Part shown: positions 1-64,000 of the stretch, piece by piece
How positions within the stretch are numbered: position 1 is the stretch's first letter
How the letters are laid out: each line of letters starts with the position of its first letter
IMG/VR virus record: IMGVR_UViG_3300033069_000956
Location: 3,810 to 67,809 of that record
DNA from: a virus
Taxonomy: Duplodnaviria > Caudoviricetes
Strand: one strand, 5' to 3'
Length of the DNA stretch: 64,000 nt
Program-made: the position numbers and the translations under genes
The notes under the pieces: generated by a model
Database searches by the model: none
The model's input: the letters and a program-made list of their open reading frames with translations, nothing else
Told to the model about the DNA's origin: nothing

Positions 1-1
1 A

Positions 2-325
2 TCGGTGTTCGAGCTCGGCACCGGCGGTGACTTCATGCTGGTGTCGCGCACCATACCGGACATGAACTTCACGGGTTCGACGGCCACCAATCCGTCGGTC
101 AACATCACGTTTGACAAGCGCGACTACCCGGGCTCTGCGTTCGTTGTCGGCCCCGACGACCCGGTAACGCGCACGGTGGAACTGCCCGTCGAACAATACA
201 CCCCCAAGATCGACAAGCGCTTCCGGGCGCGGTCGGTGTCCATCGGTATCGAGACGACTTCAACTGGGACGCTCTGGCAGCTCGGCGTCCCGCGTCTCTA
301 TGCCAGCCCAGACGGGCAGCGCTAA
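2..325 (+). CDS. Tail tubular/stabilisation protein, C-terminal fragment (5' end outside window)
   Basis: Frame open from the window edge; ends ...KRFRARSVSIGIET...WQLGVPRLYASPDGQR, like the C-terminus of podovirus tail-stabilisation proteins; lies upstream of the ejection genes. Confidence 0.6.
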   Translation, partial: SVFELGTGGDFMLVSRTIPDMNFTGSTATNPSVNITFDKRDYPGSAFVVGPDDPVTRTVELPVEQYTPKIDKRFRARSVSIGIETTSTGTLWQLGVPRLYASPDGQR

Positions 326-628
326 ATGGCCGGCCCCAACCAGATCCCTATCCGGCCAGCGCCGCCCCGCGCACCGGCGCAGTTTTCGGAGAACTGGGTC
401 AACGAACTGAACAGGTGGTTGACCAGCCTGAGCGAGGCCCAGGCCGGGTTCCTCTTCGTTCGAGTGGCGGGCATGTACTGGCCGTCGCCGCCGACCAGCG
501 GTTACGGATTACAGGCTGGTGAAGTTTTCTCGAACGATGGTATACTCACTGTCGTACAGGAAGACGACATTTGGGCGGGCGGGTTCTCCGCCACGGTCGA
601 GCTCGGAACATTGACGGTTACGGTGTAG
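326..628 (+). CDS. Small virion-module hypothetical protein
   Basis: ATG abuts upstream TAA; 100 aa; inside structural operon. Confidence 0.6.
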   Translation: MAGPNQIPIRPAPPRAPAQFSENWVNELNRWLTSLSEAQAGFLFVRVAGMYWPSPPTSGYGLQAGEVFSNDGILTVVQEDDIWAGGFSATVELGTLTVTV

Positions 629-636
629 AGGACAGC

Positions 637-2694
637 ATGGCCAAACTCGACAACACCAGCAGGACGTCCTCGGACAAGAACAATTCCAGAAGCTCGTCCA
701 GTTCGACGAAAACATCTTCGTCCTTGAGCAGCACATCAAGCAAGTCTTCAACCAAGGCCACGCCGGGTAGCCGAACGTCGTCTTCGCTGTCGTCGTCATC
801 GTCGTCAAACAAACTTAACAAAACCACGTCCAAACCTGCCGCGGCAAAGAACACGACTGGCAGCCTGTCGAGCGGAAATTCCAGCGGTTCGGGCAGCAAA
901 AGCAACGCAGCCAAGACTAACCGCCCCTCCATGGCAGCGGGCGAGCGCAACGCAGGTGTCAACGTCAAAGGTGTTTCGCGCACTGACCCGGTTTTTGACC
1001 GTGGACCGACGTGGTCGCAGTTCGATGATTTCGTCGAGGCAACGCGACCGACCAAGGACGGCGGGCGACGGAGTGATATCGGCGGCGGGGCGCAACTCGC
1101 AGACCTGATCGCCATGCAGACGCCTGGGGCCCGGCTGGCAGCGTTCAACCCGATGGCGCAGGATACGTACGGGAACGGCGTGCCGTTAGACCCGTTCGCC
1201 GAAGCGGCGGACTATCGCGCTGCCAAGATCGCTGAACGTGAGGCGGCGGGCGTGCCCGCGTCTGGACCGATCGACTGGGGCGCGGTTCTCTATGACATGA
1301 ACGCCCCGTACCGGGCGCGCGAAGAAGAAGCCGGTGGCGCGCCATTCGCGGGCGCCGTCGACTGGTCCGGTATCGGCGCAGCCATGTTTGGCGGCGCGGG
1401 CACCGATGAGAGCGACTACGCCCAGTTCCTGGCGAAGGCCGGACTGCCGCCCGACTTCGACCCCGGTGCCGTCGGGCCGTCCTCGCGCGGCGGGCAGCGC
1501 CGCCCGGCCACCGTAGATCCGGTCACTGGCTACGCCATTGACCCGGTGACCAACACGGCGTACCGGCCCGGCTCGACGCAGATGGCTATGAACGACCGGT
1601 TGCCGCAAGGCGAGCAAGGGATGCCGGACCCGACAGCCCTCCCCGGGCAGACGACCAACCCGTTCATCGGGCTCAAGCAAGGTATCGAAGCCGAGCAGCG
1701 CCGCTTGGCCGGGATCAGCGACGTGGCCATGCCGCGTCCCCGCCCAGGCTATGTCGGCGCGCCGATCGAAACCGCTATGCTCCCCGGACAGGTGGAAGGC
1801 GGCCCGATGCCCACCCCGGAAGCCGACGCTGGCGTTGCGGCGTTTGCGCCCCCGCCCAAGAAAGAACCAACAATATGGGATAATGTCGTCGACATGGGCG
1901 GCGGGCTGCTCGAGCACACCGGCCTCGGTGGCGCGGTCAAGGCGCTGTTCCCTGACGTGTGGTACGGGGCGGGCGAGGCGCTCAAAGGCGCCAAGGGCGG
2001 CAAGACGGATAACAGCCTGCCGCCGAAATCGTTGTCTGAACCTATCCGCGACCGCAGCGACAACAACGGCAGCAAGACGCCGCGCCCCACAACCCCCGCG
2101 CCGTTCCCGGACCTCAATAACAACGGCATAGATGATCGGCTGGAAGGCTACACACCGCCCCCGCCCGGCACGCCGACCAACCAGTATGGCCGCCCGGGCA
2201 GCGTGCTATTCCCCGACATGCCGCCCTATAATCCAGGGCGCGATAACGAGTGGCTCTATTTCCGGCGCAACGCCTTGGCTGAAGGCGGTGAGGTTGACCC
2301 CATGGCCAGCGACCCGCGCATGGCTATGATCGCTGACGTCGAAGACGTGCTCGAGGACATTGCAGCGGGCAAGAAACCTGGGCCTGAAGACGAGAGGATC
2401 TTGCGCGAGTTTGTGGCTCAGTTTGGCGACGACGCTTTGCGCGCGCTCAATGACCGCGTCAAGGGCGGCAACAAGATGCGCGGCCCGCGACTTGTCGAAG
2501 GGCCAGGCACCGAGACCAGTGATTCCATTCCGGCCGTTATCGAGGACGCCCCCGGCGGCCCGCAGCCTGCCGCGCTGAGCGATGGTGAGGTTGTCATTCC
2601 CGCCGACGCTGTGCGCGCCGCTGGTGACGGGGACCGGCAGAAGGGCGCCGAACAGTTGATGGCGTTGAGCGACATGCTGGTTGAGGGCCGATGA
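637..2694 (+). CDS. Internal virion/ejection-type protein with Ser/Thr/Lys-rich N-terminus
   Basis: ATG 637 with GAGGA RBS (track start 571 is an upstream extension); C-terminal ALAEGGEV and GPGTETSDSIPA...LSDGEVVIPADAV motifs typical of phage internal virion proteins. Confidence 0.65.
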   Translation: MAKLDNTSRTSSDKNNSRSSSSSTKTSSSLSSTSSKSSTKATPGSRTSSSLSSSSSSNKLNKTTSKPAAAKNTTGSLSSGNSSGSGSKSNAAKTNRPSMAAGERNAGVNVKGVSRTDPVFDRGPTWSQFDDFVEATRPTKDGGRRSDIGGGAQLADLIAMQTPGARLAAFNPMAQDTYGNGVPLDPFAEAADYRAAKIAEREAAGVPASGPIDWGAVLYDMNAPYRAREEEAGGAPFAGAVDWSGIGAAMFGGAGTDESDYAQFLAKAGLPPDFDPGAVGPSSRGGQRRPATVDPVTGYAIDPVTNTAYRPGSTQMAMNDRLPQGEQGMPDPTALPGQTTNPFIGLKQGIEAEQRRLAGISDVAMPRPRPGYVGAPIETAMLPGQVEGGPMPTPEADAGVAAFAPPPKKEPTIWDNVVDMGGGLLEHTGLGGAVKALFPDVWYGAGEALKGAKGGKTDNSLPPKSLSEPIRDRSDNNGSKTPRPTTPAPFPDLNNNGIDDRLEGYTPPPPGTPTNQYGRPGSVLFPDMPPYNPGRDNEWLYFRRNALAEGGEVDPMASDPRMAMIADVEDVLEDIAAGKKPGPEDERILREFVAQFGDDALRALNDRVKGGNKMRGPRLVEGPGTETSDSIPAVIEDAPGGPQPAALSDGEVVIPADAVRAAGDGDRQKGAEQLMALSDMLVEGR

Positions 2695-3146
2695 CGTGGA
2701 CCATGAGCGTCATACCGCCCGAAGGTGTCGAGCTGTTCTGGCCGCAGGTCGAGCGGCTGCTGGCGCTGGCCACCGCCTATTCGGGCGGCCGGATGACGGT
2801 CGAGGATCTGCGCGAACGCATGCTCGACGGGCGGTATCTGTTATGGGTGGCGCACGATGGTGAGGCCATCCGCGCAGCCTTTGCTACCCGCACGGCGGTC
2901 TATCCGCGGCGTAAAGTTCTCGTCGTCGAGTGTGCCGGCGGCGTGGGTCTGCGGGAATGGATCGAGCTCGTGCAGCAGACGTTCCGCAACTTTGCCCGCG
3001 ATAGCGGGCTGGACGGGGTCGAAATGTACGGGCGCCCAGGTTGGACCCGTGTACTTTCTCGCTATGGATGGAAGCGCGCAATGGTGGTAATGGAAGTAGA
3101 CCAGCGCGCAGTGGACACGCCGCGCAACGCAGGAGGCGGAAATTAA
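2691..3146 (+). CDS. GNAT-like small protein of ejection module
   Basis: ATGA coupling; 151 aa with alpha/beta pattern and EMYGRPGWTRVL motif, as in GNAT-like genes preceding podophage ejection proteins. Confidence 0.55.
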   Translation: MTWTMSVIPPEGVELFWPQVERLLALATAYSGGRMTVEDLRERMLDGRYLLWVAHDGEAIRAAFATRTAVYPRRKVLVVECAGGVGLREWIELVQQTFRNFARDSGLDGVEMYGRPGWTRVLSRYGWKRAMVVMEVDQRAVDTPRNAGGGN

Positions 3147-4020
3147 GGGCGGCGGCGACACCACAACCACAACCAACACCGGGGCGCTCCCCGATTATAT
3201 CAAGCCCTATGTCGACGAGTACCTCAAGATGGGTCAGTCGGCGGCGAAGCTTCCGTACCAGACCTACAACAATCCGCGGTTGGCCAACTTCTCGGGCGAG
3301 ACCAACACCGCCTTTGACATGGTCAAGAACCAGGCCGCCGCCGGTACGCCGGGTATCGACGCCGCCGTGACCTCTGCCGGTAACGTTGCGGGCTACCAGG
3401 CGCAAGGTATTCCGGGCACCGACCTGACGCCCTACATGAACCCCTATATTAACAACGTTCTGGACGTGCAGAAGAACCGCGCGACGCAGAGCTTCCAGGA
3501 ACAGCAGGCAGGCCGTGACGCCGCCGCTGTTGCTGCCGGGGCCTTCGGCGGCGATCGGCGCTTCGTGCAGGACAGCCTCGCCCAGCGCGACCTGAACCAG
3601 CAGATGCAGGAGATGGACGCCACCGGCCTGGCTGCAGCGTTTGATCGCGGCACCAGCCTGTTCCAAACCGACGAAGAGAACCGCCGCCTCGGTACCGCGC
3701 TCGGCTTATCCGGCGCGCAGACACAGGGCGCGCTGTCGCAGACGCAGCAGGATATGAAGCTCGGGCTGGCCGAAGCACTCTCCGGCGTGGGCGCCAAGAA
3801 GCAGCAGCGCGAACAGGCCGGGCTCGATATGGCCTACCAGGACTTCACCAACCAGCGCGATTACCCCAAACAGCAAGCCGAATTCTACCGGTCCATTATC
3901 AGCGGCACGCCGGTTACGCCGTCCCAGACCAGTTCGACCACCACGCCGGCCCCCGATTTCCTGTCGCAGCTGCTCGGCCTTGCCGTCGGCGGCGCGGGGA
4001 TCTGGGACCTCTTGAAGTAG
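3142..4020 (+). CDS. DNA ejection/pilot protein (probable AUU start)
   Basis: Frame open from 3100; AGGAGG 3131-3136 then ATT 3142 gives MKGGGDTTTTTNTGALPDYIKPY; Gln/Ala-rich body, GAFGG motif, hydrophobic Gly-rich C-terminus. Confidence 0.7.
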   Translation: MKGGGDTTTTTNTGALPDYIKPYVDEYLKMGQSAAKLPYQTYNNPRLANFSGETNTAFDMVKNQAAAGTPGIDAAVTSAGNVAGYQAQGIPGTDLTPYMNPYINNVLDVQKNRATQSFQEQQAGRDAAAVAAGAFGGDRRFVQDSLAQRDLNQQMQEMDATGLAAAFDRGTSLFQTDEENRRLGTALGLSGAQTQGALSQTQQDMKLGLAEALSGVGAKKQQREQAGLDMAYQDFTNQRDYPKQQAEFYRSIISGTPVTPSQTSSTTTPAPDFLSQLLGLAVGGAGIWDLLK

Positions 4021-4030
4021 CGGGCGCAGC

Positions 4031-5074
4031 ATGGCCAACCTGATCGAACAGATGAACACACTCAAGGGGCTGGACGACAGCGCCTTGCAGAACGAAGTCC
4101 AGATGCCCTCTGGCGCGGCCCCGCCGTTCCTTGTGCTCACCGAGATCAATCGCCGCAAAGATATGCGGCAGCGTTTCGACGCGCAGAAAGCCAAGCAGAA
4201 ACCTTCGACAACCGTGGCCGAGGACATCACCTTCGGCCTTCCCGCCGCGCCGCCATCGGCTGCGCCCGGGGGGCTGGGTGACGCCGCTGCGCAAGCGGGC
4301 CCCGCCATGCCGGGGTTCGCGAATGGCGGTCTGGTAGACGCCGCCATGTACGCCGACGGCGGCCCGGTCAATTACAGCGATATCGCGGGCCGCTACAACG
4401 AGCGGTTGAGTGGGCTGTCCGAAGACAAGGACCGTGCCCGCGCGCTCGCGCTGCTGGCCGCCAGCGCCGGTATCCTTGGCGGTGGATCGTCGAACACGCT
4501 CAAGAATGTCGGCGCCGGTATCGGGGCTTTTGCCGGGTCCTATGGCGATGCGCTCAAGACCATCGACAGCCAGGAACTGGACCTGCTGCGCGGGGCCACG
4601 GGTATTGAACAGTTGCAGCAACAGTCGGATATGGCGTTGCTTGACCAGAATTTCCGTGAGCGCCAGCTGGCGTCGCAGGATTCACGGATGACGCAGGACA
4701 GAAAGCCGGCGGCTGTCGTTGAGTTCGAGTACTACCAAGGGCTCGATGACGCCGGGAAGAAAGCCTACCAGGAGCGCAACCCGGCGTACAACCCGAACGC
4801 GGTCACCAACTCTGAACGGCTGGCCGACGACCTCGACAAGATCTACGCCGACGCGCAGAAGCTGTTCCCGATTACCGAGTATGACGCCCCGGACGTGGCC
4901 GCAGCCAAACAGCAGAAGGCACAGGCCGCCGCGTATCAGCGCATCGTCGCGTCGCGCGGTAAACTGATCGCCGACGAGTGGGCGGCAAACCAGGGTCTTT
5001 CCCTCGGGGACATTGTTGTCGGCGGTACGCCCGACGTGGTAGATGAGAAGGACCCGCTCGGTTTAGGACTCTGA
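4031..5074 (+). CDS. DNA ejection protein
   Basis: 347 aa, FANGGLV/YADGGPV motifs, Gly/Ala hydrophobic stretch, sits between pilot-like gene and giant protein. Confidence 0.65.
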   Translation: MANLIEQMNTLKGLDDSALQNEVQMPSGAAPPFLVLTEINRRKDMRQRFDAQKAKQKPSTTVAEDITFGLPAAPPSAAPGGLGDAAAQAGPAMPGFANGGLVDAAMYADGGPVNYSDIAGRYNERLSGLSEDKDRARALALLAASAGILGGGSSNTLKNVGAGIGAFAGSYGDALKTIDSQELDLLRGATGIEQLQQQSDMALLDQNFRERQLASQDSRMTQDRKPAAVVEFEYYQGLDDAGKKAYQERNPAYNPNAVTNSERLADDLDKIYADAQKLFPITEYDAPDVAAAKQQKAQAAAYQRIVASRGKLIADEWAANQGLSLGDIVVGGTPDVVDEKDPLGLGL

Positions 5075-5078
5075 CATC

Positions 5079-8000
5079 ATGGCGATGACGCTTGCTGACG
5101 TTCGTGCGAAGTACCCCCAGTACAAGGACGTCGATGATCAAGCCCTGGCGGACGCCATCTATAACAAGCACTACGCTGGCAAGGATCGGCGCGAGTTCGA
5201 CGCCCGCGTTGGCCTGAAACCCTACCAGAATTTCGGCGAAGCCATCGGCACGGCGGTCGGCAATATCCCCGCCGGCGTCGAGCGGTCCAAATACCTGCTC
5301 GGTGAAATGATTGCCGACACGGCGTCGCAGGCCATCGATCCTCGCCAGCAGATGGGCTTCACCCCGCCGCTCAAGGTTGAGCCGGGCGCGCCAGTGGCGG
5401 ACCTGCTGGCACAGCCCGCCGCCATGGAAATCCCCGCTGCTGGTCCGGGCAATCTCTTGCCAAAGGACATGCAGCGCGCGCTCGGGCGCAAGGCGGCAGA
5501 GGTTTCCCTGAGCCAGCAGCTTCGCCGCGCCGCGCCTGACGCCGCGCTTCAGGCCAACGCCCTCGATGTCGCTCCCGGGTCACTTGAAGAAGGTGTGGCG
5601 GGCGGCGTCGCCGGCGCGGTCGAGATGGCTGCGCCCATGGCCGCGTCGATCCTCGTGCGTAACCCCGCGCCCCTCGTCACCTATTTCACCGCGCGCACGG
5701 CAGGCGATACTTACGGCACGGCCAAGGAAACCGGTGCGCCTTATAACCAGGCCATTGCCGGGGCGGCGCTGAACGCGGCGGCTGAAGCGGCTACCGAAGC
5801 GCTCGCAGGTAAGGTGTTCCTTGACGGCGGCAAGACGCTGGTCGGCAGCGTGCTCAAGGGCGTCGGCACCGAGGCCCTGACTGAAGGCGCGACAGAGGCG
5901 CTGCAGGCGCTGGTTGATTCCGGTGTGCTCGGCGTTGACATGACCCTCACCGACGCCCTGAACCGCGTCAAGACCGCCACAATCGCGGGCGGTATTGCGG
6001 GCGGTATCGTCTCCCCGATCACGCATGTTGCGCGCGGCCCCGGTGAACCGGAAGTCAGCCCGGCCATGGTCACCGCGCCTGAACCGGAACCCGACGCGCC
6101 GATCGAAGACCGTGTCGCGCTGCCCGGCCCGCAGACCATGCTGGCGTTGCCGAGCCCGGAGCAGTTCAAGGCTCCGGAACTGCCGCGCCGCCAGCCCGCC
6201 CCGCCGCGTCGGGAGGAACCCAAGCCCCCGACAGAAGACGAGATCGATTACCAGTCGCGTGTTGCCCTGCAGCGGACCCGGCAGCAGGAAACCGCCGAGC
6301 TCTTGCAGACGGCGCGCGAGACCATCACGCCGCTCGGGACGTTTGATATCAAGGACGTCGACACGCTGGCCGCGCCTGCGCCGGAAACGCGGACGCAGAA
6401 CGGTCAGGTACAGGTCAAGCACGGGCGCAACGGTAAATGGCACAACGCCACGATGACGCCGGACGGGCAGATCGTCAGCCCCGGCGCTGACGCCGACATG
6501 CGCGCCGAGCAGCAGTCTATCGCGCAGCGCATCCGCGCCCATCGTGTCCGCACCGGCCGCCCGGTCGAGGCCCCCATCACCATCGAAGAGATGGCCCGGG
6601 CCAAGGTACCGCAGCGCCAGATCGACGCCGTGATCGCCGCTCGTCGGCCCATGACCAACGGTGGGGCGTTGACGGCGCTCGACATCATGCGTACCGCCGA
6701 CGCCAAGAACATCATCCCGACCGACAGCAATTTCGCCGAGCTGGCTCTGCGCACCACCGGGCAGCGCAACGTGCAGCGCATGACCCAGGCCCAGCTCAAC
6801 GCGCTCAAGACCACGCTCGACGCCATGCCGGCGCACGCCACGCCGGTCACCGTGCCGCTGGCTGAACAGAGCCCGTTCACCGATGAGATGTACGGCAAGG
6901 CCGTCGACGCCATCCGCCAGCAGGGGCGCTATACCGCGGCGGCCATCAAGGACGCGACGGGGCTCAAGACCGTCAAGGATGTTGACGCCGTCCGCGACGC
7001 CATGGTGCGCCGTGGCCAGTTGATCGAGCGCGGCAAGGGCGATTACCGCCTCTATGATACGCTCGGTGTCGAACGCCAGACGGTTCCCGAGGACCTGCCG
7101 CCGGGGGCCTTCAAGGAATACACCATGCGCCGGGTGCCGGTCAGCAAGGTGCGCGTCACGCGCGACGGTAAGTCGGCGGGCACGTTCTCGTCAGCCGCCG
7201 AGGCGCGCGCCGAGGTCAGCAAGATCCGCGCCAAGGACAAGGCCGCCGGCGTCAAGATCGAGCCCGCCGAAGAGACGGCGTGGGGTGTCATGGAGAACCG
7301 CTACGACGAGCAGGGTAACCTGCTCGGGTCGGTGGTGGTTGATTCGCATCGCGACGAGGTCGCGGCGCAGAAGGCGCTCGAACAGTTGAACGCGCCGCCG
7401 GACACCGGCGCGCGTTACACGCAGACCGCCGTCGCGCCGAACCTGTCAACCGACCCCGCTGCCCCGGCGCGCCCCCGCGCACCGATGCCCGCGCCTTTCG
7501 CTGGCCGCCTGCCCGAGATCGTCAAACGCCTGAACGCCCAGGCTCGCGAACGCAAACTGCCGCTGCTCGGCGTGCGCGTGCAGATCAAGCCGAACCTGAC
7601 CGCGCCGGAAGGCGAAGCGGTCGAAGGGTTCTATCTGCGCAAGCTGATCTCGCTGACCGCCCAGAACCTGACCCCTGAAATGTCGACGGACCAGATCGTC
7701 GAAAAGCTCGGCCAGGTCATGGACCACGAACTGATCCACGCCTTGCGGGCCGCCGACGTGCTCGGCCCAGAGACCGACGGATGGAAGACCATTGTCCGCT
7801 ACGCCAAGCGCGCCAAGCGCCCCGGCAGCACCGAGTCCTATCTGGACTGGGCCCGGCGCAACTACGCCAATGTCCCTGGTTACGAGACCAATGATAGCAT
7901 CGAGGAAGAGGCCATTGCCGAGGCGTTCCGGGCGTGGGCGTCGAACCGCCGTAACGTCACCGGCAAGCCCGCCACGGTCTTCCGGCAACTGGTCGAATGG

Positions 8001-11000
8001 TTCAAGCGCCTGATCAACACCGTGCCGCAGGAAGCCTTCATGGCTATCGAGAGCGGGCAGATGGTGCTCGACGCCTTGCGCCCGCCCGGCGGCGATCTGC
8101 CGCGCGCCAAAGCGACGCGCCAGATGGAAGCGGCCGCGACAGGGGTCAGCGAAGCGCAGCAGGCCAAGGATGAAAACCTTGTGCGCGTGCGCAGCCGCGA
8201 ATATCTGCGGGCCCGTGAACAGGCGCGCGACGATCGGTTCGGCAGGTCCGGCCCCAAGACCGTACTCGGCACGACGCCGTCCAAGACCTACAATGTGGGC
8301 GAGGTCGGCGACGTCGCGCTGGCGCGATCCTTTGCCGATACCTACCGGCAACAGAACGGCGTCAGCGGCGAGCGGCCGATGACGCTGCTGCCCGTTGACG
8401 CCAATTACATGAAGCGCGTCGCTGACGCGCAGGCCAAGGGCCAGCACTCCCCCGGCGATCCGGCCGTGGCCAAGGCGTACCGCGCGCTGATCGACGAAAC
8501 GCGGCACATGTTCCAGGCCCTCGGCCCGATCGAGGTTACTGCATGGGACGGGAACGGCGCGCCCTACGCCAGCCCGGCGGCCATGCTGGGCGACATCGCG
8601 GCCGGCAAACTCACCCTGCGCCTGTCCGACGAGATGTTCGGGCCGGGCGCGGATAACCCCGGGCATCCGCTCAACACCGCGTCGGGGCTCAAGACCACCG
8701 ACGATCGGGTGCTGACCAACAACGACCTGTTACGCATCGTGCATGACGTCTATGGCCACGGCCAGTCCGGGTTCCGCGACGACGCGCGCGGCGCCTACAA
8801 CGCCTATCATGAACATGCGCGCCTGCTCTCGCCCGAGGCCCGCCAGGCGCTGGCCACCGAGACGCTGGGCCAGCGCGCATGGCAGGAGTTCGGCCAGCAC
8901 CTGCGCCGCCGCGACGGCACCGTGCCGCGTGAGACGGACGTCGACTATCTGCCACCGAACCAGAAAGAGTTCGCCGAGCAGAAGGCGTTCCTTATCGACG
9001 AGGATTTGATCAGCGCCGATCCCGGTTGGGCTATGGCCGAGAAGGCTTCGGGGGTGGAGGAGACACCGCGCTTCATGGTTGGCTACCACGGCACGCCACA
9101 CAAGGTTGACCGGTTCAGCAAAGATAAGATCGGGACCGGCGAAGGCGCACAGGCCTACGGCTACGGGCTGTATTTCACAAGCAAGAAAGAGGTCGCGGAT
9201 CATTACCGACAGGCGCTTTCGTACAAAAGCACGGTGAAAGAATTTAGAGACGCATTACCCGACGACGCTGATTTTGACGAGGTAATGGACCTCATTGGGA
9301 CGGGCAGGTTCACGCCTTACCAAGAACGACTGCTGAAAGCCCTGAACGCCGACGGATGGCTGGGGTTCGACTATCCGTCGCAGGCTATATCTGCTGCGTA
9401 CAGCAAGAATGTCGCAAACTGGGACCCGTCGCAAGAACTGCTTGACGCCGTTGCGGGTACCGGAAATCTGTACAAGGTTGACCTCCCAGAAGACAACGAA
9501 CTGATGAACTGGAACGCCACGCTCGGCGCGCAGCCAACTGGGGTGCGTGCTAAGCTGGAAAGTTTTGGCCTGGATATGGGCCAGCTTGCCGCCGACCTGT
9601 TTGAAGGTGACGCCGCGGACCTGACCGGCGAGATGATCTACGAGGCTATCGCTGCGCAGGTAGCGCCAAGCGCCGACGGCAGCGGTAACCCTGCCGCGGC
9701 ATCTGCCGCGCTGGCTGCGGCGGGCATCCCTGGGCACACCTATACCGGAAAGGACAGCGGCGCAAAGAACTATGTCATCTACGATGACAGCCGCATCCAG
9801 ATACTCGAAGAGAACCCGAAGTTCTCCCGCTTCGACGAAGACCTCCCCGGCGGGCGCCTCTACGGCAACCCGGACCGCAGCCCCGGCGGCGCGCTGAGCA
9901 AGCCCGACACGCCCACCCCGGCCTTCACCAACGCCCGCCCCGCCAACCGCTTCTTTGGCGGCGAGATGGCCGAGCATCAATTGCAGATGGTGCGCACCGG
10001 CGAGCGGGGCGCGACCATGATCTATCTCAACCCGGAGGATTACCTTGCTCTTGCCGATACGCCTGAGAACCCGGAACAGGGAACGTTTGACGCGGCTATC
10101 GCGCAAGGCTTCAAGTTCTCAACTCTCCCGTCCCTCGTCATCGACGGCTACGCTGGTAACGTCCGTGCTGTTGCCGCAGACGGGGCTTATGCTGGACGTG
10201 CACTCGCTGCCGGGGGAGACGCCATCCCTGTCGTACTCTATCCGAAAAAGGGGGAATCCCTCGGCCTAGTCACGGCGCTCGAAGCGCCCGACGGTTCGCG
10301 TGTGCCGTGGCCCCGCGACGGGCGGCAGGAGAACTTCCCCGAGGTTCGCGGGCCACGTTACAGCGTGGGGTCTGAGGAGTTCCGGCGCTGGTTCGGCAAT
10401 AGCGCCGTTGTCAATGCGGACGGTTCTCCGAAGGTGGTATTCCACGGCAGCCCGACCCGGTTCACGGCGTTCGATAAGAGCAAGATCGGCACTTCGACCG
10501 ACACCGGTGACATCGGTGCGGGGTTCTATTTCACGCCGAACTTCATGCACGCGCAGGTCTATGGCGCGGATGAAGATGGTGTGCAGCGCAGCGAAAATGT
10601 CGCGCGCGTTTTCCTGTCGATCCAAAACCCCTTGCGCGAGTTCACGCCGGACTTCATGGCCGCCGTCGATCAGCGCGTAGGCGCTCAGCAGATGCCAGCC
10701 GAGACCAACAGTTGGACGTCCGTCGGTTCGTCGCCCGAAGGGTTCGCCGCTCAAGCTCGTTCGCAGGCGATCACGGCGGAAGCCTTAGCGCGCGGGTACG
10801 ACGGCGTGTGGATGAACAATCCCCGCTTCGGCTATGAAGAGCTCGTCGCCTTCGAGCCGGCTCAGATCAAAAGCGCGGTGAACAACAACGGCCAGTACGA
10901 CGCCACCAACCCGGACATCCGCTACAGTATCAACGCCCCGTTCGGCGAGCGCGTCCCCGACACCGAGCCGGGGCCGATGCGCAACATCGTGCGCCAGCGG

Positions 11001-13775
11001 GTCGACGGCTGGGTTGGGCGGGCGCTCCAGAACATTGGCCGGAACAAGCGCAGCCTACCCGTGGTCGGCTCGATCTTCGACGCGCGCGTCAAGCTCCAGG
11101 ACAAGATGCTCTCGATCAAGGAAATGATCGAGCAGATCGGCGACGCCGGCGGGAACATCGATGATCTCAACGACACTTACATGCTCGAGCAGTTGTACCA
11201 CGGCAAGGTGTTCGACCAGATCCAGCAGCGCGAGCAGGACCTGCAGGTGCCGTTGCTCGAGGCGCTCAAGGCGGCCTATGACGGGCCGAACAAGGTCACG
11301 CCTGCCGACTTCGAAGACTATCTCTACGCCCGCCACGCGCCGGAGCGGAACGCCTATCTGCGTGCCCGCGGCGCGACGGACCCGAACCCGTCCGGCATGA
11401 GCGACGCCGAGGCGTCCGCCATCCTTGACCGGCTGGCCATTGACGGCAAGCTCCCCGACGTCGAAGCCCTGGCCGCCATGGCGGACGCCATCACGGCGGA
11501 CACCACGCGCACCCGTGTCGAAGCCGGGCTGATCAGCGAAGAAGCCGCCGCGTCGAGCCCCTACCAGTACTACGTGCCGCTGCGCGGTTTCGCCGAAGAG
11601 GACCTCGATCCGGGTAACCCAAGCGAGAACCAGACCCGGGCCCGCTCCGGCAAGGGCTTCTCGGTCGGGGGCCGCGAAGACCGTACCGTTACCGGCCGTG
11701 GCCGCAAGGCAGGCGACGTGCTTGGGCACCTGTTCCTGCAGAACACCGAAGCGGTGATCCGCGCGCAGAAGAACGAAGTGGCGATGAGCTTCATGCGGCT
11801 CTTGCAGCAGAATGAAAACCTTGGCTTCGGGTCGATCCTCAAGACCGCGCCGACCCGCCGTGTCGTCGGCGCCAACGGCATGATCCACGAGGCGGGCGAT
11901 CCCTCGTACCGGCAGTCGCCGGACATTGTCACGGCCAAGTGGAAGGGCAAGGAAGTCATCGCGCGCGTCAGCGACCCCCGTCTGGCGCGCGCCATCAAGT
12001 CCGACTACATTTCGTCGTCGAGTGACCTTGTCGCCGCGCTGAACGAGATGACGCGCAAGCTGAAATTCCCCGCCGCGTGGAACCGTATTCAAGCAGCGGT
12101 CAACACTGGTTGGAACCCGATCTTCTTGCTCACCAACTTCATCCGCGATTTTCAAACCGCGAGTATTCTGGCCGAGCAATACGGCATCCAAGACCTAGGC
12201 AAGAACATCCGTGGTAACGCCTTCAAGGCGATGGGCGGCATCAAAGAAGTGCTGCGCGAGGGCACGGAGAATAGCGAATGGGCGCAGGCTTTCCGTGAGA
12301 TGCAGAGGGCGGGGGGAACGACGGAGTTTCTCGGCATCAATGATCTTGAAGCGCAAATCGAGCGTATTCGCAAATCGGTTACCAGCGCCGGAGTAAGCCC
12401 TACGCTCCGACAGGTGCAGAATTATCTCGGCCACGTCGGCAAGTTCGTCGGTGACTATAACAAAATAGCCGAGAACGCCTTTCGCTTGGCGGCCTACAAG
12501 GCCGCCAAGGACTCTGGCGCGTCCACCTCGCAGGCAGCATTCCTCGCCAAGAACCTGACCGTGAACTTCAACAAGGGCGGCGAGCTTAAGCCGTTCATGA
12601 ACGGTTGGTGGCTGTTCTACAACGCTTCCACGCAAGGTAGCGCGGTGCTGCTAAACGGCATCAAGAACAAGCGTGTCCGCCGGATAATGTACGCCGTCAC
12701 TGCTGGCGGGGTGGCAATGGATATCATAAATCGGGCGCTGTCAGGTGATGATGACGAGAACGGCGTCACCGACTATGATGACGTGCCAGATCACGTCCTC
12801 CAGAACAACTTCGTGATGATGGACTGGCTTGGCCTGCTGCCGAAGTCGAAGACCGGCGGTATGAGCTACTTCTCATTCCCGATGCCTTACGGTTTCAATG
12901 CCTTCTACAATACCGGCCGGAACATGAGCGCCGCGGTCTCCGGGTCTCCAGCCTTCGGCGCCACGATTCCAGAGCGCATTGCTAACCGTAGCCTCGACAG
13001 CATGCTCGCGTTCGCCGACGCTTTCAACCCACTCGGCGGGGTGCAAGACGTTCTGAATTTTATCGCGCCGACGATTGCCGATCCGTTCGTGGACCTGCGC
13101 ATCACGAACAAAGATTTCTCTGGGGCTACGATTGTACCGGAACGGCCGAGCTTCGGCGTACCCGTGCCTGATAGCCAAAAGTACTGGTCTAATACCGGCG
13201 ACATTCCGGTGTGGGTGGCCGAGCATTTGAACCGCCTTACCGGTGGTAACGAGGTGCGTAAAGGTTGGATGGACGTGTCACCGGAAACGCTGCAGTATGG
13301 TTTCGATTATGTGCTGGGTGGCGTCGGGCGGCTCACCGGTAAGGCTTACGACGTCGGGGCTAAAGTGGTAGCTGGCGACACAGAGGACCTGGAGATCAGT
13401 GCCATTCCGCTGGCTAATCGGTTTGCGGGGTCGGTCAGTAGCCGAAACAACACCGAGCGTTACTACGATATAGCCAAAGAAGTGGAGACGATCAAAGAAG
13501 AACTAAAAATGTTCTCAGAGACCGGGCGCATCGACGAAGCGCGCTACACGGCGGCGCAGAACCCGGTCGAGGTCAGCCTCATCGGTATGTTCGAGGACGC
13601 CCAAAAAGCGCTCGGCGAATTGCGTAAAAAGCGCAAGGAGGTCGAGGCGCTCGACACAATGCCCGACAAGCAGAAGCGAGAGATCGTGCGCCAGATCAAG
13701 GCTCAGCAGGACGAGATAATGCGCCGAGCTAACACGATATATTTCCAGCAGAAAAAGGCTATGATAGAAAGGTAG
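5079..13775 (+). CDS. Large polyvalent virion/ejection protein (metallopeptidase HExxH, two ART-PolyVal-like domains, LPD38-like C-terminus)
   Basis: 2898 aa; HELIH at 7725-7739 plus EEAIAEAF; YHGT...GTGEGAQAYGYGLYF (~9084) and FHGS...GAGFYFT...FLSIQNP...GYDGV (~10440); NLTVNFNKGG...LFYNAS..G...PYGF C-terminal domain. Confidence 0.8.
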   Translation: MAMTLADVRAKYPQYKDVDDQALADAIYNKHYAGKDRREFDARVGLKPYQNFGEAIGTAVGNIPAGVERSKYLLGEMIADTASQAIDPRQQMGFTPPLKVEPGAPVADLLAQPAAMEIPAAGPGNLLPKDMQRALGRKAAEVSLSQQLRRAAPDAALQANALDVAPGSLEEGVAGGVAGAVEMAAPMAASILVRNPAPLVTYFTARTAGDTYGTAKETGAPYNQAIAGAALNAAAEAATEALAGKVFLDGGKTLVGSVLKGVGTEALTEGATEALQALVDSGVLGVDMTLTDALNRVKTATIAGGIAGGIVSPITHVARGPGEPEVSPAMVTAPEPEPDAPIEDRVALPGPQTMLALPSPEQFKAPELPRRQPAPPRREEPKPPTEDEIDYQSRVALQRTRQQETAELLQTARETITPLGTFDIKDVDTLAAPAPETRTQNGQVQVKHGRNGKWHNATMTPDGQIVSPGADADMRAEQQSIAQRIRAHRVRTGRPVEAPITIEEMARAKVPQRQIDAVIAARRPMTNGGALTALDIMRTADAKNIIPTDSNFAELALRTTGQRNVQRMTQAQLNALKTTLDAMPAHATPVTVPLAEQSPFTDEMYGKAVDAIRQQGRYTAAAIKDATGLKTVKDVDAVRDAMVRRGQLIERGKGDYRLYDTLGVERQTVPEDLPPGAFKEYTMRRVPVSKVRVTRDGKSAGTFSSAAEARAEVSKIRAKDKAAGVKIEPAEETAWGVMENRYDEQGNLLGSVVVDSHRDEVAAQKALEQLNAPPDTGARYTQTAVAPNLSTDPAAPARPRAPMPAPFAGRLPEIVKRLNAQARERKLPLLGVRVQIKPNLTAPEGEAVEGFYLRKLISLTAQNLTPEMSTDQIVEKLGQVMDHELIHALRAADVLGPETDGWKTIVRYAKRAKRPGSTESYLDWARRNYANVPGYETNDSIEEEAIAEAFRAWASNRRNVTGKPATVFRQLVEWFKRLINTVPQEAFMAIESGQMVLDALRPPGGDLPRAKATRQMEAAATGVSEAQQAKDENLVRVRSREYLRAREQARDDRFGRSGPKTVLGTTPSKTYNVGEVGDVALARSFADTYRQQNGVSGERPMTLLPVDANYMKRVADAQAKGQHSPGDPAVAKAYRALIDETRHMFQALGPIEVTAWDGNGAPYASPAAMLGDIAAGKLTLRLSDEMFGPGADNPGHPLNTASGLKTTDDRVLTNNDLLRIVHDVYGHGQSGFRDDARGAYNAYHEHARLLSPEARQALATETLGQRAWQEFGQHLRRRDGTVPRETDVDYLPPNQKEFAEQKAFLIDEDLISADPGWAMAEKASGVEETPRFMVGYHGTPHKVDRFSKDKIGTGEGAQAYGYGLYFTSKKEVADHYRQALSYKSTVKEFRDALPDDADFDEVMDLIGTGRFTPYQERLLKALNADGWLGFDYPSQAISAAYSKNVANWDPSQELLDAVAGTGNLYKVDLPEDNELMNWNATLGAQPTGVRAKLESFGLDMGQLAADLFEGDAADLTGEMIYEAIAAQVAPSADGSGNPAAASAALAAAGIPGHTYTGKDSGAKNYVIYDDSRIQILEENPKFSRFDEDLPGGRLYGNPDRSPGGALSKPDTPTPAFTNARPANRFFGGEMAEHQLQMVRTGERGATMIYLNPEDYLALADTPENPEQGTFDAAIAQGFKFSTLPSLVIDGYAGNVRAVAADGAYAGRALAAGGDAIPVVLYPKKGESLGLVTALEAPDGSRVPWPRDGRQENFPEVRGPRYSVGSEEFRRWFGNSAVVNADGSPKVVFHGSPTRFTAFDKSKIGTSTDTGDIGAGFYFTPNFMHAQVYGADEDGVQRSENVARVFLSIQNPLREFTPDFMAAVDQRVGAQQMPAETNSWTSVGSSPEGFAAQARSQAITAEALARGYDGVWMNNPRFGYEELVAFEPAQIKSAVNNNGQYDATNPDIRYSINAPFGERVPDTEPGPMRNIVRQRVDGWVGRALQNIGRNKRSLPVVGSIFDARVKLQDKMLSIKEMIEQIGDAGGNIDDLNDTYMLEQLYHGKVFDQIQQREQDLQVPLLEALKAAYDGPNKVTPADFEDYLYARHAPERNAYLRARGATDPNPSGMSDAEASAILDRLAIDGKLPDVEALAAMADAITADTTRTRVEAGLISEEAAASSPYQYYVPLRGFAEEDLDPGNPSENQTRARSGKGFSVGGREDRTVTGRGRKAGDVLGHLFLQNTEAVIRAQKNEVAMSFMRLLQQNENLGFGSILKTAPTRRVVGANGMIHEAGDPSYRQSPDIVTAKWKGKEVIARVSDPRLARAIKSDYISSSSDLVAALNEMTRKLKFPAAWNRIQAAVNTGWNPIFLLTNFIRDFQTASILAEQYGIQDLGKNIRGNAFKAMGGIKEVLREGTENSEWAQAFREMQRAGGTTEFLGINDLEAQIERIRKSVTSAGVSPTLRQVQNYLGHVGKFVGDYNKIAENAFRLAAYKAAKDSGASTSQAAFLAKNLTVNFNKGGELKPFMNGWWLFYNASTQGSAVLLNGIKNKRVRRIMYAVTAGGVAMDIINRALSGDDDENGVTDYDDVPDHVLQNNFVMMDWLGLLPKSKTGGMSYFSFPMPYGFNAFYNTGRNMSAAVSGSPAFGATIPERIANRSLDSMLAFADAFNPLGGVQDVLNFIAPTIADPFVDLRITNKDFSGATIVPERPSFGVPVPDSQKYWSNTGDIPVWVAEHLNRLTGGNEVRKGWMDVSPETLQYGFDYVLGGVGRLTGKAYDVGAKVVAGDTEDLEISAIPLANRFAGSVSSRNNTERYYDIAKEVETIKEELKMFSETGRIDEARYTAAQNPVEVSLIGMFEDAQKALGELRKKRKEVEALDTMPDKQKREIVRQIKAQQDEIMRRANTIYFQQKKAMIER

Positions 13776-13806
13776 GGCCGGGAGCGTTGACGCGCTCAAC
13801 CGGCCC
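13776..13806 (+). other. GC-rich hairpin between giant gene and HNH gene
   Basis: GGCCGG-GAGCG...GCTC-AA-CCGGCC inverted repeat. Confidence 0.4.
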
Positions 13807-13832
13807 TGACATCAAAGCCGGGAAGGGCTCCG

Positions 13833-14339
13833 ATGAACATCAATGACGTACCACATCGTGGGGATTTTGCACGCGTTCTCTCTGCGTTGAAACGACGGCT
13901 CGTAGTAAACGCTGTGACCGGGTGCCATGAATGGACCGGACGGATGAAGGCCGGGGGCTACGGGGTGTACGTTCTCGATGGCCGCCAGCTATTAACCCAC
14001 CGACTTATGTACGTCGCTTATGTTGGCGGCATCCCTAACGATCCAGTCACCGGGGCGCCGCTTCTTGTCCTGCACGAATGCGATAACCCGCCGTGCTGCA
14101 ACCCAGCCCACCTGTTTCTGGGCACGCATAAGGACAACCACGACGACATGCTGGCTAAAGGTCGGCGGGCGCTGATGAAGGGTATCGCCAATGGCCGAGC
14201 AGTGCTGACCGAGGATGACGTTCGGGCTATCTTTAACGACCCTCGGAGCGCGCCTACTCTCGGAGACATCTATGGCGTAACGCCGGGCGCCATCCTGCAT
14301 ATCAAGCACCGACGTACATGGTCCCACTTGAACCTGTGA
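13833..14339 (+). CDS. Free-standing HNH homing endonuclease
   Basis: CHEWTG...GYG...LTHRLMY...VLHECDNPPCCNPAHLFLGTHKDNHDD, followed by C-terminal HTH. Confidence 0.88.
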   Translation: MNINDVPHRGDFARVLSALKRRLVVNAVTGCHEWTGRMKAGGYGVYVLDGRQLLTHRLMYVAYVGGIPNDPVTGAPLLVLHECDNPPCCNPAHLFLGTHKDNHDDMLAKGRRALMKGIANGRAVLTEDDVRAIFNDPRSAPTLGDIYGVTPGAILHIKHRRTWSHLNL

Positions 14340-14345
14340 CCCGGG

Positions 14346-14528
14346 ATGTTCGAGGATGCTCAGAAGTCGCTGCAGGATCTGCGCAAGCAGCTCAAGGAAG
14401 TGCGCGCCAACGAACAACTGCCGGCCGCGCAGAAACGTGAGATCGAGACGCGCATCAAGGAACAGCAGGACACGATAATGGCGCGCGTCAACACAATCTA
14501 TTTCGCGCAGAAGAAAGGCGCCCCCTAA
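14346..14528 (+). pseudogene. Orphan second copy of the C-terminal ~60 codons of the giant polyvalent gene
   Basis: MFEDAQKSLQDLRKQLKEV... matches residues encoded at 13587-13775 at 37/60 positions. Confidence 0.75.
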
Positions 14529-14959
14529 GGGTAGGCCGTCGTCACGGTTATGAACCACGGGTGGCAGCGGTGGAGGAAGCGTAGGCGTAGCCCGTCGACC
14601 TTCTCGTCACCGACGAACCACAGCCGGGATACCTGGGTGCCCGTGCCCTTGGTTACGAGGTTATCGACTGACCCGATGACAGGCTCGAAGTCGATCGGGA
14701 CGCCCTTGCGGTCCATGGAGAGGCCGAGGATTTCGCAGTCGCGGTTCTTGGTGTAGCTCATCCGGACGTGCAGGCCACCCTCTACGGGCGTTTGCTGGAC
14801 GAAGGTCACCTTGGATGTGACCGGCATGACAAAGCCTTCCATGGGTGGCAGCAACGGACCCCAGACGGGCAGCATGGCCAGCGCCAGCAGCGCGATCATG
14901 ACGGGCCAAGTCCAGGTGATATCGACGGCCAGCTTAGCTCCCGGGGACACGTAGACCAC
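14525..14959 (-). CDS. Membrane-anchored hypothetical protein in lysis cassette
   Basis: N-terminal hydrophobic helix WPVMIALLALAMLPVWGPLL; overlaps upstream gene. Confidence 0.55.
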   Translation of the reverse strand: MVYVSPGAKLAVDITWTWPVMIALLALAMLPVWGPLLPPMEGFVMPVTSKVTFVQQTPVEGGLHVRMSYTKNRDCEILGLSMDRKGVPIDFEPVIGSVDNLVTKGTGTQVSRLWFVGDEKVDGLRLRFLHRCHPWFITVTTAYP

Positions 14960-15170
14960 CTCCTACCACAAAAGCGACAAAGGCCAGCCCAATGCCGCTG
15001 ACCAATAGCCAGGTCAGCCGCGACAGGATGGTCTCTATCTTGTCGAGGCGCATGTGCGTGCTCTTCATACCTTCTTCGCGGGCGGCCAGGCTCAGCCGTA
15101 TGTTGACCACGTCATCTGCCAACTCTTCCACCCTACGGGACAGTCGATCGTAATCTGTTAACGGAGGCAT
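14934..15170 (-). CDS. Small coiled-coil + C-terminal TM protein (XhlA-like/holin candidate)
   Basis: 78 aa, coiled-coil then LTWLLVSGIGLAFVAFVV; in lysis cluster. Confidence 0.5.
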   Translation of the reverse strand: MPPLTDYDRLSRRVEELADDVVNIRLSLAAREEGMKSTHMRLDKIETILSRLTWLLVSGIGLAFVAFVVGGGLRVPGS

Positions 15171-15259
15171 GTGCTGCTCTGCTCATGTTAGCTCAACGGG
15201 AATGGGCACGATCAGGTTGCAGCGCGGCATAGCTATGGACGGGCGCAGTCCGTCCGGGT

Positions 15260-15478
15260 TCAGCACGTCGCCTTGTAGACGGCGTTATTGGCCTTTGTGG
15301 CAAAAATAGTCTCGTCGGTGTCTTTCTCCGACCAGCGCACCGGGACGTAGGCCCCCGGCGTGGTCTCGGTGCCGCAGTAAAAGGCACGGATTCCCTCGGT
15401 ACCGGTTCGGTTGGTCGCGCACCCGGCCAGAAGCAGGCACAGGGCCGCGACACTAATCGCGTTTGAAACCGTCGTCAT
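15260..15478 (-). CDS. o-spanin-like lipoprotein (Rz1-like)
   Basis: MTTVSNAISVAALCLLLAG|C lipobox; overlaps 3' end of the i-spanin candidate. Confidence 0.7.
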   Translation of the reverse strand: MTTVSNAISVAALCLLLAGCATNRTGTEGIRAFYCGTETTPGAYVPVRWSEKDTDETIFATKANNAVYKATC

Positions 15479-15794
15479 CGCGCAGATCCTCCGGATGTTC
15501 GCGTTGTTTGCGCTCGGCCTCGGCGCGGGCTTTCGTGGCCTTGGCAATGAGTTGGTCGGCGGCGCGCATGTCCGCCGCGATCTTGTCCTGCCAGCCTTTC
15601 TGGCGGGCCCGCGACAACAGCGCCCCGGCTCCGACAACGGCAAAGGCGGGCACGACGAAGGGGCGCACGCGCTCCCAACCAAAGACCTTGACGGCCAGCA
15701 GGAACAGCCCGGCCAGTGTCGTGGCCGCAATGGCGAGCTGCGCCCACCACGGCAGCATGTAGACCAGAACATCCCAAAGGCTGTAGCCGAACAT
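15453..15794 (-). CDS. i-spanin-like membrane protein (Rz-like)
   Basis: TGATG coupling to endolysin; N-terminal TM segments then charged helical tail. Confidence 0.62.
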   Translation of the reverse strand: MFGYSLWDVLVYMLPWWAQLAIAATTLAGLFLLAVKVFGWERVRPFVVPAFAVVGAGALLSRARQKGWQDKIAADMRAADQLIAKATKARAEAERKQREHPEDLRDDDGFKRD

Positions 15795-16624
15795 CACGAA
15801 GTGGCCCGGATGCGCCGGAAGGCGTAATAGCCGCCGAGCCCGATGACGACGATGATGGCCAAGGCAATGGCCAGCCGGATCGGGTCGAGCCCGGAAGTGA
15901 TCACCGTCCCGGCGCCAGTGGCGACCGCGCCGCCAGCGGGCAGCAGCACATCGGGCTTGAGCCACGCATCGACCGCGCCGGGTTCAGCCTTGGCTGCGAC
16001 CTGGGCGTCGAGGACGGTTGACATGTCAGGAGTGGCCGCGACCTTGCGCACCGGCTGCTTGGCGGCCATGGCCAGGGCGTTACCGATAACGCCGGGTTGA
16101 TCGGGCCATTGGCCCTTGGGGTCCTTGCCGGTGACGCGGATGGTCCAGCCGCGACCATTGGCCGAGAAGCCCTGCGCACCCTTGAGCGCCTGCAGGAATT
16201 TCATGCGGGCGGCGCAGTAGTCGGCGATCAGTTTGCGCACCCCGCCAGGATAGGCATCGACGGCGGCCATCGTCGTCTCGCCGAGCCAGCCATCCTGCTT
16301 GGCCCCGAGGACTTTCTGCAATGTCTTGACGGCGCGTTGCGGGCCGGAGTTCACACCAAAATCGAAGGCCGCGTAATCGAGGCCGAGCGGCAGAACGTCG
16401 CCGCCCGACGGGCCCCAGTAACTCTTGCGGTAGATGTCTTCGGCTTCGCGGATGGTCAGCGCCTTGACCTGCGCGGCGGTGACGGAAGGGACGCCCCGAT
16501 GCTTGGCCAGGGTCTTGTGGGTGATCCCGTATTTGGTTGGGCCACCCCGGTCAGTCCTGGCGTTCACATAGCCGCCTTCATGACCAAACATCAGTTCAAG
16601 GCTGTCGTCCAGGTTCTCGCGCAC
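15794..16624 (-). CDS. Endolysin, glycoside hydrolase family 108 with C-terminal hydrophobic tail
   Basis: GHEGGYVNARTDRGGPTKYGIT, AAFDFGVNSGPQRA, GRGWTIRV motifs; GTG start with GAGGA. Confidence 0.9.
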   Translation of the reverse strand: MRENLDDSLELMFGHEGGYVNARTDRGGPTKYGITHKTLAKHRGVPSVTAAQVKALTIREAEDIYRKSYWGPSGGDVLPLGLDYAAFDFGVNSGPQRAVKTLQKVLGAKQDGWLGETTMAAVDAYPGGVRKLIADYCAARMKFLQALKGAQGFSANGRGWTIRVTGKDPKGQWPDQPGVIGNALAMAAKQPVRKVAATPDMSTVLDAQVAAKAEPGAVDAWLKPDVLLPAGGAVATGAGTVITSGLDPIRLAIALAIIVVIGLGGYYAFRRIRATS

Positions 16625-16642
16625 GCGGTGTCCTCACAGTGC

Positions 16643-18994
16643 TTATCGCCTCTGGAACTGCACCACCTGGCCTGTCGGCCGTACTGGTCTGACCAGCGGT
16701 CCGTTCCTGTCGATTTCATTTAACATTTTCTCGGGGTCGCTGACAACCTCGACGGGTGGACGCCCGACAGCGCGGGCGACGCGGAGCTTGCCGTCAATTT
16801 CAACGCGGTCCGGAATGGTGGTGATGGTGCGCGTGGCGCGCATGAACATGCGCCCCACAATCTGCGCCCAATCGTCGGGGACATCGGTGGCCACCCGGAG
16901 CATCATGTCTTCGATGACCATGACCACCTGCTCCTTGACCAGCACGGTGTCCTTGAACTGGCGCATGGCTTCGCCGAACAGGCGATCCAGCTCCGACGCG
17001 CCGGCGTCCACCATGTCGGCCTTGGCGGCGGTCATGGGCGGCGGTGCGTAAGGGCTATAGCCGGACAGGTCGACCTTGAGCAGTTCATTGACGAAGGCCC
17101 CGATGTTGGCCGGGTTGGTCTTCCATGTGTGAAAGACATCCCAGTACGCCTGCGGCATGGGCGAGCCGTTCTCAAGGATGGCGAGGCGCCGGTCTTCACG
17201 CGGCAGGACGACCGAGTCCATGTGGTTGGTCATCACCAGGATCGAACAGAACGACCGGCCCCGGGTATTCTTGGCACCCTTGCGCAGGATGTGCATGTGC
17301 GTTTCGCCCGGCTCGATCACTTCCTTGAGCCGTTCGTAAGCGTTCGAGCGCACCTGCCATTTCGAGGTATTCGGCGCGGGCTCCTGCGCTTCGTTGACGA
17401 CGGCGATCAGGTTGTCGGCCAGCCATTCGTTGTACTGGCTCTGGTAGGTCGTGCCGGCCAGCGTCTTGAAGTCAATCTCGCCGACCAGTTCGGGGGAGAA
17501 CATAGCCCGGATCAAGGAGACCAGCGAGCCGCGGCCGGTGCCGAAATTGGCGTGCGCCACCATGATGATGCCGGGGCCGCGCGTCGCCGGGTGCTGGTAC
17601 TTGTAGGAGAGCCACTGCATGAAGTACCGGCGCTCGGCCTCCACGGGCAGGAGGTGCTCGATGAAGTCGAGGCCCACCGACGGATCGCCGTTCGTCGGCA
17701 ATGGCGGCAGCGGGCGGTAGGTGTTGATGTGGTGGGCGTCGCCCTCGGTATAGATCGGGGACGGCATGTCCGGGCGCATCTCGGCCGAGACGGCATCGAA
17801 CCGATCCTCGTGCTGCATGAACAATTCCGCCAGGCGCGTCACCCGCAAGCCGCCTTTAGGGCCAGACGATTCCTCGTAATACTTTTGCATCAGGTTATTG
17901 AAGCCCTTGACCGTCATCGGTGTGTTGGGGCGGCGCAGGTCATAGATCATATCGACGCCTTCGATATAGGCGTAGCGCCGCAGGGCCTTGGCGAGATTGA
18001 CGTCGAGCGTGTCGCGGGGGTCGAGGTCGTCAGGGGCGAGCGCTGGGGTGTCGGGTTCCTGTGGCTTCAGGAACCGCTCGGCGAGCAGGGCCCCGAGCCG
18101 GTTGAGCGCGGCGGTGTCGTCGGCGTCCTCGGGGAAGTGCGAGGTGTAGGTGCCGTGATCCGACACGCAGACCCGGTCGTCAACGAGGCTGATCATGCCA
18201 GCCCATGACCCGGTCGTCGGGCGCAGGGCATCGACCTTGCAGCGCAGCACTTCGCCCTGTGGGCTGTGGCGCAGCGCCTCGCCGATCTCTTCGATGGTCA
18301 TCTCGCCCATGTCGTGGACATCAAAGACCATGTCGGGGGTCAGGTCATAGGCGATGGTGTAGCCGTTGTCGGTACCGCCGGCGGGCGACTTGCGCTCGAG
18401 GCCGCGCTGCTCGAAGAACCGGATGGCGAAGTCCTTGACCGCGTCGGCCTGGGCCTTGGTGATCTCGGGCAGGTCCATGTATTGGGCATCGAGCAGCGAG
18501 GTCACCGGCCACTTGTAGGCGGTGTTGGCATCGCGCTGGCCGTAGGCGGCGAACTGGCAACCGTGGCCGAGGATCTCAACGGCGAAGCCCTTGTGGTCCG
18601 CGGGGGCGTCGGGCGGCATGAAGTGCCCGGTGGTGCGCTTGCCGATCTTCTCGGCTGTCCGATAGACCCAAAGCTCGCGCGGCGGCATGCCGATGCGCAC
18701 GAACGGGCTCTCCGGCAGGATGCCCTGCTCGACCACGGCGTCGAGCAGGTCGTTGAGCAGGTCCTTGTCATCTACATCGATGTCTATGGCAATGACGTCA
18801 CCGCAACGGATACCGGTGTCCTGCGACCGGCGGGCGCGGGCCCACTCGGTTGTCTGGATCATCTCGGGCGTGACGTCGACCGTGCTCCACCCGGCGAGCA
18901 GGCACATTTTCGATCTGTTGGGGAGCGGCGTGAAGCCGTTCTCGTAGAGCTTCAGCCGGATAGCGGTGCGGTCGCGGTGGGCGTCGAGTGTCAT
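16643..18994 (-). CDS. Bifunctional primase-polymerase fused to SF3/DUF5906-like helicase
   Basis: ATG 18994 (ATGA coupling); N-terminal GFTPLP...TGIRCGDVIAIDIDV; Walker A-like ANFGTGRGS, VVNEAQ, MTNH. Confidence 0.85.
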   Translation of the reverse strand: MTLDAHRDRTAIRLKLYENGFTPLPNRSKMCLLAGWSTVDVTPEMIQTTEWARARRSQDTGIRCGDVIAIDIDVDDKDLLNDLLDAVVEQGILPESPFVRIGMPPRELWVYRTAEKIGKRTTGHFMPPDAPADHKGFAVEILGHGCQFAAYGQRDANTAYKWPVTSLLDAQYMDLPEITKAQADAVKDFAIRFFEQRGLERKSPAGGTDNGYTIAYDLTPDMVFDVHDMGEMTIEEIGEALRHSPQGEVLRCKVDALRPTTGSWAGMISLVDDRVCVSDHGTYTSHFPEDADDTAALNRLGALLAERFLKPQEPDTPALAPDDLDPRDTLDVNLAKALRRYAYIEGVDMIYDLRRPNTPMTVKGFNNLMQKYYEESSGPKGGLRVTRLAELFMQHEDRFDAVSAEMRPDMPSPIYTEGDAHHINTYRPLPPLPTNGDPSVGLDFIEHLLPVEAERRYFMQWLSYKYQHPATRGPGIIMVAHANFGTGRGSLVSLIRAMFSPELVGEIDFKTLAGTTYQSQYNEWLADNLIAVVNEAQEPAPNTSKWQVRSNAYERLKEVIEPGETHMHILRKGAKNTRGRSFCSILVMTNHMDSVVLPREDRRLAILENGSPMPQAYWDVFHTWKTNPANIGAFVNELLKVDLSGYSPYAPPPMTAAKADMVDAGASELDRLFGEAMRQFKDTVLVKEQVVMVIEDMMLRVATDVPDDWAQIVGRMFMRATRTITTIPDRVEIDGKLRVARAVGRPPVEVVSDPEKMLNEIDRNGPLVRPVRPTGQVVQFQRR

Positions 18995-20679
18995 TCGGCG
19001 GCCTTCATATTGCGCGATACGGTAGCTTCGGCGGCAGCGATGCGCGCGTCGGCGATGTCGTAATAGCTGGCGTCCATCTCGATGCCGATGAAGCTGAAGC
19101 CTTCCAGCACAGCGCCGCGGCCAGTGCTGCCGGAGCCCATGAACGGGTCCAGCACCGTGCCGCCTGGCGGGGTAACAAGACGGCACAAGTACCGCATGAG
19201 ATCGGTCGGCTTCACCGTCGGGTGAGTGTTCTTATAGGCGGTGGTGCGCCCTTCACTGATTGAGCTAGGCTTGCCGCTGGTGCCGTTGGCCGTGGCAAAA
19301 GTGACGACCGGTTTTTCGAGGGTCGTGAGGCCGTCGTCGCGGTCTTTCTTGGACGCCTTGGCGGCGTAAGCGAAGCGCTTACCGGAGCCCAGACCCCCAG
19401 CTTCCGTACTCTGCGGCGTGCATTTTAATGTGACAGGCGCGGCAGAGCCATCGGATCTCCAGTGGCTTATCGTAATCGTCGTGATGCCGGTCGGCTCGGT
19501 TGCTTCCGCAACGCTCGCACGGGCATTGAGTAGGAAAGGCTTTACGTGCGGCGACTCGAGCGAGCACCCGCTTTCGAAACTCAGGATCGTCGCGATAGCG
19601 GCTTCGCTTATCCGCTTTAACTCGTTCGGCGTGACGGTCGTAGAAAGACCCGTCAAATCGTTTAACTGCCTGCCCCCGTACGACGCCCAAGTTACTGCAT
19701 CGCTTAGAGCAGAACCGACGGCTCGGTTTGACAGGCTGGAAGAGTTGTCCGCAGTGTTCGCAAGCTCTGGGTTCCATTGGCCGAGTATGGCCTTTGCTCG
19801 CCAGATAAGCAACTCCCCTTCGTCGTGTTCTGCACTCTTAAAGAAGCGGGCGGCGCTGCCGCTGTCATCGCGCCGCGCGCCGGGCTTCATTTTGAAACCA
19901 ACCGTCCCGTCGTTCGGATCGTTTGCGCTGGCTTCGCCTTCCCGGCCGTTGCCGCGCTTCATATTGCCGTAGACGTTCTGGGTCTTGCGACTCTCGCTGC
20001 TGCTGCTGGCGTCGGCGATCTGGCCGCGCGCCTGCGGGAAGGCGGCGAGCACTTCGTCGCTGCCATCGTGGATGATGTTGGCGGGCCAGCGGCCCGGCTT
20101 CATCGTGCCGTGGTATTCGACGCCACCCTCTTCAGGCCGCCAGTTACCGCCGGTTTTGTCGAGGGTCGCTCCGGGTTTCAGACGCTTTACAGTGTATTCA
20201 CCGCCCTGCGCATCGTCGCCGTGGATGCGGGCGCCGTCGATGTTCAACGCCCCGACGCCGTGCTTCGCCAGATTGGCGGACACCGTTCCGATCAGCGGCT
20301 TGCGCGCGACGACGATTGGCTCGTGCGCTGGCTTGAGGGCTGTGCCCCAACCTTCCCAGTCGCCGTCTTGGTTGGAAGATTTCGGAAACCCGCTGCCGTA
20401 AATCCACATGATCTGATCACGGATTTCGAAGCCGGCGTCTTCAATGGCGACCGCCATGCGGTGGTATGTCCGACTGCCGCCGAACGACAACAGGTGCCCA
20501 CCAGGTTTGAGAACGCGCAGGACCTCTTGCCAGATGCCGATGTCCGGAACGTCGTAATCCCAATGCTTACCCATAAACGCCAACCCGTATGGCGGGTCGG
20601 TGACGACCGCGTCAATCGAACTCGCGTCAAATTCCTTGAGCACTTCGCGGCAATCGCCTTCGATGATTTCTACAGGCAT
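18991..20679 (-). CDS. DNA N6-adenine/N4-cytosine methyltransferase (beta class) with internal 157-aa insertion
   Basis: ATG 20679 after AAAAAGGAACC; TDPPY motif [19 protein letters not shown] motif I. Confidence 0.9.
19369..19839 (-). mobile_element. In-frame insertion in methylase carrying an out-of-frame HNH gene
   Basis: Removing these 471 nt restores [14 protein letters not shown]; no intein termini; HNH ORF nested in another frame. Confidence 0.75.
19379..19777 (-). CDS. Overprinted Zn-finger/HNH endonuclease (hidden in methylase)
   Basis: CEHCGQLF...RFCSKRC and [34 protein letters not shown]. Confidence 0.82.
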
Positions 20680-20725
20680 GGTGGTTCCTTTTTGTCTGCA
20701 CCCTGTAAGCCGGGCGGCGCTCATA

Positions 20726-22933
20726 TCATTTGTGGTAGTACCAGTCGGTTACTACTTCGGCGGCCAAGGGCAAGCCCTCGGTCCAGTCGAAGCCAGCAAC
20801 CATAGCGGCTTCCAGTCGTTCGGAAAAGCCACTAGCCGTTGTGGTGTCCACCTCGCAGAGCAACTCGTCGTGGGTGTGGCCAATGATCTCAGCCTCAGTT
20901 TCCTCGGCGCTCAAACGACGGATCGTTGCGCGCAGAATAGAAGCGGCGGCGGCCTGTGTACCGTTCTGCCCTAGCTTCCCTCCGTAGGTCATACTACGGC
21001 CCATGCCGTTAAGATAGGTCAATTGCGTTGTCATCTCGCCGAAGCGCTCTATCTTCTCATAGCGCGCCATTGGGTAGACCAACGGACGACCGCACGGCAG
21101 GAAAGTGATCAGCGACCCGCCGAGCAGGCCCGGATAGAAAGCGAAGGCTAATCGCCCAGCTGGGAACGTTGTCCCCGGTCGGTTCATTGCCAACCGCGCA
21201 GCTTCGTCGCACTGGTTCCAGAATACTTTAGCCCAGCGATTACGGGCTCTCCAGCCATCGACGATCAACTGCGCTTCTTCGTTGGTAACACGCACTCCGT
21301 AGCCACGTGCCATGGCACGGTAGGCCCCGACAGAACCGCCGAACTGAAGGCTAAGCCCCGAAATTTTACCGGCCTGGCGCATACCGGTATAAACAGGATC
21401 ATGCTCAGCGACACCAGCAACAATCGTTTCAACCTCGACCCCGAAGATGGCCGCGGCATTCAGAATGTAAATGTCCTCACCGTTCCGGTACGGTGTCAGG
21501 ATGGTGTCCTCGGCGGCGCGCGAGTTCGCCAGCCATGGCATCACGCGCGCTTCGATGGCGGACCAGTCGCCCCATACGAAAGTCTTGCCTTTCGGCGCTA
21601 CGAAGGTCGGGCGAATGAGGCGCGACAACACCGTGCTGATCGGCGTGCGACCTTCAGCGGCGCGCTCAACGTCTATCTCTTTCTTACTGATCGGGAGGTG
21701 CCGTATCTTGTCGATAGGCGTTCTGGCAGCGATCATATCCAGCACGTGAAGTTCGTTCGGCATAGCATCGCGCACGAGGTTGTGGACCTGGATGCCGCGC
21801 GAACTCCCGCGGCCGGTTTGCCCGGCGCCGTTGAACACGTACTGCCCAAAGATGCGCCCTTCGACTTCTTGGTGCAGCATCTTTTCGAACTTAACGGCGG
21901 ACGACGACCGACCGTACTGCAACAATTCAAGCAGCTCTATCACGTCGTCCTCCGGCGGCGTGCTAGACACGTGTATGTCCTCCAATAACTGGGTTAGCAC
22001 GACCTTGGACCCAGTAAGCCGGGTGACGTAACCCTCGTCGTCGCGCTGCTTCACCATCGTCTCGGCAAGGTCGTCCGATAGCCTATCGTACAGCCATTCG
22101 TTGATGCGCTTTGTCAGCGTCGGGCTGGTGATCGCGCCACCGGTGATCTCGGTAATGCGCTCGATCGTGTAGCGCTCTTCCTCTTCGCGGTAGAGCACCG
22201 CCGCTGCTGCTATCTCGAGGTCTACCGGCATGCCCCGATCATTTATATGCTCGTTATCCCAGTACTCCCGCCACTCAGTGGCGTCCAGGGGTCGCGTGCA
22301 CTTCCACACGTCGCGCGTCAGCTCGGTGTCCTGCACCGAGTAATCAAGATAGGTTTCCCAGACGCCGATGGCCGTGGCGATGGCCTGCTCGCGCGTGCGC
22401 CCGTTCGCCATCAGCGCGGCAATGTCCGCCGGGGAGCCGGGCAGTGGATGGGCGCGGTCGGCGAAGCGCTTCATGATCGCCTTGCCGCCAATAGTTTTTG
22501 TGCCCAATCCGAGCGCGCGACCGGCGAAGTCGAGTGCGCCGGGAAGGTTCGAGGCCAGCGCCTGGCACATGGCGTCGAGTGTCTGTTCGATCTCGATGCG
22601 CGGCCAGCCGTGGTCAGGCGTCACCACCTGCTGCCATACCTGCCGATCGAACGCCTGATTCCAGCCACAGACGTAAGTGTCGGGGCGCTTGAGCGCCTCA
22701 ACCACCTCGGCCGGGCACTCGCCGACGGCAGCCATGCGGCCCTTCACATAGGCCCACACCTCGGGCACCAGTTCACTGCTCAGGTCCGGGCACCACAGTT
22801 TGATCGGGTCGTCGTCCAGCCCCCAGCTCCACAGCAGCGCGCGCGTGCTGGTGTCGAGGACGTACTTGAGCCCGCCGGTGATGGTCAGGTCGGCTTCGGA
22901 TTGCGTTTCAAAGTCCTGGAAGATGATGGTCAC
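20726..22933 (-). CDS. polA: DNA polymerase family A (3'-5' exonuclease + polymerase)
   Basis: QDFETQS exo I, WNQAFD exo II, GDWSAIEARV motif A, RQAGKISGLSLQFG motif B, HTHDEL motif C. Confidence 0.92.
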   Translation of the reverse strand: MTIIFQDFETQSEADLTITGGLKYVLDTSTRALLWSWGLDDDPIKLWCPDLSSELVPEVWAYVKGRMAAVGECPAEVVEALKRPDTYVCGWNQAFDRQVWQQVVTPDHGWPRIEIEQTLDAMCQALASNLPGALDFAGRALGLGTKTIGGKAIMKRFADRAHPLPGSPADIAALMANGRTREQAIATAIGVWETYLDYSVQDTELTRDVWKCTRPLDATEWREYWDNEHINDRGMPVDLEIAAAAVLYREEEERYTIERITEITGGAITSPTLTKRINEWLYDRLSDDLAETMVKQRDDEGYVTRLTGSKVVLTQLLEDIHVSSTPPEDDVIELLELLQYGRSSSAVKFEKMLHQEVEGRIFGQYVFNGAGQTGRGSSRGIQVHNLVRDAMPNELHVLDMIAARTPIDKIRHLPISKKEIDVERAAEGRTPISTVLSRLIRPTFVAPKGKTFVWGDWSAIEARVMPWLANSRAAEDTILTPYRNGEDIYILNAAAIFGVEVETIVAGVAEHDPVYTGMRQAGKISGLSLQFGGSVGAYRAMARGYGVRVTNEEAQLIVDGWRARNRWAKVFWNQCDEAARLAMNRPGTTFPAGRLAFAFYPGLLGGSLITFLPCGRPLVYPMARYEKIERFGEMTTQLTYLNGMGRSMTYGGKLGQNGTQAAAASILRATIRRLSAEETEAEIIGHTHDELLCEVDTTTASGFSERLEAAMVAGFDWTEGLPLAAEVVTDWYYHK

Positions 22934-23601
22934 GGTGTCACTGCCTCGTACTTCACGTCTATGACCGGGCCGCTGTCGTACATGCGTTTCGGCAACTTCG
23001 GGTATTCTGGCACGACCGCGTACCGTAGCGCAGCGAGCATAGTTTTGCGCTGCGCTTTAGTCCCGTTCAGGAAGAAATACCGGTGCTTATCCATAGGGGG
23101 TACTGTCGCCACCCCGTTTTCTTTAGCCCATCGTTTGGGGTCTGTTATGCCCCGGTCACGTAGCGTCATCGGGTGGGTGCGCTTCCCGTCCACTAGATAG
23201 GCGTGGTCGTGCGATCGGGTGGCGCCGGTGTAAAGCCAGTTGGTCGCCTGATAGACAACGCCGGCGTGACCCCATTCGGTGTCCGCATAGGACACCACAG
23301 CGCTCGGCTGGTCCAGCATCTTCAGCGAACGTCCCACCAGTATAGACGCTGCGTTGCGCATCTCGGTCTGCACGACCAACCGCGCCAATTCATAAAGGCG
23401 AAACTCACGGTTAGCGAAAGCGTGCTTCTGCACCGGCGCGCTGGGTTGGCCGTACACCACTACGCCATCGATCATACCGTCGATAACGAGGCCAAACCCC
23501 GCCCAAAATATCGGTGCTCTGTGAGAATAGTGCTGGGCAACAATGAACTGCTCGGCAGTTTTCTTGTCAATTGGCACGACGGATACGCCTTCGGTCGACA
23601 T
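22930..23601 (-). CDS. Mom-like (GNAT-fold) DNA modification protein
   Basis: HYSH, GVVVYGQP, YELARL, VVSYAD..WGHAGVVYQATNWLYTG: Mu Mom-family pattern. Confidence 0.75.
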   Translation of the reverse strand: MSTEGVSVVPIDKKTAEQFIVAQHYSHRAPIFWAGFGLVIDGMIDGVVVYGQPSAPVQKHAFANREFRLYELARLVVQTEMRNAASILVGRSLKMLDQPSAVVSYADTEWGHAGVVYQATNWLYTGATRSHDHAYLVDGKRTHPMTLRDRGITDPKRWAKENGVATVPPMDKHRYFFLNGTKAQRKTMLAALRYAVVPEYPKLPKRMYDSGPVIDVKYEAVTP

Positions 23602-23676
23602 GTTTGTGGTTCCCTTTGCGGCAGAAAGCGAGACCGGCGGCGAACCGCCGGTCTCAATGCGCGTCAAGCCCGAGGG

Positions 23677-23979
23677 CTACTCTTCAGCGTCCGCCGGGGA
23701 GGGCGTGCCGACGGCCCGTGAGTAGGTGTCGACCAGTGCATCCTGTTCGGCCCGGACGGCGGCCTCCATGGCGCGCCTCCGGATAATGATACGCATGATC
23801 TTGGGGTCGAAGCCCTGCGTCTTGGCGATCGTGAACCGATCTCGGATGTCCGACGAGATGTCGGCCTTGTCCTCGTTCAGCTTCTCGATGGCCTCGATGT
23901 GCGCCCTCAGTTCAGCGCCGGAGTTACCCCCGGAGCCAAACGTTCGGGCGCCATCTTCATCGCCTTTGGAGCGGGCCAT
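23677..23979 (-). CDS. DUF2312/GapR-like nucleoid-associated protein
   Basis: LRAHIEAIEKLNEDKADISSDIRDRFTIAKTQGFDPKIMRIIIRRR. Confidence 0.85.
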   Translation of the reverse strand: MARSKGDEDGARTFGSGGNSGAELRAHIEAIEKLNEDKADISSDIRDRFTIAKTQGFDPKIMRIIIRRRAMEAAVRAEQDALVDTYSRAVGTPSPADAEE

Positions 23980-23982
23980 GGC

Positions 23983-24783
23983 TTAGCGCCGCTGCCGGCG
24001 GCGGGGCGTGGCGTCGTCGCCGGCCTGAGCGGCCTGCTCCGCTGCGTACTGCTCGGCGATAGCATCGTCCTCGTCAGCCGGTTCGTCATTGGGCTGAGCG
24101 GCGGCGCGGGTACGCGGGGCCGGTTCGTCCGCGGGCGTGTCTTCGACAGGCGAGCCATCATCCAGCGCGCGCCAGTCCTCGATCTTGAAGATCGGGTTGA
24201 TGATGTTGCCGTACTGCTTGTGCTTGTACTTGTCGAAGCTGAGCTTGACGATTGGCACCACCAGATCGCCCTTGTTGGCCTGGCCTTCGATGGCAGTGAT
24301 CAGGGCGCCGAACAGCTTCATCGCCCCGGTCGAGGACTGCTTGTACTCAACCGTCGTTCCGGCGTCTTCGCCGGAGATGCAGGTCAGTTCAACCGAGCGC
24401 TGGCCCTGATATTCGAGCTGCTCACTGCGGCCGGACTTCTTGTCGGGTGTGCCCATGGGCAGTTCCGGCAGGGTGTCCCTGGCGGGCAGGGGGCGCTGCA
24501 GGGCCGAGACCATGATCTCCTGCACCGGCGGTCCGCCTGCATTGGTATCCCATGCCACCCAGCCGTGCTTGAGACTGAGCGGGTTGACGGCCCACAGGCT
24601 GTCGGGCTCGACAACGGTTTCTTCCTGGCCGAACACCCAGTCGCCGTTGTTCTTGTCCATCTTGAGGTAGGCGTTAGTCCCGCCGGCAGCGGGCATGGAC
24701 ATGGCCGCGTTGTTCAGGCCCTTGGCCAGATCCGCGCGGTTGATCAGGCCGAAGCCCGTGCTACGTGTAGCAATTTCACCCAT
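23983..24783 (-). CDS. Putative single-stranded DNA-binding protein
   Basis: YLKMDKNNGDWVFGQE...HGWVAW; acidic low-complexity C-tail; located between exonuclease and PolA. Confidence 0.6.
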   Translation of the reverse strand: MGEIATRSTGFGLINRADLAKGLNNAAMSMPAAGGTNAYLKMDKNNGDWVFGQEETVVEPDSLWAVNPLSLKHGWVAWDTNAGGPPVQEIMVSALQRPLPARDTLPELPMGTPDKKSGRSEQLEYQGQRSVELTCISGEDAGTTVEYKQSSTGAMKLFGALITAIEGQANKGDLVVPIVKLSFDKYKHKQYGNIINPIFKIEDWRALDDGSPVEDTPADEPAPRTRAAAQPNDEPADEDDAIAEQYAAEQAAQAGDDATPRRRQRR

Positions 24784-24873
24784 AGTCTTTTCGTCTTTCT
24801 CTTTGCTTGGTCAGCCATTTGGCTGGAACCTCGGAAGCCGCCGAGGCGCCGGATGCCGGGTTACCCCGGAATT

Positions 24874-25245
24874 TCATTCTGCCTGATCGGTATCGGGCAT
24901 GGCTTGGAAAACGTCATCCATAACTTGGACAACGCCAAGCGAGAGGCTCAGCATGATCTCGTTATAGTGCCCGCGCAGGTAGCCTTCGAACGCCATCGCG
25001 GCGTCCACCACCTGCTTGGGTTCAGAGGCGCGCAGGTTACTGCCGTTCGCCTTCATGGTCTGGTACATGGACCCGTCCTTGACGATGGTCTCCTTGTGAT
25101 AGGAGACGGCCATCATCAGTGCCGTGGCGCGCAGCTTTTCGTCTCGGCTCAGGTCCAGGTTCATGTTGAGGATTTCCGGCACGTTCGGCAGACCTGCGGC
25201 CCCCGCAATCTGGTCCTTGATATCGTCTTCAGGTTCGTCGTTCAT
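24874..25245 (-). CDS. Hypothetical protein
   Basis: 123 aa, AAAGGAACC RBS, host-like codon use. Confidence 0.6.
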   Translation of the reverse strand: MNDEPEDDIKDQIAGAAGLPNVPEILNMNLDLSRDEKLRATALMMAVSYHKETIVKDGSMYQTMKANGSNLRASEPKQVVDAAMAFEGYLRGHYNEIMLSLSLGVVQVMDDVFQAMPDTDQAE

Positions 25246-25259
25246 TGGTTTGGTTCCTT

Positions 25260-26444
25260 TCAGCGAGCAGCCAACCGGTCGGCGAGCGTCTTGAGAGCGC
25301 CGCCGGGCAGCGCCACGGCGGGGCGCTTGTCAGTGGCGGGGGCGAGGGTGGTGCCAGAGGACCGGCTTTCAACCAGGGCCTTGGGGAGTTCATCAGGAAG
25401 CCCGGCGGCTTTCAATGCCTTTTCCGCCTGGGCGGGCGAGATGAGCTTCTTGACATGGCGGTCAGCGGCGGGCAGGCCGATCTTGGCGAAGTACTTTACC
25501 GCCTTCTCCTCGTCGGTCCAGTTGCGCGTCGCGCGCCCACTAACCAGTTTCCACCCCGGGATCGGCTGCCCCTGCTCGAGCACGGCGTGCGCCATATCCT
25601 TGAGCCGTTTGCCGAGATCAATCATGGCATCGGCATAAGGAAGCTTCTCGGCCAACTCCTCGGCCAACTCCTCGGGCGACAGCGCCAGCGTCTCGGTGGC
25701 CATGTTGTTATACAGCGGGCAACCAATCTTGCCCGAGCAGAACTTGCACCACGCGCCGAGCTTGAACGGTGCGTCTGGCTCAAGCGCCTTCTCGACGGCG
25801 TGCTTGAGATCGATGGCAAAGGCGTCAAGCTGAAGGTAAGAAGTCATCCAGCGCGTCATCGGCTCGCCCTCGTTCATGCGCGGGCTCACGATGAAAAGTT
25901 CGATCGGCGTGTCTCGGTCAAAGAACTTGTCCGTCGGGGGCGTGTGCGCGGCGGCGTAGGCGTAGTAGAGCAACTGGCTGTTCGCCTCGGCGTCAACCGG
26001 CACCCCCCGACCCAGTTTCCAATCGAGGACCACCGTACGGTCGCGGGCTCGCCCGACAATATCGACGGTCCCGAAAGCGCCGTCGATGCCCGGGAAGACA
26101 ACACGCTGCTCGTTGAAGAAGTCGATGCCGCCCAGTTCCTTATCGAGGTCATCGAAGATCGCCAGCGACGGCGCGATCGCCTCGTCATAGAACTCTTCAG
26201 TGATGACGATCTTGTTGAAAGTCAGACCGATGACGTCACGGTCGTTGCGCGTCTTGCCCTGCAGGATCATGTCAATGGCCTCGTGGCCGGCGGTACCTTC
26301 TTCGGCGAATTCGCTCGACTTGGACGGGTACTTCTCGCACAGGAGCATTGACCCCGGGCACTCGATAACCCGCTTGGCTGAGGACCCTCCGACGCTGGAG
26401 TGCGCGCGCGCAGTGTGGTCGATAACGGCTACATCCTTGGTCAC
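25260..26444 (-). CDS. DUF2800 Cas4-like/PD-(D/E)XK exonuclease
   Basis: HSSVGGSSAKRVIECPGS, FGTVDIV, VLDWKLG, NSQLLYYA, GAWCKFC. Confidence 0.85.
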   Translation of the reverse strand: MTKDVAVIDHTARAHSSVGGSSAKRVIECPGSMLLCEKYPSKSSEFAEEGTAGHEAIDMILQGKTRNDRDVIGLTFNKIVITEEFYDEAIAPSLAIFDDLDKELGGIDFFNEQRVVFPGIDGAFGTVDIVGRARDRTVVLDWKLGRGVPVDAEANSQLLYYAYAAAHTPPTDKFFDRDTPIELFIVSPRMNEGEPMTRWMTSYLQLDAFAIDLKHAVEKALEPDAPFKLGAWCKFCSGKIGCPLYNNMATETLALSPEELAEELAEKLPYADAMIDLGKRLKDMAHAVLEQGQPIPGWKLVSGRATRNWTDEEKAVKYFAKIGLPAADRHVKKLISPAQAEKALKAAGLPDELPKALVESRSSGTTLAPATDKRPAVALPGGALKTLADRLAAR

Positions 26445-26629
26445 GTCGGTTCCTCTGTGTCGTTCAGTTTGTGCAGGAGCGCCACGACCAGGTCGCGCAG
26501 CGCAGGCTGGGCGTCGGTCATGTTCATGACATCGACGATGTGCTGAGCTTCGTCGAGCGAGACCGGCCAGAAATCGCCGGTGTCGCTGTCGCGGTGGTGG
26601 ATCTCGCCGTCAATCAGGGCGTACTTCAT
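26441..26629 (-). CDS. Hypothetical protein
   Basis: 62 aa, overlapping start/stop with neighbours. Confidence 0.55.
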   Translation of the reverse strand: MKYALIDGEIHHRDSDTGDFWPVSLDEAQHIVDVMNMTDAQPALRDLVVALLHKLNDTEEPT

Positions 26630-26895
26630 GGGCGGCCCAACTGCTTGCGCGACCCGGTGACGGACAGCTTACCGTGCACGTCCGCCACCAGACTGTCTGC
26701 GTTCGCGCCGTTCAGGTCGATGTCGTCCCATGACAGGCTCGGCACAGACGTCCCGCCGCCCTTGTACAGTCGAACAAAACCGGCGCCGAAAGCGGCGTAG
26801 ACCGCCTCGCCGCGGACATAGACCTTGGCCTGCTTCCACACGCCCTTGGTGCGCAGGATAACCGCCGCCTCGTCGATGATGTGAAAACGGTCCAT
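26626..26895 (-). CDS. Hypothetical protein
   Basis: 89 aa, translationally coupled. Confidence 0.6.
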   Translation of the reverse strand: MDRFHIIDEAAVILRTKGVWKQAKVYVRGEAVYAAFGAGFVRLYKGGGTSVPSLSWDDIDLNGANADSLVADVHGKLSVTGSRKQLGRP

Positions 26896-27383
26896 TAGCG
26901 CGCGCTCCCTGCTCGTATGGTTTCGATTGCCCGGTGGGCGTAGCTCTGGTCCTGCGGACGCAGTACCTTGAGCACTTCAGCAGCGGCATGCAGCCGCTGA
27001 GTTTCGTGGTAGAGATTCTGCGACCAACGGTGCAGGCGCACGGCGATGCTGATCAGTGCATCTTCCTGTGTGGGCTTGGCCCACGCCTGGCCGCCATCGT
27101 TAGAGACCCAGCGTTTGCGTAACGTGCTCACGTTCCAGCCGAGGCCGTCAGTGCGGCGCTCACGCCAAGCATCCGGGTCTATCCATGCGCCCTTGGGCGT
27201 GACAGACAGGACCGGGTAGGCGACCAACCGAATACCGTCCACACAATTGTCAGCGTCACTCCACCAAGCACGCCAGCGATGCGTGTCTGGCGCATCTCCG
27301 AGATCGTCCTGGTTGAAGTCCTTGTATATCTTCGGGGCGATTTCGACGTGCGTGCCGTAGAGAATATCGAGGGCACCCATCAC
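26895..27383 (-). CDS. Hypothetical protein
   Basis: 162 aa, Trp-rich, coupled. Confidence 0.55.
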   Translation of the reverse strand: MMGALDILYGTHVEIAPKIYKDFNQDDLGDAPDTHRWRAWWSDADNCVDGIRLVAYPVLSVTPKGAWIDPDAWRERRTDGLGWNVSTLRKRWVSNDGGQAWAKPTQEDALISIAVRLHRWSQNLYHETQRLHAAAEVLKVLRPQDQSYAHRAIETIRAGSAR

Positions 27384-27592
27384 TCACTGTCTTCTTCGTA
27401 AGTCGTCACTTTCCAGATGGTGTTGATATCGCCGCCGTAAGTGTTCTCGATGTCCACTTCGGTGTCGGCGGGAGCGCCAACGGCGTTGCGCAAGATCGCG
27501 TCGTAATCATCCCGGACCAGCGTGCAGGTGGTCGTGATCGTCTTGGTTGTTCCCGTGCGCACTTTCATGGCGCTGGTCGTCGTCTTGCCCAT
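27380..27592 (-). CDS. Hypothetical protein
   Basis: 70 aa, Thr-rich, GAGGGG RBS. Confidence 0.5.
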   Translation of the reverse strand: MGKTTTSAMKVRTGTTKTITTTCTLVRDDYDAILRNAVGAPADTEVDIENTYGGDINTIWKVTTYEEDSE

Positions 27593-27594
27593 GG

Positions 27595-27825
27595 TCAGCC
27601 CCCTCGGTAAGCGCGCGACACCCGGCGGCCGGGGCCGTTCTTGATGTGCGGGCCGGGCTTGAGTTCGCCCGCCTGGTAGGCCGCCACCAGCGCCTCGACG
27701 GCGGCAGCGCGGCTGATGTTGAACTCGGTGGCGATCGAATCAATGACCGCCAGCGGCTTGGCGTAGAGCAGCAGGTGGATGTCGTGCTTCTCACCGAGCA
27801 CGGCGATGTGTTTGTCGAGCGGCAT
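27595..27825 (-). CDS. Small putative DNA-binding (RHH/HTH-like) protein
   Basis: IDSIATEFNISRAAAVEALV; first gene after the divergent promoter; AAAGGAG RBS. Confidence 0.5.
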   Translation of the reverse strand: MPLDKHIAVLGEKHDIHLLLYAKPLAVIDSIATEFNISRAAAVEALVAAYQAGELKPGPHIKNGPGRRVSRAYRGG

Positions 27826-27842
27826 ATGGGCTCCTTTCGTTG

Positions 27843-27878
27843 TTGACGGATTAGCACCAACAGGTTATAGATGTCAAC
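27843..27878. promoter_or_regulatory. Overlapping divergent sigma70-type promoters
   Basis: +: TTGACG-17-TATAGA (27843-27871); -: TTGACA (27877-27872) with GCTAAT; at the strand switch. Confidence 0.6.
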
Positions 27879-27906
27879 CAGAATTATGGACGCGAAAGGA
27901 ACCGCC

Positions 27907-28203
27907 GTGAAGCCTGAACTGGAGCGCGCTCTTGAAGAGCGGTGCGTGGCCAAGGTCGAGGCGCTCGGTGGCGTGGCGCTCAAGCTCATGATCCCTGGCG
28001 CGCGCGGCTTCCCGGACCGGACCGTGCTGCTGCCGGGCGGGCGGATAGCCTTCTGCGAGTTCAAGCGCCTCAAGACCGGGCGCGTCTCAGCCCAGCAAAC
28101 GCGCTGGGCGACAGTGTTGCGGCGGCTGGGGTTCGAGGTCCATGTGATCGACACCGACGCACAATTCGATGCTTTCTTGAAACGGGAACTTGATGCGCGA
28201 TAA
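27907..28203 (+). CDS. VRR-NUC domain nuclease
   Basis: GARGFPDRTVL...FCEFKR...SAQQ; GTG start after AAAGGAACC. Confidence 0.85.
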   Translation: MKPELERALEERCVAKVEALGGVALKLMIPGARGFPDRTVLLPGGRIAFCEFKRLKTGRVSAQQTRWATVLRRLGFEVHVIDTDAQFDAFLKRELDAR

Positions 28204-28270
28204 GTCAGACCTCCACGAGTACCAGCCTTTCGCCGCGTACAATTACCCCGACACCAAGGAAAAAGATTGA
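28193..28270 (+). pseudogene. 25-codon mini-ORF resembling a helicase N-terminus
   Basis: MRDKSDLHEYQ... versus helicase MRRYEDLDELQ; coupled on both sides. Confidence 0.4.
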
Positions 28271-29973
28271 TGCGTCGATACGAAGATCTGGACGAGCTTC
28301 AGCAGCTTGCAATCGACGACCTGTTTGAGCACGATGAACGCCTGGCTTTGCTTGAGACCGGCTTCGGCAAGACCGTCGTCGCCATGACTGCTGGCGAAGA
28401 ACTCATCGCGGCTGGTGTGGTGCAGCGCCCGATCGTCTTCGCTCCGCTGCGCGTGGCTACGGCCACGTGGCCAGGTGAGCGTCTCGAATGGGCGCACCTC
28501 AAGAACGTAGCTATGGTGGAGTGGGGCGGGCCACCCGACGAGTGGGAGGACAGTCTCTGGAAGCAGTCGCGCCTGCTATGGGGCCAGCGCCTGCACGCCG
28601 AGGCTTCGCTGCGCGGCGCTGACGTCCGCGTGCGCGCAAAACTGGAGAAGGTCGCCGACGCCAAGGTCGCGGTTGCTGCCGGCACCGCCATGAACCCTGA
28701 CCAAGCCGCGCAGCATGTCGCGGACTTCTACCGGCGCAAATTCGAACCCAACCCGAACGAAGTGCGCGAGGCGATCAACGCCGTGGTCGTGCCGCTCGAA
28801 GAAAAGCTCGACGCGGTCATCGCCGAGGAGAAGCGTGTCAACAAGCTGATCCGAAAAACCGAGCCGCCGAAGGCGTGGCACGTCACCTCTTTCGAAAACG
28901 TAGAGTGGTTCTGCAGCCTCTACGCCCCCGGCGAATCGCCTTTCGATCTTTGGATAGTGGACGAAACCGGACGATTGGCGCGCAACCCAAAGTCGCCGCG
29001 CTACAAGGCGGTCAAGAAACACATGCCCTACGCCAAGATGCGCTGGGGGCTTAACGCCACGCCAGCGCCGGAAGGGTGTGAAGATATTTTCGGCCAAGTG
29101 CAAATCGTCGTCGGCAGGCGCCTATGGGGGCCGAGTTTCTACACTTGGCGACAGCGCTTCTTCGTTCCGGGAGACTATACGGGCTATAGTTATCGATTGC
29201 AGCTGGGCGCCTTCGACCTCCTGATGGCCGACCTCAACAAGGTCGCCTTCCGCGCGCCGGCTACGGCCTATACCAAGAACGCCACGGTGCGCGAGATCGA
29301 AGTGACGCTGCCGCCAAAGGCGCGCGCGGCCTACGAGGATATGGCTAGGCAGATGGCAGTCGAACTCGACACACTGAAGCCCGGTGATGACCTCATCGTT
29401 GGCGACATGGTCGTCGCCATGAGCGAGGCGGTTGCATCGCAGAAGCTGCGGCAGATCGTGCAAGGCTACATTTACCACGTCGACGATAAGGGTGTGCGTA
29501 CTGTGCACCACCTGCACGACGAGAAGACCGAGGCGCTGGCCGAACTGATCGATTCCATGGGCCGCGAACCGCTGCTCGTCGCTTACGGCTTTGACCAGGA
29601 CTTGGACAACATCCGCAAGATATGGAAGAACGTGCCCTATATCGGGCAGGGGATATCGTCAGCGCAGGCGTCCGAGAACATAGCCCGCTGGAACAAGCGC
29701 GAACTCCCGGTATTGGCCGTCCATCCCGCCAGCTGTTCACACGGCCTAAACCTGCAGTATGGCGGTCATCATGTGGCATGGCTCACCCTGCCGTGGTCGC
29801 TGGATGGGTACAAGCAGACCGTCGAGCGCATCGACCGCCGCGGGCAAACGCACCCGGTATTCAGCCACCATATCACGGCGAAGGACACGATAGATCAGCG
29901 CGTATCCGAGGCGCTGGTAGCGAAGGACGAAGCGCAGAACAAGCTCATCGCCGCTATCCGACAGTTGGGCTAG
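28270..29973 (+). CDS. SNF2/SF2 helicase
   Basis: ETGFGKT, IVDETG, LNATPA, SHGLNLQ, QTVERIDRRGQ motifs. Confidence 0.9.
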   Translation: MRRYEDLDELQQLAIDDLFEHDERLALLETGFGKTVVAMTAGEELIAAGVVQRPIVFAPLRVATATWPGERLEWAHLKNVAMVEWGGPPDEWEDSLWKQSRLLWGQRLHAEASLRGADVRVRAKLEKVADAKVAVAAGTAMNPDQAAQHVADFYRRKFEPNPNEVREAINAVVVPLEEKLDAVIAEEKRVNKLIRKTEPPKAWHVTSFENVEWFCSLYAPGESPFDLWIVDETGRLARNPKSPRYKAVKKHMPYAKMRWGLNATPAPEGCEDIFGQVQIVVGRRLWGPSFYTWRQRFFVPGDYTGYSYRLQLGAFDLLMADLNKVAFRAPATAYTKNATVREIEVTLPPKARAAYEDMARQMAVELDTLKPGDDLIVGDMVVAMSEAVASQKLRQIVQGYIYHVDDKGVRTVHHLHDEKTEALAELIDSMGREPLLVAYGFDQDLDNIRKIWKNVPYIGQGISSAQASENIARWNKRELPVLAVHPASCSHGLNLQYGGHHVAWLTLPWSLDGYKQTVERIDRRGQTHPVFSHHITAKDTIDQRVSEALVAKDEAQNKLIAAIRQLG

Positions 29974-30161
29974 AGGCTGACGCCGATCAAAGGCAGCGCC
30001 CGGTAGAGCACGACCAGGACAGCGACGAGGATCACCAGCGCCTGGGCGATTTGACGGAAGCTCCCCTCCATGGGGAGCATGTCGATAAGGCGCAGGACAA
30101 TCCAGCAGACAATGCCGACGACAATCAGCAGGACGATCAGTCCAATCAGACCTTCAATCAC
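29970..30161 (-). CDS. Small two-TM membrane protein
   Basis: GTG 30161; two hydrophobic helices separated by DMLPMEGSFRQ. Confidence 0.6.
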   Translation of the reverse strand: MIEGLIGLIVLLIVVGIVCWIVLRLIDMLPMEGSFRQIAQALVILVAVLVVLYRALPLIGVSL

Positions 30162-30205
30162 AATCCATCTCCTTGGCGGGGTGAACCCGCGGTCAGGAGC
30201 ATAAC

Positions 30206-30240
30206 ACACAAAAGGCCCCGCCGGTTCAATGGCGGGGCCT
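30206..30240 (-). terminator. Rho-independent terminator
   Basis: AGGCCCCGCC/GGCGGGGCCT 10-bp stem followed by UUUU on minus strand. Confidence 0.7.
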
Positions 30241-30346
30241 CGTATCATATGCGGCGGGTAGTCACCGGTATGGGGCTCTTTCAGAAAGCATCACCTGCCT
30301 TTCTTCTGGTGTTTATCGGCTGCGACAAATCAATTGGGCGTCAGCT

Positions 30347-30610
30347 CTAATCGTTGGGCGCCGCGAACGCATCCGGTTCTTCGGGGTAAATGACCCCGGC
30401 ACTGACAAGGCTGTCATAGGTAGCGACGCGCGGATAGTGGGCGAGCAGCGCCGGGTCGACGAGCTGGGCCACGACCTGGCTGAAGAAGTACCGGCCGTCG
30501 CCGACGCCCGCGACATAGGTGGTGTCGCCGAAGACCAGCTTGACGACCAGCTCGCCGTCCTGGACGGTGACGATCGGGGCGACGTGCGTGCGCTCGGTGC
30601 GGTAGGTCAC
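30347..30610 (-). CDS. Hypothetical protein
   Basis: 87 aa, coupled cluster. Confidence 0.55.
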   Translation of the reverse strand: MTYRTERTHVAPIVTVQDGELVVKLVFGDTTYVAGVGDGRYFFSQVVAQLVDPALLAHYPRVATYDSLVSAGVIYPEEPDAFAAPND

Positions 30611-30798
30611 TTGAACTTCTCCAATTCGAGCCGCAGTTCATCAGCGGCGGTCAGCGTGTCGCGCGAGAGCATGCCGCCGTTGCCGCCGACCCAGCGCCCG
30701 GCAACCATCGAGCCGTTGTCGTCGTGGCTCACGGCCTTGACCAGGGCGCGCGATTTCTTGACGAGCGCCTGGACGTCGGGGGTAGGTGCGTCGCTCAC
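30607..30798 (-). CDS. Hypothetical protein
   Basis: GTG start with GGAGG, 63 aa. Confidence 0.55.
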   Translation of the reverse strand: MSDAPTPDVQALVKKSRALVKAVSHDDNGSMVAGRWVGGNGGMLSRDTLTAADELRLELEKFK

Positions 30799-30971
30799 GC
30801 CCCGCCTCCCTGCTTGGTTGGCACCCACAGCCATTGACCCGGTGTCGGGCCGGCGGGTGACCGATAGTAGTACGTGCCCGTCATGTCGGGCTGGAAGGAT
30901 CGCTTGTCGCGCTCGGTGTGCACCTTGCCGTTCAGCGGTCCGCCCTGACAGATTCCGGTGCGCGCGGTCAT
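30795..30971 (-). CDS. Hypothetical protein
   Basis: ATG 30971, GGPLNG motif, 58 aa. Confidence 0.5.
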   Translation of the reverse strand: MTARTGICQGGPLNGKVHTERDKRSFQPDMTGTYYYRSPAGPTPGQWLWVPTKQGGGA

Positions 30972-31195
30972 TCGCCCGCGGTGCCCACCACACCGCCAAG
31001 TGCGCAGCTGCGCCAATCTCCGTCGGCGAACGACGCTACGTCCAACTGAAGCGTAACCCACGCCCGAGAGGTGACCTTCGTCAGCACCAGCGTACCGTTC
31101 GGCTGTACGCGCATATGATCGGCGTCCACCCGGATCGGCGAATTGTCGTGAAGCCTCACGTAATAGAAGCGAGAACCTTTACCGCGCGCGTTCAT
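30968..31195 (-). CDS. Hypothetical protein
   Basis: 75 aa, ATGA coupling. Confidence 0.5.
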   Translation of the reverse strand: MNARGKGSRFYYVRLHDNSPIRVDADHMRVQPNGTLVLTKVTSRAWVTLQLDVASFADGDWRSCALGGVVGTAGE

Positions 31196-31368
31196 CGTGC
31201 TGCTCCTGCCATGACCTTGCGCGCATAGAGCACCTGCGCCACGGCCTCGGGCGTATTGAAGACGCCGGGCATGCGCGACAGGGCGTTGCTGCGCAGGTCG
31301 AGCACTTCGGTGAACATGCCCTTGCTGGTGCGCGAATGGTTGACCTGGTAGTTCGAGAGGTCTGTCAT
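31192..31368 (-). CDS. Hypothetical protein (missed by ORF track)
   Basis: MTDLSNYQVNHSRTSKGMFTEVLDL..., 58 aa, coupled both sides. Confidence 0.5.
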   Translation of the reverse strand: MTDLSNYQVNHSRTSKGMFTEVLDLRSNALSRMPGVFNTPEAVAQVLYARKVMAGAAR

Positions 31369-31703
31369 GCGTCGTCCTCCGGGAGCTTGATGCGCTGTGG
31401 CTGGAAGACAGCGCGGTTGAGCGCCATGAAGCCTTCCTGGAAATGCGTCCGGGCGACAGCGACCCAGCGCTTGTCGGTGGCTACGCCAATGGTTCGCAGC
31501 ACGGTGTCATGCCCCTCACCGGGGAGGCAAGGCTCCCCGTTATCCTTGTTCACGAACTGGTACAGTGGGCCGTCGCCGAGCGCGTCAAGCTTGCGCAGCA
31601 GGCGCTCTTCGTCTTGCTTGAACTCGTTGACGAGCGCGACCTTGTCCTCGGTCTGCGGCTGGTAGCCGTGCACCGGCAGACCGTTGAGGTTGTTCTCGGT
31701 CAT
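31365..31703 (-). CDS. acb2: Acb2-like anti-CBASS cyclic-nucleotide sponge
   Basis: VHGYQPQTEDKVALVNEFK and RWVAVARTHFQEGFMALNRAVFQP match the Acb2 pattern GY..L.....LMN..K / RW.AIAKT..Q.G.MAL.RA..QP. Confidence 0.75.
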   Translation of the reverse strand: MTENNLNGLPVHGYQPQTEDKVALVNEFKQDEERLLRKLDALGDGPLYQFVNKDNGEPCLPGEGHDTVLRTIGVATDKRWVAVARTHFQEGFMALNRAVFQPQRIKLPEDDA

Positions 31704-31927
31704 GCAATAGTCTCCTTGCTGGCGGTGAACCCGCGATCCTCGGCCAGCCATGTCGGCAGGTCAACGAGAGCCCAACGGGTGTTGGGGCGGTCAGGGTCCG
31801 GGGTGATCTTGAGGTGGCGCTTGGGCAGCCAGCGCGCTTGCAGGCGGCTGCCGTTGATGCCGGCCAGTACCGCCGCTTCGGTGTCGGAGAAGACGTGCAT
31901 CATGAGCGTGGTGCGGTTGGCGGGCAT
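31700..31927 (-). CDS. Hypothetical protein
   Basis: 75 aa, AAAGGAACC RBS. Confidence 0.55.
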   Translation of the reverse strand: MPANRTTLMMHVFSDTEAAVLAGINGSRLQARWLPKRHLKITPDPDRPNTRWALVDLPTWLAEDRGFTASKETIA

Positions 31928-31929
31928 GC

Positions 31930-32290
31930 GTGGTTCCTTTGAATGTAGCCAGGAGACGTCTCAATTTGACCGTATCATGAACCCTGTCGAACAGAGCAGG
32001 CGGGGCGGCATTGAAACTCTCTACTTAGTCGGACACTCCTGGTTGCCCGGCGGAAAGTACCCCGCCTCGTTAATTTTAGCGCCGGGCTGGCTGCGAGAGA
32101 CGGGGGTACGCCAGCCCGGCGCCTTGTCCGTCAGATCCGCCGCGGTCCATTGGGAGGAGGGAGCCAACCGGGCGATCATGACGAATATTTGGGTGTCTAA
32201 TGGCGGGCTTTCCCCGCCGCGTTGCATGACCGCCTCCCCCGTTACAAGATCATCCAGGCTTTTACACTGGCCTGTTGCAGCACCAATACC
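31930..32290 (-). ncRNA. Candidate structured leader / small RNA
   Basis: ~360 nt between promoter and first convincing gene, with a perfect 13-bp stem (32079-32091/32110-32122) and a GGCGGG-GAAAG-CCCGCC hairpin. Confidence 0.35.
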
Positions 32291-32294
32291 CCCG

Positions 32295-32360
32295 TCTATA
32301 ACCGATCCAACCCCGCCCTGTCAAGACAGTCTTGACATTATTTTACCGAGCCGGTAGACA
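32295..32360. promoter_or_regulatory. Back-to-back promoters sharing a perfect 19-bp palindrome
   Basis: TGTCAAGAC-A-GTCTTGACA at 32319-32337 contains both TTGACA hexamers; +: 17 bp to TAGACA; -: 18 bp to TATAGA. Confidence 0.7.
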
Positions 32361-32366
32361 GAACCC

Positions 32367-32576
32367 ATGACCGCAGAAGAAGCCTGGGCCGAAGAACGCA
32401 AGGGCCTGTACCTGACCGACATAGCCAAGACACTGAACATCACCCGCGCTGCGGTCAGTGCGTGGACGCGCGTGCCTGCCGAACACGTCATCACCGTGGC
32501 GGAACTCACCGGCATTGCGCGCGAGCGTCTGCGCCCGGACCTCTACCCGATCAACCCCTGGTCAACCATTCGATAG
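32367..32576 (+). CDS. Cro/YdaS-like HTH regulator (apparently leaderless)
   Basis: LTDIAKTLNITRAAVSAW.RVPAEHV...TGIARERLRPDLY. Confidence 0.85.
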   Translation: MTAEEAWAEERKGLYLTDIAKTLNITRAAVSAWTRVPAEHVITVAELTGIARERLRPDLYPINPWSTIR

Positions 32577-32584
32577 GACATTTG

Positions 32585-33379
32585 ATGCCCCCCACTGCAA
32601 AGCCCAAAACCCCGACTATTCTGGCCGAACTGGCCCAGCTTGCCGCCAACCTCAAGGCGGTTCCCTATGAAGACCTGGCCTCAACCCTGACCGAGACCGG
32701 CTTGATCTCGCTGCTGGCCCAGACCGACGTGACGGCGGCCCCGAGCGGGGCGACGCTGGTCACCTTCGATGTCATGGTCGGGCACAGCTATGACGCGCTC
32801 GAGCGCCTCGATTCGATCACCGTGGCCATGCCGCCGAACCCCGGCCCGGTGTCCGTCGGTGCGCGTCTCGCCGCGCGTGAGAGCGTCATGTTCCTGCTCA
32901 CCGGGCGGCTGCCGCCGGTCCGTCCGCCTGTGGCCGAGACGGCAACGCCCAGGACCGGGCAGATGAACGGCGCAGACCGTACCGTTGACCTGTCGGGCGT
33001 GGTGGAGGACGACGTCCACCTCGACCCGGAAGCCGACGAGGACCCCGCAGTATCCGACCTTGCCATTGTCGGGCGCCGTGAACCGGACGGCCTGCCGATC
33101 TTCCGTGACCTCTACGAGATCGGTCCCGACGAAGCCTCGAACACCGGCGAGATCATCGCGGCGATCCTGAAAGAGCTCGACACATTCCTGGCCACCGCTT
33201 CGGCTGAACAGATCGACGCCCTGCCGGTCAAGAACCCCGATCTCCTGCCCTTCGTCAAGGACCTCGGGCGACCCGACGATACGGCGCGCCTGCGCAAACT
33301 GGTCGAGGCCCGCAAGGCCGAGCTGGCGTCCGCCGGCGCGCCGCGCCGTCGCGTCTCTGCCTTGCAGCGGGCCAACTGA
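32585..33379 (+). CDS. Hypothetical protein
   Basis: ATG 32585 after AGGA; ~264 aa; strong GC3 bias. Confidence 0.65.
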   Translation: MPPTAKPKTPTILAELAQLAANLKAVPYEDLASTLTETGLISLLAQTDVTAAPSGATLVTFDVMVGHSYDALERLDSITVAMPPNPGPVSVGARLAARESVMFLLTGRLPPVRPPVAETATPRTGQMNGADRTVDLSGVVEDDVHLDPEADEDPAVSDLAIVGRREPDGLPIFRDLYEIGPDEASNTGEIIAAILKELDTFLATASAEQIDALPVKNPDLLPFVKDLGRPDDTARLRKLVEARKAELASAGAPRRRVSALQRAN

Positions 33380-33453
33380 GTATTGACGGCCCGCGCCGAA
33401 CTGCGGTAAACAATGACCGTCAGGCGTGGTAACCTGACGCTGCGCATGACCTT

Positions 33454-33807
33454 TCAGGTTGGCGTGGTTCCTTTTGAAAACGGTCGCAGCTTACCCTGCG
33501 GCCGTTTTTTATTGTCTTCCACGTCGCGCTCGAGCGCGGTCACGAACACATCGTAGGCGTCGTCGTCGCGCATGTCCTCAACGCGACTGATTCCATAGGC
33601 GATGGCGCGCCGGTCGACATCGAACCACGCCCCGACATCGGCCTGGCGCATGCCGAGGACAGTATGGCAGAGGTACCAGCACAGGTGCCGAGCCCGGGCG
33701 TCACAGTGGCGCTGGAACGGTCCGCAGATGCGCGCCGGCGGCAGCTGGGTGGCCTGCGCAACGAGGCGCAGCACGTCAAAGGCGTCAGTCATGGTGATTC
33801 CTGTCAT
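33454..33807 (-). CDS. DnaA C-terminal-like HTH protein
   Basis: ARARHLCWYLCHTVLGMRQADVGAWFDVDRRAIAYGISRVE matches the DnaA domain IV pattern. Confidence 0.7.
   Translation of the reverse strand: MTGITMTDAFDVLRLVAQATQLPPARICGPFQRHCDARARHLCWYLCHTVLGMRQADVGAWFDVDRRAIAYGISRVEDMRDDDAYDVFVTALERDVEDNKKRPQGKLRPFSKGTTPT
33477..33510. terminator. Bidirectional Rho-independent terminator
   Basis: AAAACGGTCGCAG-CTTACC-CTGCGGCCGTTTTTT at convergent gene ends. Confidence 0.7.
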
Positions 33808-34352
33808 TTACGCGCTACGATATCCGGTGGGTCGCCGGGGCGCGGCTTGGGCGGGGGCGTGCCGAGCATGTCTTCGTCGGGCAGGTTGATGATCAGGGCG
33901 AGCATGTTTTCCGCCCAGTACCATTCGGGGTGGCGCTTCGGGATACCGTTGCGCAGGCCTAGCCGGCGCGCCGAGACCGTGCAGGTGAAGCGGCTCTGCG
34001 TTGGCCGTGCCACCCAGCCGCGCGGATCATAGCTCGGCGGCTCGACCAGGATCATGACCGCCGGGATCTTGAGGTCGGTCAGGCGCACGAACTGCAGGCG
34101 GATGCGGCGCTTCCGCATGTCCCTTGGCGTGTAATAGAAGGCGGCGTAGCGCTGGTCATGCAGTTCGAGCAGGCGATCGATCACGTCCCCGGAGAAGGTG
34201 AAGGTGATCAGCTTCTGCCCCATGCCGGTGCCCACCAGATGCACGACGTTCTTGAGCGGGGCCGGGCCGGGTGGCTTGCGCGGGCCCGGCGGCTTCTTGC
34301 GCAGCATGCGCTTACGGCCGCGTGGCCCTTTGGACTTGATCGTCTTGACCAT
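33804..34352 (-). CDS. Basic hypothetical protein
   Basis: ATG 34352 coupled to GcrA stop; Lys/Arg/Pro-rich N-terminus. Confidence 0.55.
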   Translation of the reverse strand: MVKTIKSKGPRGRKRMLRKKPPGPRKPPGPAPLKNVVHLVGTGMGQKLITFTFSGDVIDRLLELHDQRYAAFYYTPRDMRKRRIRLQFVRLTDLKIPAVMILVEPPSYDPRGWVARPTQSRFTCTVSARRLGLRNGIPKRHPEWYWAENMLALIINLPDEDMLGTPPPKPRPGDPPDIVARK

Positions 34353-34867
34353 CAGCCGTGCTTTGGTTTGCGGCCCGGTGCCGTTGGGATCGGGCGATTG
34401 CCGCGGGCGAAGTGATGCGGGCACCACGATCGCCCTTCCTTGACCGGCGCATTGCAGAACAGGAACGGCCCGTCGCCGATCGGCCAGGCGCAGCCGGTGC
34501 GCTGTTCGAGCGGAACCGGTGTCGTGCCGGGCAGCGCGCCCCACGCCGCGCCCTTGAGCGGCTTGGTGTCAGGGGCGAGCAGCGGGGCGGTGAGCGCGAC
34601 ATAGTTCGTAATGCCGGCGTGGCGGGGCTTGGCTTTCTTGCGTTCGGCCTTGCGCCGTTTGGCTGTTGCGCGCCCGCCTTTCGTCTTGTCGGCAGTGGCA
34701 ATGGCCCGGGGTAGCTCATTGCGTTCGCGGGCCCGGTGGATCAGACCGGCCACCGCTTCGCGGGAGGTGTTGAGGGCTTCGGCGATCTGCTGGTAGGTCG
34801 AGCCGTCGATCAATAGCGGGCTGATGGCCGTGACGCGCTGCGCGGTGCTGCTTTCGCTCCAGATCAT
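34352..34867 (-). CDS. gcrA: GcrA-family transcriptional regulator
   Basis: N-terminal W...TYQQIAEALNTSREAVAGLIHR HTH and C-terminal CAWPIGD.PFLFC......SWCPHH. Confidence 0.85.
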   Translation of the reverse strand: MIWSESSTAQRVTAISPLLIDGSTYQQIAEALNTSREAVAGLIHRARERNELPRAIATADKTKGGRATAKRRKAERKKAKPRHAGITNYVALTAPLLAPDTKPLKGAAWGALPGTTPVPLEQRTGCAWPIGDGPFLFCNAPVKEGRSWCPHHFARGNRPIPTAPGRKPKHG

Positions 34868-34870
34868 GGG

Positions 34871-35137
34871 CTACTCCTCGTCGATCTGTTCAAGGTCAAA
34901 GCGGGCGCGGGCGAAGATCCGCTTCCGGCGCAGCAGTTTGGCACGGTCCTCTTCGGCGCGCAGGATGAACTCTTCGTTCTCCTCGATGGTGCGCCGGGCG
35001 AGCTTGATGTTGGTGCGCGCCTGGGTGATGGCAACGCGCAACTCGTCAGCCTGCTCGGCGACGCTGGCATAGTGCGCGGCGGCCTGGGCCTTGGGGACGT
35101 TGGGATCGGGGGCGCTCTTGACGGGGGGAGGGCTCAT
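34871..35137 (-). CDS. Coiled-coil hypothetical protein
   Basis: ATG 35137 after AAAGGAACC. Confidence 0.55.
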   Translation of the reverse strand: MSPPPVKSAPDPNVPKAQAAAHYASVAEQADELRVAITQARTNIKLARRTIEENEEFILRAEEDRAKLLRRKRIFARARFDLEQIDEE

Positions 35138-35205
35138 GCGGGGGTTCCTTTCAGGATGGTGGGCGGCCGGGGCGGTGACAGCCCCGGCCGATAAGGCGCA
35201 GACTG

Positions 35206-35700
35206 TCAGCATGCGCCGTCGCTGGTCGATTCCGAGTAGGACAGGTACGGCCGGGACGTGCTGATGGTCTTGTACTTGCGGGTACAAGTCGGCACCGGAG
35301 TTTCAGTCACAATATCCGGGCCATATCCGCCATCGATAACTGTGTCCGGGGTGGCCGCAACCGGCATGATAGCCGCAGAACCAACCGGCTCGGAAAGCGA
35401 CCACGCATAAACGCAATCGGCATTCAGACCAACAGGGGTGTGCATCACGCCATTCATTGCCGGGACCTGCGGGCAATCGCCGTTGCGAACATCGGTCGGA
35501 TGGCTTTTCCCCTTTGTTGCAGCTTTTCCGGGAATCGCTGGTGTGCCGGGAATGACCGTATCAGGAAGCTCGGGGCCTGGGGTCACTGTCGTTTCAATGC
35601 GGGTGCCGTTGGTCTTGCCGATCAGGATAGTAACCGAGGCCGCCGAGGCGGCGGAGGTCAGCATGAGCGCCGCGAGGGCGCCGTAGAGGAAGGGCTTCAT
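35206..35700 (-). CDS. Secreted/periplasmic Pro/Thr-rich protein
   Basis: Signal peptide MKPFLYGALAALMLTSAASA; AGGAG RBS; lower GC. Confidence 0.6.
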   Translation of the reverse strand: MKPFLYGALAALMLTSAASAASVTILIGKTNGTRIETTVTPGPELPDTVIPGTPAIPGKAATKGKSHPTDVRNGDCPQVPAMNGVMHTPVGLNADCVYAWSLSEPVGSAAIMPVAATPDTVIDGGYGPDIVTETPVPTCTRKYKTISTSRPYLSYSESTSDGAC

Positions 35701-35767
35701 TTCAGTCTCCTATGCGTAGCGGTATTGCCACGGTGAGGCGGACCGGGCTGCGGTCCGCCTGGCGGTG

Positions 35768-36115
35768 TCAATCTGGTTTGCTGAGCGCGCGGATCTGGGC
35801 TGCGAGGCCAGCCGACACGTCCTTGGCCGCCCCGTGCACGGCTATCTCGGTCAGGTAGTGACGGTTTCTGACCGAACTCTCCTGTCGGGTTTGCCACTTC
35901 ACGAATTCCGCATCAGCCACTTCAGCAGCCGCCTCTACACCACGCGCATAGCCCCGCGCTTCGGCTTGCATGATAGCGCGGGCGATGGATGCGGTATCCT
36001 TATAGAGCTTTACGTCATCCGGATCGTCGGGGATCAGGCCCCAAAGCTGCTCCAGATTGATCTCATGAGCGATGTCCCAAACATCCTGCGGGATATTTTC
36101 GGGGCGGCTAGGCAT
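35768..36115 (-). CDS. Hypothetical protein
   Basis: MPSRPENIPQDVW..., coupled. Confidence 0.5.
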   Translation of the reverse strand: MPSRPENIPQDVWDIAHEINLEQLWGLIPDDPDDVKLYKDTASIARAIMQAEARGYARGVEAAAEVADAEFVKWQTRQESSVRNRHYLTEIAVHGAAKDVSAGLAAQIRALSKPD

Positions 36116-36338
36116 TGGTGGGCCCCTTCCCATAAAGCGCGCGGATGGCAGCGGATGCGCACTGTTCGCAATCCTCGTAGCCATAGAAGTTGTGCACGCA
36201 CTTATCGTTCTTGCTGTTGATCCCGGCGCGGTCGTAACCTTGGTCGATCAGATCCGCAGCCGCCCTCACCCCAGCCGCATAGCCTTCGCGGCGGGCTTGA
36301 TCGATGGCGCGCTTGATGGCATCGCCCATGTCACTCAT
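36108..36338 (-). CDS. Hypothetical protein with C-terminal Cys motif
   Basis: CVHNFYGYEDCEQC; AAGGAG RBS. Confidence 0.5.
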   Translation of the reverse strand: MSDMGDAIKRAIDQARREGYAAGVRAAADLIDQGYDRAGINSKNDKCVHNFYGYEDCEQCASAAIRALYGKGPTNA

Positions 36339-36903
36339 CTGCCGTCTCCTTCTTGCTTGCGAGGGCGGCACGGGCCTGCAATTCCGCGATCAAGTCGTAG
36401 ATACTGCGCCCCGCCAATTCCTCGTAAGATGGCCGCCCGAGCATGTCCCAGATGCGGTCTACAATAGCGGTCTCGTCTCGCAATTGCCGTTCAAGCTCTT
36501 CGGAACGGGCCTCGGCAGCTTCGGCGCGGTCAAAAAGCCGTTGGTTCTCGTCGGCGTAGCTGTCGCACATTACTTCGGCAGATTTCCCCTCTGCCCTCAG
36601 CGCAGCAATAATGGCAGCGTCTGCGTCAATGCGGGCTTGTGGGTAGAGGGGTTCCACCACTTGCCCCAAATCTTTGGTTTTCGGGAGCCTAGGCGAATAG
36701 CTGCGAAACCCACCCGAAACTCTGCTAATGACCCAAGCCACCGGCCCGATCTCGCTCTCTGGCGGCTTGGGTGCGGCTGAAAGCATGGCGCTGAAGCGAT
36801 GGAAAGCGTTCCACCACTCACCGGTATATCGGCGGTCATTATCGACAAACAACTCGGCAAGCTCACGCGGCACCAGCACAAAGGCGGTCTGTGTGTCAGT
36901 CAT
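36331..36903 (-). CDS. Hypothetical protein (Ead/Ea22-like accessory)
   Basis: ATG 36903 after AAAGGAG; PVAW motif, coiled-coil. Confidence 0.5.
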   Translation of the reverse strand: MTDTQTAFVLVPRELAELFVDNDRRYTGEWWNAFHRFSAMLSAAPKPPESEIGPVAWVISRVSGGFRSYSPRLPKTKDLGQVVEPLYPQARIDADAAIIAALRAEGKSAEVMCDSYADENQRLFDRAEAAEARSEELERQLRDETAIVDRIWDMLGRPSYEELAGRSIYDLIAELQARAALASKKETADE

Positions 36904-37537
36904 GGGATGGCTCCTTTGCGGCTTGAAGGGCGGCGGTGAGAGCGGCGATGCGGGCATCTTGAGCCCGGATCACATCGACGGCGTTTTTCAGGTAGCTTTC
37001 GCACCAATCTTGAGTGCCATGTTTGCAGTGATGGTAGGCGCTGGGTAGCCATTCGAGCAGATGCGTGGCCCGCTCTACCATGGCATCGTCCACAGCTTGG
37101 GGTTCGAGGGCCTTGCGGACGAGATCGGCCCGAATGTATTGCGGGCTATCTTCCGTTGCTGCCGCGCACGTCCAAAAGCCACCGTGCATACCCTCTCCAT
37201 CCTGCGCCACCCTTATCCATTCTGGAGCGCCTTCTGTATTCCCTGCATTTCGGGATAGCATCCCCGCCATCTCCAGCGGCTTCACCCTCACCCCGCCAAC
37301 GGCAGGTGCGCGGGTGTTCCATGCGGCGATGGCTTCGGCCTCTGTGGGACAAGCACGTGTCACGACATGGCAGTTCTCGTTCGCGCACACCAAGCGAAAC
37401 CACCCCGGCCCGTAATAGGGGGGAACTTGTTTGCCACGCGTATCCCAGTTAAAAACTCTATTGCCCATAGGCCTGATCATTTTAGCTGGACCAGCGCAAA
37501 ACGGGCACGGCTTCAGTTCTGTCGGTGTTGTGGTCAT
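36896..37537 (-). CDS. Lar-family restriction-alleviation domain protein
   Basis: LKPCPFCAG...LVCANENC...TEAEAIAAWNTR. Confidence 0.75.
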   Translation of the reverse strand: MTTTPTELKPCPFCAGPAKMIRPMGNRVFNWDTRGKQVPPYYGPGWFRLVCANENCHVVTRACPTEAEAIAAWNTRAPAVGGVRVKPLEMAGMLSRNAGNTEGAPEWIRVAQDGEGMHGGFWTCAAATEDSPQYIRADLVRKALEPQAVDDAMVERATHLLEWLPSAYHHCKHGTQDWCESYLKNAVDVIRAQDARIAALTAALQAAKEPSHD

Positions 37538-37974
37538 GATGATTTCTCCGGGGTGGCTTGAAGGGCGGTGCGGGATCTGGAAATTTCCTCAAGCTGGACG
37601 CTGCTGTATTCGTTCGTAGCCACGGGCTTCCTGCCCTTCTCAAGCAGAAAGTCATTGTCCGTGAGCCTGTTGCCGCGAGTGTCAATGATGTGGCACCCAG
37701 AGCGAGCTAGCGTGGTCAGCGTGTTGTCCCACGAGCCAATCGAATAACTAAACTGCTCGCCTACTGCGGAGAAGTGGCCCGCGATACGCTGGACGTCTTG
37801 ATGGTTGTGCGCCCAATACCCGCGAGCTTCATTGAAGTGGAAACTATGCGGATCGACATACTTGCCGAGCAATGCGCTAAACTGCTCGGCAAGGTCATAG
37901 GCGACCGTCTCAGCAGCGGCGCTTGTGAAGCCGTTCCGCAGCGCGCGGCGTGTGCGGATTGATCTTGCCATCAC
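37534..37974 (-). CDS. Hypothetical protein
   Basis: 146 aa, coupled. Confidence 0.5.
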   Translation of the reverse strand: MMARSIRTRRALRNGFTSAAAETVAYDLAEQFSALLGKYVDPHSFHFNEARGYWAHNHQDVQRIAGHFSAVGEQFSYSIGSWDNTLTTLARSGCHIIDTRGNRLTDNDFLLEKGRKPVATNEYSSVQLEEISRSRTALQATPEKSS

Positions 37975-38171
37975 GCGGCCTCGTTTTCGAGTTCGGCCAT
38001 ATCAAGGCAGTCGTTGAAGCCGTGGTAGGTGGTTTCCATATCGAACCCCATCTTTGACATTGCTGACTGGTAGGCGGCGCGGTGGATAGCGATGAGCTTG
38101 CGGCCATTCTTTGTGCCGACCAGCTTACGGAGTGTGGCGACCGTCTTGGTGTCCAGTTCGTTGCGGGCCAT
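37971..38171 (-). CDS. Hypothetical protein
   Basis: ATG 38171 with GGAG RBS, directly below its own promoter. Confidence 0.55.
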   Translation of the reverse strand: MARNELDTKTVATLRKLVGTKNGRKLIAIHRAAYQSAMSKMGFDMETTYHGFNDCLDMAELENEAA

Positions 38172-38196
38172 TTTCGTTCTCCAATCGTGTATCTGA

Positions 38197-38230
38197 TTGC
38201 CTTTATAACCGATAGCTGTTATAACGTCAA
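38197..38230. promoter_or_regulatory. Overlapping divergent promoters with palindromic operator
   Basis: +: TTGCCT-17-TATAAC; -: TTGACG-17-TATAAA; TTATAAC-N8-GTTATAA at 38203-38224. Confidence 0.65.
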
Positions 38231-38259
38231 TAACCAATATCACTTATCGGGGTAAATTG

Positions 38260-38445
38260 ATGGGCAGGCCGCCGCTAAACGCCAAGTCAGTCACGACCGC
38301 AACGCTAATCCGACTGCCGACTGTCACCTTGAACAAGGTCGATGAACTGGCTGGCCCGAACAGGCGCGGCGAGTTCATCCGCGAGGCCATAGAGCGCGAG
38401 ATCAAGCGGCGCGAACGTAAGCCCATCACCGCCCCTCCCTCTTAG
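38260..38445 (+). CDS. Ribbon-helix-helix (CopG/Arc-like) regulator
   Basis: MGRPPL...TLIRLPTVTLNKVDEL....RGEFIREAIERE. Confidence 0.75.
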   Translation: MGRPPLNAKSVTTATLIRLPTVTLNKVDELAGPNRRGEFIREAIEREIKRRERKPITAPPS

Positions 38446-39016
38446 CGACTTCGGCCATGAGAGCGTCGGCATAGCGGGTGGCGTCGAAAGCGCAGTTCGG
38501 ATAGTTCTCGCCGCCAGCCGAAATAACCCCCGTCATTGCAGCGCATGCCGCCCGGAACCAGCGATCATCAACGCGGGTGGGTGGAGCTGGTGCATCAGGC
38601 TCCCACGACTTGCCGCCATCCGAGAAGGTGCCTGGTGGGTCAGCTATGTCAACGCGGGTGGATGGGTCTGGCTGCGCGGCAGGGGTGACCTGATAGCCCT
38701 CAAAGACAAGCTGCAAATAAGCATCCCGCCCGACGATCTGTTCAGGGGTGCGTTTTGGCGGACTCGCATCCCCCACCTTCGCCACCGGCTTGCCATCCGC
38801 ATCAATACCGTACGCTGCAAGAATGGCGGCGGTGGGCTCGATGAGATCGTTAAACGACTGCCCGTAGTGGGCATAACCACCCGCACTCCAGGACTTAACA
38901 AGCCGTTCCGACCAAAAGCCAGCGCGCCCTCGCCCCTCCAAATCCGTCACGAGCGTTTTCCCGTCGCGCGTCATGGCTGGCTTGCCGGGCTGGGGTTTCC
39001 AGTTGGGGTTGGTCAT
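38426..39016 (-). CDS. Hypothetical protein
   Basis: 196 aa; C-terminal WFRAACAAMTG...YADALMAE motif frequent in phage accessory genes. Confidence 0.55.
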   Translation of the reverse strand: MTNPNWKPQPGKPAMTRDGKTLVTDLEGRGRAGFWSERLVKSWSAGGYAHYGQSFNDLIEPTAAILAAYGIDADGKPVAKVGDASPPKRTPEQIVGRDAYLQLVFEGYQVTPAAQPDPSTRVDIADPPGTFSDGGKSWEPDAPAPPTRVDDRWFRAACAAMTGVISAGGENYPNCAFDATRYADALMAEVAKREGR

Positions 39017-39300
39017 GATGCGGCCCCGTAGCTGCGAATGTATTCCTTCGCTTGCTCCTTGGTCATGACTTCGCCGTCCCAGTCATTGTAGATTGGCCCG
39101 TCAATAGCCTCGATCAGGTCGCGCAGCGCCTGCTTTTGCTCATCCGTGTCTTTCTGGGATACTAGGCTCCACGAAACCCCGCCCTCAGCGTATCGGCGTA
39201 GGGCTTCTTTGCTGGCCTCAGACGTGCATTTCCAGCCCTTCAGTGTGCCAAATTTCAACGACAGGTGTTCCTGCCCCGCCGTATGCTGTGTCTGTGTCAT
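39013..39300 (-). CDS. Hypothetical protein
   Basis: 95 aa; LSLKFGTLKGW...NDWDGEVMTKEQAKEYI. Confidence 0.6.
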   Translation of the reverse strand: MTQTQHTAGQEHLSLKFGTLKGWKCTSEASKEALRRYAEGGVSWSLVSQKDTDEQKQALRDLIEAIDGPIYNDWDGEVMTKEQAKEYIRSYGAAS

Positions 39301-39303
39301 GGC

Positions 39304-39942
39304 TCATACCTTCCCAAGTGCTGCGTGAAACCTGGCTTTTTCAGACTCCAACAGAGCGGCATGCTGCGCCTTGATGGCCTGCTGAATTTCGGTGATGGCC
39401 GCGTTGGTAGCCTTCTCGATTTCCTGCTTGAATGCGCGCTGCATGTATTGACTGACCAGATACTCGATGCGGCTATAGCTATTGGTGCGGCTCCACCCAT
39501 CAGCGGTGACCGGCTTGCCGTCATTGCCCACGCGCGCGTCAAGGTATTCCCGCCCGGTCAAACCGATGAATTCCCGCATGGTGACTGGCTTCTTGTCGCC
39601 GAAGGATGGCGTTAAAGGCTGGTCAATAATTTCAGCGGTAACGGCGGATAATGCCTTGTCTGCCATGGCAGTGATCTGCTCGATGCACTTGGCTTCAATC
39701 GACTGCGCAAGTTGGCGGTCACGGCGCTGCCCGACAATCAATGCGGCGGCGGCTTCCACGATCAGCGCTTCCATGTCCCGCTGGGTATAATCGCGCATCG
39801 ATACGGTGAACTCTATGCCGTGCCCCTCAGGTTTTAAGGTGGCAACGGCGGCTGTTACAACATCGATGGGCTCCGATTGGCCGTCCCAATCGCGTTCGGC
39901 CATTTCGGCGGTGCTGGCAATTTCATTGTTCTGTGTGGTCAT
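39304..39942 (-). CDS. Hypothetical protein
   Basis: 212 aa, GAGGT RBS. Confidence 0.6.
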   Translation of the reverse strand: MTTQNNEIASTAEMAERDWDGQSEPIDVVTAAVATLKPEGHGIEFTVSMRDYTQRDMEALIVEAAAALIVGQRRDRQLAQSIEAKCIEQITAMADKALSAVTAEIIDQPLTPSFGDKKPVTMREFIGLTGREYLDARVGNDGKPVTADGWSRTNSYSRIEYLVSQYMQRAFKQEIEKATNAAITEIQQAIKAQHAALLESEKARFHAALGKV

Positions 39943-39945
39943 GGC

Positions 39946-40137
39946 TCATACCTCTGTGGGTTGGGTGGTGGCGGGCGAGGGCCACACCGGAACGGTAGGC
40001 AGCAAATTGTGCCAGGGGATAATGAGGCAGCTACCGCCGGAGGTACGTGTTTCCGGGTTCCACCAACGAATGTGGAATTGCAGTTGGCTGCTCACCGGGC
40101 AAGGCCCGCCGTTGTGTGTGATGAATGGGTGGGTCAT
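39946..40137 (-). CDS. Hypothetical protein
   Basis: 63 aa, HNGGPCPV motif. Confidence 0.5.
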   Translation of the reverse strand: MTHPFITHNGGPCPVSSQLQFHIRWWNPETRTSGGSCLIIPWHNLLPTVPVWPSPATTQPTEV

Positions 40138-40724
40138 AGGGTGGGCCCTGCAACAGGCTCAACGTAGCCCGTAGGCTGCGCGGGCGCTGCGGCGATGATT
40201 GATTGCAGGATCGGCTTCCACGTGCGCCAGAACTCAAGCGCCTTCTTGCCGTCCATGGCCGCGATTGCGGCGTCGTCAAAGCCCCACCAGTCGGCGATAG
40301 CGTGGCACTGGCACCCGATGTGCATAATGGCGTCGGTGTAGGTGACAGCGTAGGTGCCGGTGAACAAGGTGCGCACATAGGGGTTATCGCCAACGGCGTA
40401 GCGCAGGTTGGCGGAGCGCAGGTTGGCGTAGCGCAGGTCGGCGTAGCGCAGGTCGGCGGAGCGCAGGTCGGCGGAGCTTAGGTTGGCGGAGCGCAGGTCG
40501 GCGTAGCGCAGGTCGGCGTAGCGCAGGTCGGCGGAGCGCAGGTCGGCGGAGCTTAGGTTGGCGGAGCGCAGGTCGGCGGAGCGCAGGTTGGCTTCTGCTT
40601 TCAAAGCCGCCATGACCGCAAGGCCGAGCTTGACGCTTTCCGGGGTGCTTTCAGGTGCGTCAATGTCAGCCGTGTAGATAACTGCGTTGGTATAACGATG
40701 CTTGATCTCGTATTTCATTTTCAC
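40134..40724 (-). CDS. Pentapeptide-repeat protein
   Basis: 13 A(D/N)L(R/S)(S/Y) repeats flanked by YEIKHRYTNAVI N-terminus and IGCQCH...WW C-terminal domain. Confidence 0.85.
   Translation of the reverse strand: MKMKYEIKHRYTNAVIYTADIDAPESTPESVKLGLAVMAALKAEANLRSADLRSANLSSADLRSADLRYADLRYADLRSANLSSADLRSADLRYADLRYANLRSANLRYAVGDNPYVRTLFTGTYAVTYTDAIMHIGCQCHAIADWWGFDDAAIAAMDGKKALEFWRTWKPILQSIIAAAPAQPTGYVEPVAGPTL
40395..40592. repeat. 15-bp tandem repeat array (coding)
   Basis: GGCG(G/T)AGCGCAGGT(C/T)-type units, 13 copies. Confidence 0.9.
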
Positions 40725-40891
40725 TCATCTCCAATCTGTCGAACGTTCGGAGCCGATGGCTTGAACGTGTTGCGGCAAGTGTCGCTCTCGCTGCCCCAGC
40801 CGGCGACGCTTATGCCGTAGAGCACCAGCAGGAGGATGCCCGCGCTGCCAACGACCAGGACCAGCGCCGCCTGTTTGTCGAAGCTGTTCAT
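40721..40891 (-). CDS. Small single-TM protein
   Basis: AALVLVVGSAGILLLVLYGISV. Confidence 0.5.
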   Translation of the reverse strand: MNSFDKQAALVLVVGSAGILLLVLYGISVAGWGSESDTCRNTFKPSAPNVRQIGDE

Positions 40892-40998
40892 GACAACCAC
40901 CCTAGCCAGCCGAGGTTGGTCATGATGTTGCCAATGGCGACGCCATTGATCCAAAGGCTGATGGCGAAGAGCCAGAAATAGGGGTTGTAGAGGCGCAT
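40888..40998 (-). CDS. Very small hydrophobic protein (36 aa)
   Basis: MRLYNPYFWLFAISLWINGVAIGNIMTNLGWLGWLS; AAAAGGAACC RBS; ATGA coupling. Confidence 0.5.
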   Translation of the reverse strand: MRLYNPYFWLFAISLWINGVAIGNIMTNLGWLGWLS

Positions 40999-41020
40999 GG
41001 TCGGGGTTCCTTTTTAGCGG

Positions 41021-41239
41021 TCAGGTGTTGGTGGCCGCCGGCAAGGCGGGCACCGGGACGGCGACAAGCTGGCAGGCGTAGACGTCGTGGGCGATGGTCG
41101 CTCGGTACTGCTCCGCCAGAAGGTATAGGGTGAAAATTCCGGCGGCCGCAATTAACAGCATCCCAAAGATAACGAGGAGAACAATACCGGTCTCGTATAG
41201 GCAATGCCTGACGCCGTGCCAGTCTATTTGATTCATCAT
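41021..41239 (-). CDS. Small single-TM protein
   Basis: GIVLLVIFGMLLIAAAGIFTLYLL; GGAGG RBS. Confidence 0.55.
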   Translation of the reverse strand: MMNQIDWHGVRHCLYETGIVLLVIFGMLLIAAAGIFTLYLLAEQYRATIAHDVYACQLVAVPVPALPAATNT

Positions 41240-41934
41240 TTGGCGTACCTCCATGCGATGATCGGATCGTCGGGTCGGGCCAGCGCGTCGTGGCTGACGA
41301 ACAGCACATAGCGGAGCAGCCCGGTCTGGCGCAGCACGTCGATGCGCCGGCCCTGTTTCGGGCGTCCGGCGGCGTACAGGCGCCACTTCTTGGCGGTCTC
41401 GACGGGCGGCGGGTTGGCGTACTTCTTCCATTCGTCCGGGATAACCGGGTACGTGGACGATCTGTGCAGGGCGTCGGACTCGCCGCCGGTGTCATTTTGC
41501 ACTTCGCGCACTTCACCGGGTCCGTTCTGCCCGTCCACGGCTACGGTGGTCGGCTGGCGCTGGGCAGCCTCGAGGACGGTCAGGCGCGTGAGGATAGCGT
41601 CGGTGATGGTTGTCAGGCGGTCAAGGAGACCGACCAGCCCATCGAACTTGTCCGCCAAAGCGTCGATGCGCTTGTCCATCGCGTCGGGGTCTGGGGTGTT
41701 CGCATAGGATGTATAGCCGCGGTTGTTGTGCGCGCTCAGTTCTTCGCCCCCGCGCGCCGCTTTGGCGGCGATGGCCTGGTCGTCGATCTGCTGGCTCAGA
41801 ACGAAAGCGGGGTCGAGCGGCACTTTGGCGGAATCGGTAACACCGATTCCATCCCAGTCCTGCTTGTCCAAGGTATCGGCGACGAGTTGCTTGATCCAGT
41901 CCGGCGTGCGGTCGGGGAGATAATAGTCGGGCAT
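41236..41934 (-). CDS. Hypothetical protein
   Basis: 232 aa, AAAAGGAACC RBS. Confidence 0.6.
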   Translation of the reverse strand: MPDYYLPDRTPDWIKQLVADTLDKQDWDGIGVTDSAKVPLDPAFVLSQQIDDQAIAAKAARGGEELSAHNNRGYTSYANTPDPDAMDKRIDALADKFDGLVGLLDRLTTITDAILTRLTVLEAAQRQPTTVAVDGQNGPGEVREVQNDTGGESDALHRSSTYPVIPDEWKKYANPPPVETAKKWRLYAAGRPKQGRRIDVLRQTGLLRYVLFVSHDALARPDDPIIAWRYAK

Positions 41935-41975
41935 GGTGGTGGTTCCTTTTGATCAGTCGGTGTTAGGGCGGTCGG

Positions 41976-42839
41976 CTATTCCTTGAGAAAGAGATTGGCG
42001 AGGGCGGTGTTGGTCATGTCGCCATCGCGGTAGCCGACCTGTCGGCGGGCGGGCCAGTGGCCGTGCGCCATGAACCACGCCAGCATGCCCGCGCCGTACT
42101 GGCGCCCGGCGGCGCGCAGGAAAGGGCGGCCATTGGGGGCCTGCTGGGCGGCTGGCACGCCCTCGCGCTGGGCGGGGTGGCGATGATAGAAGCGCCCGGT
42201 GGTGGGATCGTAGGCGAAATAGTCGTGGGCCTGCCGGAGCGTCAGGACGCCATCGCCGGTGCCGGCGGTGCGCTCGGCCTGGCTAGCGGGTAAGGTGGGG
42301 GGCGGGTTGTCGCGCACGAAGCGGTAACCCTCGGCGGCGGCGGTGGCGAAGGCCTCGGCAGTATCGAGGTCGCGGAACATGCCAAGGACGATGCGCGTAT
42401 CGCGCTCGGCGCGCGCGAACCAGGTCACCTTGTCGGCGCTCAGCGTGACGTAGGGAAGGGCGGACTTGCGGCCCTGCTCGGCCTTGCGCTCGCGCAGCCG
42501 CTCACGATAGCGGCGCATCTTTGCGGCCTTGGTGGTACGGCTGTAAAGGACAGGGCGCGGCACGAGATTGACCTTGGCCAGGTTCTCAGGATTGCCGTCA
42601 CGAAAGCCGATCGGGTGCTCGGGCCAGTCGCCGTGATGGAAGAACCACGCAACTCGGGCGGCGGGATAATAGCGCTTCTGAAAACCGACGACGATGTGGC
42701 CGTTGGAGGCTTTGCTACCGGCTCGGGACCCCTCCAGAACACGGGGGGAAGAGCGCAGCCAAACCAGCTCTCCGGTGTCCGGATTGCAGTCGAGCGCGGC
42801 GTACATTGCGTCGAGAATGTGGCAGCTTGGAGTGCGCAA
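41976..42839 (-). CDS. Degenerate HNH-AP2-HNH protein
   Basis: Two copies of Y(D/N)P.TG...G...Y.A..(V/L)AWF..HG.WP....(F/Y)RDG...N...NL around an AP2-like W.A.....LG.F.....A segment; catalytic His positions not evident. Confidence 0.6.
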   Translation of the reverse strand: MRTPSCHILDAMYAALDCNPDTGELVWLRSSPRVLEGSRAGSKASNGHIVVGFQKRYYPAARVAWFFHHGDWPEHPIGFRDGNPENLAKVNLVPRPVLYSRTTKAAKMRRYRERLRERKAEQGRKSALPYVTLSADKVTWFARAERDTRIVLGMFRDLDTAEAFATAAAEGYRFVRDNPPPTLPASQAERTAGTGDGVLTLRQAHDYFAYDPTTGRFYHRHPAQREGVPAAQQAPNGRPFLRAAGRQYGAGMLAWFMAHGHWPARRQVGYRDGDMTNTALANLFLKE

Positions 42840-42859
42840 AATGGGTCACATTACTAGTG

Positions 42860-43110
42860 CGTTTTGAGAGCCCTTTTTTAGCAGGATTTGCCCATATCGT
42901 CAAGCGTGGAAATCGGGGGCGGCGCGGGGTGAGGTGGAACGCGGTACGATTTCGGGTTTTTTGACCGTTTCCAGACCATCGGCGTGGATTCGCCGAAAGC
43001 TCGTGTTACAAAGTTCAATGAAATCAGTTAGTTAAGATAACTAGAAAGAGTAGTATCTTTTAGCCTCTATAGACTGGATAGACTTTATAACTTTATATTG
43101 CTTATCACCC
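42860..43110. other. AT-rich non-coding region (origin/terminus candidate)
   Basis: Sharp GC drop; short repeats TAGACT x2, CTTTATA x2; palindrome CCCTATAGGG. Confidence 0.4.
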
Positions 43111-43183
43111 TATAGGGTCTGTGAAGGGTGGCTAGAAACGATCTTAGGTTGGCCACATTCTCGCCACGATTGCTCACCCGCGA

Positions 43184-43369
43184 TTACGAGGCGCGGCGGA
43201 GAGCTTCGGCGAGGGCTAAAGAGGGGGTGAAAGTCCAGCCGGTGACCGGTCGGCCGTCGAGGTGCGCGCGCCAGAAACAGCGGCGGCGGCGATAGTCGGC
43301 GCGGCTCGGTTCTAAGGTGTACGGGCCCGCTTTTACGACGCCGGCGATGATGCGGATCTTTGGCGGCAT
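43184..43369 (-). CDS. Hypothetical protein
   Basis: 61 aa, GAG RBS. Confidence 0.4.
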   Translation of the reverse strand: MPPKIRIIAGVVKAGPYTLEPSRADYRRRRCFWRAHLDGRPVTGWTFTPSLALAEALRRAS

Positions 43370-43474
43370 GCTCGGATTGCTCCATTAATTTTGGGCGGTC
43401 GGATTGCCCCATGAAAAGGCGGCGCCTATCAAGGGCCAGGGCACACGGCGGTGCACTGGCCCCGGTTGACGTCG

Positions 43475-43708
43475 TTACGGCTTCGGCATGCGGTAACCGT
43501 GAGCGGGGTGCTTCTCCGGTGCGGTCTGGCCCCGGTTGAGTTCGTCGGCTCGGCGTCTAGCGCTTTCGTGGGAAGAGAAGCGCACGATATTGCCGCGGTT
43601 GTCGACAAGCTCGTAATGCCCCCGGATGCTCTCAGGGTCGGGGTAGTATACGACGCGCCAACGGCGCGCACCTTTCAAGCCGCTAGCCGGTGCGTAAATG
43701 CCGGTCAT
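43475..43708 (-). CDS. Hypothetical protein
   Basis: 77 aa, ATGA coupling. Confidence 0.5.
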   Translation of the reverse strand: MTGIYAPASGLKGARRWRVVYYPDPESIRGHYELVDNRGNIVRFSSHESARRRADELNRGQTAPEKHPAHGYRMPKP

Positions 43709-43968
43709 GCGTCGAACCCGCTATCCAACAGGCCATCATCATCCAGGGCCATGCCGGCGTCGGTTGCAGCCAGCAGCACGGCGACAAGGTCGCTAGCGCG
43801 GCGCTGCAGCCCACGGTCAGCAGGGAAACGGGCCAGGCGCGCGGCCAAGTGCCTTGCGCGGCGTCCCAGCGGCCCGTTGGGCGCGTCCAAGGCGTGGGAG
43901 AGGGAGAGCAGCAGGGCGGCGCTGGAAGGGACGTGGGCGCGGCTCTGGCTGTGGTTGGTGGCGGGCAT
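43705..43968 (-). CDS. Hypothetical protein
   Basis: ATG 43968 after AAAAGGAACC. Confidence 0.5.
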   Translation of the reverse strand: MPATNHSQSRAHVPSSAALLLSLSHALDAPNGPLGRRARHLAARLARFPADRGLQRRASDLVAVLLAATDAGMALDDDGLLDSGFDA

Positions 43969-44067
43969 GGTGTGGTTCCTTTTGGGTTGAGGTGCAGCGG
44001 TATGGCTGCGGGGTCTGGCCTGAGCGCCAGTCAAGGCCAAGGCGGTCAGCCTTGGCCCGGTTGGGGC

Positions 44068-44232
44068 TCAGCGCAGGCTGTAGGCGCAGGTGTCGGTTGA
44101 GAGGTGCTCGGTGCAAGCGGTCATGGCGTCCCGGTCAGCGCCGATCAGCACGGCGGCGCAAATGGCCAGGGTCAGCAGGGCGGCGGTCAGGTAGATCAGG
44201 CGCAAGGTGTCTTTAGGGCTGCGGTAGGTCAT
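44068..44232 (-). CDS. Small membrane protein (54 aa, missed by ORF track)
   Basis: MTYRSPKDTLRLIYLTAALLTLAICAAVLIG...; AAAGGAG RBS. Confidence 0.55.
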   Translation of the reverse strand: MTYRSPKDTLRLIYLTAALLTLAICAAVLIGADRDAMTACTEHLSTDTCAYSLR

Positions 44233-44316
44233 GGGTTGGGCTCCTTTCGGCGGTCAGGCTCGGGATTGAACGCTGATCAAGTGCCAGCCTTGGCGGCTGG
44301 CACCGGTTAGGGTTCG

Positions 44317-44535
44317 TCACATCCCGGTCATGGCAGCGCGAACGGCGGATTTGCTATAGGGCGCGCCGTCAGGCGTTTTCGTCGAGCCAACCAAGGCCAG
44401 AAAATCGTTCACAGCAGCAGCGCGGTTCTTGGCGACGCTGACGCATTCGCGTGCCAAGTTATGCAGCCCTTCGTCATTGTTGATCCACAGCGCGACGTTC
44501 CAGTGGTTGTAGTTCTTGTGGCCGTTGTAGCTCAT
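44317..44535 (-). CDS. Conserved-type early phage protein
   Basis: MSYNGHKNYNHWNVALWINNDEGL motif. Confidence 0.65.
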   Translation of the reverse strand: MSYNGHKNYNHWNVALWINNDEGLHNLARECVSVAKNRAAAVNDFLALVGSTKTPDGAPYSKSAVRAAMTGM

Positions 44536-44587
44536 TTGTCGGTTTCCTTTTGAGTACCGGTTGTGGTCGGGCGCGATATGCGACGGG

Positions 44588-44944
44588 TCAGGCGTAGATT
44601 TTACCGTCATCTCCGATGTAGAGATCGACGTCGCCGAACGCGTGTGCTGCGTCGCTGAGCTTGTCGCCAGCAGGACCATAGCCCCGATCCCAAAAGCCGG
44701 CGCCATGGCCGCAACGGGTCAACCAGAAGTCGTGCCCGTGCTGTTCATCGCTCGCGCCCGCCTCAGTCATAAGCGCGGCGTTCGCGTCATAGAACGCGTC
44801 ACAATCGGCGCGCATGGCGGCCAGGGTATCCGGCGCGATGTCGGTTTCGTCGAAGCGCTTATCAAGCGGCTCGCCGTCATCATCGGAGGTGGACCAAAGG
44901 GCGGCTATAACGTAGCAGTCGAAAAAGATGTCAGGGGCGGTCAT
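44588..44944 (-). CDS. Acidic early phage protein
   Basis: GHDFWLTRCGHGAGFWDRG motif; Asp-rich. Confidence 0.7.
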   Translation of the reverse strand: MTAPDIFFDCYVIAALWSTSDDDGEPLDKRFDETDIAPDTLAAMRADCDAFYDANAALMTEAGASDEQHGHDFWLTRCGHGAGFWDRGYGPAGDKLSDAAHAFGDVDLYIGDDGKIYA

Positions 44945-44980
44945 GTTGGTTTGTCCTGTTGTGTCGGTTGTGAAAGCTGA

Positions 44981-45241
44981 CTAGGCGCGTTTGCTGTCGG
45001 TCCAGTTGTACTGTGTGCCGTCCGGGCCAATGATGAACGCCGCATGGTATGCGCCGCGCGAATGTTTGCGGATGGCGCTTGCGAGTGTCCGGTGTGCGGC
45101 TTTCAGGGTCCGGTGCGATCCGCACAGTTCAGCACGCTTATTGATCCGGTCGTAAGCCTTGATATAGACCGCGAAGCGATCAGGCACGACATGGGCGCCG
45201 ATTTCGGCAAGCCAGTATGGGTTGAGATAGCAGGTTGGCAT
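44981..45241 (-). CDS. Hypothetical early protein
   Basis: 86 aa, AAAGGAACC RBS, first gene after leftward promoter. Confidence 0.55.
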   Translation of the reverse strand: MPTCYLNPYWLAEIGAHVVPDRFAVYIKAYDRINKRAELCGSHRTLKAAHRTLASAIRKHSRGAYHAAFIIGPDGTQYNWTDSKRA

Positions 45242-45273
45242 GGCGCGGTTCCTTTGTGTTACGTCTAAGGCCT

Positions 45274-45302
45274 ATCAACCATGGTAATGGATGTTATGTC
45301 AA
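45274..45302 (-). promoter_or_regulatory. Leftward (early) promoter candidate
   Basis: TTGACA (45302-45297), 17 bp, TG-preceded weak -10; at the strand switch. Confidence 0.45.
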
Positions 45303-45409
45303 GCGTCTATTTCTCAGACGATAGCCAACTCGTCGCAAAGCCGCATGCTACAAGGGCACTGCGCGCGGTTTAGCGCGTTTATTTTGTTGACCTATGTTTG
45401 AGGGCGCGA

Positions 45410-45988
45410 ATGGATCGGCCGGTACGGCGCACAACCCTGCAGGAACTGGACGAATCAGACGGTTTGCAAGGGCTTACGTCTAAACAGTACGCCTTCGCGG
45501 TGGCCTGCTTTTCCGGGCTCAACGATACAGACGCCTACCGTAAAGTTTACGACTGCCAAGGTATGACGGACACGTCCATACATGGCGCGGCTGCGCTCTT
45601 GTCCAAGCACCCGTTAGTTAACGCTAAACTAAAAGAACTAAGACTTAAAGTAGATAGCCAAACAACTCTTGCTCCATACTTAACAAGAGAATTGGTTATT
45701 AACGGAATACTAGGCCTCGCGACCAACTCTGACAAGGACTCAGTAAGATTGGCCGCTTATATTGCGCTCGGCAAAACCGTCGGCATCGATCTATTTAGGG
45801 AGGTGCACGTGACAGAAAAAATTACCCGCACACCCGAAGATGTTGACAAAGAATTGCTCAACCACATTAACAAACTCAAACCAATACTTGAGAGCACGGC
45901 CCGCGATGTCACGCCAGACAAGGGGGGTGTTGCCTCCGAACAATCGGGGGGTACTCGGCCCGATCGTCGGCGCAAGCCTGGCACGTGA
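45410..45988 (+). CDS. Terminase small subunit-like protein
   Basis: LTSKQYAFAVACFSGLNDTDAYRKVY HTH...VRLAAYIALGKTVGIDLF; lower GC. Confidence 0.7.
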   Translation: MDRPVRRTTLQELDESDGLQGLTSKQYAFAVACFSGLNDTDAYRKVYDCQGMTDTSIHGAAALLSKHPLVNAKLKELRLKVDSQTTLAPYLTRELVINGILGLATNSDKDSVRLAAYIALGKTVGIDLFREVHVTEKITRTPEDVDKELLNHINKLKPILESTARDVTPDKGGVASEQSGGTRPDRRRKPGT

Positions 45989-46194
45989 ACGGCTGCGCTC
46001 GGTTGCCTTGTGGTGACGGGCTTGGCTGTGGTCGGCTGTCAGGCTGAAGGCGGTTAGGTGTGAGCTGTCAGGTGCAAGGCTGACCTTTTGCGCCGGTTCC
46101 GGACCGGCGAGGGGGTGGCAGGTAGGGGAGGGACCTATAGGCTGGTTACCTCCTGCCTGTTCGATAATCATGCCTTGCAGCTCGCTCGATGCCA

Positions 46195-46325
46195 GAAAAT
46201 ATAGAAAAATCAAACGCCAAACCGCAACGAACCCCAAAAAATTTTCAGCAAAAATCTAAACGCCAAACCGGCTGGACGCTGACACCGCCCGGGCGGTAAG
46301 CTGAAAGCCTGAAAACTGAAACATC
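46195..46325. repeat. A-tract region with direct repeats
   Basis: AAACGCCAAACCG at 46212 and 46258; CTGAAA x3 near 46302-46322; several A5-6 tracts. Confidence 0.6.
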
Positions 46326-46356
46326 CAACCACCAGACCAAAAGGAACCCACCCCCG

Positions 46357-46599
46357 ATGAACATCCCCCGCCTGACCCGTGCCGAACTCCGCCGCGTCGA
46401 AGCGGTGCACGCCGCAGCCACGGCCTTTGCCAGCGGTCTTTATGAGACACAGGCCGAACTGTGGTCCCTTGCCGTGTTCTTCGAGCGGTTCATCGAGACC
46501 GGCGCCGAAGGCACGCTCGCCGACTTCGGGCCTCTGGACGACGATGAAGACCATGACGCCCCCGGCGCCAAGATCCTGCACATGGTGCCGCGCCCGTGA
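46357..46599 (+). CDS. Hypothetical protein
   Basis: 80 aa, AAAAGGAACC RBS. Confidence 0.6.
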   Translation: MNIPRLTRAELRRVEAVHAAATAFASGLYETQAELWSLAVFFERFIETGAEGTLADFGPLDDDEDHDAPGAKILHMVPRP

Positions 46600-46826
46600 C
46601 CGAAACCACCATCCAGCTCGACATCAAGACCCGCGCCATCCGCTCCGGTGACCGCTGGGCCGTGCAGCGGCTGAAACCGAACGGTGACTGGGACATGATC
46701 GCCAACTGGGCCGGCGGCCGACGGTCACTTGTGCACTGGTGCGAGCGCAATGACGTGCACCCGAGCCGCGCGGCCGAAGCACAGCTGGCCACCCTGCCGG
46801 AATCGCACGGGTTCCGCGACCGATGA
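46596..46826 (+). CDS. Hypothetical protein
   Basis: GTGA coupling, 76 aa. Confidence 0.55.
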   Translation: MTETTIQLDIKTRAIRSGDRWAVQRLKPNGDWDMIANWAGGRRSLVHWCERNDVHPSRAAEAQLATLPESHGFRDR

Positions 46827-46972
46827 GCCAGCAAGCCACCGCCCTGTTTGTCATCGTTGTCATCCTGCTCGGTATCGCCGGGCCCATCGCCGAGCGGTTC
46901 ATCCCGCCTCCCGCCAACCCCGGCGTGCATCGCGGCTCTGGTCCGGATGAAGGTGTCTTGCCGTACCAGTGA
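46823..46972 (+). CDS. Small membrane protein (49 aa, missed by ORF track)
   Basis: MSQQATALFVIVVILLGIAGPIAE...; ATGA coupling. Confidence 0.5.
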   Translation: MSQQATALFVIVVILLGIAGPIAERFIPPPANPGVHRGSGPDEGVLPYQ

Positions 46973-47029
46973 CCGCGTGCTAGGTATCAAAGCCATAATT
47001 CTGGTTGCTACCGCCGTCGCAAGGACACC

Positions 47030-47323
47030 ATGCCGCACGTCATCGACCCTACGTTACGCCCGCTCCACGCCAAGATATACGAGGCCATTCGCGAGCATTG
47101 GCTGACCAGCGGCCAGGGTCCAAGCAAGCTGGAACTGATGCGCGCCTGTGGCGTTAGCATGACCACGGTGATCCAGGCGACCAATGAGTTGCGTCGGCGC
47201 GGCTTCGTGCTGGCGCCGAAATTTTCTGTTCGCGGCATCAAGCCGACCGACATGGAGCGCACCGTCTCGACCAAACCGCTCGACCCGTGGGCCGAGCTCG
47301 ACGACGCCCCGCAACGCTACTGA
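47030..47323 (+). CDS. LexA-DNA-binding-domain-like winged HTH protein
   Basis: KIYEAIREHWLTSGQGPSKLELMRACGVSMTTV.....ELRRRGF. Confidence 0.7.
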   Translation: MPHVIDPTLRPLHAKIYEAIREHWLTSGQGPSKLELMRACGVSMTTVIQATNELRRRGFVLAPKFSVRGIKPTDMERTVSTKPLDPWAELDDAPQRY

Positions 47324-47340
47324 TCCCGAAAGGACGCCCT

Positions 47341-47817
47341 ATGCCCATTACACCTGACAAGATCCGCCATAACGCCTTCAGCGAGAACCTGAAGACGGAC
47401 TTCATTGCTGTCGATGCCGGCGGTAATATCCTGACCCGGGCCTCGACCGAGGCGGCGGCACGGCACGCAGCCCCCGACGCCGACGCGATCTTCACCGGCA
47501 AGGACCTGACCCACGGCCACAAGGCGCGCCCCGAACAGGCGAGCCACGATGACGCCCTGGCCAAGGTCGTCAAGCAGGTCGACCCGGCCGTGCTCGAGGA
47601 TTACAAGGTGCCTGAGACCCCGGCGGCCGAGACCGTCGTGCCGCCCGCGATCACGCCGGCTGCGCTCCCCGACGCGCCTGCACCGACGGAAACCGTACCG
47701 GCCGCGCATTTCCCGGCGCCGGCCGAACAGCCGGAAACCGGCACCTTCGACCACGATGGTGACGGCAAGCCCGGCGGGTCGCGCCCGAAGGGTAACCGCC
47801 AGCGCAAGCCGGCGTAA
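47341..47817 (+). CDS. Pro/Ala-rich hypothetical protein
   Basis: ATG 47341 after AAAGGA; C-terminal DHDGDGKPGGS motif. Confidence 0.6.
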   Translation: MPITPDKIRHNAFSENLKTDFIAVDAGGNILTRASTEAAARHAAPDADAIFTGKDLTHGHKARPEQASHDDALAKVVKQVDPAVLEDYKVPETPAAETVVPPAITPAALPDAPAPTETVPAAHFPAPAEQPETGTFDHDGDGKPGGSRPKGNRQRKPA

Positions 47818-47879
47818 CAGACGACCGACTTTTCTTGTGCCCGGGTTCACCCCGGGCACATGCACATCAGGGACCGATA

Positions 47880-48434
47880 ATGACCGAATACCGTTACCGC
47901 TGGATGCGGGTGGCGGGGCCAAAGGGCCCACCGACCAAACACCCCGCCGCGCAGCATGACCGTCGACCATCGCGGTACGCTGTAGAGTACCATAACCGCC
48001 GGAAAAAGAAGGGTTGGGAACTGGTTCCCGCCGAAGAATACCCCATGCCGGACCCCGGTTATGCCGGGCTCGCGCTTATGCGTATCCCCGAAGCCAAGGC
48101 GGCAAAACTTGACGCCAAGATCTTCGCCGCAACACAACACGAGTTGCACGGCAGGGGGTCACCCGCAGCGCATTGGCTGCGCGGCCAGACCGAAGCCAGC
48201 CCCCGGTTCGTGGAAAACGCGGCGCAACACCGGCCGCTCACCCCCGAGACCATCGCGGCGCTGCCGGAAATCATACCGGACGACATGTGCGAAAGTGTCC
48301 AGGCGTACATCGAGGACATCATGGTCAACACGACATGGGACGCTGACGTGCTGGACAAGATCAACGCGCTCCGGGCGCGGATGAAACGCAGGCTGTACAG
48401 CGTGACGGCGACCGGCGCATTGCAGATCGAGTAG
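47880..48434 (+). CDS. Hypothetical protein
   Basis: ATG 47880 after AGGGA. Confidence 0.5.
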   Translation: MTEYRYRWMRVAGPKGPPTKHPAAQHDRRPSRYAVEYHNRRKKKGWELVPAEEYPMPDPGYAGLALMRIPEAKAAKLDAKIFAATQHELHGRGSPAAHWLRGQTEASPRFVENAAQHRPLTPETIAALPEIIPDDMCESVQAYIEDIMVNTTWDADVLDKINALRARMKRRLYSVTATGALQIE

Positions 48435-48457
48435 GCGGCAAGGTATAGCATTACCAG

Positions 48458-51106
48458 ATGATCTCAGACGCAGACCTCAGACAGCTCGAACGGCAATTGC
48501 CCAACCTGGACCCGGAGCACAAGCGCCGGGTGCTAGAGCTTCTGGAAGAGCGCGATCGCGTGCGCCAACTTCAAGAAGCGCGCGACCATTTCTTGCCCTT
48601 CGTGAAGATGATGTGGCCCGAGTTTATCCCCGGCGCGCATCATACCATCATGGCGGAGGCGTTTGAAAAGATCGCCAGCGGTGAGCTAAAGCGCCTGATC
48701 ATCAATATGCCGCCTCGTTTTACCAAGAGCGAACTATCCAGTTGGCTGCTACCCGCATGGCTGATCGGTAAGCGCCCAACCAGCAAGGTTATCCAGGCAT
48801 CAAACACCGAAGCACTGGCCTCTGGGTTTGGCCGTAAGGTTCGCAACCTGATCAGCGGCGAGGGCGGCGACACGGAACAGACCGATCATCCGTTCAGCCA
48901 AGTGTTCCCCGATGTATGGCTGGCAAAGGATAGCCAGGCCGCGGCCGGGTGGCATACGAACCGTGGCGGGGAATATTTCGCCATCGGTGTCAATGGTAAA
49001 GTGACCGGAAAAGGCGCGAATTGCGCATATTTCTCCTGCAAGTGCCTGACTAAGCGGGGCTATATTCTCATCGCCGACGTGCGTGTCGGCGACGAGGTAC
49101 TCGGATATGACCATCGAACAGAAACACCTACGTGGACAACCGTCCGTGCAATCAGCACGCAACGAAAGCCGGAAATCCTCAATGTCTCCGGATTTGTATG
49201 CACCCCCGAACACCGAGTATATACCCGGCGGGGTTATCGACGGGCGCTGGCAGCCCGACATGATAAGAGCGACCTGCTCACGCTGCGAGAAGAGCTTTAT
49301 CCGGGCGGCGAAGGAGTACCGGGCGCACTTCAAGAAGGCTGGCGTCCGAGCGCAGAAGACGTATTGTTCAGACGCGTGTCGGAGGAACCCCGCGACGTTC
49401 ACCTGCCCCCAATGTGGGGGCTGGAAAGCGCAGATGGCGGTCACCTGCAAGCCCTGCTACCTGAAGGACAAGCACGTGCATCTGGCGTGCAAGAACTGCT
49501 CAAAAGAGTTCAAGCGCCCAAAGTCCATGCAAGACAAGAGCGATCGGCTGGCTGGCTTCAGTGGCAACCATTTCTGCACCCGGAACTGCTATCTGGAGTA
49601 CTACGCGGCGAACCCGAAACCTTCGACTGCAGTGGCCACCGGCGCGTGCAAAATATGCAGCGAACCAGTTCTGAGAAAGGGCGGGAAGTATTGCTCTATG
49701 AAATGCTATTCGGAGCGAGCCAAGGTTCGAGACGCGCCTTACACGGGAGCGTGGAATCAAGAGCGGGCGCGGACCAAGAAGCGCTTCAATGGGCAGTGCG
49801 CGGTATGCGATCGGACAATGGACCGCGTGCAGGTGCATCATATCGACCACGACTCGACGAACCATACCGCGGTGAATTTGGTGCTGCTATGCGAGCCGTG
49901 CCACGGGTTTTATCATCAACGCGCGTCGGAGACAGTGCGAGCCATGTTGAAGGTGCACTTCACGGCCCTGGCCACTGGGTCGTAGACCTCCAGACGGATA
50001 GCGAGAACTTCTTCTGCGAAGGAGTTCTCGTCCACAACTGCGCGATAATCGACGACGCGCATTCCGAGCAGGAAGCCAAACAGGCGGAGTCAAACCCCGC
50101 CGTCTACGATACTGTTTGGGAATGGTACTCATCCGGCGTTCGTCAGCGTTTACAGCCCGGCGGGGCCATAGTCATCCCGATGACACGCTGGAGCAAAAAG
50201 GACCTGACAGGCCGACTGGTAAAACAGATGCAGGACGCCACGGGGCTCGCCGACAAATGGGAGGTGATATCCTTCCCGGCGATCCTCGACGAAGGTGAGC
50301 CGACGGAACGGTCCATGTGGCCAGGGTTCTGGCCCTTGGAAGAACTTCAGCGGACGCGCGCCGCGCTCCCGGTTGCCAAGTGGTCCGCACAGTACCTTCA
50401 GAACCCGGTCTCCGAGCAGGCCGCTATTCTCAAGCGCGAGTACTGGCGGCGTTGGGGGGATGACGACAAGGAACGTTGCCCCGGGCCCATGCACGCTGCC
50501 GCGTGGCAGAACGGCGACCCTCCGGCCTGCGATTACATCATTGGCAGTTGGGACTGCGCGTCGACAAAGAATGAGCGTAGCCATCCAAGCGCCTATACGT
50601 TGTGGGGGGTGTTCAAGGCTGAAGACCCTGATACCGGCAAGACGGTCAACAACATCATCCTGCTTTCGTCCTTCACCGCCCGCATGGAATTCCCCGAGCT
50701 CAAGAAACGCGCCAGGGAGTTTTACGACGAGGATAACCCAGACACGCTGTTGATCGAAAACAAGGCTGCCGGCATCCAGCTGTTGCAGGAGTTCCGCGCC
50801 ATGGGCATACCGGCGGAAGATTTCTCCGGGTCTAGTCGAGGCACAAAATCTTTGCCGAACGATAAGATCGCGCGCGCCAACATGGTCGTTGACATCTTCG
50901 CGTCCAAATACGTCTGGGCCCCTAATCGGCGCTTCGCCGACGTCGTGATCGAGGAGTGCGCCAGCTTCCCTGCGGGGGACACAGACGACCTCGTGGACAG
51001 CACGGTACAAGCGATGATACGTTTCCGGCAGGGCGGTTTCATCCGCACCGCCAATGATGAACCCGAGGAAGAGCCCGTGCGCAGGCACCGCAAGAGGTAC
51101 TACTGA
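48458..51106 (+). CDS. terL: Terminase large subunit with intein
   Basis: IINMPPRFTKS Walker A, IIDDAH Walker B, MTRWSKKDL, nuclease WDCA / IENKAAG / DDLVDSTVQA. Confidence 0.93.
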   Translation: MISDADLRQLERQLPNLDPEHKRRVLELLEERDRVRQLQEARDHFLPFVKMMWPEFIPGAHHTIMAEAFEKIASGELKRLIINMPPRFTKSELSSWLLPAWLIGKRPTSKVIQASNTEALASGFGRKVRNLISGEGGDTEQTDHPFSQVFPDVWLAKDSQAAAGWHTNRGGEYFAIGVNGKVTGKGANCAYFSCKCLTKRGYILIADVRVGDEVLGYDHRTETPTWTTVRAISTQRKPEILNVSGFVCTPEHRVYTRRGYRRALAARHDKSDLLTLREELYPGGEGVPGALQEGWRPSAEDVLFRRVSEEPRDVHLPPMWGLESADGGHLQALLPEGQARASGVQELLKRVQAPKVHARQERSAGWLQWQPFLHPELLSGVLRGEPETFDCSGHRRVQNMQRTSSEKGREVLLYEMLFGASQGSRRALHGSVESRAGADQEALQWAVRGMRSDNGPRAGASYRPRLDEPYRGEFGAAMRAVPRVLSSTRVGDSASHVEGALHGPGHWVVDLQTDSENFFCEGVLVHNCAIIDDAHSEQEAKQAESNPAVYDTVWEWYSSGVRQRLQPGGAIVIPMTRWSKKDLTGRLVKQMQDATGLADKWEVISFPAILDEGEPTERSMWPGFWPLEELQRTRAALPVAKWSAQYLQNPVSEQAAILKREYWRRWGDDDKERCPGPMHAAAWQNGDPPACDYIIGSWDCASTKNERSHPSAYTLWGVFKAEDPDTGKTVNNIILLSSFTARMEFPELKKRAREFYDEDNPDTLLIENKAAGIQLLQEFRAMGIPAEDFSGSSRGTKSLPNDKIARANMVVDIFASKYVWAPNRRFADVVIEECASFPAGDTDDLVDSTVQAMIRFRQGGFIRTANDEPEEEPVRRHRKRYY
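49022..50038 (+). mobile_element. Intein (339 aa) in TerL, no in-frame endonuclease
   Basis: Block A CAYFSCKCLTKRG...DVRVGDEV, block B TPEHRV, blocks F/G VVDLQTDSENFFCEGVLVHN, +1 Cys; splicing restores TGKGAN-CAIIDD. Confidence 0.92.
49260..49985 (+). CDS. Overprinted multi-Zn-finger HNH endonuclease in +1 frame of the intein
   Basis: CSRC..YCSDAC, CPQC..CKPC, CKNC..FCTRNC, CKIC..YCSMKC, then CAVC...VHHIDHDSTNHTAVNLVLLCEPCH. Confidence 0.88.
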   Translation: MIRATCSRCEKSFIRAAKEYRAHFKKAGVRAQKTYCSDACRRNPATFTCPQCGGWKAQMAVTCKPCYLKDKHVHLACKNCSKEFKRPKSMQDKSDRLAGFSGNHFCTRNCYLEYYAANPKPSTAVATGACKICSEPVLRKGGKYCSMKCYSERAKVRDAPYTGAWNQERARTKKRFNGQCAVCDRTMDRVQVHHIDHDSTNHTAVNLVLLCEPCHGFYHQRASETVRAMLKVHFTALATGS

Positions 51107-53589
51107 TGGCTGACGCGGCAACCAAAGGGCAGGGCGCCGAGCGCGCCGACCCGGCAAACCTCGACATCAATCTCGCCGTGGCGCTGCCACAGGACGATGG
51201 CGGGGTCGTCATTGATTTCGACGGACCGCAGGAAGAACTGGCCGCCCCGCTCGGGTTCGCCGACAATATCACGCCATTGTTCACCGATCAGCGCCTGCAG
51301 GCCATCGGCCACGATATCGTGGATCTCGTCAACCAGGATGAGCGCAGCCGCGCCGAATGGAAGAAGACCTACGCCAACGGCCTGAAACTGCTCGGCCTGC
51401 AATACGAGCAGCGCACCGAACCGTGGCAGAACGCCTGCGGGGCCTTCCACCCCATGCTGCTTGAGAGCGTCATCCGTTTCAACGCCCAGGCGATGATGGA
51501 CATCTTTCCCGGCGCCGGCCCGGTCAAGACGGACATCGTCGGCAAGATCACCCCGGAAAAGGAACGCCAGGCCGGGCGCGTGCGCACCGACCTCAACTAC
51601 CTCGCCACCGAAAAGATCACCGGCTACCGGTCTGAAACGGACATGATGCTGTTCAACCTGCCGCTGGCCGGGACGACGTTCCGCAAGTGGGGGTTCGACC
51701 AGCAGCGCCGGGTGCCGTGGGCCGAGTATGTGCTGCCCGAACACGTCGTCATGCCCTATACCGCGTCGAGCCTCGAAAGCTCGCCGCGTTTCGCCGTCAT
51801 CCTGCCGACCACCCGCAACAAGGTCGAGTCGCAGATGGCCAGCGGGTTCTACCGTACGGTCGAGCTCGGGACGCCGACGCTCAAGAATGACGAGATCACC
51901 GAGGCCAAGGACAAGATCGACGGGCGTTCCAATTCCAACACGGCCGATGACAACCTGTTCCGGCTCTATGAAAGCCACATCGACTACTACCTGCCCGAAG
52001 ACAACACCACCACTGACGCTCTGCCGCACCCTTACATCGTCACGGTGGATTCGACATCGAACAAGGTGCTGTCGATCCGGCGCAATTGGAAAGAAGGCGA
52101 TACTGCCTTCGAGCGCCAGGTCAGCCTGGTCCAGCACAAGTACATGCCCGGCTTCGGCCCCTATGGTATCGGCCTGATCAATATCCTCGGCGGCCTGACC
52201 GAGAGCGCCACGTCCATCCTGCGCCAACTGGTCGACGCCGGGACGCTCAAGAACCTCCCTGCCGGCTACAAGACCAAGCAGGCCCGGGTCAAGGACGACT
52301 CGTCACCGATCGGCCCGGGTGAATGGCGCGACGTCGATATCGGCGCCGGCACGCTGCGCGACAGCTTCTTCCCGCTGCCCTATGGCGAGCCATCCGTTGT
52401 CCTGCATCAGTTGCTCGGGCAGATCGTCGATGAAGGGCGCCGCATCGGCTCCGTCGCCGACATGAAGATCACCGATATGACCGGCCAGAATATGCCGGTC
52501 GGGACGACGCTCGCCATCATCGAGCGCTCGATGAAGGTGATGAGCGCCGTCCAGCAGCGGCTCTACGAGAGCTTCAAGAACGAGTTCAAGGTCTTCGCCG
52601 AGATCGTCAAGGACTTCATGTCCGAACTGCCCTACGATTTCGAGGTCGACCAGCGCGACGCAGCGGCGTCCCGCATGACGGACTACGACGACAAGGTCGA
52701 CATCATCCCGGTGGCCGACCCCAACGCCACGACCATGGCGCAGCGCATCATGGTCATGCAGTCCATCATCCAGCTCACCCAGACCGCGCCGCAAATCTAC
52801 AACCTGCCCAACGTCCACCGCGACATGATCACGGTGTTGGGCAGCGACAAGGCGGATTTCTATATCCCGCCGCCCGAGGACGTTCTGCCCCGCGACCCGG
52901 TGACCGAGAACATGGACATCCTGAACGGACGCCCGGTCAAGGCGGGCCCGGCCCAGGATCATGCCGCCCATATCACGGTACACATGGCCGCCGCCCAGGA
53001 CCCCAAGATTACCCAGATGCTGACCAACAACCCCAGCGCCCCGGCGATCATGGCGGCGGCCAACGCCCATGTCCTCGAGCACATGGCGTTCCAGTACCGC
53101 GACGAGATCGAACAGCAGCTCGGCGTGCCGTTGCCGCCGCCCGGCGAACCGCTGCCCGAAGATGTCGAATACCAGCTCAGCCGCCTGGCCGCCGCAGCCG
53201 CCGGCAAGCTGCTCGACAAGAACACTGCCGAAGCGCAGCAGCAGAAGATCCAGGAACAGCTCGAAGACCCGGTCATCCAGAACGAACGGATGAGCCAGGA
53301 AAACAAGCGCATGGCCGAAGAGACGCGGCACCTCAAGGTGCTCGGCGAACTCGAAGCCAAGGACAAAGACCGAATTGAGCGCATCCTGACCACTATCTTC
53401 AAGGAGATGAGCGAGACCGAACGCTCGACGCTGCAGGCTGAAATCCAGAAGGGCGAGCAGGCCAGCAACGAGCAACTGCGCACCGCCGAAATTGCGTCGG
53501 ACCTCGGTCAGGGCATGATGGGCAAGGTCGCTGACCTGCTGATCACGCGCATCCGATCCGATGAAACCAGAAAAAGGAACCAACCATGA
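51106..53589 (+). CDS. Portal protein
   Basis: 827 aa directly after TerL; SRAEWKKTY..GLKLLG, HPMLLESVIRF, PGFGPYGIGLI, LVDAGTL.NLPAG, PVGTTLA. Confidence 0.88.
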   Translation: MADAATKGQGAERADPANLDINLAVALPQDDGGVVIDFDGPQEELAAPLGFADNITPLFTDQRLQAIGHDIVDLVNQDERSRAEWKKTYANGLKLLGLQYEQRTEPWQNACGAFHPMLLESVIRFNAQAMMDIFPGAGPVKTDIVGKITPEKERQAGRVRTDLNYLATEKITGYRSETDMMLFNLPLAGTTFRKWGFDQQRRVPWAEYVLPEHVVMPYTASSLESSPRFAVILPTTRNKVESQMASGFYRTVELGTPTLKNDEITEAKDKIDGRSNSNTADDNLFRLYESHIDYYLPEDNTTTDALPHPYIVTVDSTSNKVLSIRRNWKEGDTAFERQVSLVQHKYMPGFGPYGIGLINILGGLTESATSILRQLVDAGTLKNLPAGYKTKQARVKDDSSPIGPGEWRDVDIGAGTLRDSFFPLPYGEPSVVLHQLLGQIVDEGRRIGSVADMKITDMTGQNMPVGTTLAIIERSMKVMSAVQQRLYESFKNEFKVFAEIVKDFMSELPYDFEVDQRDAAASRMTDYDDKVDIIPVADPNATTMAQRIMVMQSIIQLTQTAPQIYNLPNVHRDMITVLGSDKADFYIPPPEDVLPRDPVTENMDILNGRPVKAGPAQDHAAHITVHMAAAQDPKITQMLTNNPSAPAIMAAANAHVLEHMAFQYRDEIEQQLGVPLPPPGEPLPEDVEYQLSRLAAAAAGKLLDKNTAEAQQQKIQEQLEDPVIQNERMSQENKRMAEETRHLKVLGELEAKDKDRIERILTTIFKEMSETERSTLQAEIQKGEQASNEQLRTAEIASDLGQGMMGKVADLLITRIRSDETRKRNQP

Positions 53590-53777
53590 GCCGTCTTGAA
53601 CAGGAACTGCGCACCAAACTCGACCAGGCTATCGGAATAATGCTGGCGGGTGCCGCCGCCGACTACGCTGCCTACGCCTCAATCGTGGCGCGCTATCGCG
53701 TGCTCAAGGAACTGACCGATTTCGTGGATGAGCTGCGAAAAGAAAACACTTTTGGAGACCCCGACACCGATGACTAG
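53586..53777 (+). CDS. Small hypothetical protein
   Basis: 63 aa; AAAAAGGAACC RBS; ADYAAYASIV...LKE. Confidence 0.7.
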   Translation: MSRLEQELRTKLDQAIGIMLAGAAADYAAYASIVARYRVLKELTDFVDELRKENTFGDPDTDD

Positions 53778-54213
53778 CAACGCTGCAAAGAGCTTTCCCA
53801 AGCTCGCAAACCCCCCTGTGACGGCGGCAGGACCACGATCAGATCTCGACAGCGACACCGAAATGGTGATCCTGCCCGACCCGGTCGGACACTTCATGCT
53901 GATCGCCCTCCCCACGCTGGCCGAAATGACCGCAGGCGGCATCATCATCCCTCACGCCGTCAACGAACGGGAGCGCGCCGCCTCAGTGGTCGGCACCGTT
54001 CTGGCCATGGGCAAGTCCTGCTACAAGGACAAGACCCGGTTTCCTGACGGCCCGTGGTGCAAGGAAGGCGACAAGGTGCTCTTCTCGCGCTACCAGGGCA
54101 TGCGCTTCAAGTCCAAGGATACGGTGAGCGGCGAGATGGTCGAGTACCGTATGCTGGCCGATGACGCCATTGTCGGCGTGGCGCCGATCGGCGCAGACGT
54201 TGGAGGTCTCTGA
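53770..54213 (+). CDS. groES: GroES (Cpn10)-like co-chaperonin
   Basis: P.GHFMLI...TAGGIII....GTVLAMG...CKEGDKVLFSRYQG...EYRMLADDAIVGV. Confidence 0.85.
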   Translation: MTSNAAKSFPKLANPPVTAAGPRSDLDSDTEMVILPDPVGHFMLIALPTLAEMTAGGIIIPHAVNERERAASVVGTVLAMGKSCYKDKTRFPDGPWCKEGDKVLFSRYQGMRFKSKDTVSGEMVEYRMLADDAIVGVAPIGADVGGL

Positions 54214-55256
54214 TGGCACGTGAAGGTTTCAAGGCCACTCCGGCCGATCGCCGGCAGATGCACGAAATCGCTGGCAGCGATGATGTCCCCGATCGCGTGA
54301 CCGTCGACCTCGACGGCGACGATCCTAACGCCTACGAAATCGTGGTGGTCGACGACACTCCCGACGAGGACAAGGGCAAGCCCACCAAATGGGACGGAAA
54401 GTCGACCACCGAAGAACCCCCGCTTCAGGGCGTCCACCCCAAGGTGCAAAAGCGCATTGACCGCTTGCGCGCCGAAACGGAGACTGAACGCCGGGCCCGC
54501 GAGGCCGCGGAACGGCGCGAGCAGGCCGCTGTGCAATTGGCGCAGCAGCAGGCCGAAGAGCTTACGGATCTGCGGCGGCGGCTCGACACCGGGTCCACGG
54601 CGCTAGCTGCGTCAATGAAAGAGCAGCGCGAATCCCGGATTGAAGACGCCAAACGACGGCTTAGCCAGGCGTACGCCGACGGCGATTCCGACGCCATCGC
54701 GCAGGCAACGACCGACATGTCCGCCGCTCAGGCGGAGTTAGCGCAGATTGCTTCTCGCACGGCGGCCCGCCCGGCACCGGCGCAGGAACAGGACCGCCAG
54801 CCCCAACGGCAGACGCAGGCGGCAGCCCCGCAGCTACCCCCCGATGTCATCGGGTGGATCAGCAAGAACTCAGCGTGGTGGCAGAAAGACGCCGCCAAGA
54901 CCGACTTCGCCCTGTCACTCGACCGGACCATCCGGGCCAAGGGTGTGCAGCCCGGAACCCCCGGGTATACAGCAGAACTGGACAAAGGAATGGCCGCGGT
55001 GTATCCAGAACATCAGCCTTATCGTTCGTCATCTGATGACGATAACGATGACCCTGTTCGCGAGGAGCGCTCCAATCCTCGCCGGACCAACGTCGTTGAC
55101 AGGGGCGCGCGGGAAGAACCCGCCGGCCAAGGTCAGCGGCGGCAAGTGGAGTTGACGGCTTCCGAGGTAGCTATCGCCAACCGACTTCGGGTGCCGCTCG
55201 CCAAATACGCAGCTGAAAAACTGCGGCGAGACCAGAATGGAAAAGGTGGCGCATGA
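54213..55256 (+). CDS. Capsid scaffolding protein
   Basis: Acidic N-terminus, VQKRIDRL coiled-coil, C-terminal LTASEVAIANRLRVPLAKYA. Confidence 0.75.
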   Translation: MAREGFKATPADRRQMHEIAGSDDVPDRVTVDLDGDDPNAYEIVVVDDTPDEDKGKPTKWDGKSTTEEPPLQGVHPKVQKRIDRLRAETETERRAREAAERREQAAVQLAQQQAEELTDLRRRLDTGSTALAASMKEQRESRIEDAKRRLSQAYADGDSDAIAQATTDMSAAQAELAQIASRTAARPAPAQEQDRQPQRQTQAAAPQLPPDVIGWISKNSAWWQKDAAKTDFALSLDRTIRAKGVQPGTPGYTAELDKGMAAVYPEHQPYRSSSDDDNDDPVREERSNPRRTNVVDRGAREEPAGQGQRRQVELTASEVAIANRLRVPLAKYAAEKLRRDQNGKGGA

Positions 55257-55747
55257 TGGAGACCGAGATGAACGATCCCTGGGCCGCTCTTGAAGAGCCA
55301 TCCACCAGGACCCCCCGGTCCCTCGAAACGCGCGAGAAGACATCTCGACGCGACGGTTGGAAAGAGCCGACAATGTTGCCCGACCCGACGCCACGAGACG
55401 GTCTCGTGTTCAAATGGGTACGGGCATCCGCACGCGGAAACGACGACAAGGTCAATGTTGACAAGCGTTTCCGTGAAGGGTGGGACCCGGTTCGCGCCGA
55501 AGACCATCCCGAGATCCTCCAGGAATGGCGGATGACGCAGAAGACGGGCATCATCGAGTTCGGTGGGCTTATCCTCTGCTCCATGCCGCAGGAGTATGTC
55601 GACCAGCGAAATGCGACTTACCTCAACCGCGCTAAAGTCGAGCTGAATTCCGCCGAAGAGCACTACATGCGCGACAACGACGAGATCATCAAGAAGTTCA
55701 AGGAGAACCGTCGAGCGACGGTCTTTGCGGACAAGAGGTCTCGTTAG
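55253..55747 (+). CDS. Conserved head-module hypothetical protein
   Basis: FKWVR...N....REGWDPV...GGLILC. Confidence 0.7.
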   Translation: MMETEMNDPWAALEEPSTRTPRSLETREKTSRRDGWKEPTMLPDPTPRDGLVFKWVRASARGNDDKVNVDKRFREGWDPVRAEDHPEILQEWRMTQKTGIIEFGGLILCSMPQEYVDQRNATYLNRAKVELNSAEEHYMRDNDEIIKKFKENRRATVFADKRSR

Positions 55748-55775
55748 GCCGCTTTTCCATCAGGAGAAACCCACA

Positions 55776-56369
55776 ATGTCTGCTACCGCCAATCCGTACG
55801 GCATGATCCCGGTCCAGAACCAGGGCGCGCAGTACAACTCACAGGGGTTCGAACACGTTCCGATCCTTGACACCTACGCCACGTCCATCTTCTTTGGCGA
55901 CGTGGTAAAGCTCGGCTCGAACAACACGCTTGAGAAAGACACCGGCACGTCGACCTTGACGCCATACGGTGTGTTCCTCGGCTGCCAGCTGATCTCGCCG
56001 ACACTCGGCTATTTCCAGACGCAGCAGTTCTGGCCCGGCGGCACCACCACCGGCTACACCACTTACCCGAACTTCCCGATGGGCCTGGTCTCGACCTTCC
56101 CGTGGGGCGTTTGGCAGATCCAGGCCGACGGCCCGGTCACCTGGGCCAATGTCGGCGCCAACGCCGCCATCGTCCAGACTGCCGGCAGTGCGCTGCTGGG
56201 CAAGAGCCGCAACGCCCTCAACGCGGCGTCGATCAACACCACCGACACCCTGCCGTTGCGCATTGTCGGGCTGGTTGAGTCGCCGACCAATGCTTCGGGC
56301 GATGCGTTTACCGATGTGCTTGTGGTCTTCAATCAGACCCAGCAGATCCTCACTGCGACGGGAGTTTAA
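55776..56369 (+). CDS. Capsid cement/decoration protein
   Basis: ATG 55776 with AGGAG; NPYGM.PV, IFFGDVV, GVFLGC, LPLRIVGL; just before MCP. Confidence 0.7.
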   Translation: MSATANPYGMIPVQNQGAQYNSQGFEHVPILDTYATSIFFGDVVKLGSNNTLEKDTGTSTLTPYGVFLGCQLISPTLGYFQTQQFWPGGTTTGYTTYPNFPMGLVSTFPWGVWQIQADGPVTWANVGANAAIVQTAGSALLGKSRNALNAASINTTDTLPLRIVGLVESPTNASGDAFTDVLVVFNQTQQILTATGV

Positions 56370-56372
56370 GAA

Positions 56373-57296
56373 ATGGCTGCTATCTCTCGTGCCCAGTTGC
56401 TCCGCGAGCTTATCCCGGGGCTGAACGCAATCTTCGGTATGTCGTACAACGAGTACCCGATGGAGTTCGGTGAAATCTACACCGAGTATTCTTCGGATCG
56501 TTCGTTCGAACAGGACCAGAAGGTCACCGGTTTCCAGACTGCACCGGTCAAGCAGGAAGGCTCTGCCACCCTGTTCGACACCGCGCAGGAAGGTTACACC
56601 TCGACCTACGTCATGGAGACCATTTCGATGGGCTTCGCGCTGACGCAGGAAGCCTTCGAAGACAACCTCTATGACTCGCTCAGCTCGCGGTACTCCCGTG
56701 AACTCGGCCGCGCCATGCGCAACACCAAGGAGATCAAGGCGGTTGTCCCGTTCAACACCGGCTTCACGGCGCTCGCGTCGGGCGGCTATGGTGTCGGCGA
56801 CGGCGTCCCGCTGTTCTCGACCGCCCACCCCCAGGTGGCCGGCCCTGTCATCTCCAACCGTCCGACTGTCGCCGTCGACCTGAATGAGACCAGCCTTGAA
56901 GCTGCGACCATCCAGATCTCCGGCTGGACGGACGATCGTGGTAAGCTGATCCAGGCGCGCGTGCGCAAGATGATCGTTCCCAAGGAATCGATCTACATTG
57001 CCACCCGTATCCTTGAAACCCAGCTGCAGACTGGCACGGCGAACAACGACATCAATGCCGTCAAGGCGATGTCAGCGGTGCCGGAAGGGTTCACCACGAA
57101 CCACTACCTGACTGATCCGGATGCCTGGTTCTTGACCACCGACGTTCCCGAAGGTGCCAAGTACTTCAACCGTATTCCGGTGTCTGAAGATAGTGATGGT
57201 GATTTCGATACCGGGAATATTCGGTATCGCCAGCGCGAGCGTTACGCCTTCGGATTCAGTGACTACCTGGCCATATGGGGTTCGCCAGGTGCTTGA
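56373..57296 (+). CDS. Major capsid protein
   Basis: MAAISRAQLLRELIPGLNAIFG...YL TDPDAWFL...FDTGNIRYRQRERYAFG. Confidence 0.92.
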   Translation: MAAISRAQLLRELIPGLNAIFGMSYNEYPMEFGEIYTEYSSDRSFEQDQKVTGFQTAPVKQEGSATLFDTAQEGYTSTYVMETISMGFALTQEAFEDNLYDSLSSRYSRELGRAMRNTKEIKAVVPFNTGFTALASGGYGVGDGVPLFSTAHPQVAGPVISNRPTVAVDLNETSLEAATIQISGWTDDRGKLIQARVRKMIVPKESIYIATRILETQLQTGTANNDINAVKAMSAVPEGFTTNHYLTDPDAWFLTTDVPEGAKYFNRIPVSEDSDGDFDTGNIRYRQRERYAFGFSDYLAIWGSPGA

Positions 57297-57326
57297 TATT
57301 CCTAGGGTTTCCTAGGATACAACAGG

Positions 57327-57359
57327 AAAAGGGGCCTCACAAGGGCCCTTTTTTCTTTT
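57327..57359 (+). terminator. Rho-independent terminator after MCP (preceded by TCCTAGG-GTTT-CCTAGGA hairpin, 57300-57317)
   Basis: GGGGCCTCACAAGGGCC followed by TTTTTTCTTTTT. Confidence 0.7.
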
Positions 57360-57425
57360 AGCAGTTGCGTTGTTTTTGATACTGTGCTATTCAAGTTTCG
57401 TTGTATCCTACATCGGAGACTTGAA

Positions 57426-58277
57426 ATGGAATGCGTAGAGTGCGGGCAAGACCGCCCGATCGCCGCGCGCGGCTTGTGCCGCACGTGCTACTCCCGTTGG
57501 CAGCGGAACCCTTCCTTTACCCGAGCCGAGACCGCGGACCGCGGTGCGTGCTCCGTTGAGGGTTGCGAAGCCAAGGTTCACGGCCAAGGGCTGTGTTCAA
57601 AGCACTTGCTGCGGTTGCGCCGTACAGGCACCACGGCGCCAGGGCGCGCGTACCCCCAGAAAACCAACACCGTTTCGCAGCACGATCTCTACGCGCAGTG
57701 GACGGAGTTTCGCCGGGTGAAGAATACCCGCCCGGTGGTGGACCACTGGAAGGAGGATTTCGCAGTCTTTGTGCTGGAGGTTGGTGGCGCGCGACCTTCC
57801 AGACGCCATCGGCTCTACCCTATTGATCGGTCCAAACCGATGGGCCCAGGTAACTTTGAGTGGCGGGAAGCGCTGGTCAAGAAGGAGGAAGGTGAGAGTT
57901 CGGCCGACTATAATCGCCGCCAGAAGGCAGCGCACAAAAAGATGTACCCAGGCCAGTACAAGGATTCGAACCTGAGACGAAACTTCGGCCCCGACTTTGG
58001 GCTCGAACAATACGACGTGCTGTATGCCGAACAGCGCGGCAAGTGCGCGATCTGCGGCAACGTAGAGACCGCTAAGGACATAGCCGGCAACGTCAAGATG
58101 CTGGCAGTCGAACATGACCACCGGACGGGCGCCATCCGCAGTCTTGCTTGCCTGTCCTGTAATGCGGTGATTGGCCATGCGGCGGACGACGTCCGTATCC
58201 TGCAAGCCGCCATTGAGTATCTGGTCAAGCATAACGCCCAGCCCGGTGAAACTCGTTTCGTGGAGCGCGCCGAATGA
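57426..58277 (+). CDS. Endonuclease VII-family (His-Me) homing-type endonuclease
   Basis: N-terminal Zn fingers; QRGKCAICG...LAVEHDHRTGAIRSLACLSCNAVIG. Confidence 0.82.
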   Translation: MECVECGQDRPIAARGLCRTCYSRWQRNPSFTRAETADRGACSVEGCEAKVHGQGLCSKHLLRLRRTGTTAPGRAYPQKTNTVSQHDLYAQWTEFRRVKNTRPVVDHWKEDFAVFVLEVGGARPSRRHRLYPIDRSKPMGPGNFEWREALVKKEEGESSADYNRRQKAAHKKMYPGQYKDSNLRRNFGPDFGLEQYDVLYAEQRGKCAICGNVETAKDIAGNVKMLAVEHDHRTGAIRSLACLSCNAVIGHAADDVRILQAAIEYLVKHNAQPGETRFVERAE

Positions 58278-59041
58278 CCCAACACATCGTCGCCCTGTCC
58301 GGCGGTAAGGACTCGACCGCCATGGCGCTGGCGCTCGCCGAGAAAGAGCCACGCGACTACATCTACATCATCACGCCTACCGGCAATGAACTGCCGGAGA
58401 TGTACGCGCACTGGAAGAAGATCGCCGATCTGCTCGGCAAGCCGCTGACGCCCCTCGTCGCCAACGGCAAGCTGTTCGCCTCGCATACGCTCAAGACGTT
58501 GATCATGGAGCAGCGGGCACTGCCCAACCACCGTCAACGCTGGTGTACGCGCATTCTGAAATTGGAGCCGTACTATGAGTGGCTCGCCACCCAGACGCCG
58601 TGCGTCTCCTATGTCGGACTGCGCGCCGACGAGGAGAGCCGGACCGGCATGGTGTTCCCGGACGCCGACGGTGTGCAGATGCGGTTCCCGATGAAGGAGT
58701 GGGGCTGGACCATCGAGACTGTGCTTGACTTCCTCGCTGAGCGCGGCGTCACCGTGCCGGAGCGTACAGACTGCGCCGTGTGCTTCTGGCAGAAACTCGG
58801 CGAGTGGTTCATTCTCTGGCGCGATTACCCCGACATGTACGCCGAGGGCGAGGCGATGGAAGCCTACGTGACGCAGCAGCGGAACACGCCCTATACCTTC
58901 CGTTCGCCGGATCGGGATGCGTGGCCAGCCGGACTGGCGGATCTGCGCCGCGAGTTCGAGAAGGGGCGAGTGCCGCAGCGCTCGCTCGACATGATGGACA
59001 AACGCCGGTTGTCCGGCACTTGCCGAGTGTGCACGCTATGA
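58274..59041 (+). CDS. PAPS-reductase-family (PP-loop) protein
   Basis: ALSGGKDSTAM, TPTGNELP, RWCTRILK, GLRADE, FPMKEWG, CAVCFWQ, terminal CRVC. Confidence 0.82.
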   Translation: MTQHIVALSGGKDSTAMALALAEKEPRDYIYIITPTGNELPEMYAHWKKIADLLGKPLTPLVANGKLFASHTLKTLIMEQRALPNHRQRWCTRILKLEPYYEWLATQTPCVSYVGLRADEESRTGMVFPDADGVQMRFPMKEWGWTIETVLDFLAERGVTVPERTDCAVCFWQKLGEWFILWRDYPDMYAEGEAMEAYVTQQRNTPYTFRSPDRDAWPAGLADLRREFEKGRVPQRSLDMMDKRRLSGTCRVCTL

Positions 59042-59361
59042 GAGAGGAAGTCGTAAAGTCCATCCAGTACGAAATCTTCATGGCCGGTGACATCGCGCAG
59101 GCTAAGCAGGTGTGCCGAGAGTACTGCCGGGTTGGGTTGTGTGTCACCATAGAGCCCTGCGATTACATCTACACAGGCGGTGAAGAGGTCGGGTTCCGAA
59201 TCGGCGTGCGGAATTACCCCCGTTTCCCAAGTACGGATGACGACCTGAAGTGCCATGCCTTCGCACTAGCACCTCGGTTGGCCAACGCCTGTTGCCAGCA
59301 TTCGTACATGGTGGTCGGCCCCGAAGATACGTGGTGGACAACGAGCCGAGAACAATCGTAA
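59038..59361 (+). CDS. Hypothetical protein
   Basis: ATGA coupling; CVTIEP..YIYTGGEE.G......NYPRFP. Confidence 0.65.
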   Translation: MREEVVKSIQYEIFMAGDIAQAKQVCREYCRVGLCVTIEPCDYIYTGGEEVGFRIGVRNYPRFPSTDDDLKCHAFALAPRLANACCQHSYMVVGPEDTWWTTSREQS

Positions 59362-59404
59362 CCTGACCGCGCCTCCTTGACAGACAGCACGACAAACGAC
59401 TCCC

Positions 59405-59434
59405 GCCCGGCCTCACCGCCGGGCCTTTTCTTTT
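59405..59434 (+). terminator. Rho-independent terminator
   Basis: GCCCGGC-CTCACC-GCCGGGC followed by CTTTTCTTTT. Confidence 0.75.
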
Positions 59435-59543
59435 CCCCTACCCCGGTGTACTCTCGAAGCCCATCGAGACCATCCAACCCCTCTTGGCCGAGCTCGACGG
59501 CTGCTGCTGCAACGAGGAGGGGTCGAGCTTTGCAGGAGCGACC

Positions 59544-60512
59544 ATGACTACCTTCGCAGACGGCCTCTTTCAGTACGGCGGCCAGCCCGTCAGTTCTGGC
59601 CTTCCCCCCACCCCCGGCAACCTGTACTTCGTCGATTACACCAATGGCGTCGATACGAACTCCGGCTATGGTCGCAACCCGACCAAACCGTGGAAGACGA
59701 TCGAGTACGCCTACAGCCAGGCGACTTCCGACAACGACGACATCATCTGTCTCCAGGGCAGCGCTACGCACGTGCTCTCGGCCATGCTCACGGTCGCCAA
59801 GAACCGCGTGCACTTCGTCGGCGTTGACGGCACCAATGGCCGCCTCTACGGCCAGAACGCCAAGGTCAGCCTGACAGCCACCTCCGGCGCCAGCAACATC
59901 GGCACGATGCTCAACACCGGCGTCCGCAATTCGTTCACCAACATCAAGTTCATCAACGCCTCGACGGTGGCCCAGGGCCTCTACTGCGTGGTCGAGGGCG
60001 GCGAATACGCGCTCTATCAGAACTGCGAGTTCTACAAGTCCACGGATCTCAACGAGACCACGGCTTCGGAACTTGTGCTCAACGGCGACAGCGCGCAGTT
60101 CTTCAACTGCACCATCGGCTCGCTGGCGGACCTGCTGGTCGGCAACATCATCCGTCCCTGCGTCGACCTGACCAAAGAGATTGCCGGCGCCGGCAAGGTG
60201 ATGCGTGACTGCACCATGACGAACTGCTCGTTCTGGCGCAATCTCGCCGGTACGGCTGGCGTGTTCATCCGCGCTGCCGCTTCGGCGGATGTCGAGCGCC
60301 TGCTGATGCTGAACAGCCCAACCTTCGTGGCGGCCAATCTTGGCTCGACCCCGGCGGTGTGCATCAGCTCTGGAGCCACGCTGCTTGATGGCTGGATCGC
60401 CGTCAACAACCCGGCAGCTTTCAACGTCACCAAGATCGCTACCGCGACGGGTATCCTCGTCAACGGCGCCGCGCCAAACTCCGGCACTGGTATCGCGGTC
60501 AACGCGGCCTAA
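59544..60512 (+). CDS. Beta-helix (pectate-lyase-like) virion protein
   Basis: ATG 59544 with AGGAG; YFVD...G.D.N.G.....PWKTI..A opening motif and Asn/Thr/Gly beta-helix pattern. Confidence 0.7.
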   Translation: MTTFADGLFQYGGQPVSSGLPPTPGNLYFVDYTNGVDTNSGYGRNPTKPWKTIEYAYSQATSDNDDIICLQGSATHVLSAMLTVAKNRVHFVGVDGTNGRLYGQNAKVSLTATSGASNIGTMLNTGVRNSFTNIKFINASTVAQGLYCVVEGGEYALYQNCEFYKSTDLNETTASELVLNGDSAQFFNCTIGSLADLLVGNIIRPCVDLTKEIAGAGKVMRDCTMTNCSFWRNLAGTAGVFIRAAASADVERLLMLNSPTFVAANLGSTPAVCISSGATLLDGWIAVNNPAAFNVTKIATATGILVNGAAPNSGTGIAVNAA

Positions 60513-60517
60513 CCCAT

Positions 60518-60547
60518 GGGCGGCCCTTCGGGGCCGCTCTCCTTTCC
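60518..60547 (+). terminator. UUCG-tetraloop hairpin/terminator
   Basis: GGGCGGCCC-TTCG-GGGCCGCTC then TCCTTT. Confidence 0.6.
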
Positions 60548-60560
60548 GAGGAGATGAGCC

Positions 60561-61217
60561 TTGCCCTATTTTTCGCTCGACATGGACCCGGCCAACACGT
60601 CCACCAACGGTATCGCCCAGGCGCAGACCACCGGCGCCGCCGCCAACCTTCTGCTGAACGGCAGCCAGGTCAGCGGCGGAGTGTGGAGCCTGACCAGCGC
60701 GGGTTACTCTTCGGGTGTCGGCGGCGCGCGCATCCTGATTGATTCGGCCGGCGATGTCAGTTCGGTTATCTTCACCGTGACTGGCACCGACCAGGACGGT
60801 ATCGCGCGCACCGAGGCCATCACCGGCGTCACCACGACTGAAGTGGTCTCCACCACGTTCTGGAAGACGATCAGCCAGATTGCCGCCAGCGCAGCCGTGG
60901 CGTCCAACGTTAACGTCGGTACCACCAGCCAGATCGTGTCCAAGACCCTGCCGCTCAACTGGCGCAACAACTGGCCCGCGACCTTCGTGGTCGGCGGCGT
61001 CACCGGTACGCTGCAGTACGACATCGAGGAAACCTCTTCCGAGCTCACGGCCAGCACTGACCCTTCGACGCTGGTCTGGGGCGTGTCGCAGTCGAACAAG
61101 ACCGCGGACCTGACAGGCTCGCTGCTCAACTACTCGACGGCGGCGCGGCTGCGCTTTGACAGCTACTCGTCAGGGGCCGAGCTGCAGCTGGCGCTGCGGC
61201 AGAACGATTACCGGTAG
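60561..61217 (+). CDS. Virion structural protein
   Basis: TTG start after GAGGAG; Thr/Ala/Gly/Ser-rich, 218 aa. Confidence 0.7.
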   Translation: MPYFSLDMDPANTSTNGIAQAQTTGAAANLLLNGSQVSGGVWSLTSAGYSSGVGGARILIDSAGDVSSVIFTVTGTDQDGIARTEAITGVTTTEVVSTTFWKTISQIAASAAVASNVNVGTTSQIVSKTLPLNWRNNWPATFVVGGVTGTLQYDIEETSSELTASTDPSTLVWGVSQSNKTADLTGSLLNYSTAARLRFDSYSSGAELQLALRQNDYR

Positions 61218-61226
61218 GAGACCGTC

Positions 61227-61922
61227 ATCACCACCTCGGGGACCACAGACTTCCAGCTCAACATGATCGAAGCCATCGAAGAGGCTTTCGAGCGCTGCGA
61301 GCTGGAAAGCCGTTCAGGCTACGATATGCGTACGGCCCGCCGCAGCATCAACTTGATGATGCTCGAATGGGCCAACCGCGGCTTGAACATGTGGACCTAT
61401 GAAGAGCGCACGCAGCTCCTGACTTACGGTGTCAGCGAATATAGCCTCGGCGCGGATCTGGTCGATGTGCTCGAGCAGGTGGTGCAGTTGCCGCCCGGCA
61501 GCACCGGCCAGCAGTTGAGCCGCTACAACATGACGCGCGTCTCGATCAGCACCCAGGCCACGCGCACCAACCCAACGGTCACCGGCCGTCCGGTCGAGGT
61601 CTATTACAACCGTGGCACTGCCGGCGTCACGGCGCACGTCTGGCCGCTGCCCGGTACCAACGGTCCCTATACGCTGGTCTATTGGGTGCTGCGCCGGATC
61701 GAGGACGCCGGGGCGTTCACCAACACCGGCGATTTCCCGTTCCGCTTCCTGCCCGTGTTTGTGGCCGGGCTTGCCTACTACCTCGCGCAGAAGAAGCGGC
61801 GCGATCTCGTGCAAGTTCTCAAGGATGAGTACGACGAGGCGTGGGCTAATGCTGCCGGGGAGGACCGGGAAAAAGCCACGCTGCGCCTGGTGCCGCGCAG
61901 CTCTTCGTACAGGATCATGTGA
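61227..61922 (+). CDS. Head-tail adaptor (probable AUC start)
   Basis: AGGAG-ACCGTC-ATC gives (M)TTSGTTDFQLNMIEAIEEAFERC; SGYDMRTARRSINLMMLEWANRGLNMWT; PFRFLPVFVAGLAYYL. Confidence 0.8.
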   Translation: MTTSGTTDFQLNMIEAIEEAFERCELESRSGYDMRTARRSINLMMLEWANRGLNMWTYEERTQLLTYGVSEYSLGADLVDVLEQVVQLPPGSTGQQLSRYNMTRVSISTQATRTNPTVTGRPVEVYYNRGTAGVTAHVWPLPGTNGPYTLVYWVLRRIEDAGAFTNTGDFPFRFLPVFVAGLAYYLAQKKRRDLVQVLKDEYDEAWANAAGEDREKATLRLVPRSSSYRIM

Positions 61923-62260
61923 TGCCATCGGGCGGCGGAACAACCCAATCAAGCACCAGACCGCCATGGGCCCTCGGGCTCTGTGATCGCTGCGGTTTTG
62001 CTTTCAAGCTCAACCAGCTGCATAAAGAAATTTATGACGAACGCGAAAATGGCCTCCTTTGCTGCAGCGTTTGCTTGGATATTGATAACCCCCAGCTTCA
62101 GCTCGGGCGCATGAAGGTGGACGACCCACAAAGTTTGTTTGACCCCAGACCCGATACCGGCGTGCCAGGCTCCACGGGCCTGTTCGGCTGGCTGCCGATT
62201 TCGAACCCCCTGACGAATATCCAATGCCAAGTTGGCAACATCACCGTTCTCGTAGTATGA
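61922..62260 (+). CDS. Small Zn-ribbon virion-module protein
   Basis: ALGLCDRCGF...GLLCCSVCLD.DNPQLQ...DPRPD. Confidence 0.75.
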   Translation: MPSGGGTTQSSTRPPWALGLCDRCGFAFKLNQLHKEIYDERENGLLCCSVCLDIDNPQLQLGRMKVDDPQSLFDPRPDTGVPGSTGLFGWLPISNPLTNIQCQVGNITVLVV

Positions 62261-62286
62261 CATAGCAACAGTCAGGAGACCGCTCC

Positions 62287-62406
62287 ATGAAACCGATCAA
62301 GAAAATCGTCGTCCCCAACAAGATGACCGCCAGCGCCGCCGGCGGCCTTGGCCGCCTCGAGAAGAGCGCAATGGCTCCCAAGGCGGGGAGCAAGAAGCTC
62401 AAATGA
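62287..62406 (+). CDS. Small basic protein (39 aa)
   Basis: AGGAG RBS; MKPIKKIVVPNKMTASAAGGLGRLEKS... Confidence 0.6.
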   Translation: MKPIKKIVVPNKMTASAAGGLGRLEKSAMAPKAGSKKLK

Positions 62407-62582
62407 CCATGCAGACACGCGGCTTCGGCGCCGCCCGCAAGCCCGCCCCGGACAAGCCCATCGACCCCTACTGCATCAGCCCGCAGTTGGCGCCCTCGAC
62501 CCTCACGCCTGAGGCCAAGAAGACCTTCGCGCACTCTGAGGATTACCATGCCGGGCGCGGAAAAGGCGGCGCTCGGAAGTGA
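62403..62582 (+). CDS. Small basic protein (59 aa)
   Basis: ATGA coupling; MQTRGFGAARK motif. Confidence 0.6.
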   Translation: MTMQTRGFGAARKPAPDKPIDPYCISPQLAPSTLTPEAKKTFAHSEDYHAGRGKGGARK

Positions 62583-63244
62583 CCACTCTCGCGACATTGA
62601 CGGCAAACGTCATCAGCTACACGACCAATGACGACGCTGCCTTTGCCGCGATGATTCCGACGTTCATCCAGAACACGGAAGAGCAAATATTTTTTACAGT
62701 ACAAGCGCCGTTTTTTAGAGCGGCGTCCACCGGGACCCTGACCAGCGGCAATCCGTACCTGACACTGCCCACCGGCTTCCTAGCCGCCAGCAGCCTGTCG
62801 ATTGACGCTGGCGCTGAAGGGTGGAAGTTCCTGCTCAACAAGGATGTCGAGTACATCCGCGAGGTCTATCCGGTGCAGTCGGCCACCGGTGAGCCGTTCG
62901 TTTACGCGCAGTTCGACGCCGACCCCGACAACACCACTATCATCATCGGGCCTACCCCCGATGACGATTACACCGGGCAGCTCAATCACTTTTTCAAGCC
63001 GCAGTCGCTCGTCAACGTCCCGACGGGCACGTGGCTTTCGGTCAACGCCTACAAGGCGCTGCTCTACGGCACCCTGCTCGAGTCCAGCAATTGGATGAAG
63101 CGCAACGGCGGCATTGACAACATGGCCGACACCTATAACCAGGAGTTCCTGATCGGCCTCCAGGGCCTCAAGAACCTCGGCGAATCGCGCGACCGCAAGG
63201 ACACTTATCGCAGCGGCGAAAAGAGAAAGCCGGAGGCAGCATGA
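62579..63244 (+). CDS. Tail tubular/adaptor-type protein
   Basis: IPTFIQNTEE.I, YLTLP.GFL, LLNKDVEYIREVYP, GEP..YAQFD, GPTPD..Y, LLYGTL.E. Confidence 0.75.
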   Translation: MTTLATLTANVISYTTNDDAAFAAMIPTFIQNTEEQIFFTVQAPFFRAASTGTLTSGNPYLTLPTGFLAASSLSIDAGAEGWKFLLNKDVEYIREVYPVQSATGEPFVYAQFDADPDNTTIIIGPTPDDDYTGQLNHFFKPQSLVNVPTGTWLSVNAYKALLYGTLLESSNWMKRNGGIDNMADTYNQEFLIGLQGLKNLGESRDRKDTYRSGEKRKPEAA

Positions 63245-63534
63245 GCCTTTCTGTCAACACTGGCCCTGAGGTAGGTTTTGTCGAGACCATCGTCACCAGC
63301 GGGCGCGGGTTAAATCCCGACGAGTTGACGCGCATGATCATGCCGAAGCTGATCTACATCGGCCCCGACGTACCGGCGGATATCCGCGCCGCCGCCGAGG
63401 CGCAGCAGGAACGCATGGCGGCGCTGGTTCGGCATTATTTTGCGCAGGCGCAGACAAGCCAGAACACGACGGTGTATACCATTCTCAAGGATGCGGGCCA
63501 TGACGAGGCCGCCGAACTGGTAAGGAAACTCTGA
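63241..63534 (+). CDS. Hypothetical virion-module protein
   Basis: TSGRGL.PDEL.....KLIYI; GGAGG RBS. Confidence 0.7.
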   Translation: MSLSVNTGPEVGFVETIVTSGRGLNPDELTRMIMPKLIYIGPDVPADIRAAAEAQQERMAALVRHYFAQAQTSQNTTVYTILKDAGHDEAAELVRKL

Positions 63535-63980
63535 TGGCCATCACCCAAGCCCTCTGTACTTCGTTTAAAGTCGAGCTCATGCAGGCGCTGCATGACTTCA
63601 CGAACGGCACGGGCAACAGCTTCAAGCTGGCCCTGTTCCGCGCCCAGGCGTCCATCGTCGGTACGTTCGGGGCGGGCACCACCAACTATTCCGACATGGG
63701 CGCCGACGAAGCTTCCGGCACCAACTACACGGCTGGCGGGTCGGCTTTGACCAACGTTACCCCGACCAGTTCCGGTACCACGGCGTTCACTGACTTCGCG
63801 GATCTGGTGTTCTCCAACGTCACTATCACCACCTCGGGCTGCCTGATCTACAACGACACCAACGCCGATCGCGCCGTGGCTGTGTTTAATTTCGGCGGCG
63901 ACAAGACGGCGACCGCCGGCGACATGACCATCATCTTCCCGACCGCCGACGCCAGCAACGCCATCATCCGGCTCGTTTGA
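63534..63980 (+). CDS. Tail/fibre-associated structural protein
   Basis: MAITQALCTSFKVELM...FKLALF...GCLIYN...AVAVFNFGGDKT.T.GD.TIIFP. Confidence 0.75.
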   Translation: MAITQALCTSFKVELMQALHDFTNGTGNSFKLALFRAQASIVGTFGAGTTNYSDMGADEASGTNYTAGGSALTNVTPTSSGTTAFTDFADLVFSNVTITTSGCLIYNDTNADRAVAVFNFGGDKTATAGDMTIIFPTADASNAIIRLV

Positions 63981-64000
63981 TAGCAGGAGGCGACCATGGC

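Follow-up and report, generated by a model that had tools for sequence, protein, structure and literature searches.

We propose with good confidence that a free-standing HNH homing-endonuclease locus lies at the 3′ end of a polyvalent-protein gene in the 64,000-nt stretch of phage DNA analysed here (the window), and that the end of this gene has been replaced. Branch lengths, base composition and contig breakpoints indicate that the giant gene is very probably chimeric today, with a native 5′ part joined to an imported 3′ part of about 590 codons. Two copies of the gene end flank the HNH gene, and the upstream copy is in frame with the giant gene. The features of the locus are collected in Table 1.

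Table 1. Features at the 3′ end of the giant gene (positions in the window).
Feature	Position	Strand	Remarks
Giant phage polyvalent protein gene	5079..13775	+	ORF, 2898 aa; Pfam LPD38
Putatively imported (co-converted) gene-body part	12009..13586	+	aa about 2311-2836; discordant ancestry, GC3, contig breakpoints
Upstream tail copy (tail′)	13587..13775	+	last 62 codons + stop, in frame with giant gene
GC-rich hairpin	13773..13808	+	starts at giant gene stop codon; no U tract
Free-standing HNH_3 endonuclease gene	13833..14339	+	168 aa; Pfam, PHROG
Downstream tail copy (tail″)	14342..14528	+	native last 60 codons, judged by similarity; ORF 14346-14528, 60 aa
Convergent neighbour gene	14525..14959	-	144 aa; right-hand native flank

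The giant gene and its neighbours

The open reading frames of 2898, 168 and 60 aa that an earlier note on this DNA had listed were borne out. The giant protein has an LPD38 domain at aa 2565-2778 (Pfam, E 4e-34) and two ART-PolyVal stretches, and 554 homologues of its C-terminal part were found at E ≤ 0.001. The upstream neighbour of the gene is DNA-ejection-protein-like. The combination of LPD38 with effector domains in one giant polypeptide, encoded in a virion/ejection gene block, is that of the phage polyvalent proteins, and the product is probably packaged in the capsid and injected.

The predicted fold of 13765-13840, which contains the hairpin, has an energy of -37.5 kcal/mol (z -5.3), equalled by none of 200 shuffles. 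The hairpin falls inside a segment that is common to the window and to an allele found in two other metagenome runs, X2 and X3. A simple promoter/terminator scan gave nothing useful, and its terminator rule misses a hairpin lacking a U tract such as this one. By eye, no Shine-Dalgarno-like sequence precedes the ATG of the ORF in the downstream copy. On the right-hand side, a homologue of the convergent 144-aa gene (43% identity) lies directly 3′ of the giant gene in a relative, L003, and the downstream copy abuts the 144-aa gene just as the single tail does in L003.

The HNH_3 gene

The HNH protein matches Pfam HNH_3 above the curated cut-off (E 3e-8) and PHROG endonuclease families with E values down to 3e-30. 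Its homologues at 43-46% identity align with 99% of the protein, which makes the long start the likely one. In our own reading of the alignment, the motif block HxCDNPPCCNPAHLFLG...N..D is consistent with the homologues, and the gene appears to be intact. It is present as a single copy in the genome. It runs from an ATG of its own to a separate stop, beyond the end of the giant gene and the hairpin, and lies outside any intron or intein. The closest homologue found is 46% identical; a peptide-pattern search of IMG/VR gave no close relative, and a PDB sequence search gave no match at E ≤ 0.1. The remnant of the gene end begins immediately after the HNH stop codon, which lies 2 nt before 14342.

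Two copies of the gene end

The earlier note had reported that the end of the giant gene recurs after the HNH gene, and this repeat is real. The copies at 13587-13772 (62 codons) and 14346-14528 have 37 identical residues among 58 aligned (BLASTP E 4e-23), the same count as the 37/60 noted before, over a slightly different length. Both copies open with cgg(t/g)ATGTTCGAGGA, the sequences just 5′ of it do not align, and the 11-nt ATGTTCGAGGA is the longest exact match in the alignment of the two.

The single tail of HNH-less relatives resembles the downstream copy, as had been anticipated. Against the P0007 tail, that of the closest relative, this copy has 85-86% identity and the upstream copy 63-67%; the corresponding values for the L003 tail are 60% and 38%. 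In the tail tree, the downstream copy is sister to P0007 and the upstream copy groups with P0009 (support 99/95). Since the downstream copy is so similar to the P0007 tail, and since a contig from run X2 joins the gene body directly to it, the downstream copy is, on these comparisons, the native gene end, displaced. It is probably untranslated.

The putatively imported tract

The tract from 12009 to 13775 measures 1.77 kb and runs on into the hairpin spacer and the intact HNH_3 gene. The mismatch of the window against the majority of its five closest relatives rises from 8.9% to 33.5% at a change-point at aa 2311, corresponding to nt 12009. The window is 87-92% identical to these five at aa 1980-2300 and only 65-68% identical at aa 2320-2836, where the five are 82-100% alike among themselves and the outgroup P0019 is 73-76% identical to them. 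The terminal branch of the window is tenfold longer in the tract than upstream of it (0.47 vs 0.048), and a 6-codon insertion accompanies the divergence.

The base composition changes there too: GC3 is about 0.717 in 12000-13772, while the 1.16 kb before it has 0.886 (chi-square p 6e-10). GC3 is 0.817 in the rest of the giant gene and 0.65-0.86 in the other genes of the phage. Thus, the impression of more A/T third positions in the tract holds relative to the preceding part of the gene, but the contrast that the earlier note drew with the downstream copy does not, as no significant difference separates the two 60-codon copies (0.783 vs 0.726, Fisher p 0.53).

An AU test on the tract did not reject the window as sister of its usual kin (p 0.60), so the description of the tract as foreign depends on branch length, GC3 and contig breakpoints, and not on topology. 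By these measures, the gene from nt 12009 to its stop is shown to have an ancestry unlike that of the rest of the gene. The donor lineage was not found, the best match to the tract being 68% identical, and a blastn search of GenBank phages with 11500-15500 yielded just three short matches to the HNH motif.

The giant gene is also mosaic elsewhere, with no nuclease nearby: identity and GC3 both dip at about 9.1-9.7 and 10.4-10.85 kb, and X2 contigs replace these segments. P0009 likewise has a swapped tail.

Alleles in wastewater metagenomes

A 1556-nt contig assembled independently from run X1, which is probably the source sample, covers 12998-14553 without a difference and at an even depth of about 7. 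Because this separate contig spans the region, and because an 11-nt match is too short to mislead a k-mer assembler, an assembly chimera is unlikely.

An HNH-less allele was found in wastewater run X2. In one contig, 38 other letters link 13544 to 14342, and the gene stays in frame and unchanged in length; another departs from the window at 12008 and continues as VSTSNDLVNA, which is of the native type. HNH-less phages with an uninterrupted native tail thus occur in the same habitat. Comparing the two sites ourselves over about 50 nt around the junction of the HNH-less allele, we counted about a dozen differing positions. The uninterrupted X2 contig, together with the discordant tract of lower GC3 abutting the HNH gene, agrees with the earlier proposal that a replacement C-terminus came with the HNH gene and displaced the original.

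A third allele, in runs X2-X4, has the same tract and tail with no remnant, the upstream-type tail being its sole tail. In X2 and X3 contigs, 12567-13843 is matched at about 96%, followed by 490 other letters, and the match resumes from 14529, in X3 with 0 differences over 125 nt. Since this remnant-less allele carries the tract and tail, the imported tail serves as a real gene end. The 490-nt replacement looks like a divergent HNH gene, from a likeness confined to about 10 residues at each end. The tract is common, at about 96%, to these remnant-less relatives, and for this reason tract acquisition and remnant formation may have been two events. Replacement is supported, but a single arrival of the HNH gene with a new C-terminus, as first suggested, is too simple for a population in which relatives about 96% alike lack the remnant and carry another 490-nt sequence.

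No second genome with the window's HNH allele and remnant was recovered; X4 has faint depth over the HNH gene, and the close relatives seen are remnant-less. In X2 and X3, most of the window's HNH allele has no cover at ≥85% likeness, which does not show that it is absent there. Neither the junction of the divergent allele nor the uninterrupted native junction turned up in exact-pattern scans of IMG/VR.

Among 83 relatives with DNA (7 nearer and 76 distant loci, a count that leaves out the five closest relatives, P0004-P0009), none has two tails and each has one. The HNH gene is absent from L003 and the 82 other loci, and no HNH was found within 3 kb at any of the 76 distant loci, for which a positive control was run. 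A stand-alone small gene resembling the tail was not found among 1.8 billion representative proteins. Either HNH-less relatives with both copies or a conserved independent tail gene had been named as evidence against displacement; neither was seen.

Proposed mechanism and alternative explanations

We suggest that the locus arose during co-infection. The putative nuclease would have cleaved an allele lacking the HNH gene, plausibly close to the start of the remnant at the conserved ...SLIG|MFED... coding site, and the HNH-bearing genome would have served as the template for repair. To the left, resection and homologous invasion would have copied about 1.6 kb of the donor gene body together with the donor tail, keeping the 2898-aa protein complete; the donor tail is presumed to be resistant to the putative nuclease. 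The right-hand join would have fallen where the recipient's own tail starts, either because the donor already bore such a remnant as a homology arm, as in the mechanism of yeast WHO elements and fungal mORFs, or by non-homologous joining at the break. The old tail would now be a silent remnant. Precedents for these steps are described in PMC7282813, PMC3630166 and PMC2988022.

By analogy with the WHO elements, the stranded native tail could also serve as the right homology arm in a mobile unit composed of the imported tail, the HNH gene and the old tail, which would home into the SLIG|MFED coding site, although we consider this doubtful. If it were so, exchange would recur at SLIG|MFED, accounting for tails discordant with the gene body, such as that of P0009, and homing endonucleases would actively drive the diversification of the C-termini of injected polyvalent proteins.

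The role of the nuclease is read from its sequence, the giant gene is mosaic in other places with no nuclease nearby, in segments that X2 contigs replace, and P0009 has a swapped tail as well. The layout might be a recombination scar with the HNH gene as a passenger, left by homology-facilitated illegitimate recombination at the start of the tail between co-infecting relatives, the break not being made by the nuclease. We think this improbable, because the HNH stop codon 2 nt before the remnant and the end of the tract at the HNH gene reproduce the layout of proven homing elements (PMC7282813, PMC3630166), and because phage homing endonuclease genes are known at exchange boundaries (PMC10448857).

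The copies are in frame with each other at a spacing of 759 nt, a multiple of 3, and both fall inside one four-member clade of the tail tree, as would be expected if the gene end had been duplicated in tandem in situ, the translated copy had diverged fast and the HNH gene had been inserted between the copies later. However, the copies are not nearest kin of each other, a single clade of the two being disfavoured by the AU test (p 0.037), and the divergence reaches 1.6 kb 5′ of the duplicated part, with the GC3 shift and the 6-codon insertion. Single-tailed relatives of both kinds exist, some with the upstream-type tail and others with the downstream-type one, and the absence of two tails from all 83 relatives also makes such a duplication very improbable.

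The earlier note had also raised group I splicing as a way to swap C-termini. An intron at 13587-14345, of group I or another type, would give the downstream tail when spliced and the upstream tail when unspliced; the t at 13586 and g at 14345 were confirmed, excision of 759 nt would keep the frame, and the HNH-less allele has the predicted spliced form. But U...G ends are a 1-in-16 coincidence, and a search of 13000-15000 on both strands gave no Rfam intron at E ≤ 10, the only matches being two to eukaryotic small RNAs at chance level. The segment is nearly all coding, which would leave a ribozyme core only the 57-nt spacer and 6 nt after the HNH gene, and the remnant-less allele uses the upstream tail alone, with no downstream 'exon'. 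Splicing is thus extremely unlikely, and the proposal is not supported. Finally, strains with both tail types co-occur in wastewater samples and the window is a metagenome-assembled virus, but a chimeric assembly of two such strains is scarcely credible given the X1 contig, the lack of any exact word longer than 11 nt common to the aligned copies and the unique sequence of the junction at 14339-14345.

Comparison with known systems

Replacement of a gene end by a homing locus of this arrangement is already known from the fungal mORF gene hybrids and the yeast WHO elements. The WHO elements at yeast FBA1 (Coughlan et al. 2020, eLife, PMC7282813) similarly have an endonuclease gene just 3′ of the target gene, discordant phylogenies for its 5′ and 3′ parts, and sensitive (empty) and occupied alleles side by side. 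However, WHO proteins are intein-like LAGLIDADG-zinc-finger proteins acting in the eukaryotic nucleus during meiosis, whereas here an HNH_3 protein is found in a phage. At FBA1, the onset of divergence coincides with the cleavage site and the start of the fragment, while here the divergence reaches 1.57 kb further upstream. Cleavage and allele specificity have been demonstrated for WHO6 (PMC7282813); here they are presumed.

The mORF gene hybrids of fungal mitochondria, in atp6 of Allomyces macrogynus and in atp6, atp9, cox2 and nad3 of Glomus (PMC3630166 and work cited there), also show a C-terminal duplication around an endonuclease ORF, with the inserted copy in phase and expressed with the gene. 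There too, close relatives cluster with the native copy while the inserted one falls elsewhere, and both remnant-keeping and full-replacement cases are known. The mORF enzymes are LAGLIDADG or GIY-YIG proteins, often fused in frame, whereas here the HNH gene starts independently, beyond a stop codon and hairpin; the setting is a phage genome, and the co-converted tract is much longer.

Among phages, ICP1 has homing endonuclease genes at genetic-exchange boundaries (Barth et al. 2023, PMC10448857), where, as here, the nuclease gene marks the edge of a tract with an ancestry unlike the rest of the genome; a term search of that article showed no duplicated or displaced gene end. The free-standing Seg and Mob endonucleases of T-even phages, which spread by intronless homing (review PMC2988022), resemble the present HNH gene in lying between phage genes, in being variably present in relatives and in co-converting their flanks. 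The review has clean replacement through homology on both sides and describes no stranded duplicate gene end, and our literature search, of incomplete coverage, found no published phage case of a displaced or stranded 3′ gene end.

Work on yeast and fungal mitochondria has already established the mechanism, so the conceptual advance is modest. The locus is a well-documented phage example in which a homing endonuclease locus would have rewritten the terminus of a large gene of functional importance while leaving it unbroken, and public wastewater metagenomes show all three allele states: empty, occupied with a remnant and occupied without one. It offers one concrete route by which giant polyvalent proteins may become mosaics. 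The native ...CTGATCGGGATGTTCGAGGA... junction is, as a guess, a candidate target site of this uncharacterised HNH_3 enzyme. In T-even phages, differing endonuclease alleles may share one locus, as the divergent 490-nt allele suggests for the site described here.

Results

The source IMG/VR virus record is 67.8 kb long and rated complete (CheckV), and the window covers nearly all of it. The giant phage polyvalent protein has an LPD38 domain at aa 2565-2778 and two ART-PolyVal stretches (Pfam). Its gene is preceded by a DNA-ejection-protein-like gene, and a minus-strand block converges on it from the other side; this block codes for an endolysin and a primase as well as for a 144-aa protein of unknown function. 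A 2811-aa LPD38 protein is contained in phi24B virions, as found by proteomics (bioRxiv 10.64898/2026.04.10.717836).

Features of the giant gene and of the region downstream of it
Feature	Position	Strand	Remarks
Giant phage polyvalent protein gene	5079-13775	+	2898 codons
GC hairpin	13773-13808		very stable, not U-tailed (without U tract); starts at giant gene stop codon
HNH_3 gene	13833-14339	+	168 codons, intact
Downstream tail ORF (remnant)	14346-14528	+	60 codons
Unknown 144-aa gene	14525-14959	-
Endolysin-like gene	15794-16624	-
Primase-like gene	16643-19186	-

The hairpin (fold of 13765-13840, -37.5 kcal/mol, z -5.3) may act as a terminator, stabilise the RNA or belong to the mobile unit. 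It falls inside the stretch common to the HNH-variant allele described below. The longer, 168-aa form of the HNH ORF is indicated because homologues cover 99% of it; the source gene call (P0123, 131 aa) begins at an internal methionine, at 13944 rather than 13833. Six bases separate the HNH gene from the downstream ORF. All three ORFs, those of the giant gene, the HNH and the remnant, share one reading frame, which is about a 1-in-9 coincidence. The two tail copies start 759 nt (253 codons) apart, and between the HNH stop TGA and the remnant ATG lie two in-frame codons, CCC GGG.

The downstream ORF repeats the last 62 codons of the giant gene, with 37 of 58 residues identical (E 4e-23), confirming the claim of the earlier note that the HNH gene is flanked by two versions of this gene's 3' end. 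Both copies open with cgg(t/g)ATGTTCGAGGA, and the sequences upstream of that start do not align. Which copy is native? The tail of P0007, a protein relative, is 85-86% identical to the downstream copy and 63-67% to the upstream copy; for the more distant locus L003, the values are 60% and 38%, respectively. The tail tree puts the downstream copy next to P0007 and the upstream copy next to P0009, another relative (99/95), and a constraint grouping both copies is disfavoured (AU p 0.037). Furthermore, the single tail at L003 abuts a homologue of the unknown 144-aa gene, just as the downstream copy abuts that gene in the window.

A search with the last 589 residues of the giant protein gave 554 relatives at E<=0.001, the five closest being P0004 and P0006-P0009 (in the C-terminal part, P0005 has the same sequence as P0004 and P0006). 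Over aa 1980-2300, the window is 87-92% identical to these five and nested among them. Over aa 2320-2836, the five are mutually 82-100% alike and the window is 65-68% identical to each, so that the outgroup P0019, at 73-76%, is nearer to them than the window is. The terminal branch of the window is 0.47 in this part vs 0.048 upstream. In a single change-point fit, the break falls at aa 2311 (nt 12009), with a mismatch rate of 8.9% before it and 33.5% after it, and a 6-codon insertion unique to the window follows immediately. At this point GC3, too, falls from 0.886 (10839-11999) to 0.717 (12000-13772; p 6e-10), although GC3 alone is not decisive, because the genes of this phage span 0.65-0.86. 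The tail identities, the tail tree, the abutment at L003 and the discordance of the tract together indicate that the gene end native to this lineage is the downstream copy and that the upstream copy is part of an imported 1.77-kb tract reaching up to the HNH gene.

The last 60 residues of P0009 are of the window's imported type (99/95 in the tree), and its gene body, which shares 82-84% identity with that of its kin, is of the native type; this identity collapses at the site SLIG|MFED, where the remnant begins in the window. There is a hint here of a recurrent exchange point and recurrent tail swapping in the family, and no more than a hint, since tails generally vary.

At each of the seven nearer loci (L003-L008, L010) there is a single tail, and an HNH is absent. 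We also took 80 more distant LPD38 loci from IMG/VR, 76 of them with a complete gene end and at least 500 nt downstream; the 76 lack second tails, no HNH_3-like ORF lies within 3 kb of any of them, and the same pipeline recovers both in the window as a positive control. A search of 1.8 billion representative proteins gave a single stand-alone tail match of that length, which comes from the window itself; in the other hits, the matching part is the C-terminal end of a far longer protein (254-2966 aa), and several of these proteins are giant homologues already known. Thus, neither of the two things named in the earlier note as contrary to its reading, HNH-less relatives with both copies or a downstream copy that is an independent conserved gene, is found, since the relatives' loci are single-tailed and tail matches elsewhere lie only in long proteins.

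Contigs of four public sequencing runs were aligned to window 9000-17000. One of these runs, X1, is probably that of the source sample; the wastewater metagenomes X2-X4 come from three further studies. A separately assembled 1556-nt contig of X1 matches 12998-14553 with zero differences, and this reproduction of the arrangement makes an assembly chimera scarcely credible. An X2 contig matches the window on its left only at 13510-13544, continues with 38 other letters and joins at 14342. Together with the four letters that follow, these 38 make 42, as many as the bases of 13545-13586, so the reading frame is kept. The product reads ...NPVEVRLIGMFEDAQKS...; the native uninterrupted junction reads ...CTGATCGGGATGTTCGAGGAT..., and the window's own upstream-tail site ...CTCATCGGTATGTTCGAGGAC... 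This contig is an uninterrupted, HNH-less gene continuing into the downstream-type tail, and the empty allele exists. Together with the P0007 and L003 identities, the tail tree and the L003 neighbour, it bears out the proposal that the downstream copy is the displaced original end. Another X2 contig equals the window as far as 12008 and continues with VSTSNDLVNA, which is native-type sequence as in P0007; this confirms the left breakpoint at base level.

A third allele is seen in X2 and X3 (and X4, judged from loose ends). Over 12567-13843, a stretch that takes in the tract, the upstream tail and the hairpin and ends 11 bases into the HNH ORF, its identity to the window is about 96%. After 13843 it has 490 other letters, and the match resumes at 14529 (0 differences in 125 nt in X3), without any remnant of the old tail. 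The 30 letters visible at each end of the replacement translate as MNIN-YIPYQWDFLR and QGRTWKHDR-stop, where the window HNH has MNIN-DVPHRGDFARVL and HRRTWSHLNL-stop. On the strength of these few residues, the 490 letters probably encode a divergent, equally long homologue of the HNH. The tract is common to a small clade of phages, about 96% identical to one another, that differ in nuclease allele and in survival of the old tail.

Discussion

The comparisons show chimeric ancestry, the positions of the joints and three alleles. We suggest that the HNH would cut the empty allele, that the break would be repaired from an occupied genome and that leftward resection would leave the long co-conversion tract. 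The right-hand join at 14342 could arise in one of two ways: from a donor already equipped with such a remnant, which would serve as homology arm as in the WHO and mORF mechanism, or through a non-homologous join at the break; by eye, TGA and C-GGGATG occur in common around this joint. Cleavage by free-standing T4 endonucleases takes place hundreds to thousands of bases away from the nuclease genes themselves, with co-conversion of the flanks (PMC2988022), so a target site within the giant gene is plausible.

The closest known systems are the yeast WHO elements (PMC7282813) and the fungal mitochondrial mORF gene hybrids (PMC3630166). In both, as in the window, the 3' end has been replaced, an endonuclease gene is present and the native end is displaced, and both show the same phylogenetic discordance. 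Fungal mORFs are also often in phase with the host gene, as the HNH and remnant ORFs are here. The window differs in its HNH_3 enzyme, which has its own start behind a stop and a hairpin, in its phage genome and 2898-codon target, and in a much longer co-converted tract. Our literature search found no published phage example of a displaced native gene end beside an endonuclease.

ALTERNATIVES

It is unlikely, though the best of the alternatives, that the HNH is a passenger at a joint made by ordinary mosaic recombination: elsewhere in the giant gene, at about 9.1-9.7 and 10.4-10.85 kb, modules have been swapped with no nuclease present, but the layout of the window is that of proven homing elements. 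In-situ duplication of the gene end is very improbable, as it fits neither the tail tree, nor the 1.6 kb of extra divergence, nor the two single-tail alleles. Next to no weight can be given to an intron at 13587-14345 whose splicing swaps the C-termini, be it a group I intron, as the earlier note had offered, or another kind. The U at 13586 and the G at 14345 are real, but such ends are expected by chance once in 16. Searched against Rfam at E<=10, the stretch 13000-15000 matches no class of intron, and the would-be intron is almost wholly coding sequence. Moreover, the remnant-less allele uses the upstream tail on its own; this tail works as the sole gene end, and there is therefore no need for splicing to the downstream copy.

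At 9100-9700 and 10400-10850, identity to all close relatives is down to 8-45% and GC3 dips. X2 contigs have 489 other letters in place of 10397-10845 and skip 9074-9824. These segments look like effector-module swaps, with no nuclease gene adjacent. The X2 and X3 relatives also carry 536 extra letters at window 16588-16602, between the endolysin-like and primase-like genes. Either the relatives gained these letters or the window lost them, and a further mobile gene may be involved.

Follow-up and report, generated by a model that had tools for sequence, protein, structure and literature searches.

The 64,000-nucleotide stretch of tailed-phage DNA analysed here (the window) raises the question of how two genes for zinc-finger HNH proteins can lie inside other genes, on the same strand and in a shifted frame, while the host genes are retained. 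The original prediction held that a single HNH subfamily may repeatedly invade essential or useful genes, either directly or by riding an empty intein, in a way that preserves the host frame. The two nested ORFs that it named are present at 19379–19777 (minus strand) and 49083–49985 (plus strand), offset by +2 from a methylase gene and by +1 from a terminase gene, respectively. Both encode a CxxC...(F/Y)CSxxC finger followed by CxxC...HH...LCxxCH, and both match the PHROG HNH family phrog_1271 (E = 3.4e-6 for the small and 1.7e-22 for the large HNH).

An HNH gene hidden in a methylase insert

The first of these genes lies within an in-frame insertion in a DNA methyltransferase gene:

18991–20724, minus strand: gene for a 577-aa DNA methyltransferase of the beta-class N6/N4 type (PF01555, E = 2.6e-32; phrog_67, E = 8e-78)
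19369–19839, minus strand: in-frame insert at methylase site 2, 471 nt (157 codons), between ...AARFF and YAAKAS..., delimited by filled versus empty alleles
19379–19777, minus strand: hidden gene for a 132-aa HNH homing endonuclease, running from an ATG to a TAA in frame +2 relative to the methylase

Compared with Applejack gp54, the methylase is 63% identical in its N-core and 59% identical in its C-core, and by sequence similarity it shares a family with the ShiLan/Applejack methylase of mycobacteriophages; translation may in fact begin at the ATG at 20679, which is preceded by AAAGGA. A short direct repeat (CGCTTC) allows the insert to be placed equally well at 19378–19848, where it ends in TAAG (19381–19378), a tetranucleotide containing the stop codon of the HNH gene. 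The first residues of the insert are a degenerate copy of a motif located downstream of the site. Family profile searches with the methylase host protein gave no match to a Hint family.

The small HNH protein, which also matches phrog_2340 (E = 4.8e-13), has a Zn-ribbon finger at its N-terminus, followed by two helices and, at the C-terminus, an HNH core. The AF2 model (pLDDT 84.5) displays a beta-beta-alpha core, and its top structural matches are HNH nucleases but with Z ≤4, the best being the terminase-associated GVE2 HNH (Z 4.0). Foldseek returned nothing for this model at E ≤0.001 (matches had E above 0.2), and a PDB profile search with the hidden HNH reached no better than E 0.056, for a Cas5-HNH.

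Phages commonly contain group I introns that carry HNH ORFs, and the methylase insert might be a self-splicing intron of this kind, its open host frame being incidental. The duplicated sequence at the 5′ end of the insert resembles a feature that was discussed as intron-like for the ShiLan element (PMC11855218). Against such an intron, no Rfam intron model matched the methylase insert, or the terminase insert described below, at the gathering score or at E ≤1, and the HNH ORF occupies nearly the whole insert, leaving only about 70 nt for a ribozyme. Moreover, all 19 diverged alleles keep the host frame open, including some of 44–49% GC for which the chance of this is 0.0005–0.004, and selection for stop avoidance would be pointless if the insert were removed from the RNA. 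A self-splicing intron is thus considered very improbable.

A second HNH gene within a terminase intein

The second HNH gene resides in a large terminase subunit (TerL) gene that is itself interrupted by an intein:

48458–51106, plus strand: TerL gene, 882 aa precursor (phrog_38, E = 1.4e-80; Terminase_6C)
48458–49021 and 50039–51106, plus strand: TerL exteins, flanking the intein
49022–50038, plus strand: class-1 intein, 339 aa, Cys1 to Asn339, with the +1 Cys at 50039–50041
49022–49285, 49286–49921 and 49922–50038, plus strand: intein N-lobe, unstructured read-through linker and C-lobe
49083–49985, plus strand: hidden HNH homing-endonuclease ORF, 300 aa, frame +1 of the intein, with four CxxC...CxxC finger units
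about 49797–49919, plus strand: C-terminal HNH core of this ORF

The intein is inserted directly ahead of the Walker-B-like IIDD motif of TerL. Its splicing residues (Cys1, the block-B T..H, the HN pair and the +1 Cys) are invariant in six alleles, and its model has the Hint fold: comparison with inteins and Hint domains gave Z 15, with 29 chains at Z ≥8 and the next unrelated fold at Z 3. In the AF2 model the two lobes have a pLDDT of ~80, whereas residues 89–300 are at ~30 and devoid of secondary structure, and family profile searches with this central region in the host frame returned no match.

The large HNH passes the Pfam threshold for PF01844 (22.0 bits; cut-off 21.4), and among PDB sequences Endo VII appears solely as a remote match (E = 0.007). 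The GC3 of the ORF in its own frame is 0.73. Translation of it probably begins at the ATG at 49107, 9 nt downstream of a GAGG; this conserved +1 ATG sits inside the GYDH codons of the intein, and where the ORF overlaps the intein N-lobe it is the intein frame that is constrained (64% versus 40%). No longer proteins with the large HNH in frame were found, which is weak evidence only. A search for an HNH-free mini-intein allele at the terminase site likewise found none. The original prediction expected such elements to be invisible to single-frame annotation, and automatic annotation does mishandle them: public gene calls break the terminase into the HNH and a truncated C-terminal piece.

Both hidden frames are kept by selection

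Both hidden HNH ORFs are real and kept by selection. The methylase arrangement recurs in 19 sequences and the terminase arrangement in six alleles, in each case on independent metagenomic contigs. Across the HNH, the host frame contains no stop codon in any of the 19 methylase sequences (0–18 stops in the third frame) or in any of the six TerL alleles (8–11 stops in the third frame). With synonymous-codon resampling as the codon-shuffled control, the openness of the TerL frame in the window allele is beyond chance (P = 1.5e-4; ~8 stops expected). For the methylase, P is 0.07–0.14 for the window allele alone and ranges from 0.0005 to 0.28 per allele over 13 diverged alleles, all 13 of which are open, although these values are not independent because the alleles are related.

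At both loci, the third-position peak in variability and the highest amino acid identity fall in the HNH frame, with codon-position variabilities of 0.32/0.28/0.52 for the small HNH (62% identity between alleles versus 38% in the host frame) and 0.33/0.33/0.54 for the core of the large HNH (54.5% versus 33.6%). The HNH frames are thus under purifying selection, and the host-frame read-through peptides are no better conserved than the unused frame. In the small HNH, 29 residues are invariant, among them every Cys and the HH motif. Start codons are present in every allele of the hidden ORFs, with a strong Shine-Dalgarno sequence in several and a weak one in the window copy of the methylase HNH. 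Promoter scans upstream of both hidden ORFs found nothing above chance, and none of the sequencing runs listed with this phage is an RNA run.

Long spurious ORFs are frequent in this genome, which has 62% GC. In the portal gene (GC3 86%), off-frame runs of 314 codons (52434–53375) and 176 codons are without a family match and are attributed to chance, and the two HNH ORFs might similarly be chance ORFs in GC-rich DNA, or the result of frameshifts that assembly introduced into an ordinary intein with its HNH in frame. The HMM matches, the conserved residues and the recurrence of an equal frame offset at 40–69% amino acid identity in independent contigs from different studies all argue against this. 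Such recurrence makes assembly error unlikely, and an artefact is refuted in practice.

Site-bound distribution and independent origins

Both elements are patchily distributed and their sites are found empty in relatives. The methylase insert is absent at its site in 35 of 35 methylase relatives found via the N-half, including the nearest one (L108), and the intein element is absent from 13 of 15 TerL relatives (C-exteins 65–76% identical), the empty alleles being contiguous at the insertion point. On the methylase tree, HNH presence requires 8 changes versus 8.9 for shuffled labels, a comparison that is biased and rough because filled alleles were gathered by HNH similarity and empty ones by methylase similarity, and because the tree was a quick one.

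All 18 relatives of the small HNH are nested in a methylase, whereas none of 62 more distant relatives is nested. A pairwise comparison of the small and large HNHs gave 30% identity across 70 aa (E = 2e-4), and further hidden HNH ORFs, of HNH_3 type, occur at two other sites of the same methylase family. The original prediction is therefore upheld as regards repeated invasion with preservation of the host frame, both directly (methylase) and within an intein (terminase), and an HNH could plausibly have ridden an empty intein. Its attribution of these invasions to one HNH subfamily is not upheld, because the two HNHs are just remotely related; overprinting is thus a convergence of several HNH lineages, each bound to one site.

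Among 50,697 deposited phage records, tblastn with the small HNH recovered only short free-standing 'endonuclease' genes and with the large HNH gave no match at E ≤1e-5, while a nucleotide search with TerL found nothing; the phage carrying the small HNH is without a close relative in this set. A scan of bacterial species genomes returned only distant free-standing HNHs, mostly from Alphaproteobacteria, and no nested relative.

The life cycles of homing elements pass through long inactive phases, and both ORFs might be formerly mobile elements that are now inactive passengers, persisting only since they are seldom deleted precisely and their read-through peptides do no harm; the weak Shine-Dalgarno sequence of the window methylase HNH would fit this state. 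It is, however, an unlikely one for ORFs that are both intact, with all metal-binding and catalytic residues conserved and a third-position pattern indicating purifying selection across clades. In addition, one copy of the small HNH is 95% identical in a methylase whose surrounding halves are just 58–84% identical, and empty alleles may share the same sample, which is a weak hint in the same direction.

Some terminases are known to be assisted by HNH proteins, and the structural resemblance of the small HNH to the GVE2 protein raises the alternative that the HNHs were recruited for the benefit of the phage, in terminase DNA cutting or competitor exclusion, rather than being selfish; cutting the empty alleles of co-infecting relatives would double as such exclusion. 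The elements' absence from most terminase relatives and all methylase relatives examined implies that they are dispensable for packaging or methylation, and their site-specific distribution is as homing predicts. Recruitment is accordingly judged improbable.

Proposed mode of persistence

The explanation considered highly probable is that both ORFs are HNH homing endonuclease genes of the free-standing type, each nested out of frame in a same-strand host gene whose own frame is stop-free, with the methylase copy being tolerated, the terminase copy being spliced out with the intein, and the HNH homing into empty alleles. Selection purges stop codons from the host frame, so that the ribosome would read it without interruption. 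The 157 residues added to the methylase most likely stay, without splicing, as a loop that the protein tolerates between two conserved motifs, and the enzyme would presumably be active with this loop in place. In the terminase, the HNH takes the slot in which an intein usually has its endonuclease domain; the 212-residue disordered read-through linker between the intact splicing lobes would leave with the intein by protein splicing, restoring the essential ATPase. Each HNH may be produced by internal initiation on the host mRNA, which in the terminase would use the ATG and the Shine-Dalgarno-like GAGG encoded within the intein's own conserved codons. The HNH would then specifically cut insert-free alleles of co-infecting relatives, and repair would copy the element in.

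A more far-reaching interpretation, possible but rather doubtful, is that the terminase element is no recent accident but the outcome of co-evolution between intein and HNH, which now form an integrated dual-coding unit. The start codon and ribosome-binding element in the block-A codons would tie HNH synthesis to translation of the late terminase mRNA, and the element would be a living intermediate between a free-standing nuclease and an intein endonuclease domain, consistent with a 'splicing first' origin. Considered alongside a methylase family with at least three hidden-HNH sites, it would point to a large class of homing genes missing from phage annotation.

Relation to published systems

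The overprinted lifestyle of homing genes was first published in 2025 (PMC11855218; bioRxiv 10.1101/2025.01.02.630785), and the window elements are new examples of it. The ShiLan domain is a hidden HNH encoded out of frame within gp65, a mycobacteriophage DNA methylase (Arsenault, Gosselin, Gogarten, Genes 2025, PMC11855218), and the same type of arrangement is annotated in gp54/gp55 of phage Applejack (PMC12613952). The window methylase element shares with it the methylase family, a stop-free host frame, a Zn-finger HNH in the third frame (+2), an insert start that copies downstream residues, an HNH stop codon at the insert end (within the last four bases in the window, under the alternative placement of the insert), a disjunct distribution and the lack of an intein or intron signature. 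It differs in its site (after ARFF at about residue 296, versus GSGFPKS at about residue 116 in ShiLan), in the sizes of insert (157 versus 202 aa) and HNH (132 versus 195 aa), in the HNH start (an ATG about 60 nt into the insert versus a GTG at 18 nt) and in its occurrence on environmental (wastewater) phage contigs. The small HNH is not detectably similar to that of ShiLan (pairwise E = 0.06, versus Applejack gp55).

The terminase element has its counterpart in non-canonical inteins of actinobacteriophages whose homing endonuclease is encoded in a separate frame (Gosselin, Arsenault, Gogarten, bioRxiv 10.1101/2025.01.02.630785). Common to both are an intact Hint splicing domain, a central in-frame part without recognizable fold, an internal gene for a His-Me-finger nuclease that is out of frame on the same strand, the occurrence of TerL among the host genes, and close intein-free alleles. 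By contrast, the published same-strand case is Endo VII-like, with an N-terminal catalytic core in frame 3, whereas the window nuclease, an HNH (PF01844) in frame 2 (+1), has its core at the C-terminus and four Zn-finger units at the N-terminus, and its start codon and Shine-Dalgarno-like element are embedded in intein block-A codons. An older parallel is mobE, the insertion of which reportedly splits nrdA into two polypeptides, whereas the window host frame is one read-through chain. As cited (Gibb and Edgell 2007), mobE is a free-standing HNH homing endonuclease gene inside nrdA of phage Aeh1, and both products are made.

What is new in the window is a second methylase insertion site, the presence of an HNH rather than an Endo VII-like nuclease, in frame +1, in a terminase intein, and the occurrence of both elements in phages without a close match among deposited phage genomes.

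Implications

Although the concept itself is already in the literature, the phenomenon had been published for actinobacteriophages only, and it is here extended to uncultivated wastewater phages, in which one genome appears to use two ways of sparing the host gene, a tolerated loop or removal with an intein. The data also provide quantitative evidence that selection in the host frame acts against stop codons only. The mis-splitting of the terminase in public gene calls affects how phages are annotated and how homing endonucleases are counted, and if the reading as a dual-coding unit were true, a large class of homing genes would be systematically absent from phage annotation.

Two HNH ORFs nested in a methylase and a terminase gene

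Most of a 67.8-kb IMG/VR virus record (~62% GC) lies in the window, and two Zn-finger HNH ORFs there sit within longer genes on the same strand.

18991-20724 (-): 577-aa ORF, DNA methylase (PF01555, E = 2.6e-32), host of the small HNH
19379-19777 (-): small HNH ORF, 132 aa, frame +2, entirely within the methylase ORF
48458-51106 (+): 882-aa ORF, large terminase (phrog_38, E = 1.4e-80), host of the large HNH
49083-49985 (+): large HNH ORF, 300 aa, frame +1, entirely within the terminase ORF

Both nested ORFs match the PHROG HNH family phrog_1271 (E = 3.4e-6 for the small and 1.7e-22 for the large HNH), and the larger one also passes the Pfam HNH cut-off. The nesting proposed in the original prediction, in frame +1 of an intein and frame +2 of a methylase, is confirmed with strong support, and the finger and HNH motifs described there are present in both ORFs. 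The further proposal, that a single HNH subfamily hides in other genes while keeping the host frame, is right in substance but wrong as to the single subfamily: likeness between the two is confined to the HNH core (70 aa, 30% identity, pairwise E = 2e-4).

The methylase ORF opens at an ATG at 20724, yet homologues align only from about residue 17; an ATG at 20679, preceded by AAAGGA, is probably the true start.

Openness of the host frames

Off-frame stops occur at a rate of ~0.028 per codon in 40 confident genes of the window genome. Across the terminase HNH, the window allele has no stop in the host frame versus 8-9 in the third frame (coding for neither protein), and synonymous resampling of the HNH left the host frame open in just 1.5e-4 of trials; over six distinct alleles, the counts are 0 host-frame versus 8-11 third-frame stops. 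For the methylase HNH, the window allele alone is not significant (P = 0.07-0.14), and relatives were therefore needed. All 19 methylase sequences are free of host-frame stops across the small HNH (third frame, 0-18), within host ORFs of 500-1000 codons. The per-allele chance of an open frame ranges from 0.28 down to 0.0005, the lowest value being that of a 44% GC allele; these values cannot simply be multiplied because the alleles are related, although third positions differ at 52% of sites despite this kinship.

The +2 frame of the portal gene also stays open for 314 codons (52434-53375, +), but no family matches this run, which is probably a chance effect in a gene of 86% GC3.

The methylase HNH and its insertion site

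A scan of viral contigs yielded full-length relatives of the small HNH at 18 loci (53-95% identity), at every one of which the ORF is nested in a methylase gene whose frame is one step ahead of the HNH frame. Aligning 13 distinct alleles by codon gives variabilities of 0.32, 0.28 and 0.52 for HNH codon positions 1, 2 and 3; amino-acid identity averages 62% for the HNH frame, against 38% for the host frame and 37% for the unused one. Judged by these sequence comparisons, the small HNH is under purifying selection, and the host-frame peptide is selected only for the absence of stops. Invariant residues number 29, among them every Cys pair and the HH motif. AF2 folds the small HNH (pLDDT 84.5) into a Zn-ribbon hairpin, a pair of helices and a beta-beta-alpha unit; structural matches to this model are weak (Z <=4), yet mostly HNH nucleases. 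A start codon lies 2-9 codons ahead of the first CxxC in every allele, with a Shine-Dalgarno sequence that is strong in several alleles and weak in that of the window.

The element is missing from 35/35 methylase relatives found through the N-terminal half, including the nearest relative of the window methylase (72% identity). In empty alleles the methylase halves abut as ...AARFF|YCAKAS..., and in filled ones ~155 residues separate the AARFF and YCAKAS-type motifs. The 5' start of the insert is a degenerate copy of the downstream motif, and a short direct repeat permits an alternative placement in which the insert ends in TAAG, containing the HNH stop codon. Rfam intron models gave no match to the insert at E <=1. 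On a quick, rough tree built from insert-trimmed methylase sequences, with biased sampling, HNH presence requires 8 changes, about the number needed with shuffled labels (8.9). Close relatives in two wastewater metagenomes (sequencing runs) carry the filled allele, and a few short contigs from the sequencing runs X1 and X4 match the window up to 19841 and then switch to an empty-type junction, a weak hint that filled and empty forms co-occur in the same sample.

One contig from a further run, X2, joins 19005 to 20677, leaving out the whole methylase gene, and may come from a close relative without any methylase.

The terminase intein and its HNH

The 339-codon insert in the window terminase is placed immediately ahead of the IIDD motif, and of the 15 terminase relatives, whose C-exteins are 65-76% identical, 13 are uninterrupted at this position. 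Another relative, L090, has the insert as in the window, with the HNH likewise in +1, and a protein search recovered further relatives of the large HNH on contigs L138, L139-141, L142-144 and L145. These have the order N-extein, intein N-lobe, HNH in +1, intein C-lobe and C-extein, in a terminase frame open over 877-968 codons. Public gene calls for them contain only the nested HNH and a truncated 287-342-aa 'Terminase_6C' fragment, leaving the N-extein uncalled.

Constraint is partitioned along the large HNH ORF, as read from the aligned sequences. Over the stretch shared with the intein N-lobe, conservation lies in the intein frame (64% versus 40%, six alleles); over the core, identity is 54.5% in the HNH frame versus 33.6% in the host frame and 34.2% in the unused frame, with variability of 0.33, 0.33 and 0.54 at the three codon positions. 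Invariant intein residues comprise Cys1, the block-B T..H, the terminal HN and the +1 Cys. AF2 modelled the host-frame intein with confidence at both ends (residues 1-88 and 301-340, pLDDT ~80), and the part between them (89-300) lacks secondary structure at a pLDDT of ~30. Inteins and Hint domains match this model at Z ~15 (29 chains with Z >=8), the next unrelated fold reaching Z 3. The +1 ATG, located within the intein GYDH codons (49107 in the window), is kept in 6/6 alleles, most of which have GAGG or AGGA, contained in the VGDEV codons, 7-10 nt upstream. In three alleles a +1 stop directly precedes this ATG, which fixes the HNH start there.

In one terminase relative, an ordinary LAGLIDADG intein, encoded in frame, occupies a different position (L089:1664-2605, ~residue 99); the terminase family has therefore been invaded at two or more sites.

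Free-standing homing-type genes in the window

A free-standing 297-aa endonuclease (57384-58277, +), flanked by the major capsid gene and a PAPS-reductase-like gene, has a C-terminal Endonuclease VII domain (PF02945, E = 1.8e-19). The CxxC fingers at its N-terminus match the N-terminal portion of phrog_1271, the family that both hidden HNHs hit; phrog_1271-like fingers on an Endonuclease VII core suggest that DNA-binding modules are common to different nuclease cores.

The window has a fourth gene of homing type: an HNH_3-like ORF (13833-14339, +; phrog_1872, E = 2.8e-30) that stands free, immediately follows a 2898-aa gene and is itself followed by a diverged second copy of the last ~60 codons of that gene (14346-14528, +). 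This is a further example of a nuclease gene bordered by a repeated part of the gene it targets.

Comparison with published systems and generality

The interpretation of such ORFs as overprinted HNHs is already published (PMC11855218; bioRxiv 10.1101/2025.01.02.630785). The ShiLan domain is a 202-aa insert, free of stops, in the methylase of a mycobacteriophage, and conceals a 195-aa Zn-finger HNH in the third frame; its start copies downstream residues, the stop falls within the last four bases, and its distribution is disjunct, without an intron or intein signature (PMC11855218). The window methylase belongs to the same family, but the ShiLan insert occupies the GSGFPKS site, which is empty in the window, and the window insertion site is empty in mycobacteriophage Applejack. 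The ShiLan HNH shows no similarity to the small HNH (E = 0.06) and remote similarity to the terminase HNH (pairwise E = 7e-8). Actinophage inteins, some in terminases, have nucleases encoded antisense or out of frame, and in the same-strand case the nuclease resembles Endo VII, has its core at the N-terminus and lies in frame 3 (bioRxiv 10.1101/2025.01.02.630785); by contrast, the window nuclease is an HNH in frame +1 that has four fingers and carries its core at the C-terminus. New here are a further methylase site and, for the terminase intein, a new nuclease type and offset. Expression, cleavage and homing, like splicing of the terminase intein, are inferred.

Among methylase relatives, other inserts that are open in frame also conceal HNH ORFs, most of them of HNH_3 type.

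Hidden HNH ORFs at other methylase sites (HNH_3 matches, E = 4e-9 to 8e-17)
L010:2975-3547, GSGFPKS site, frame +2
L012:3049-3567, GSGFPKS site, frame +1
L019:2635-3426, GSGFPKS site, frame +1
L023:325-759, third methylase site, frame +2

Several of these four methylase genes hold two hidden HNHs simultaneously. In L010, the host methylase frame of the GSGFPKS-site insert (2574-3515) encodes an HTH_31 domain (E = 3.7e-10) upstream of the out-of-frame HNH_3, so that the methylase may include part of this element as an expressed domain. L007, whose element is the closest relative of that in the window methylase (95% identity between the HNHs), contains an additional HNH ORF (+1) further upstream (3061-3708), where stops interrupt the methylase frame; the gene was apparently split or otherwise disrupted by this second insertion.

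More distant relatives of the small HNH are nested at 0/62 loci, and nesting thus belongs to particular lineages tied to particular sites. The hidden HNH_3 ORFs at other methylase sites indicate that several HNH lineages use overprinting, in both offsets, and that one gene can carry two such elements.
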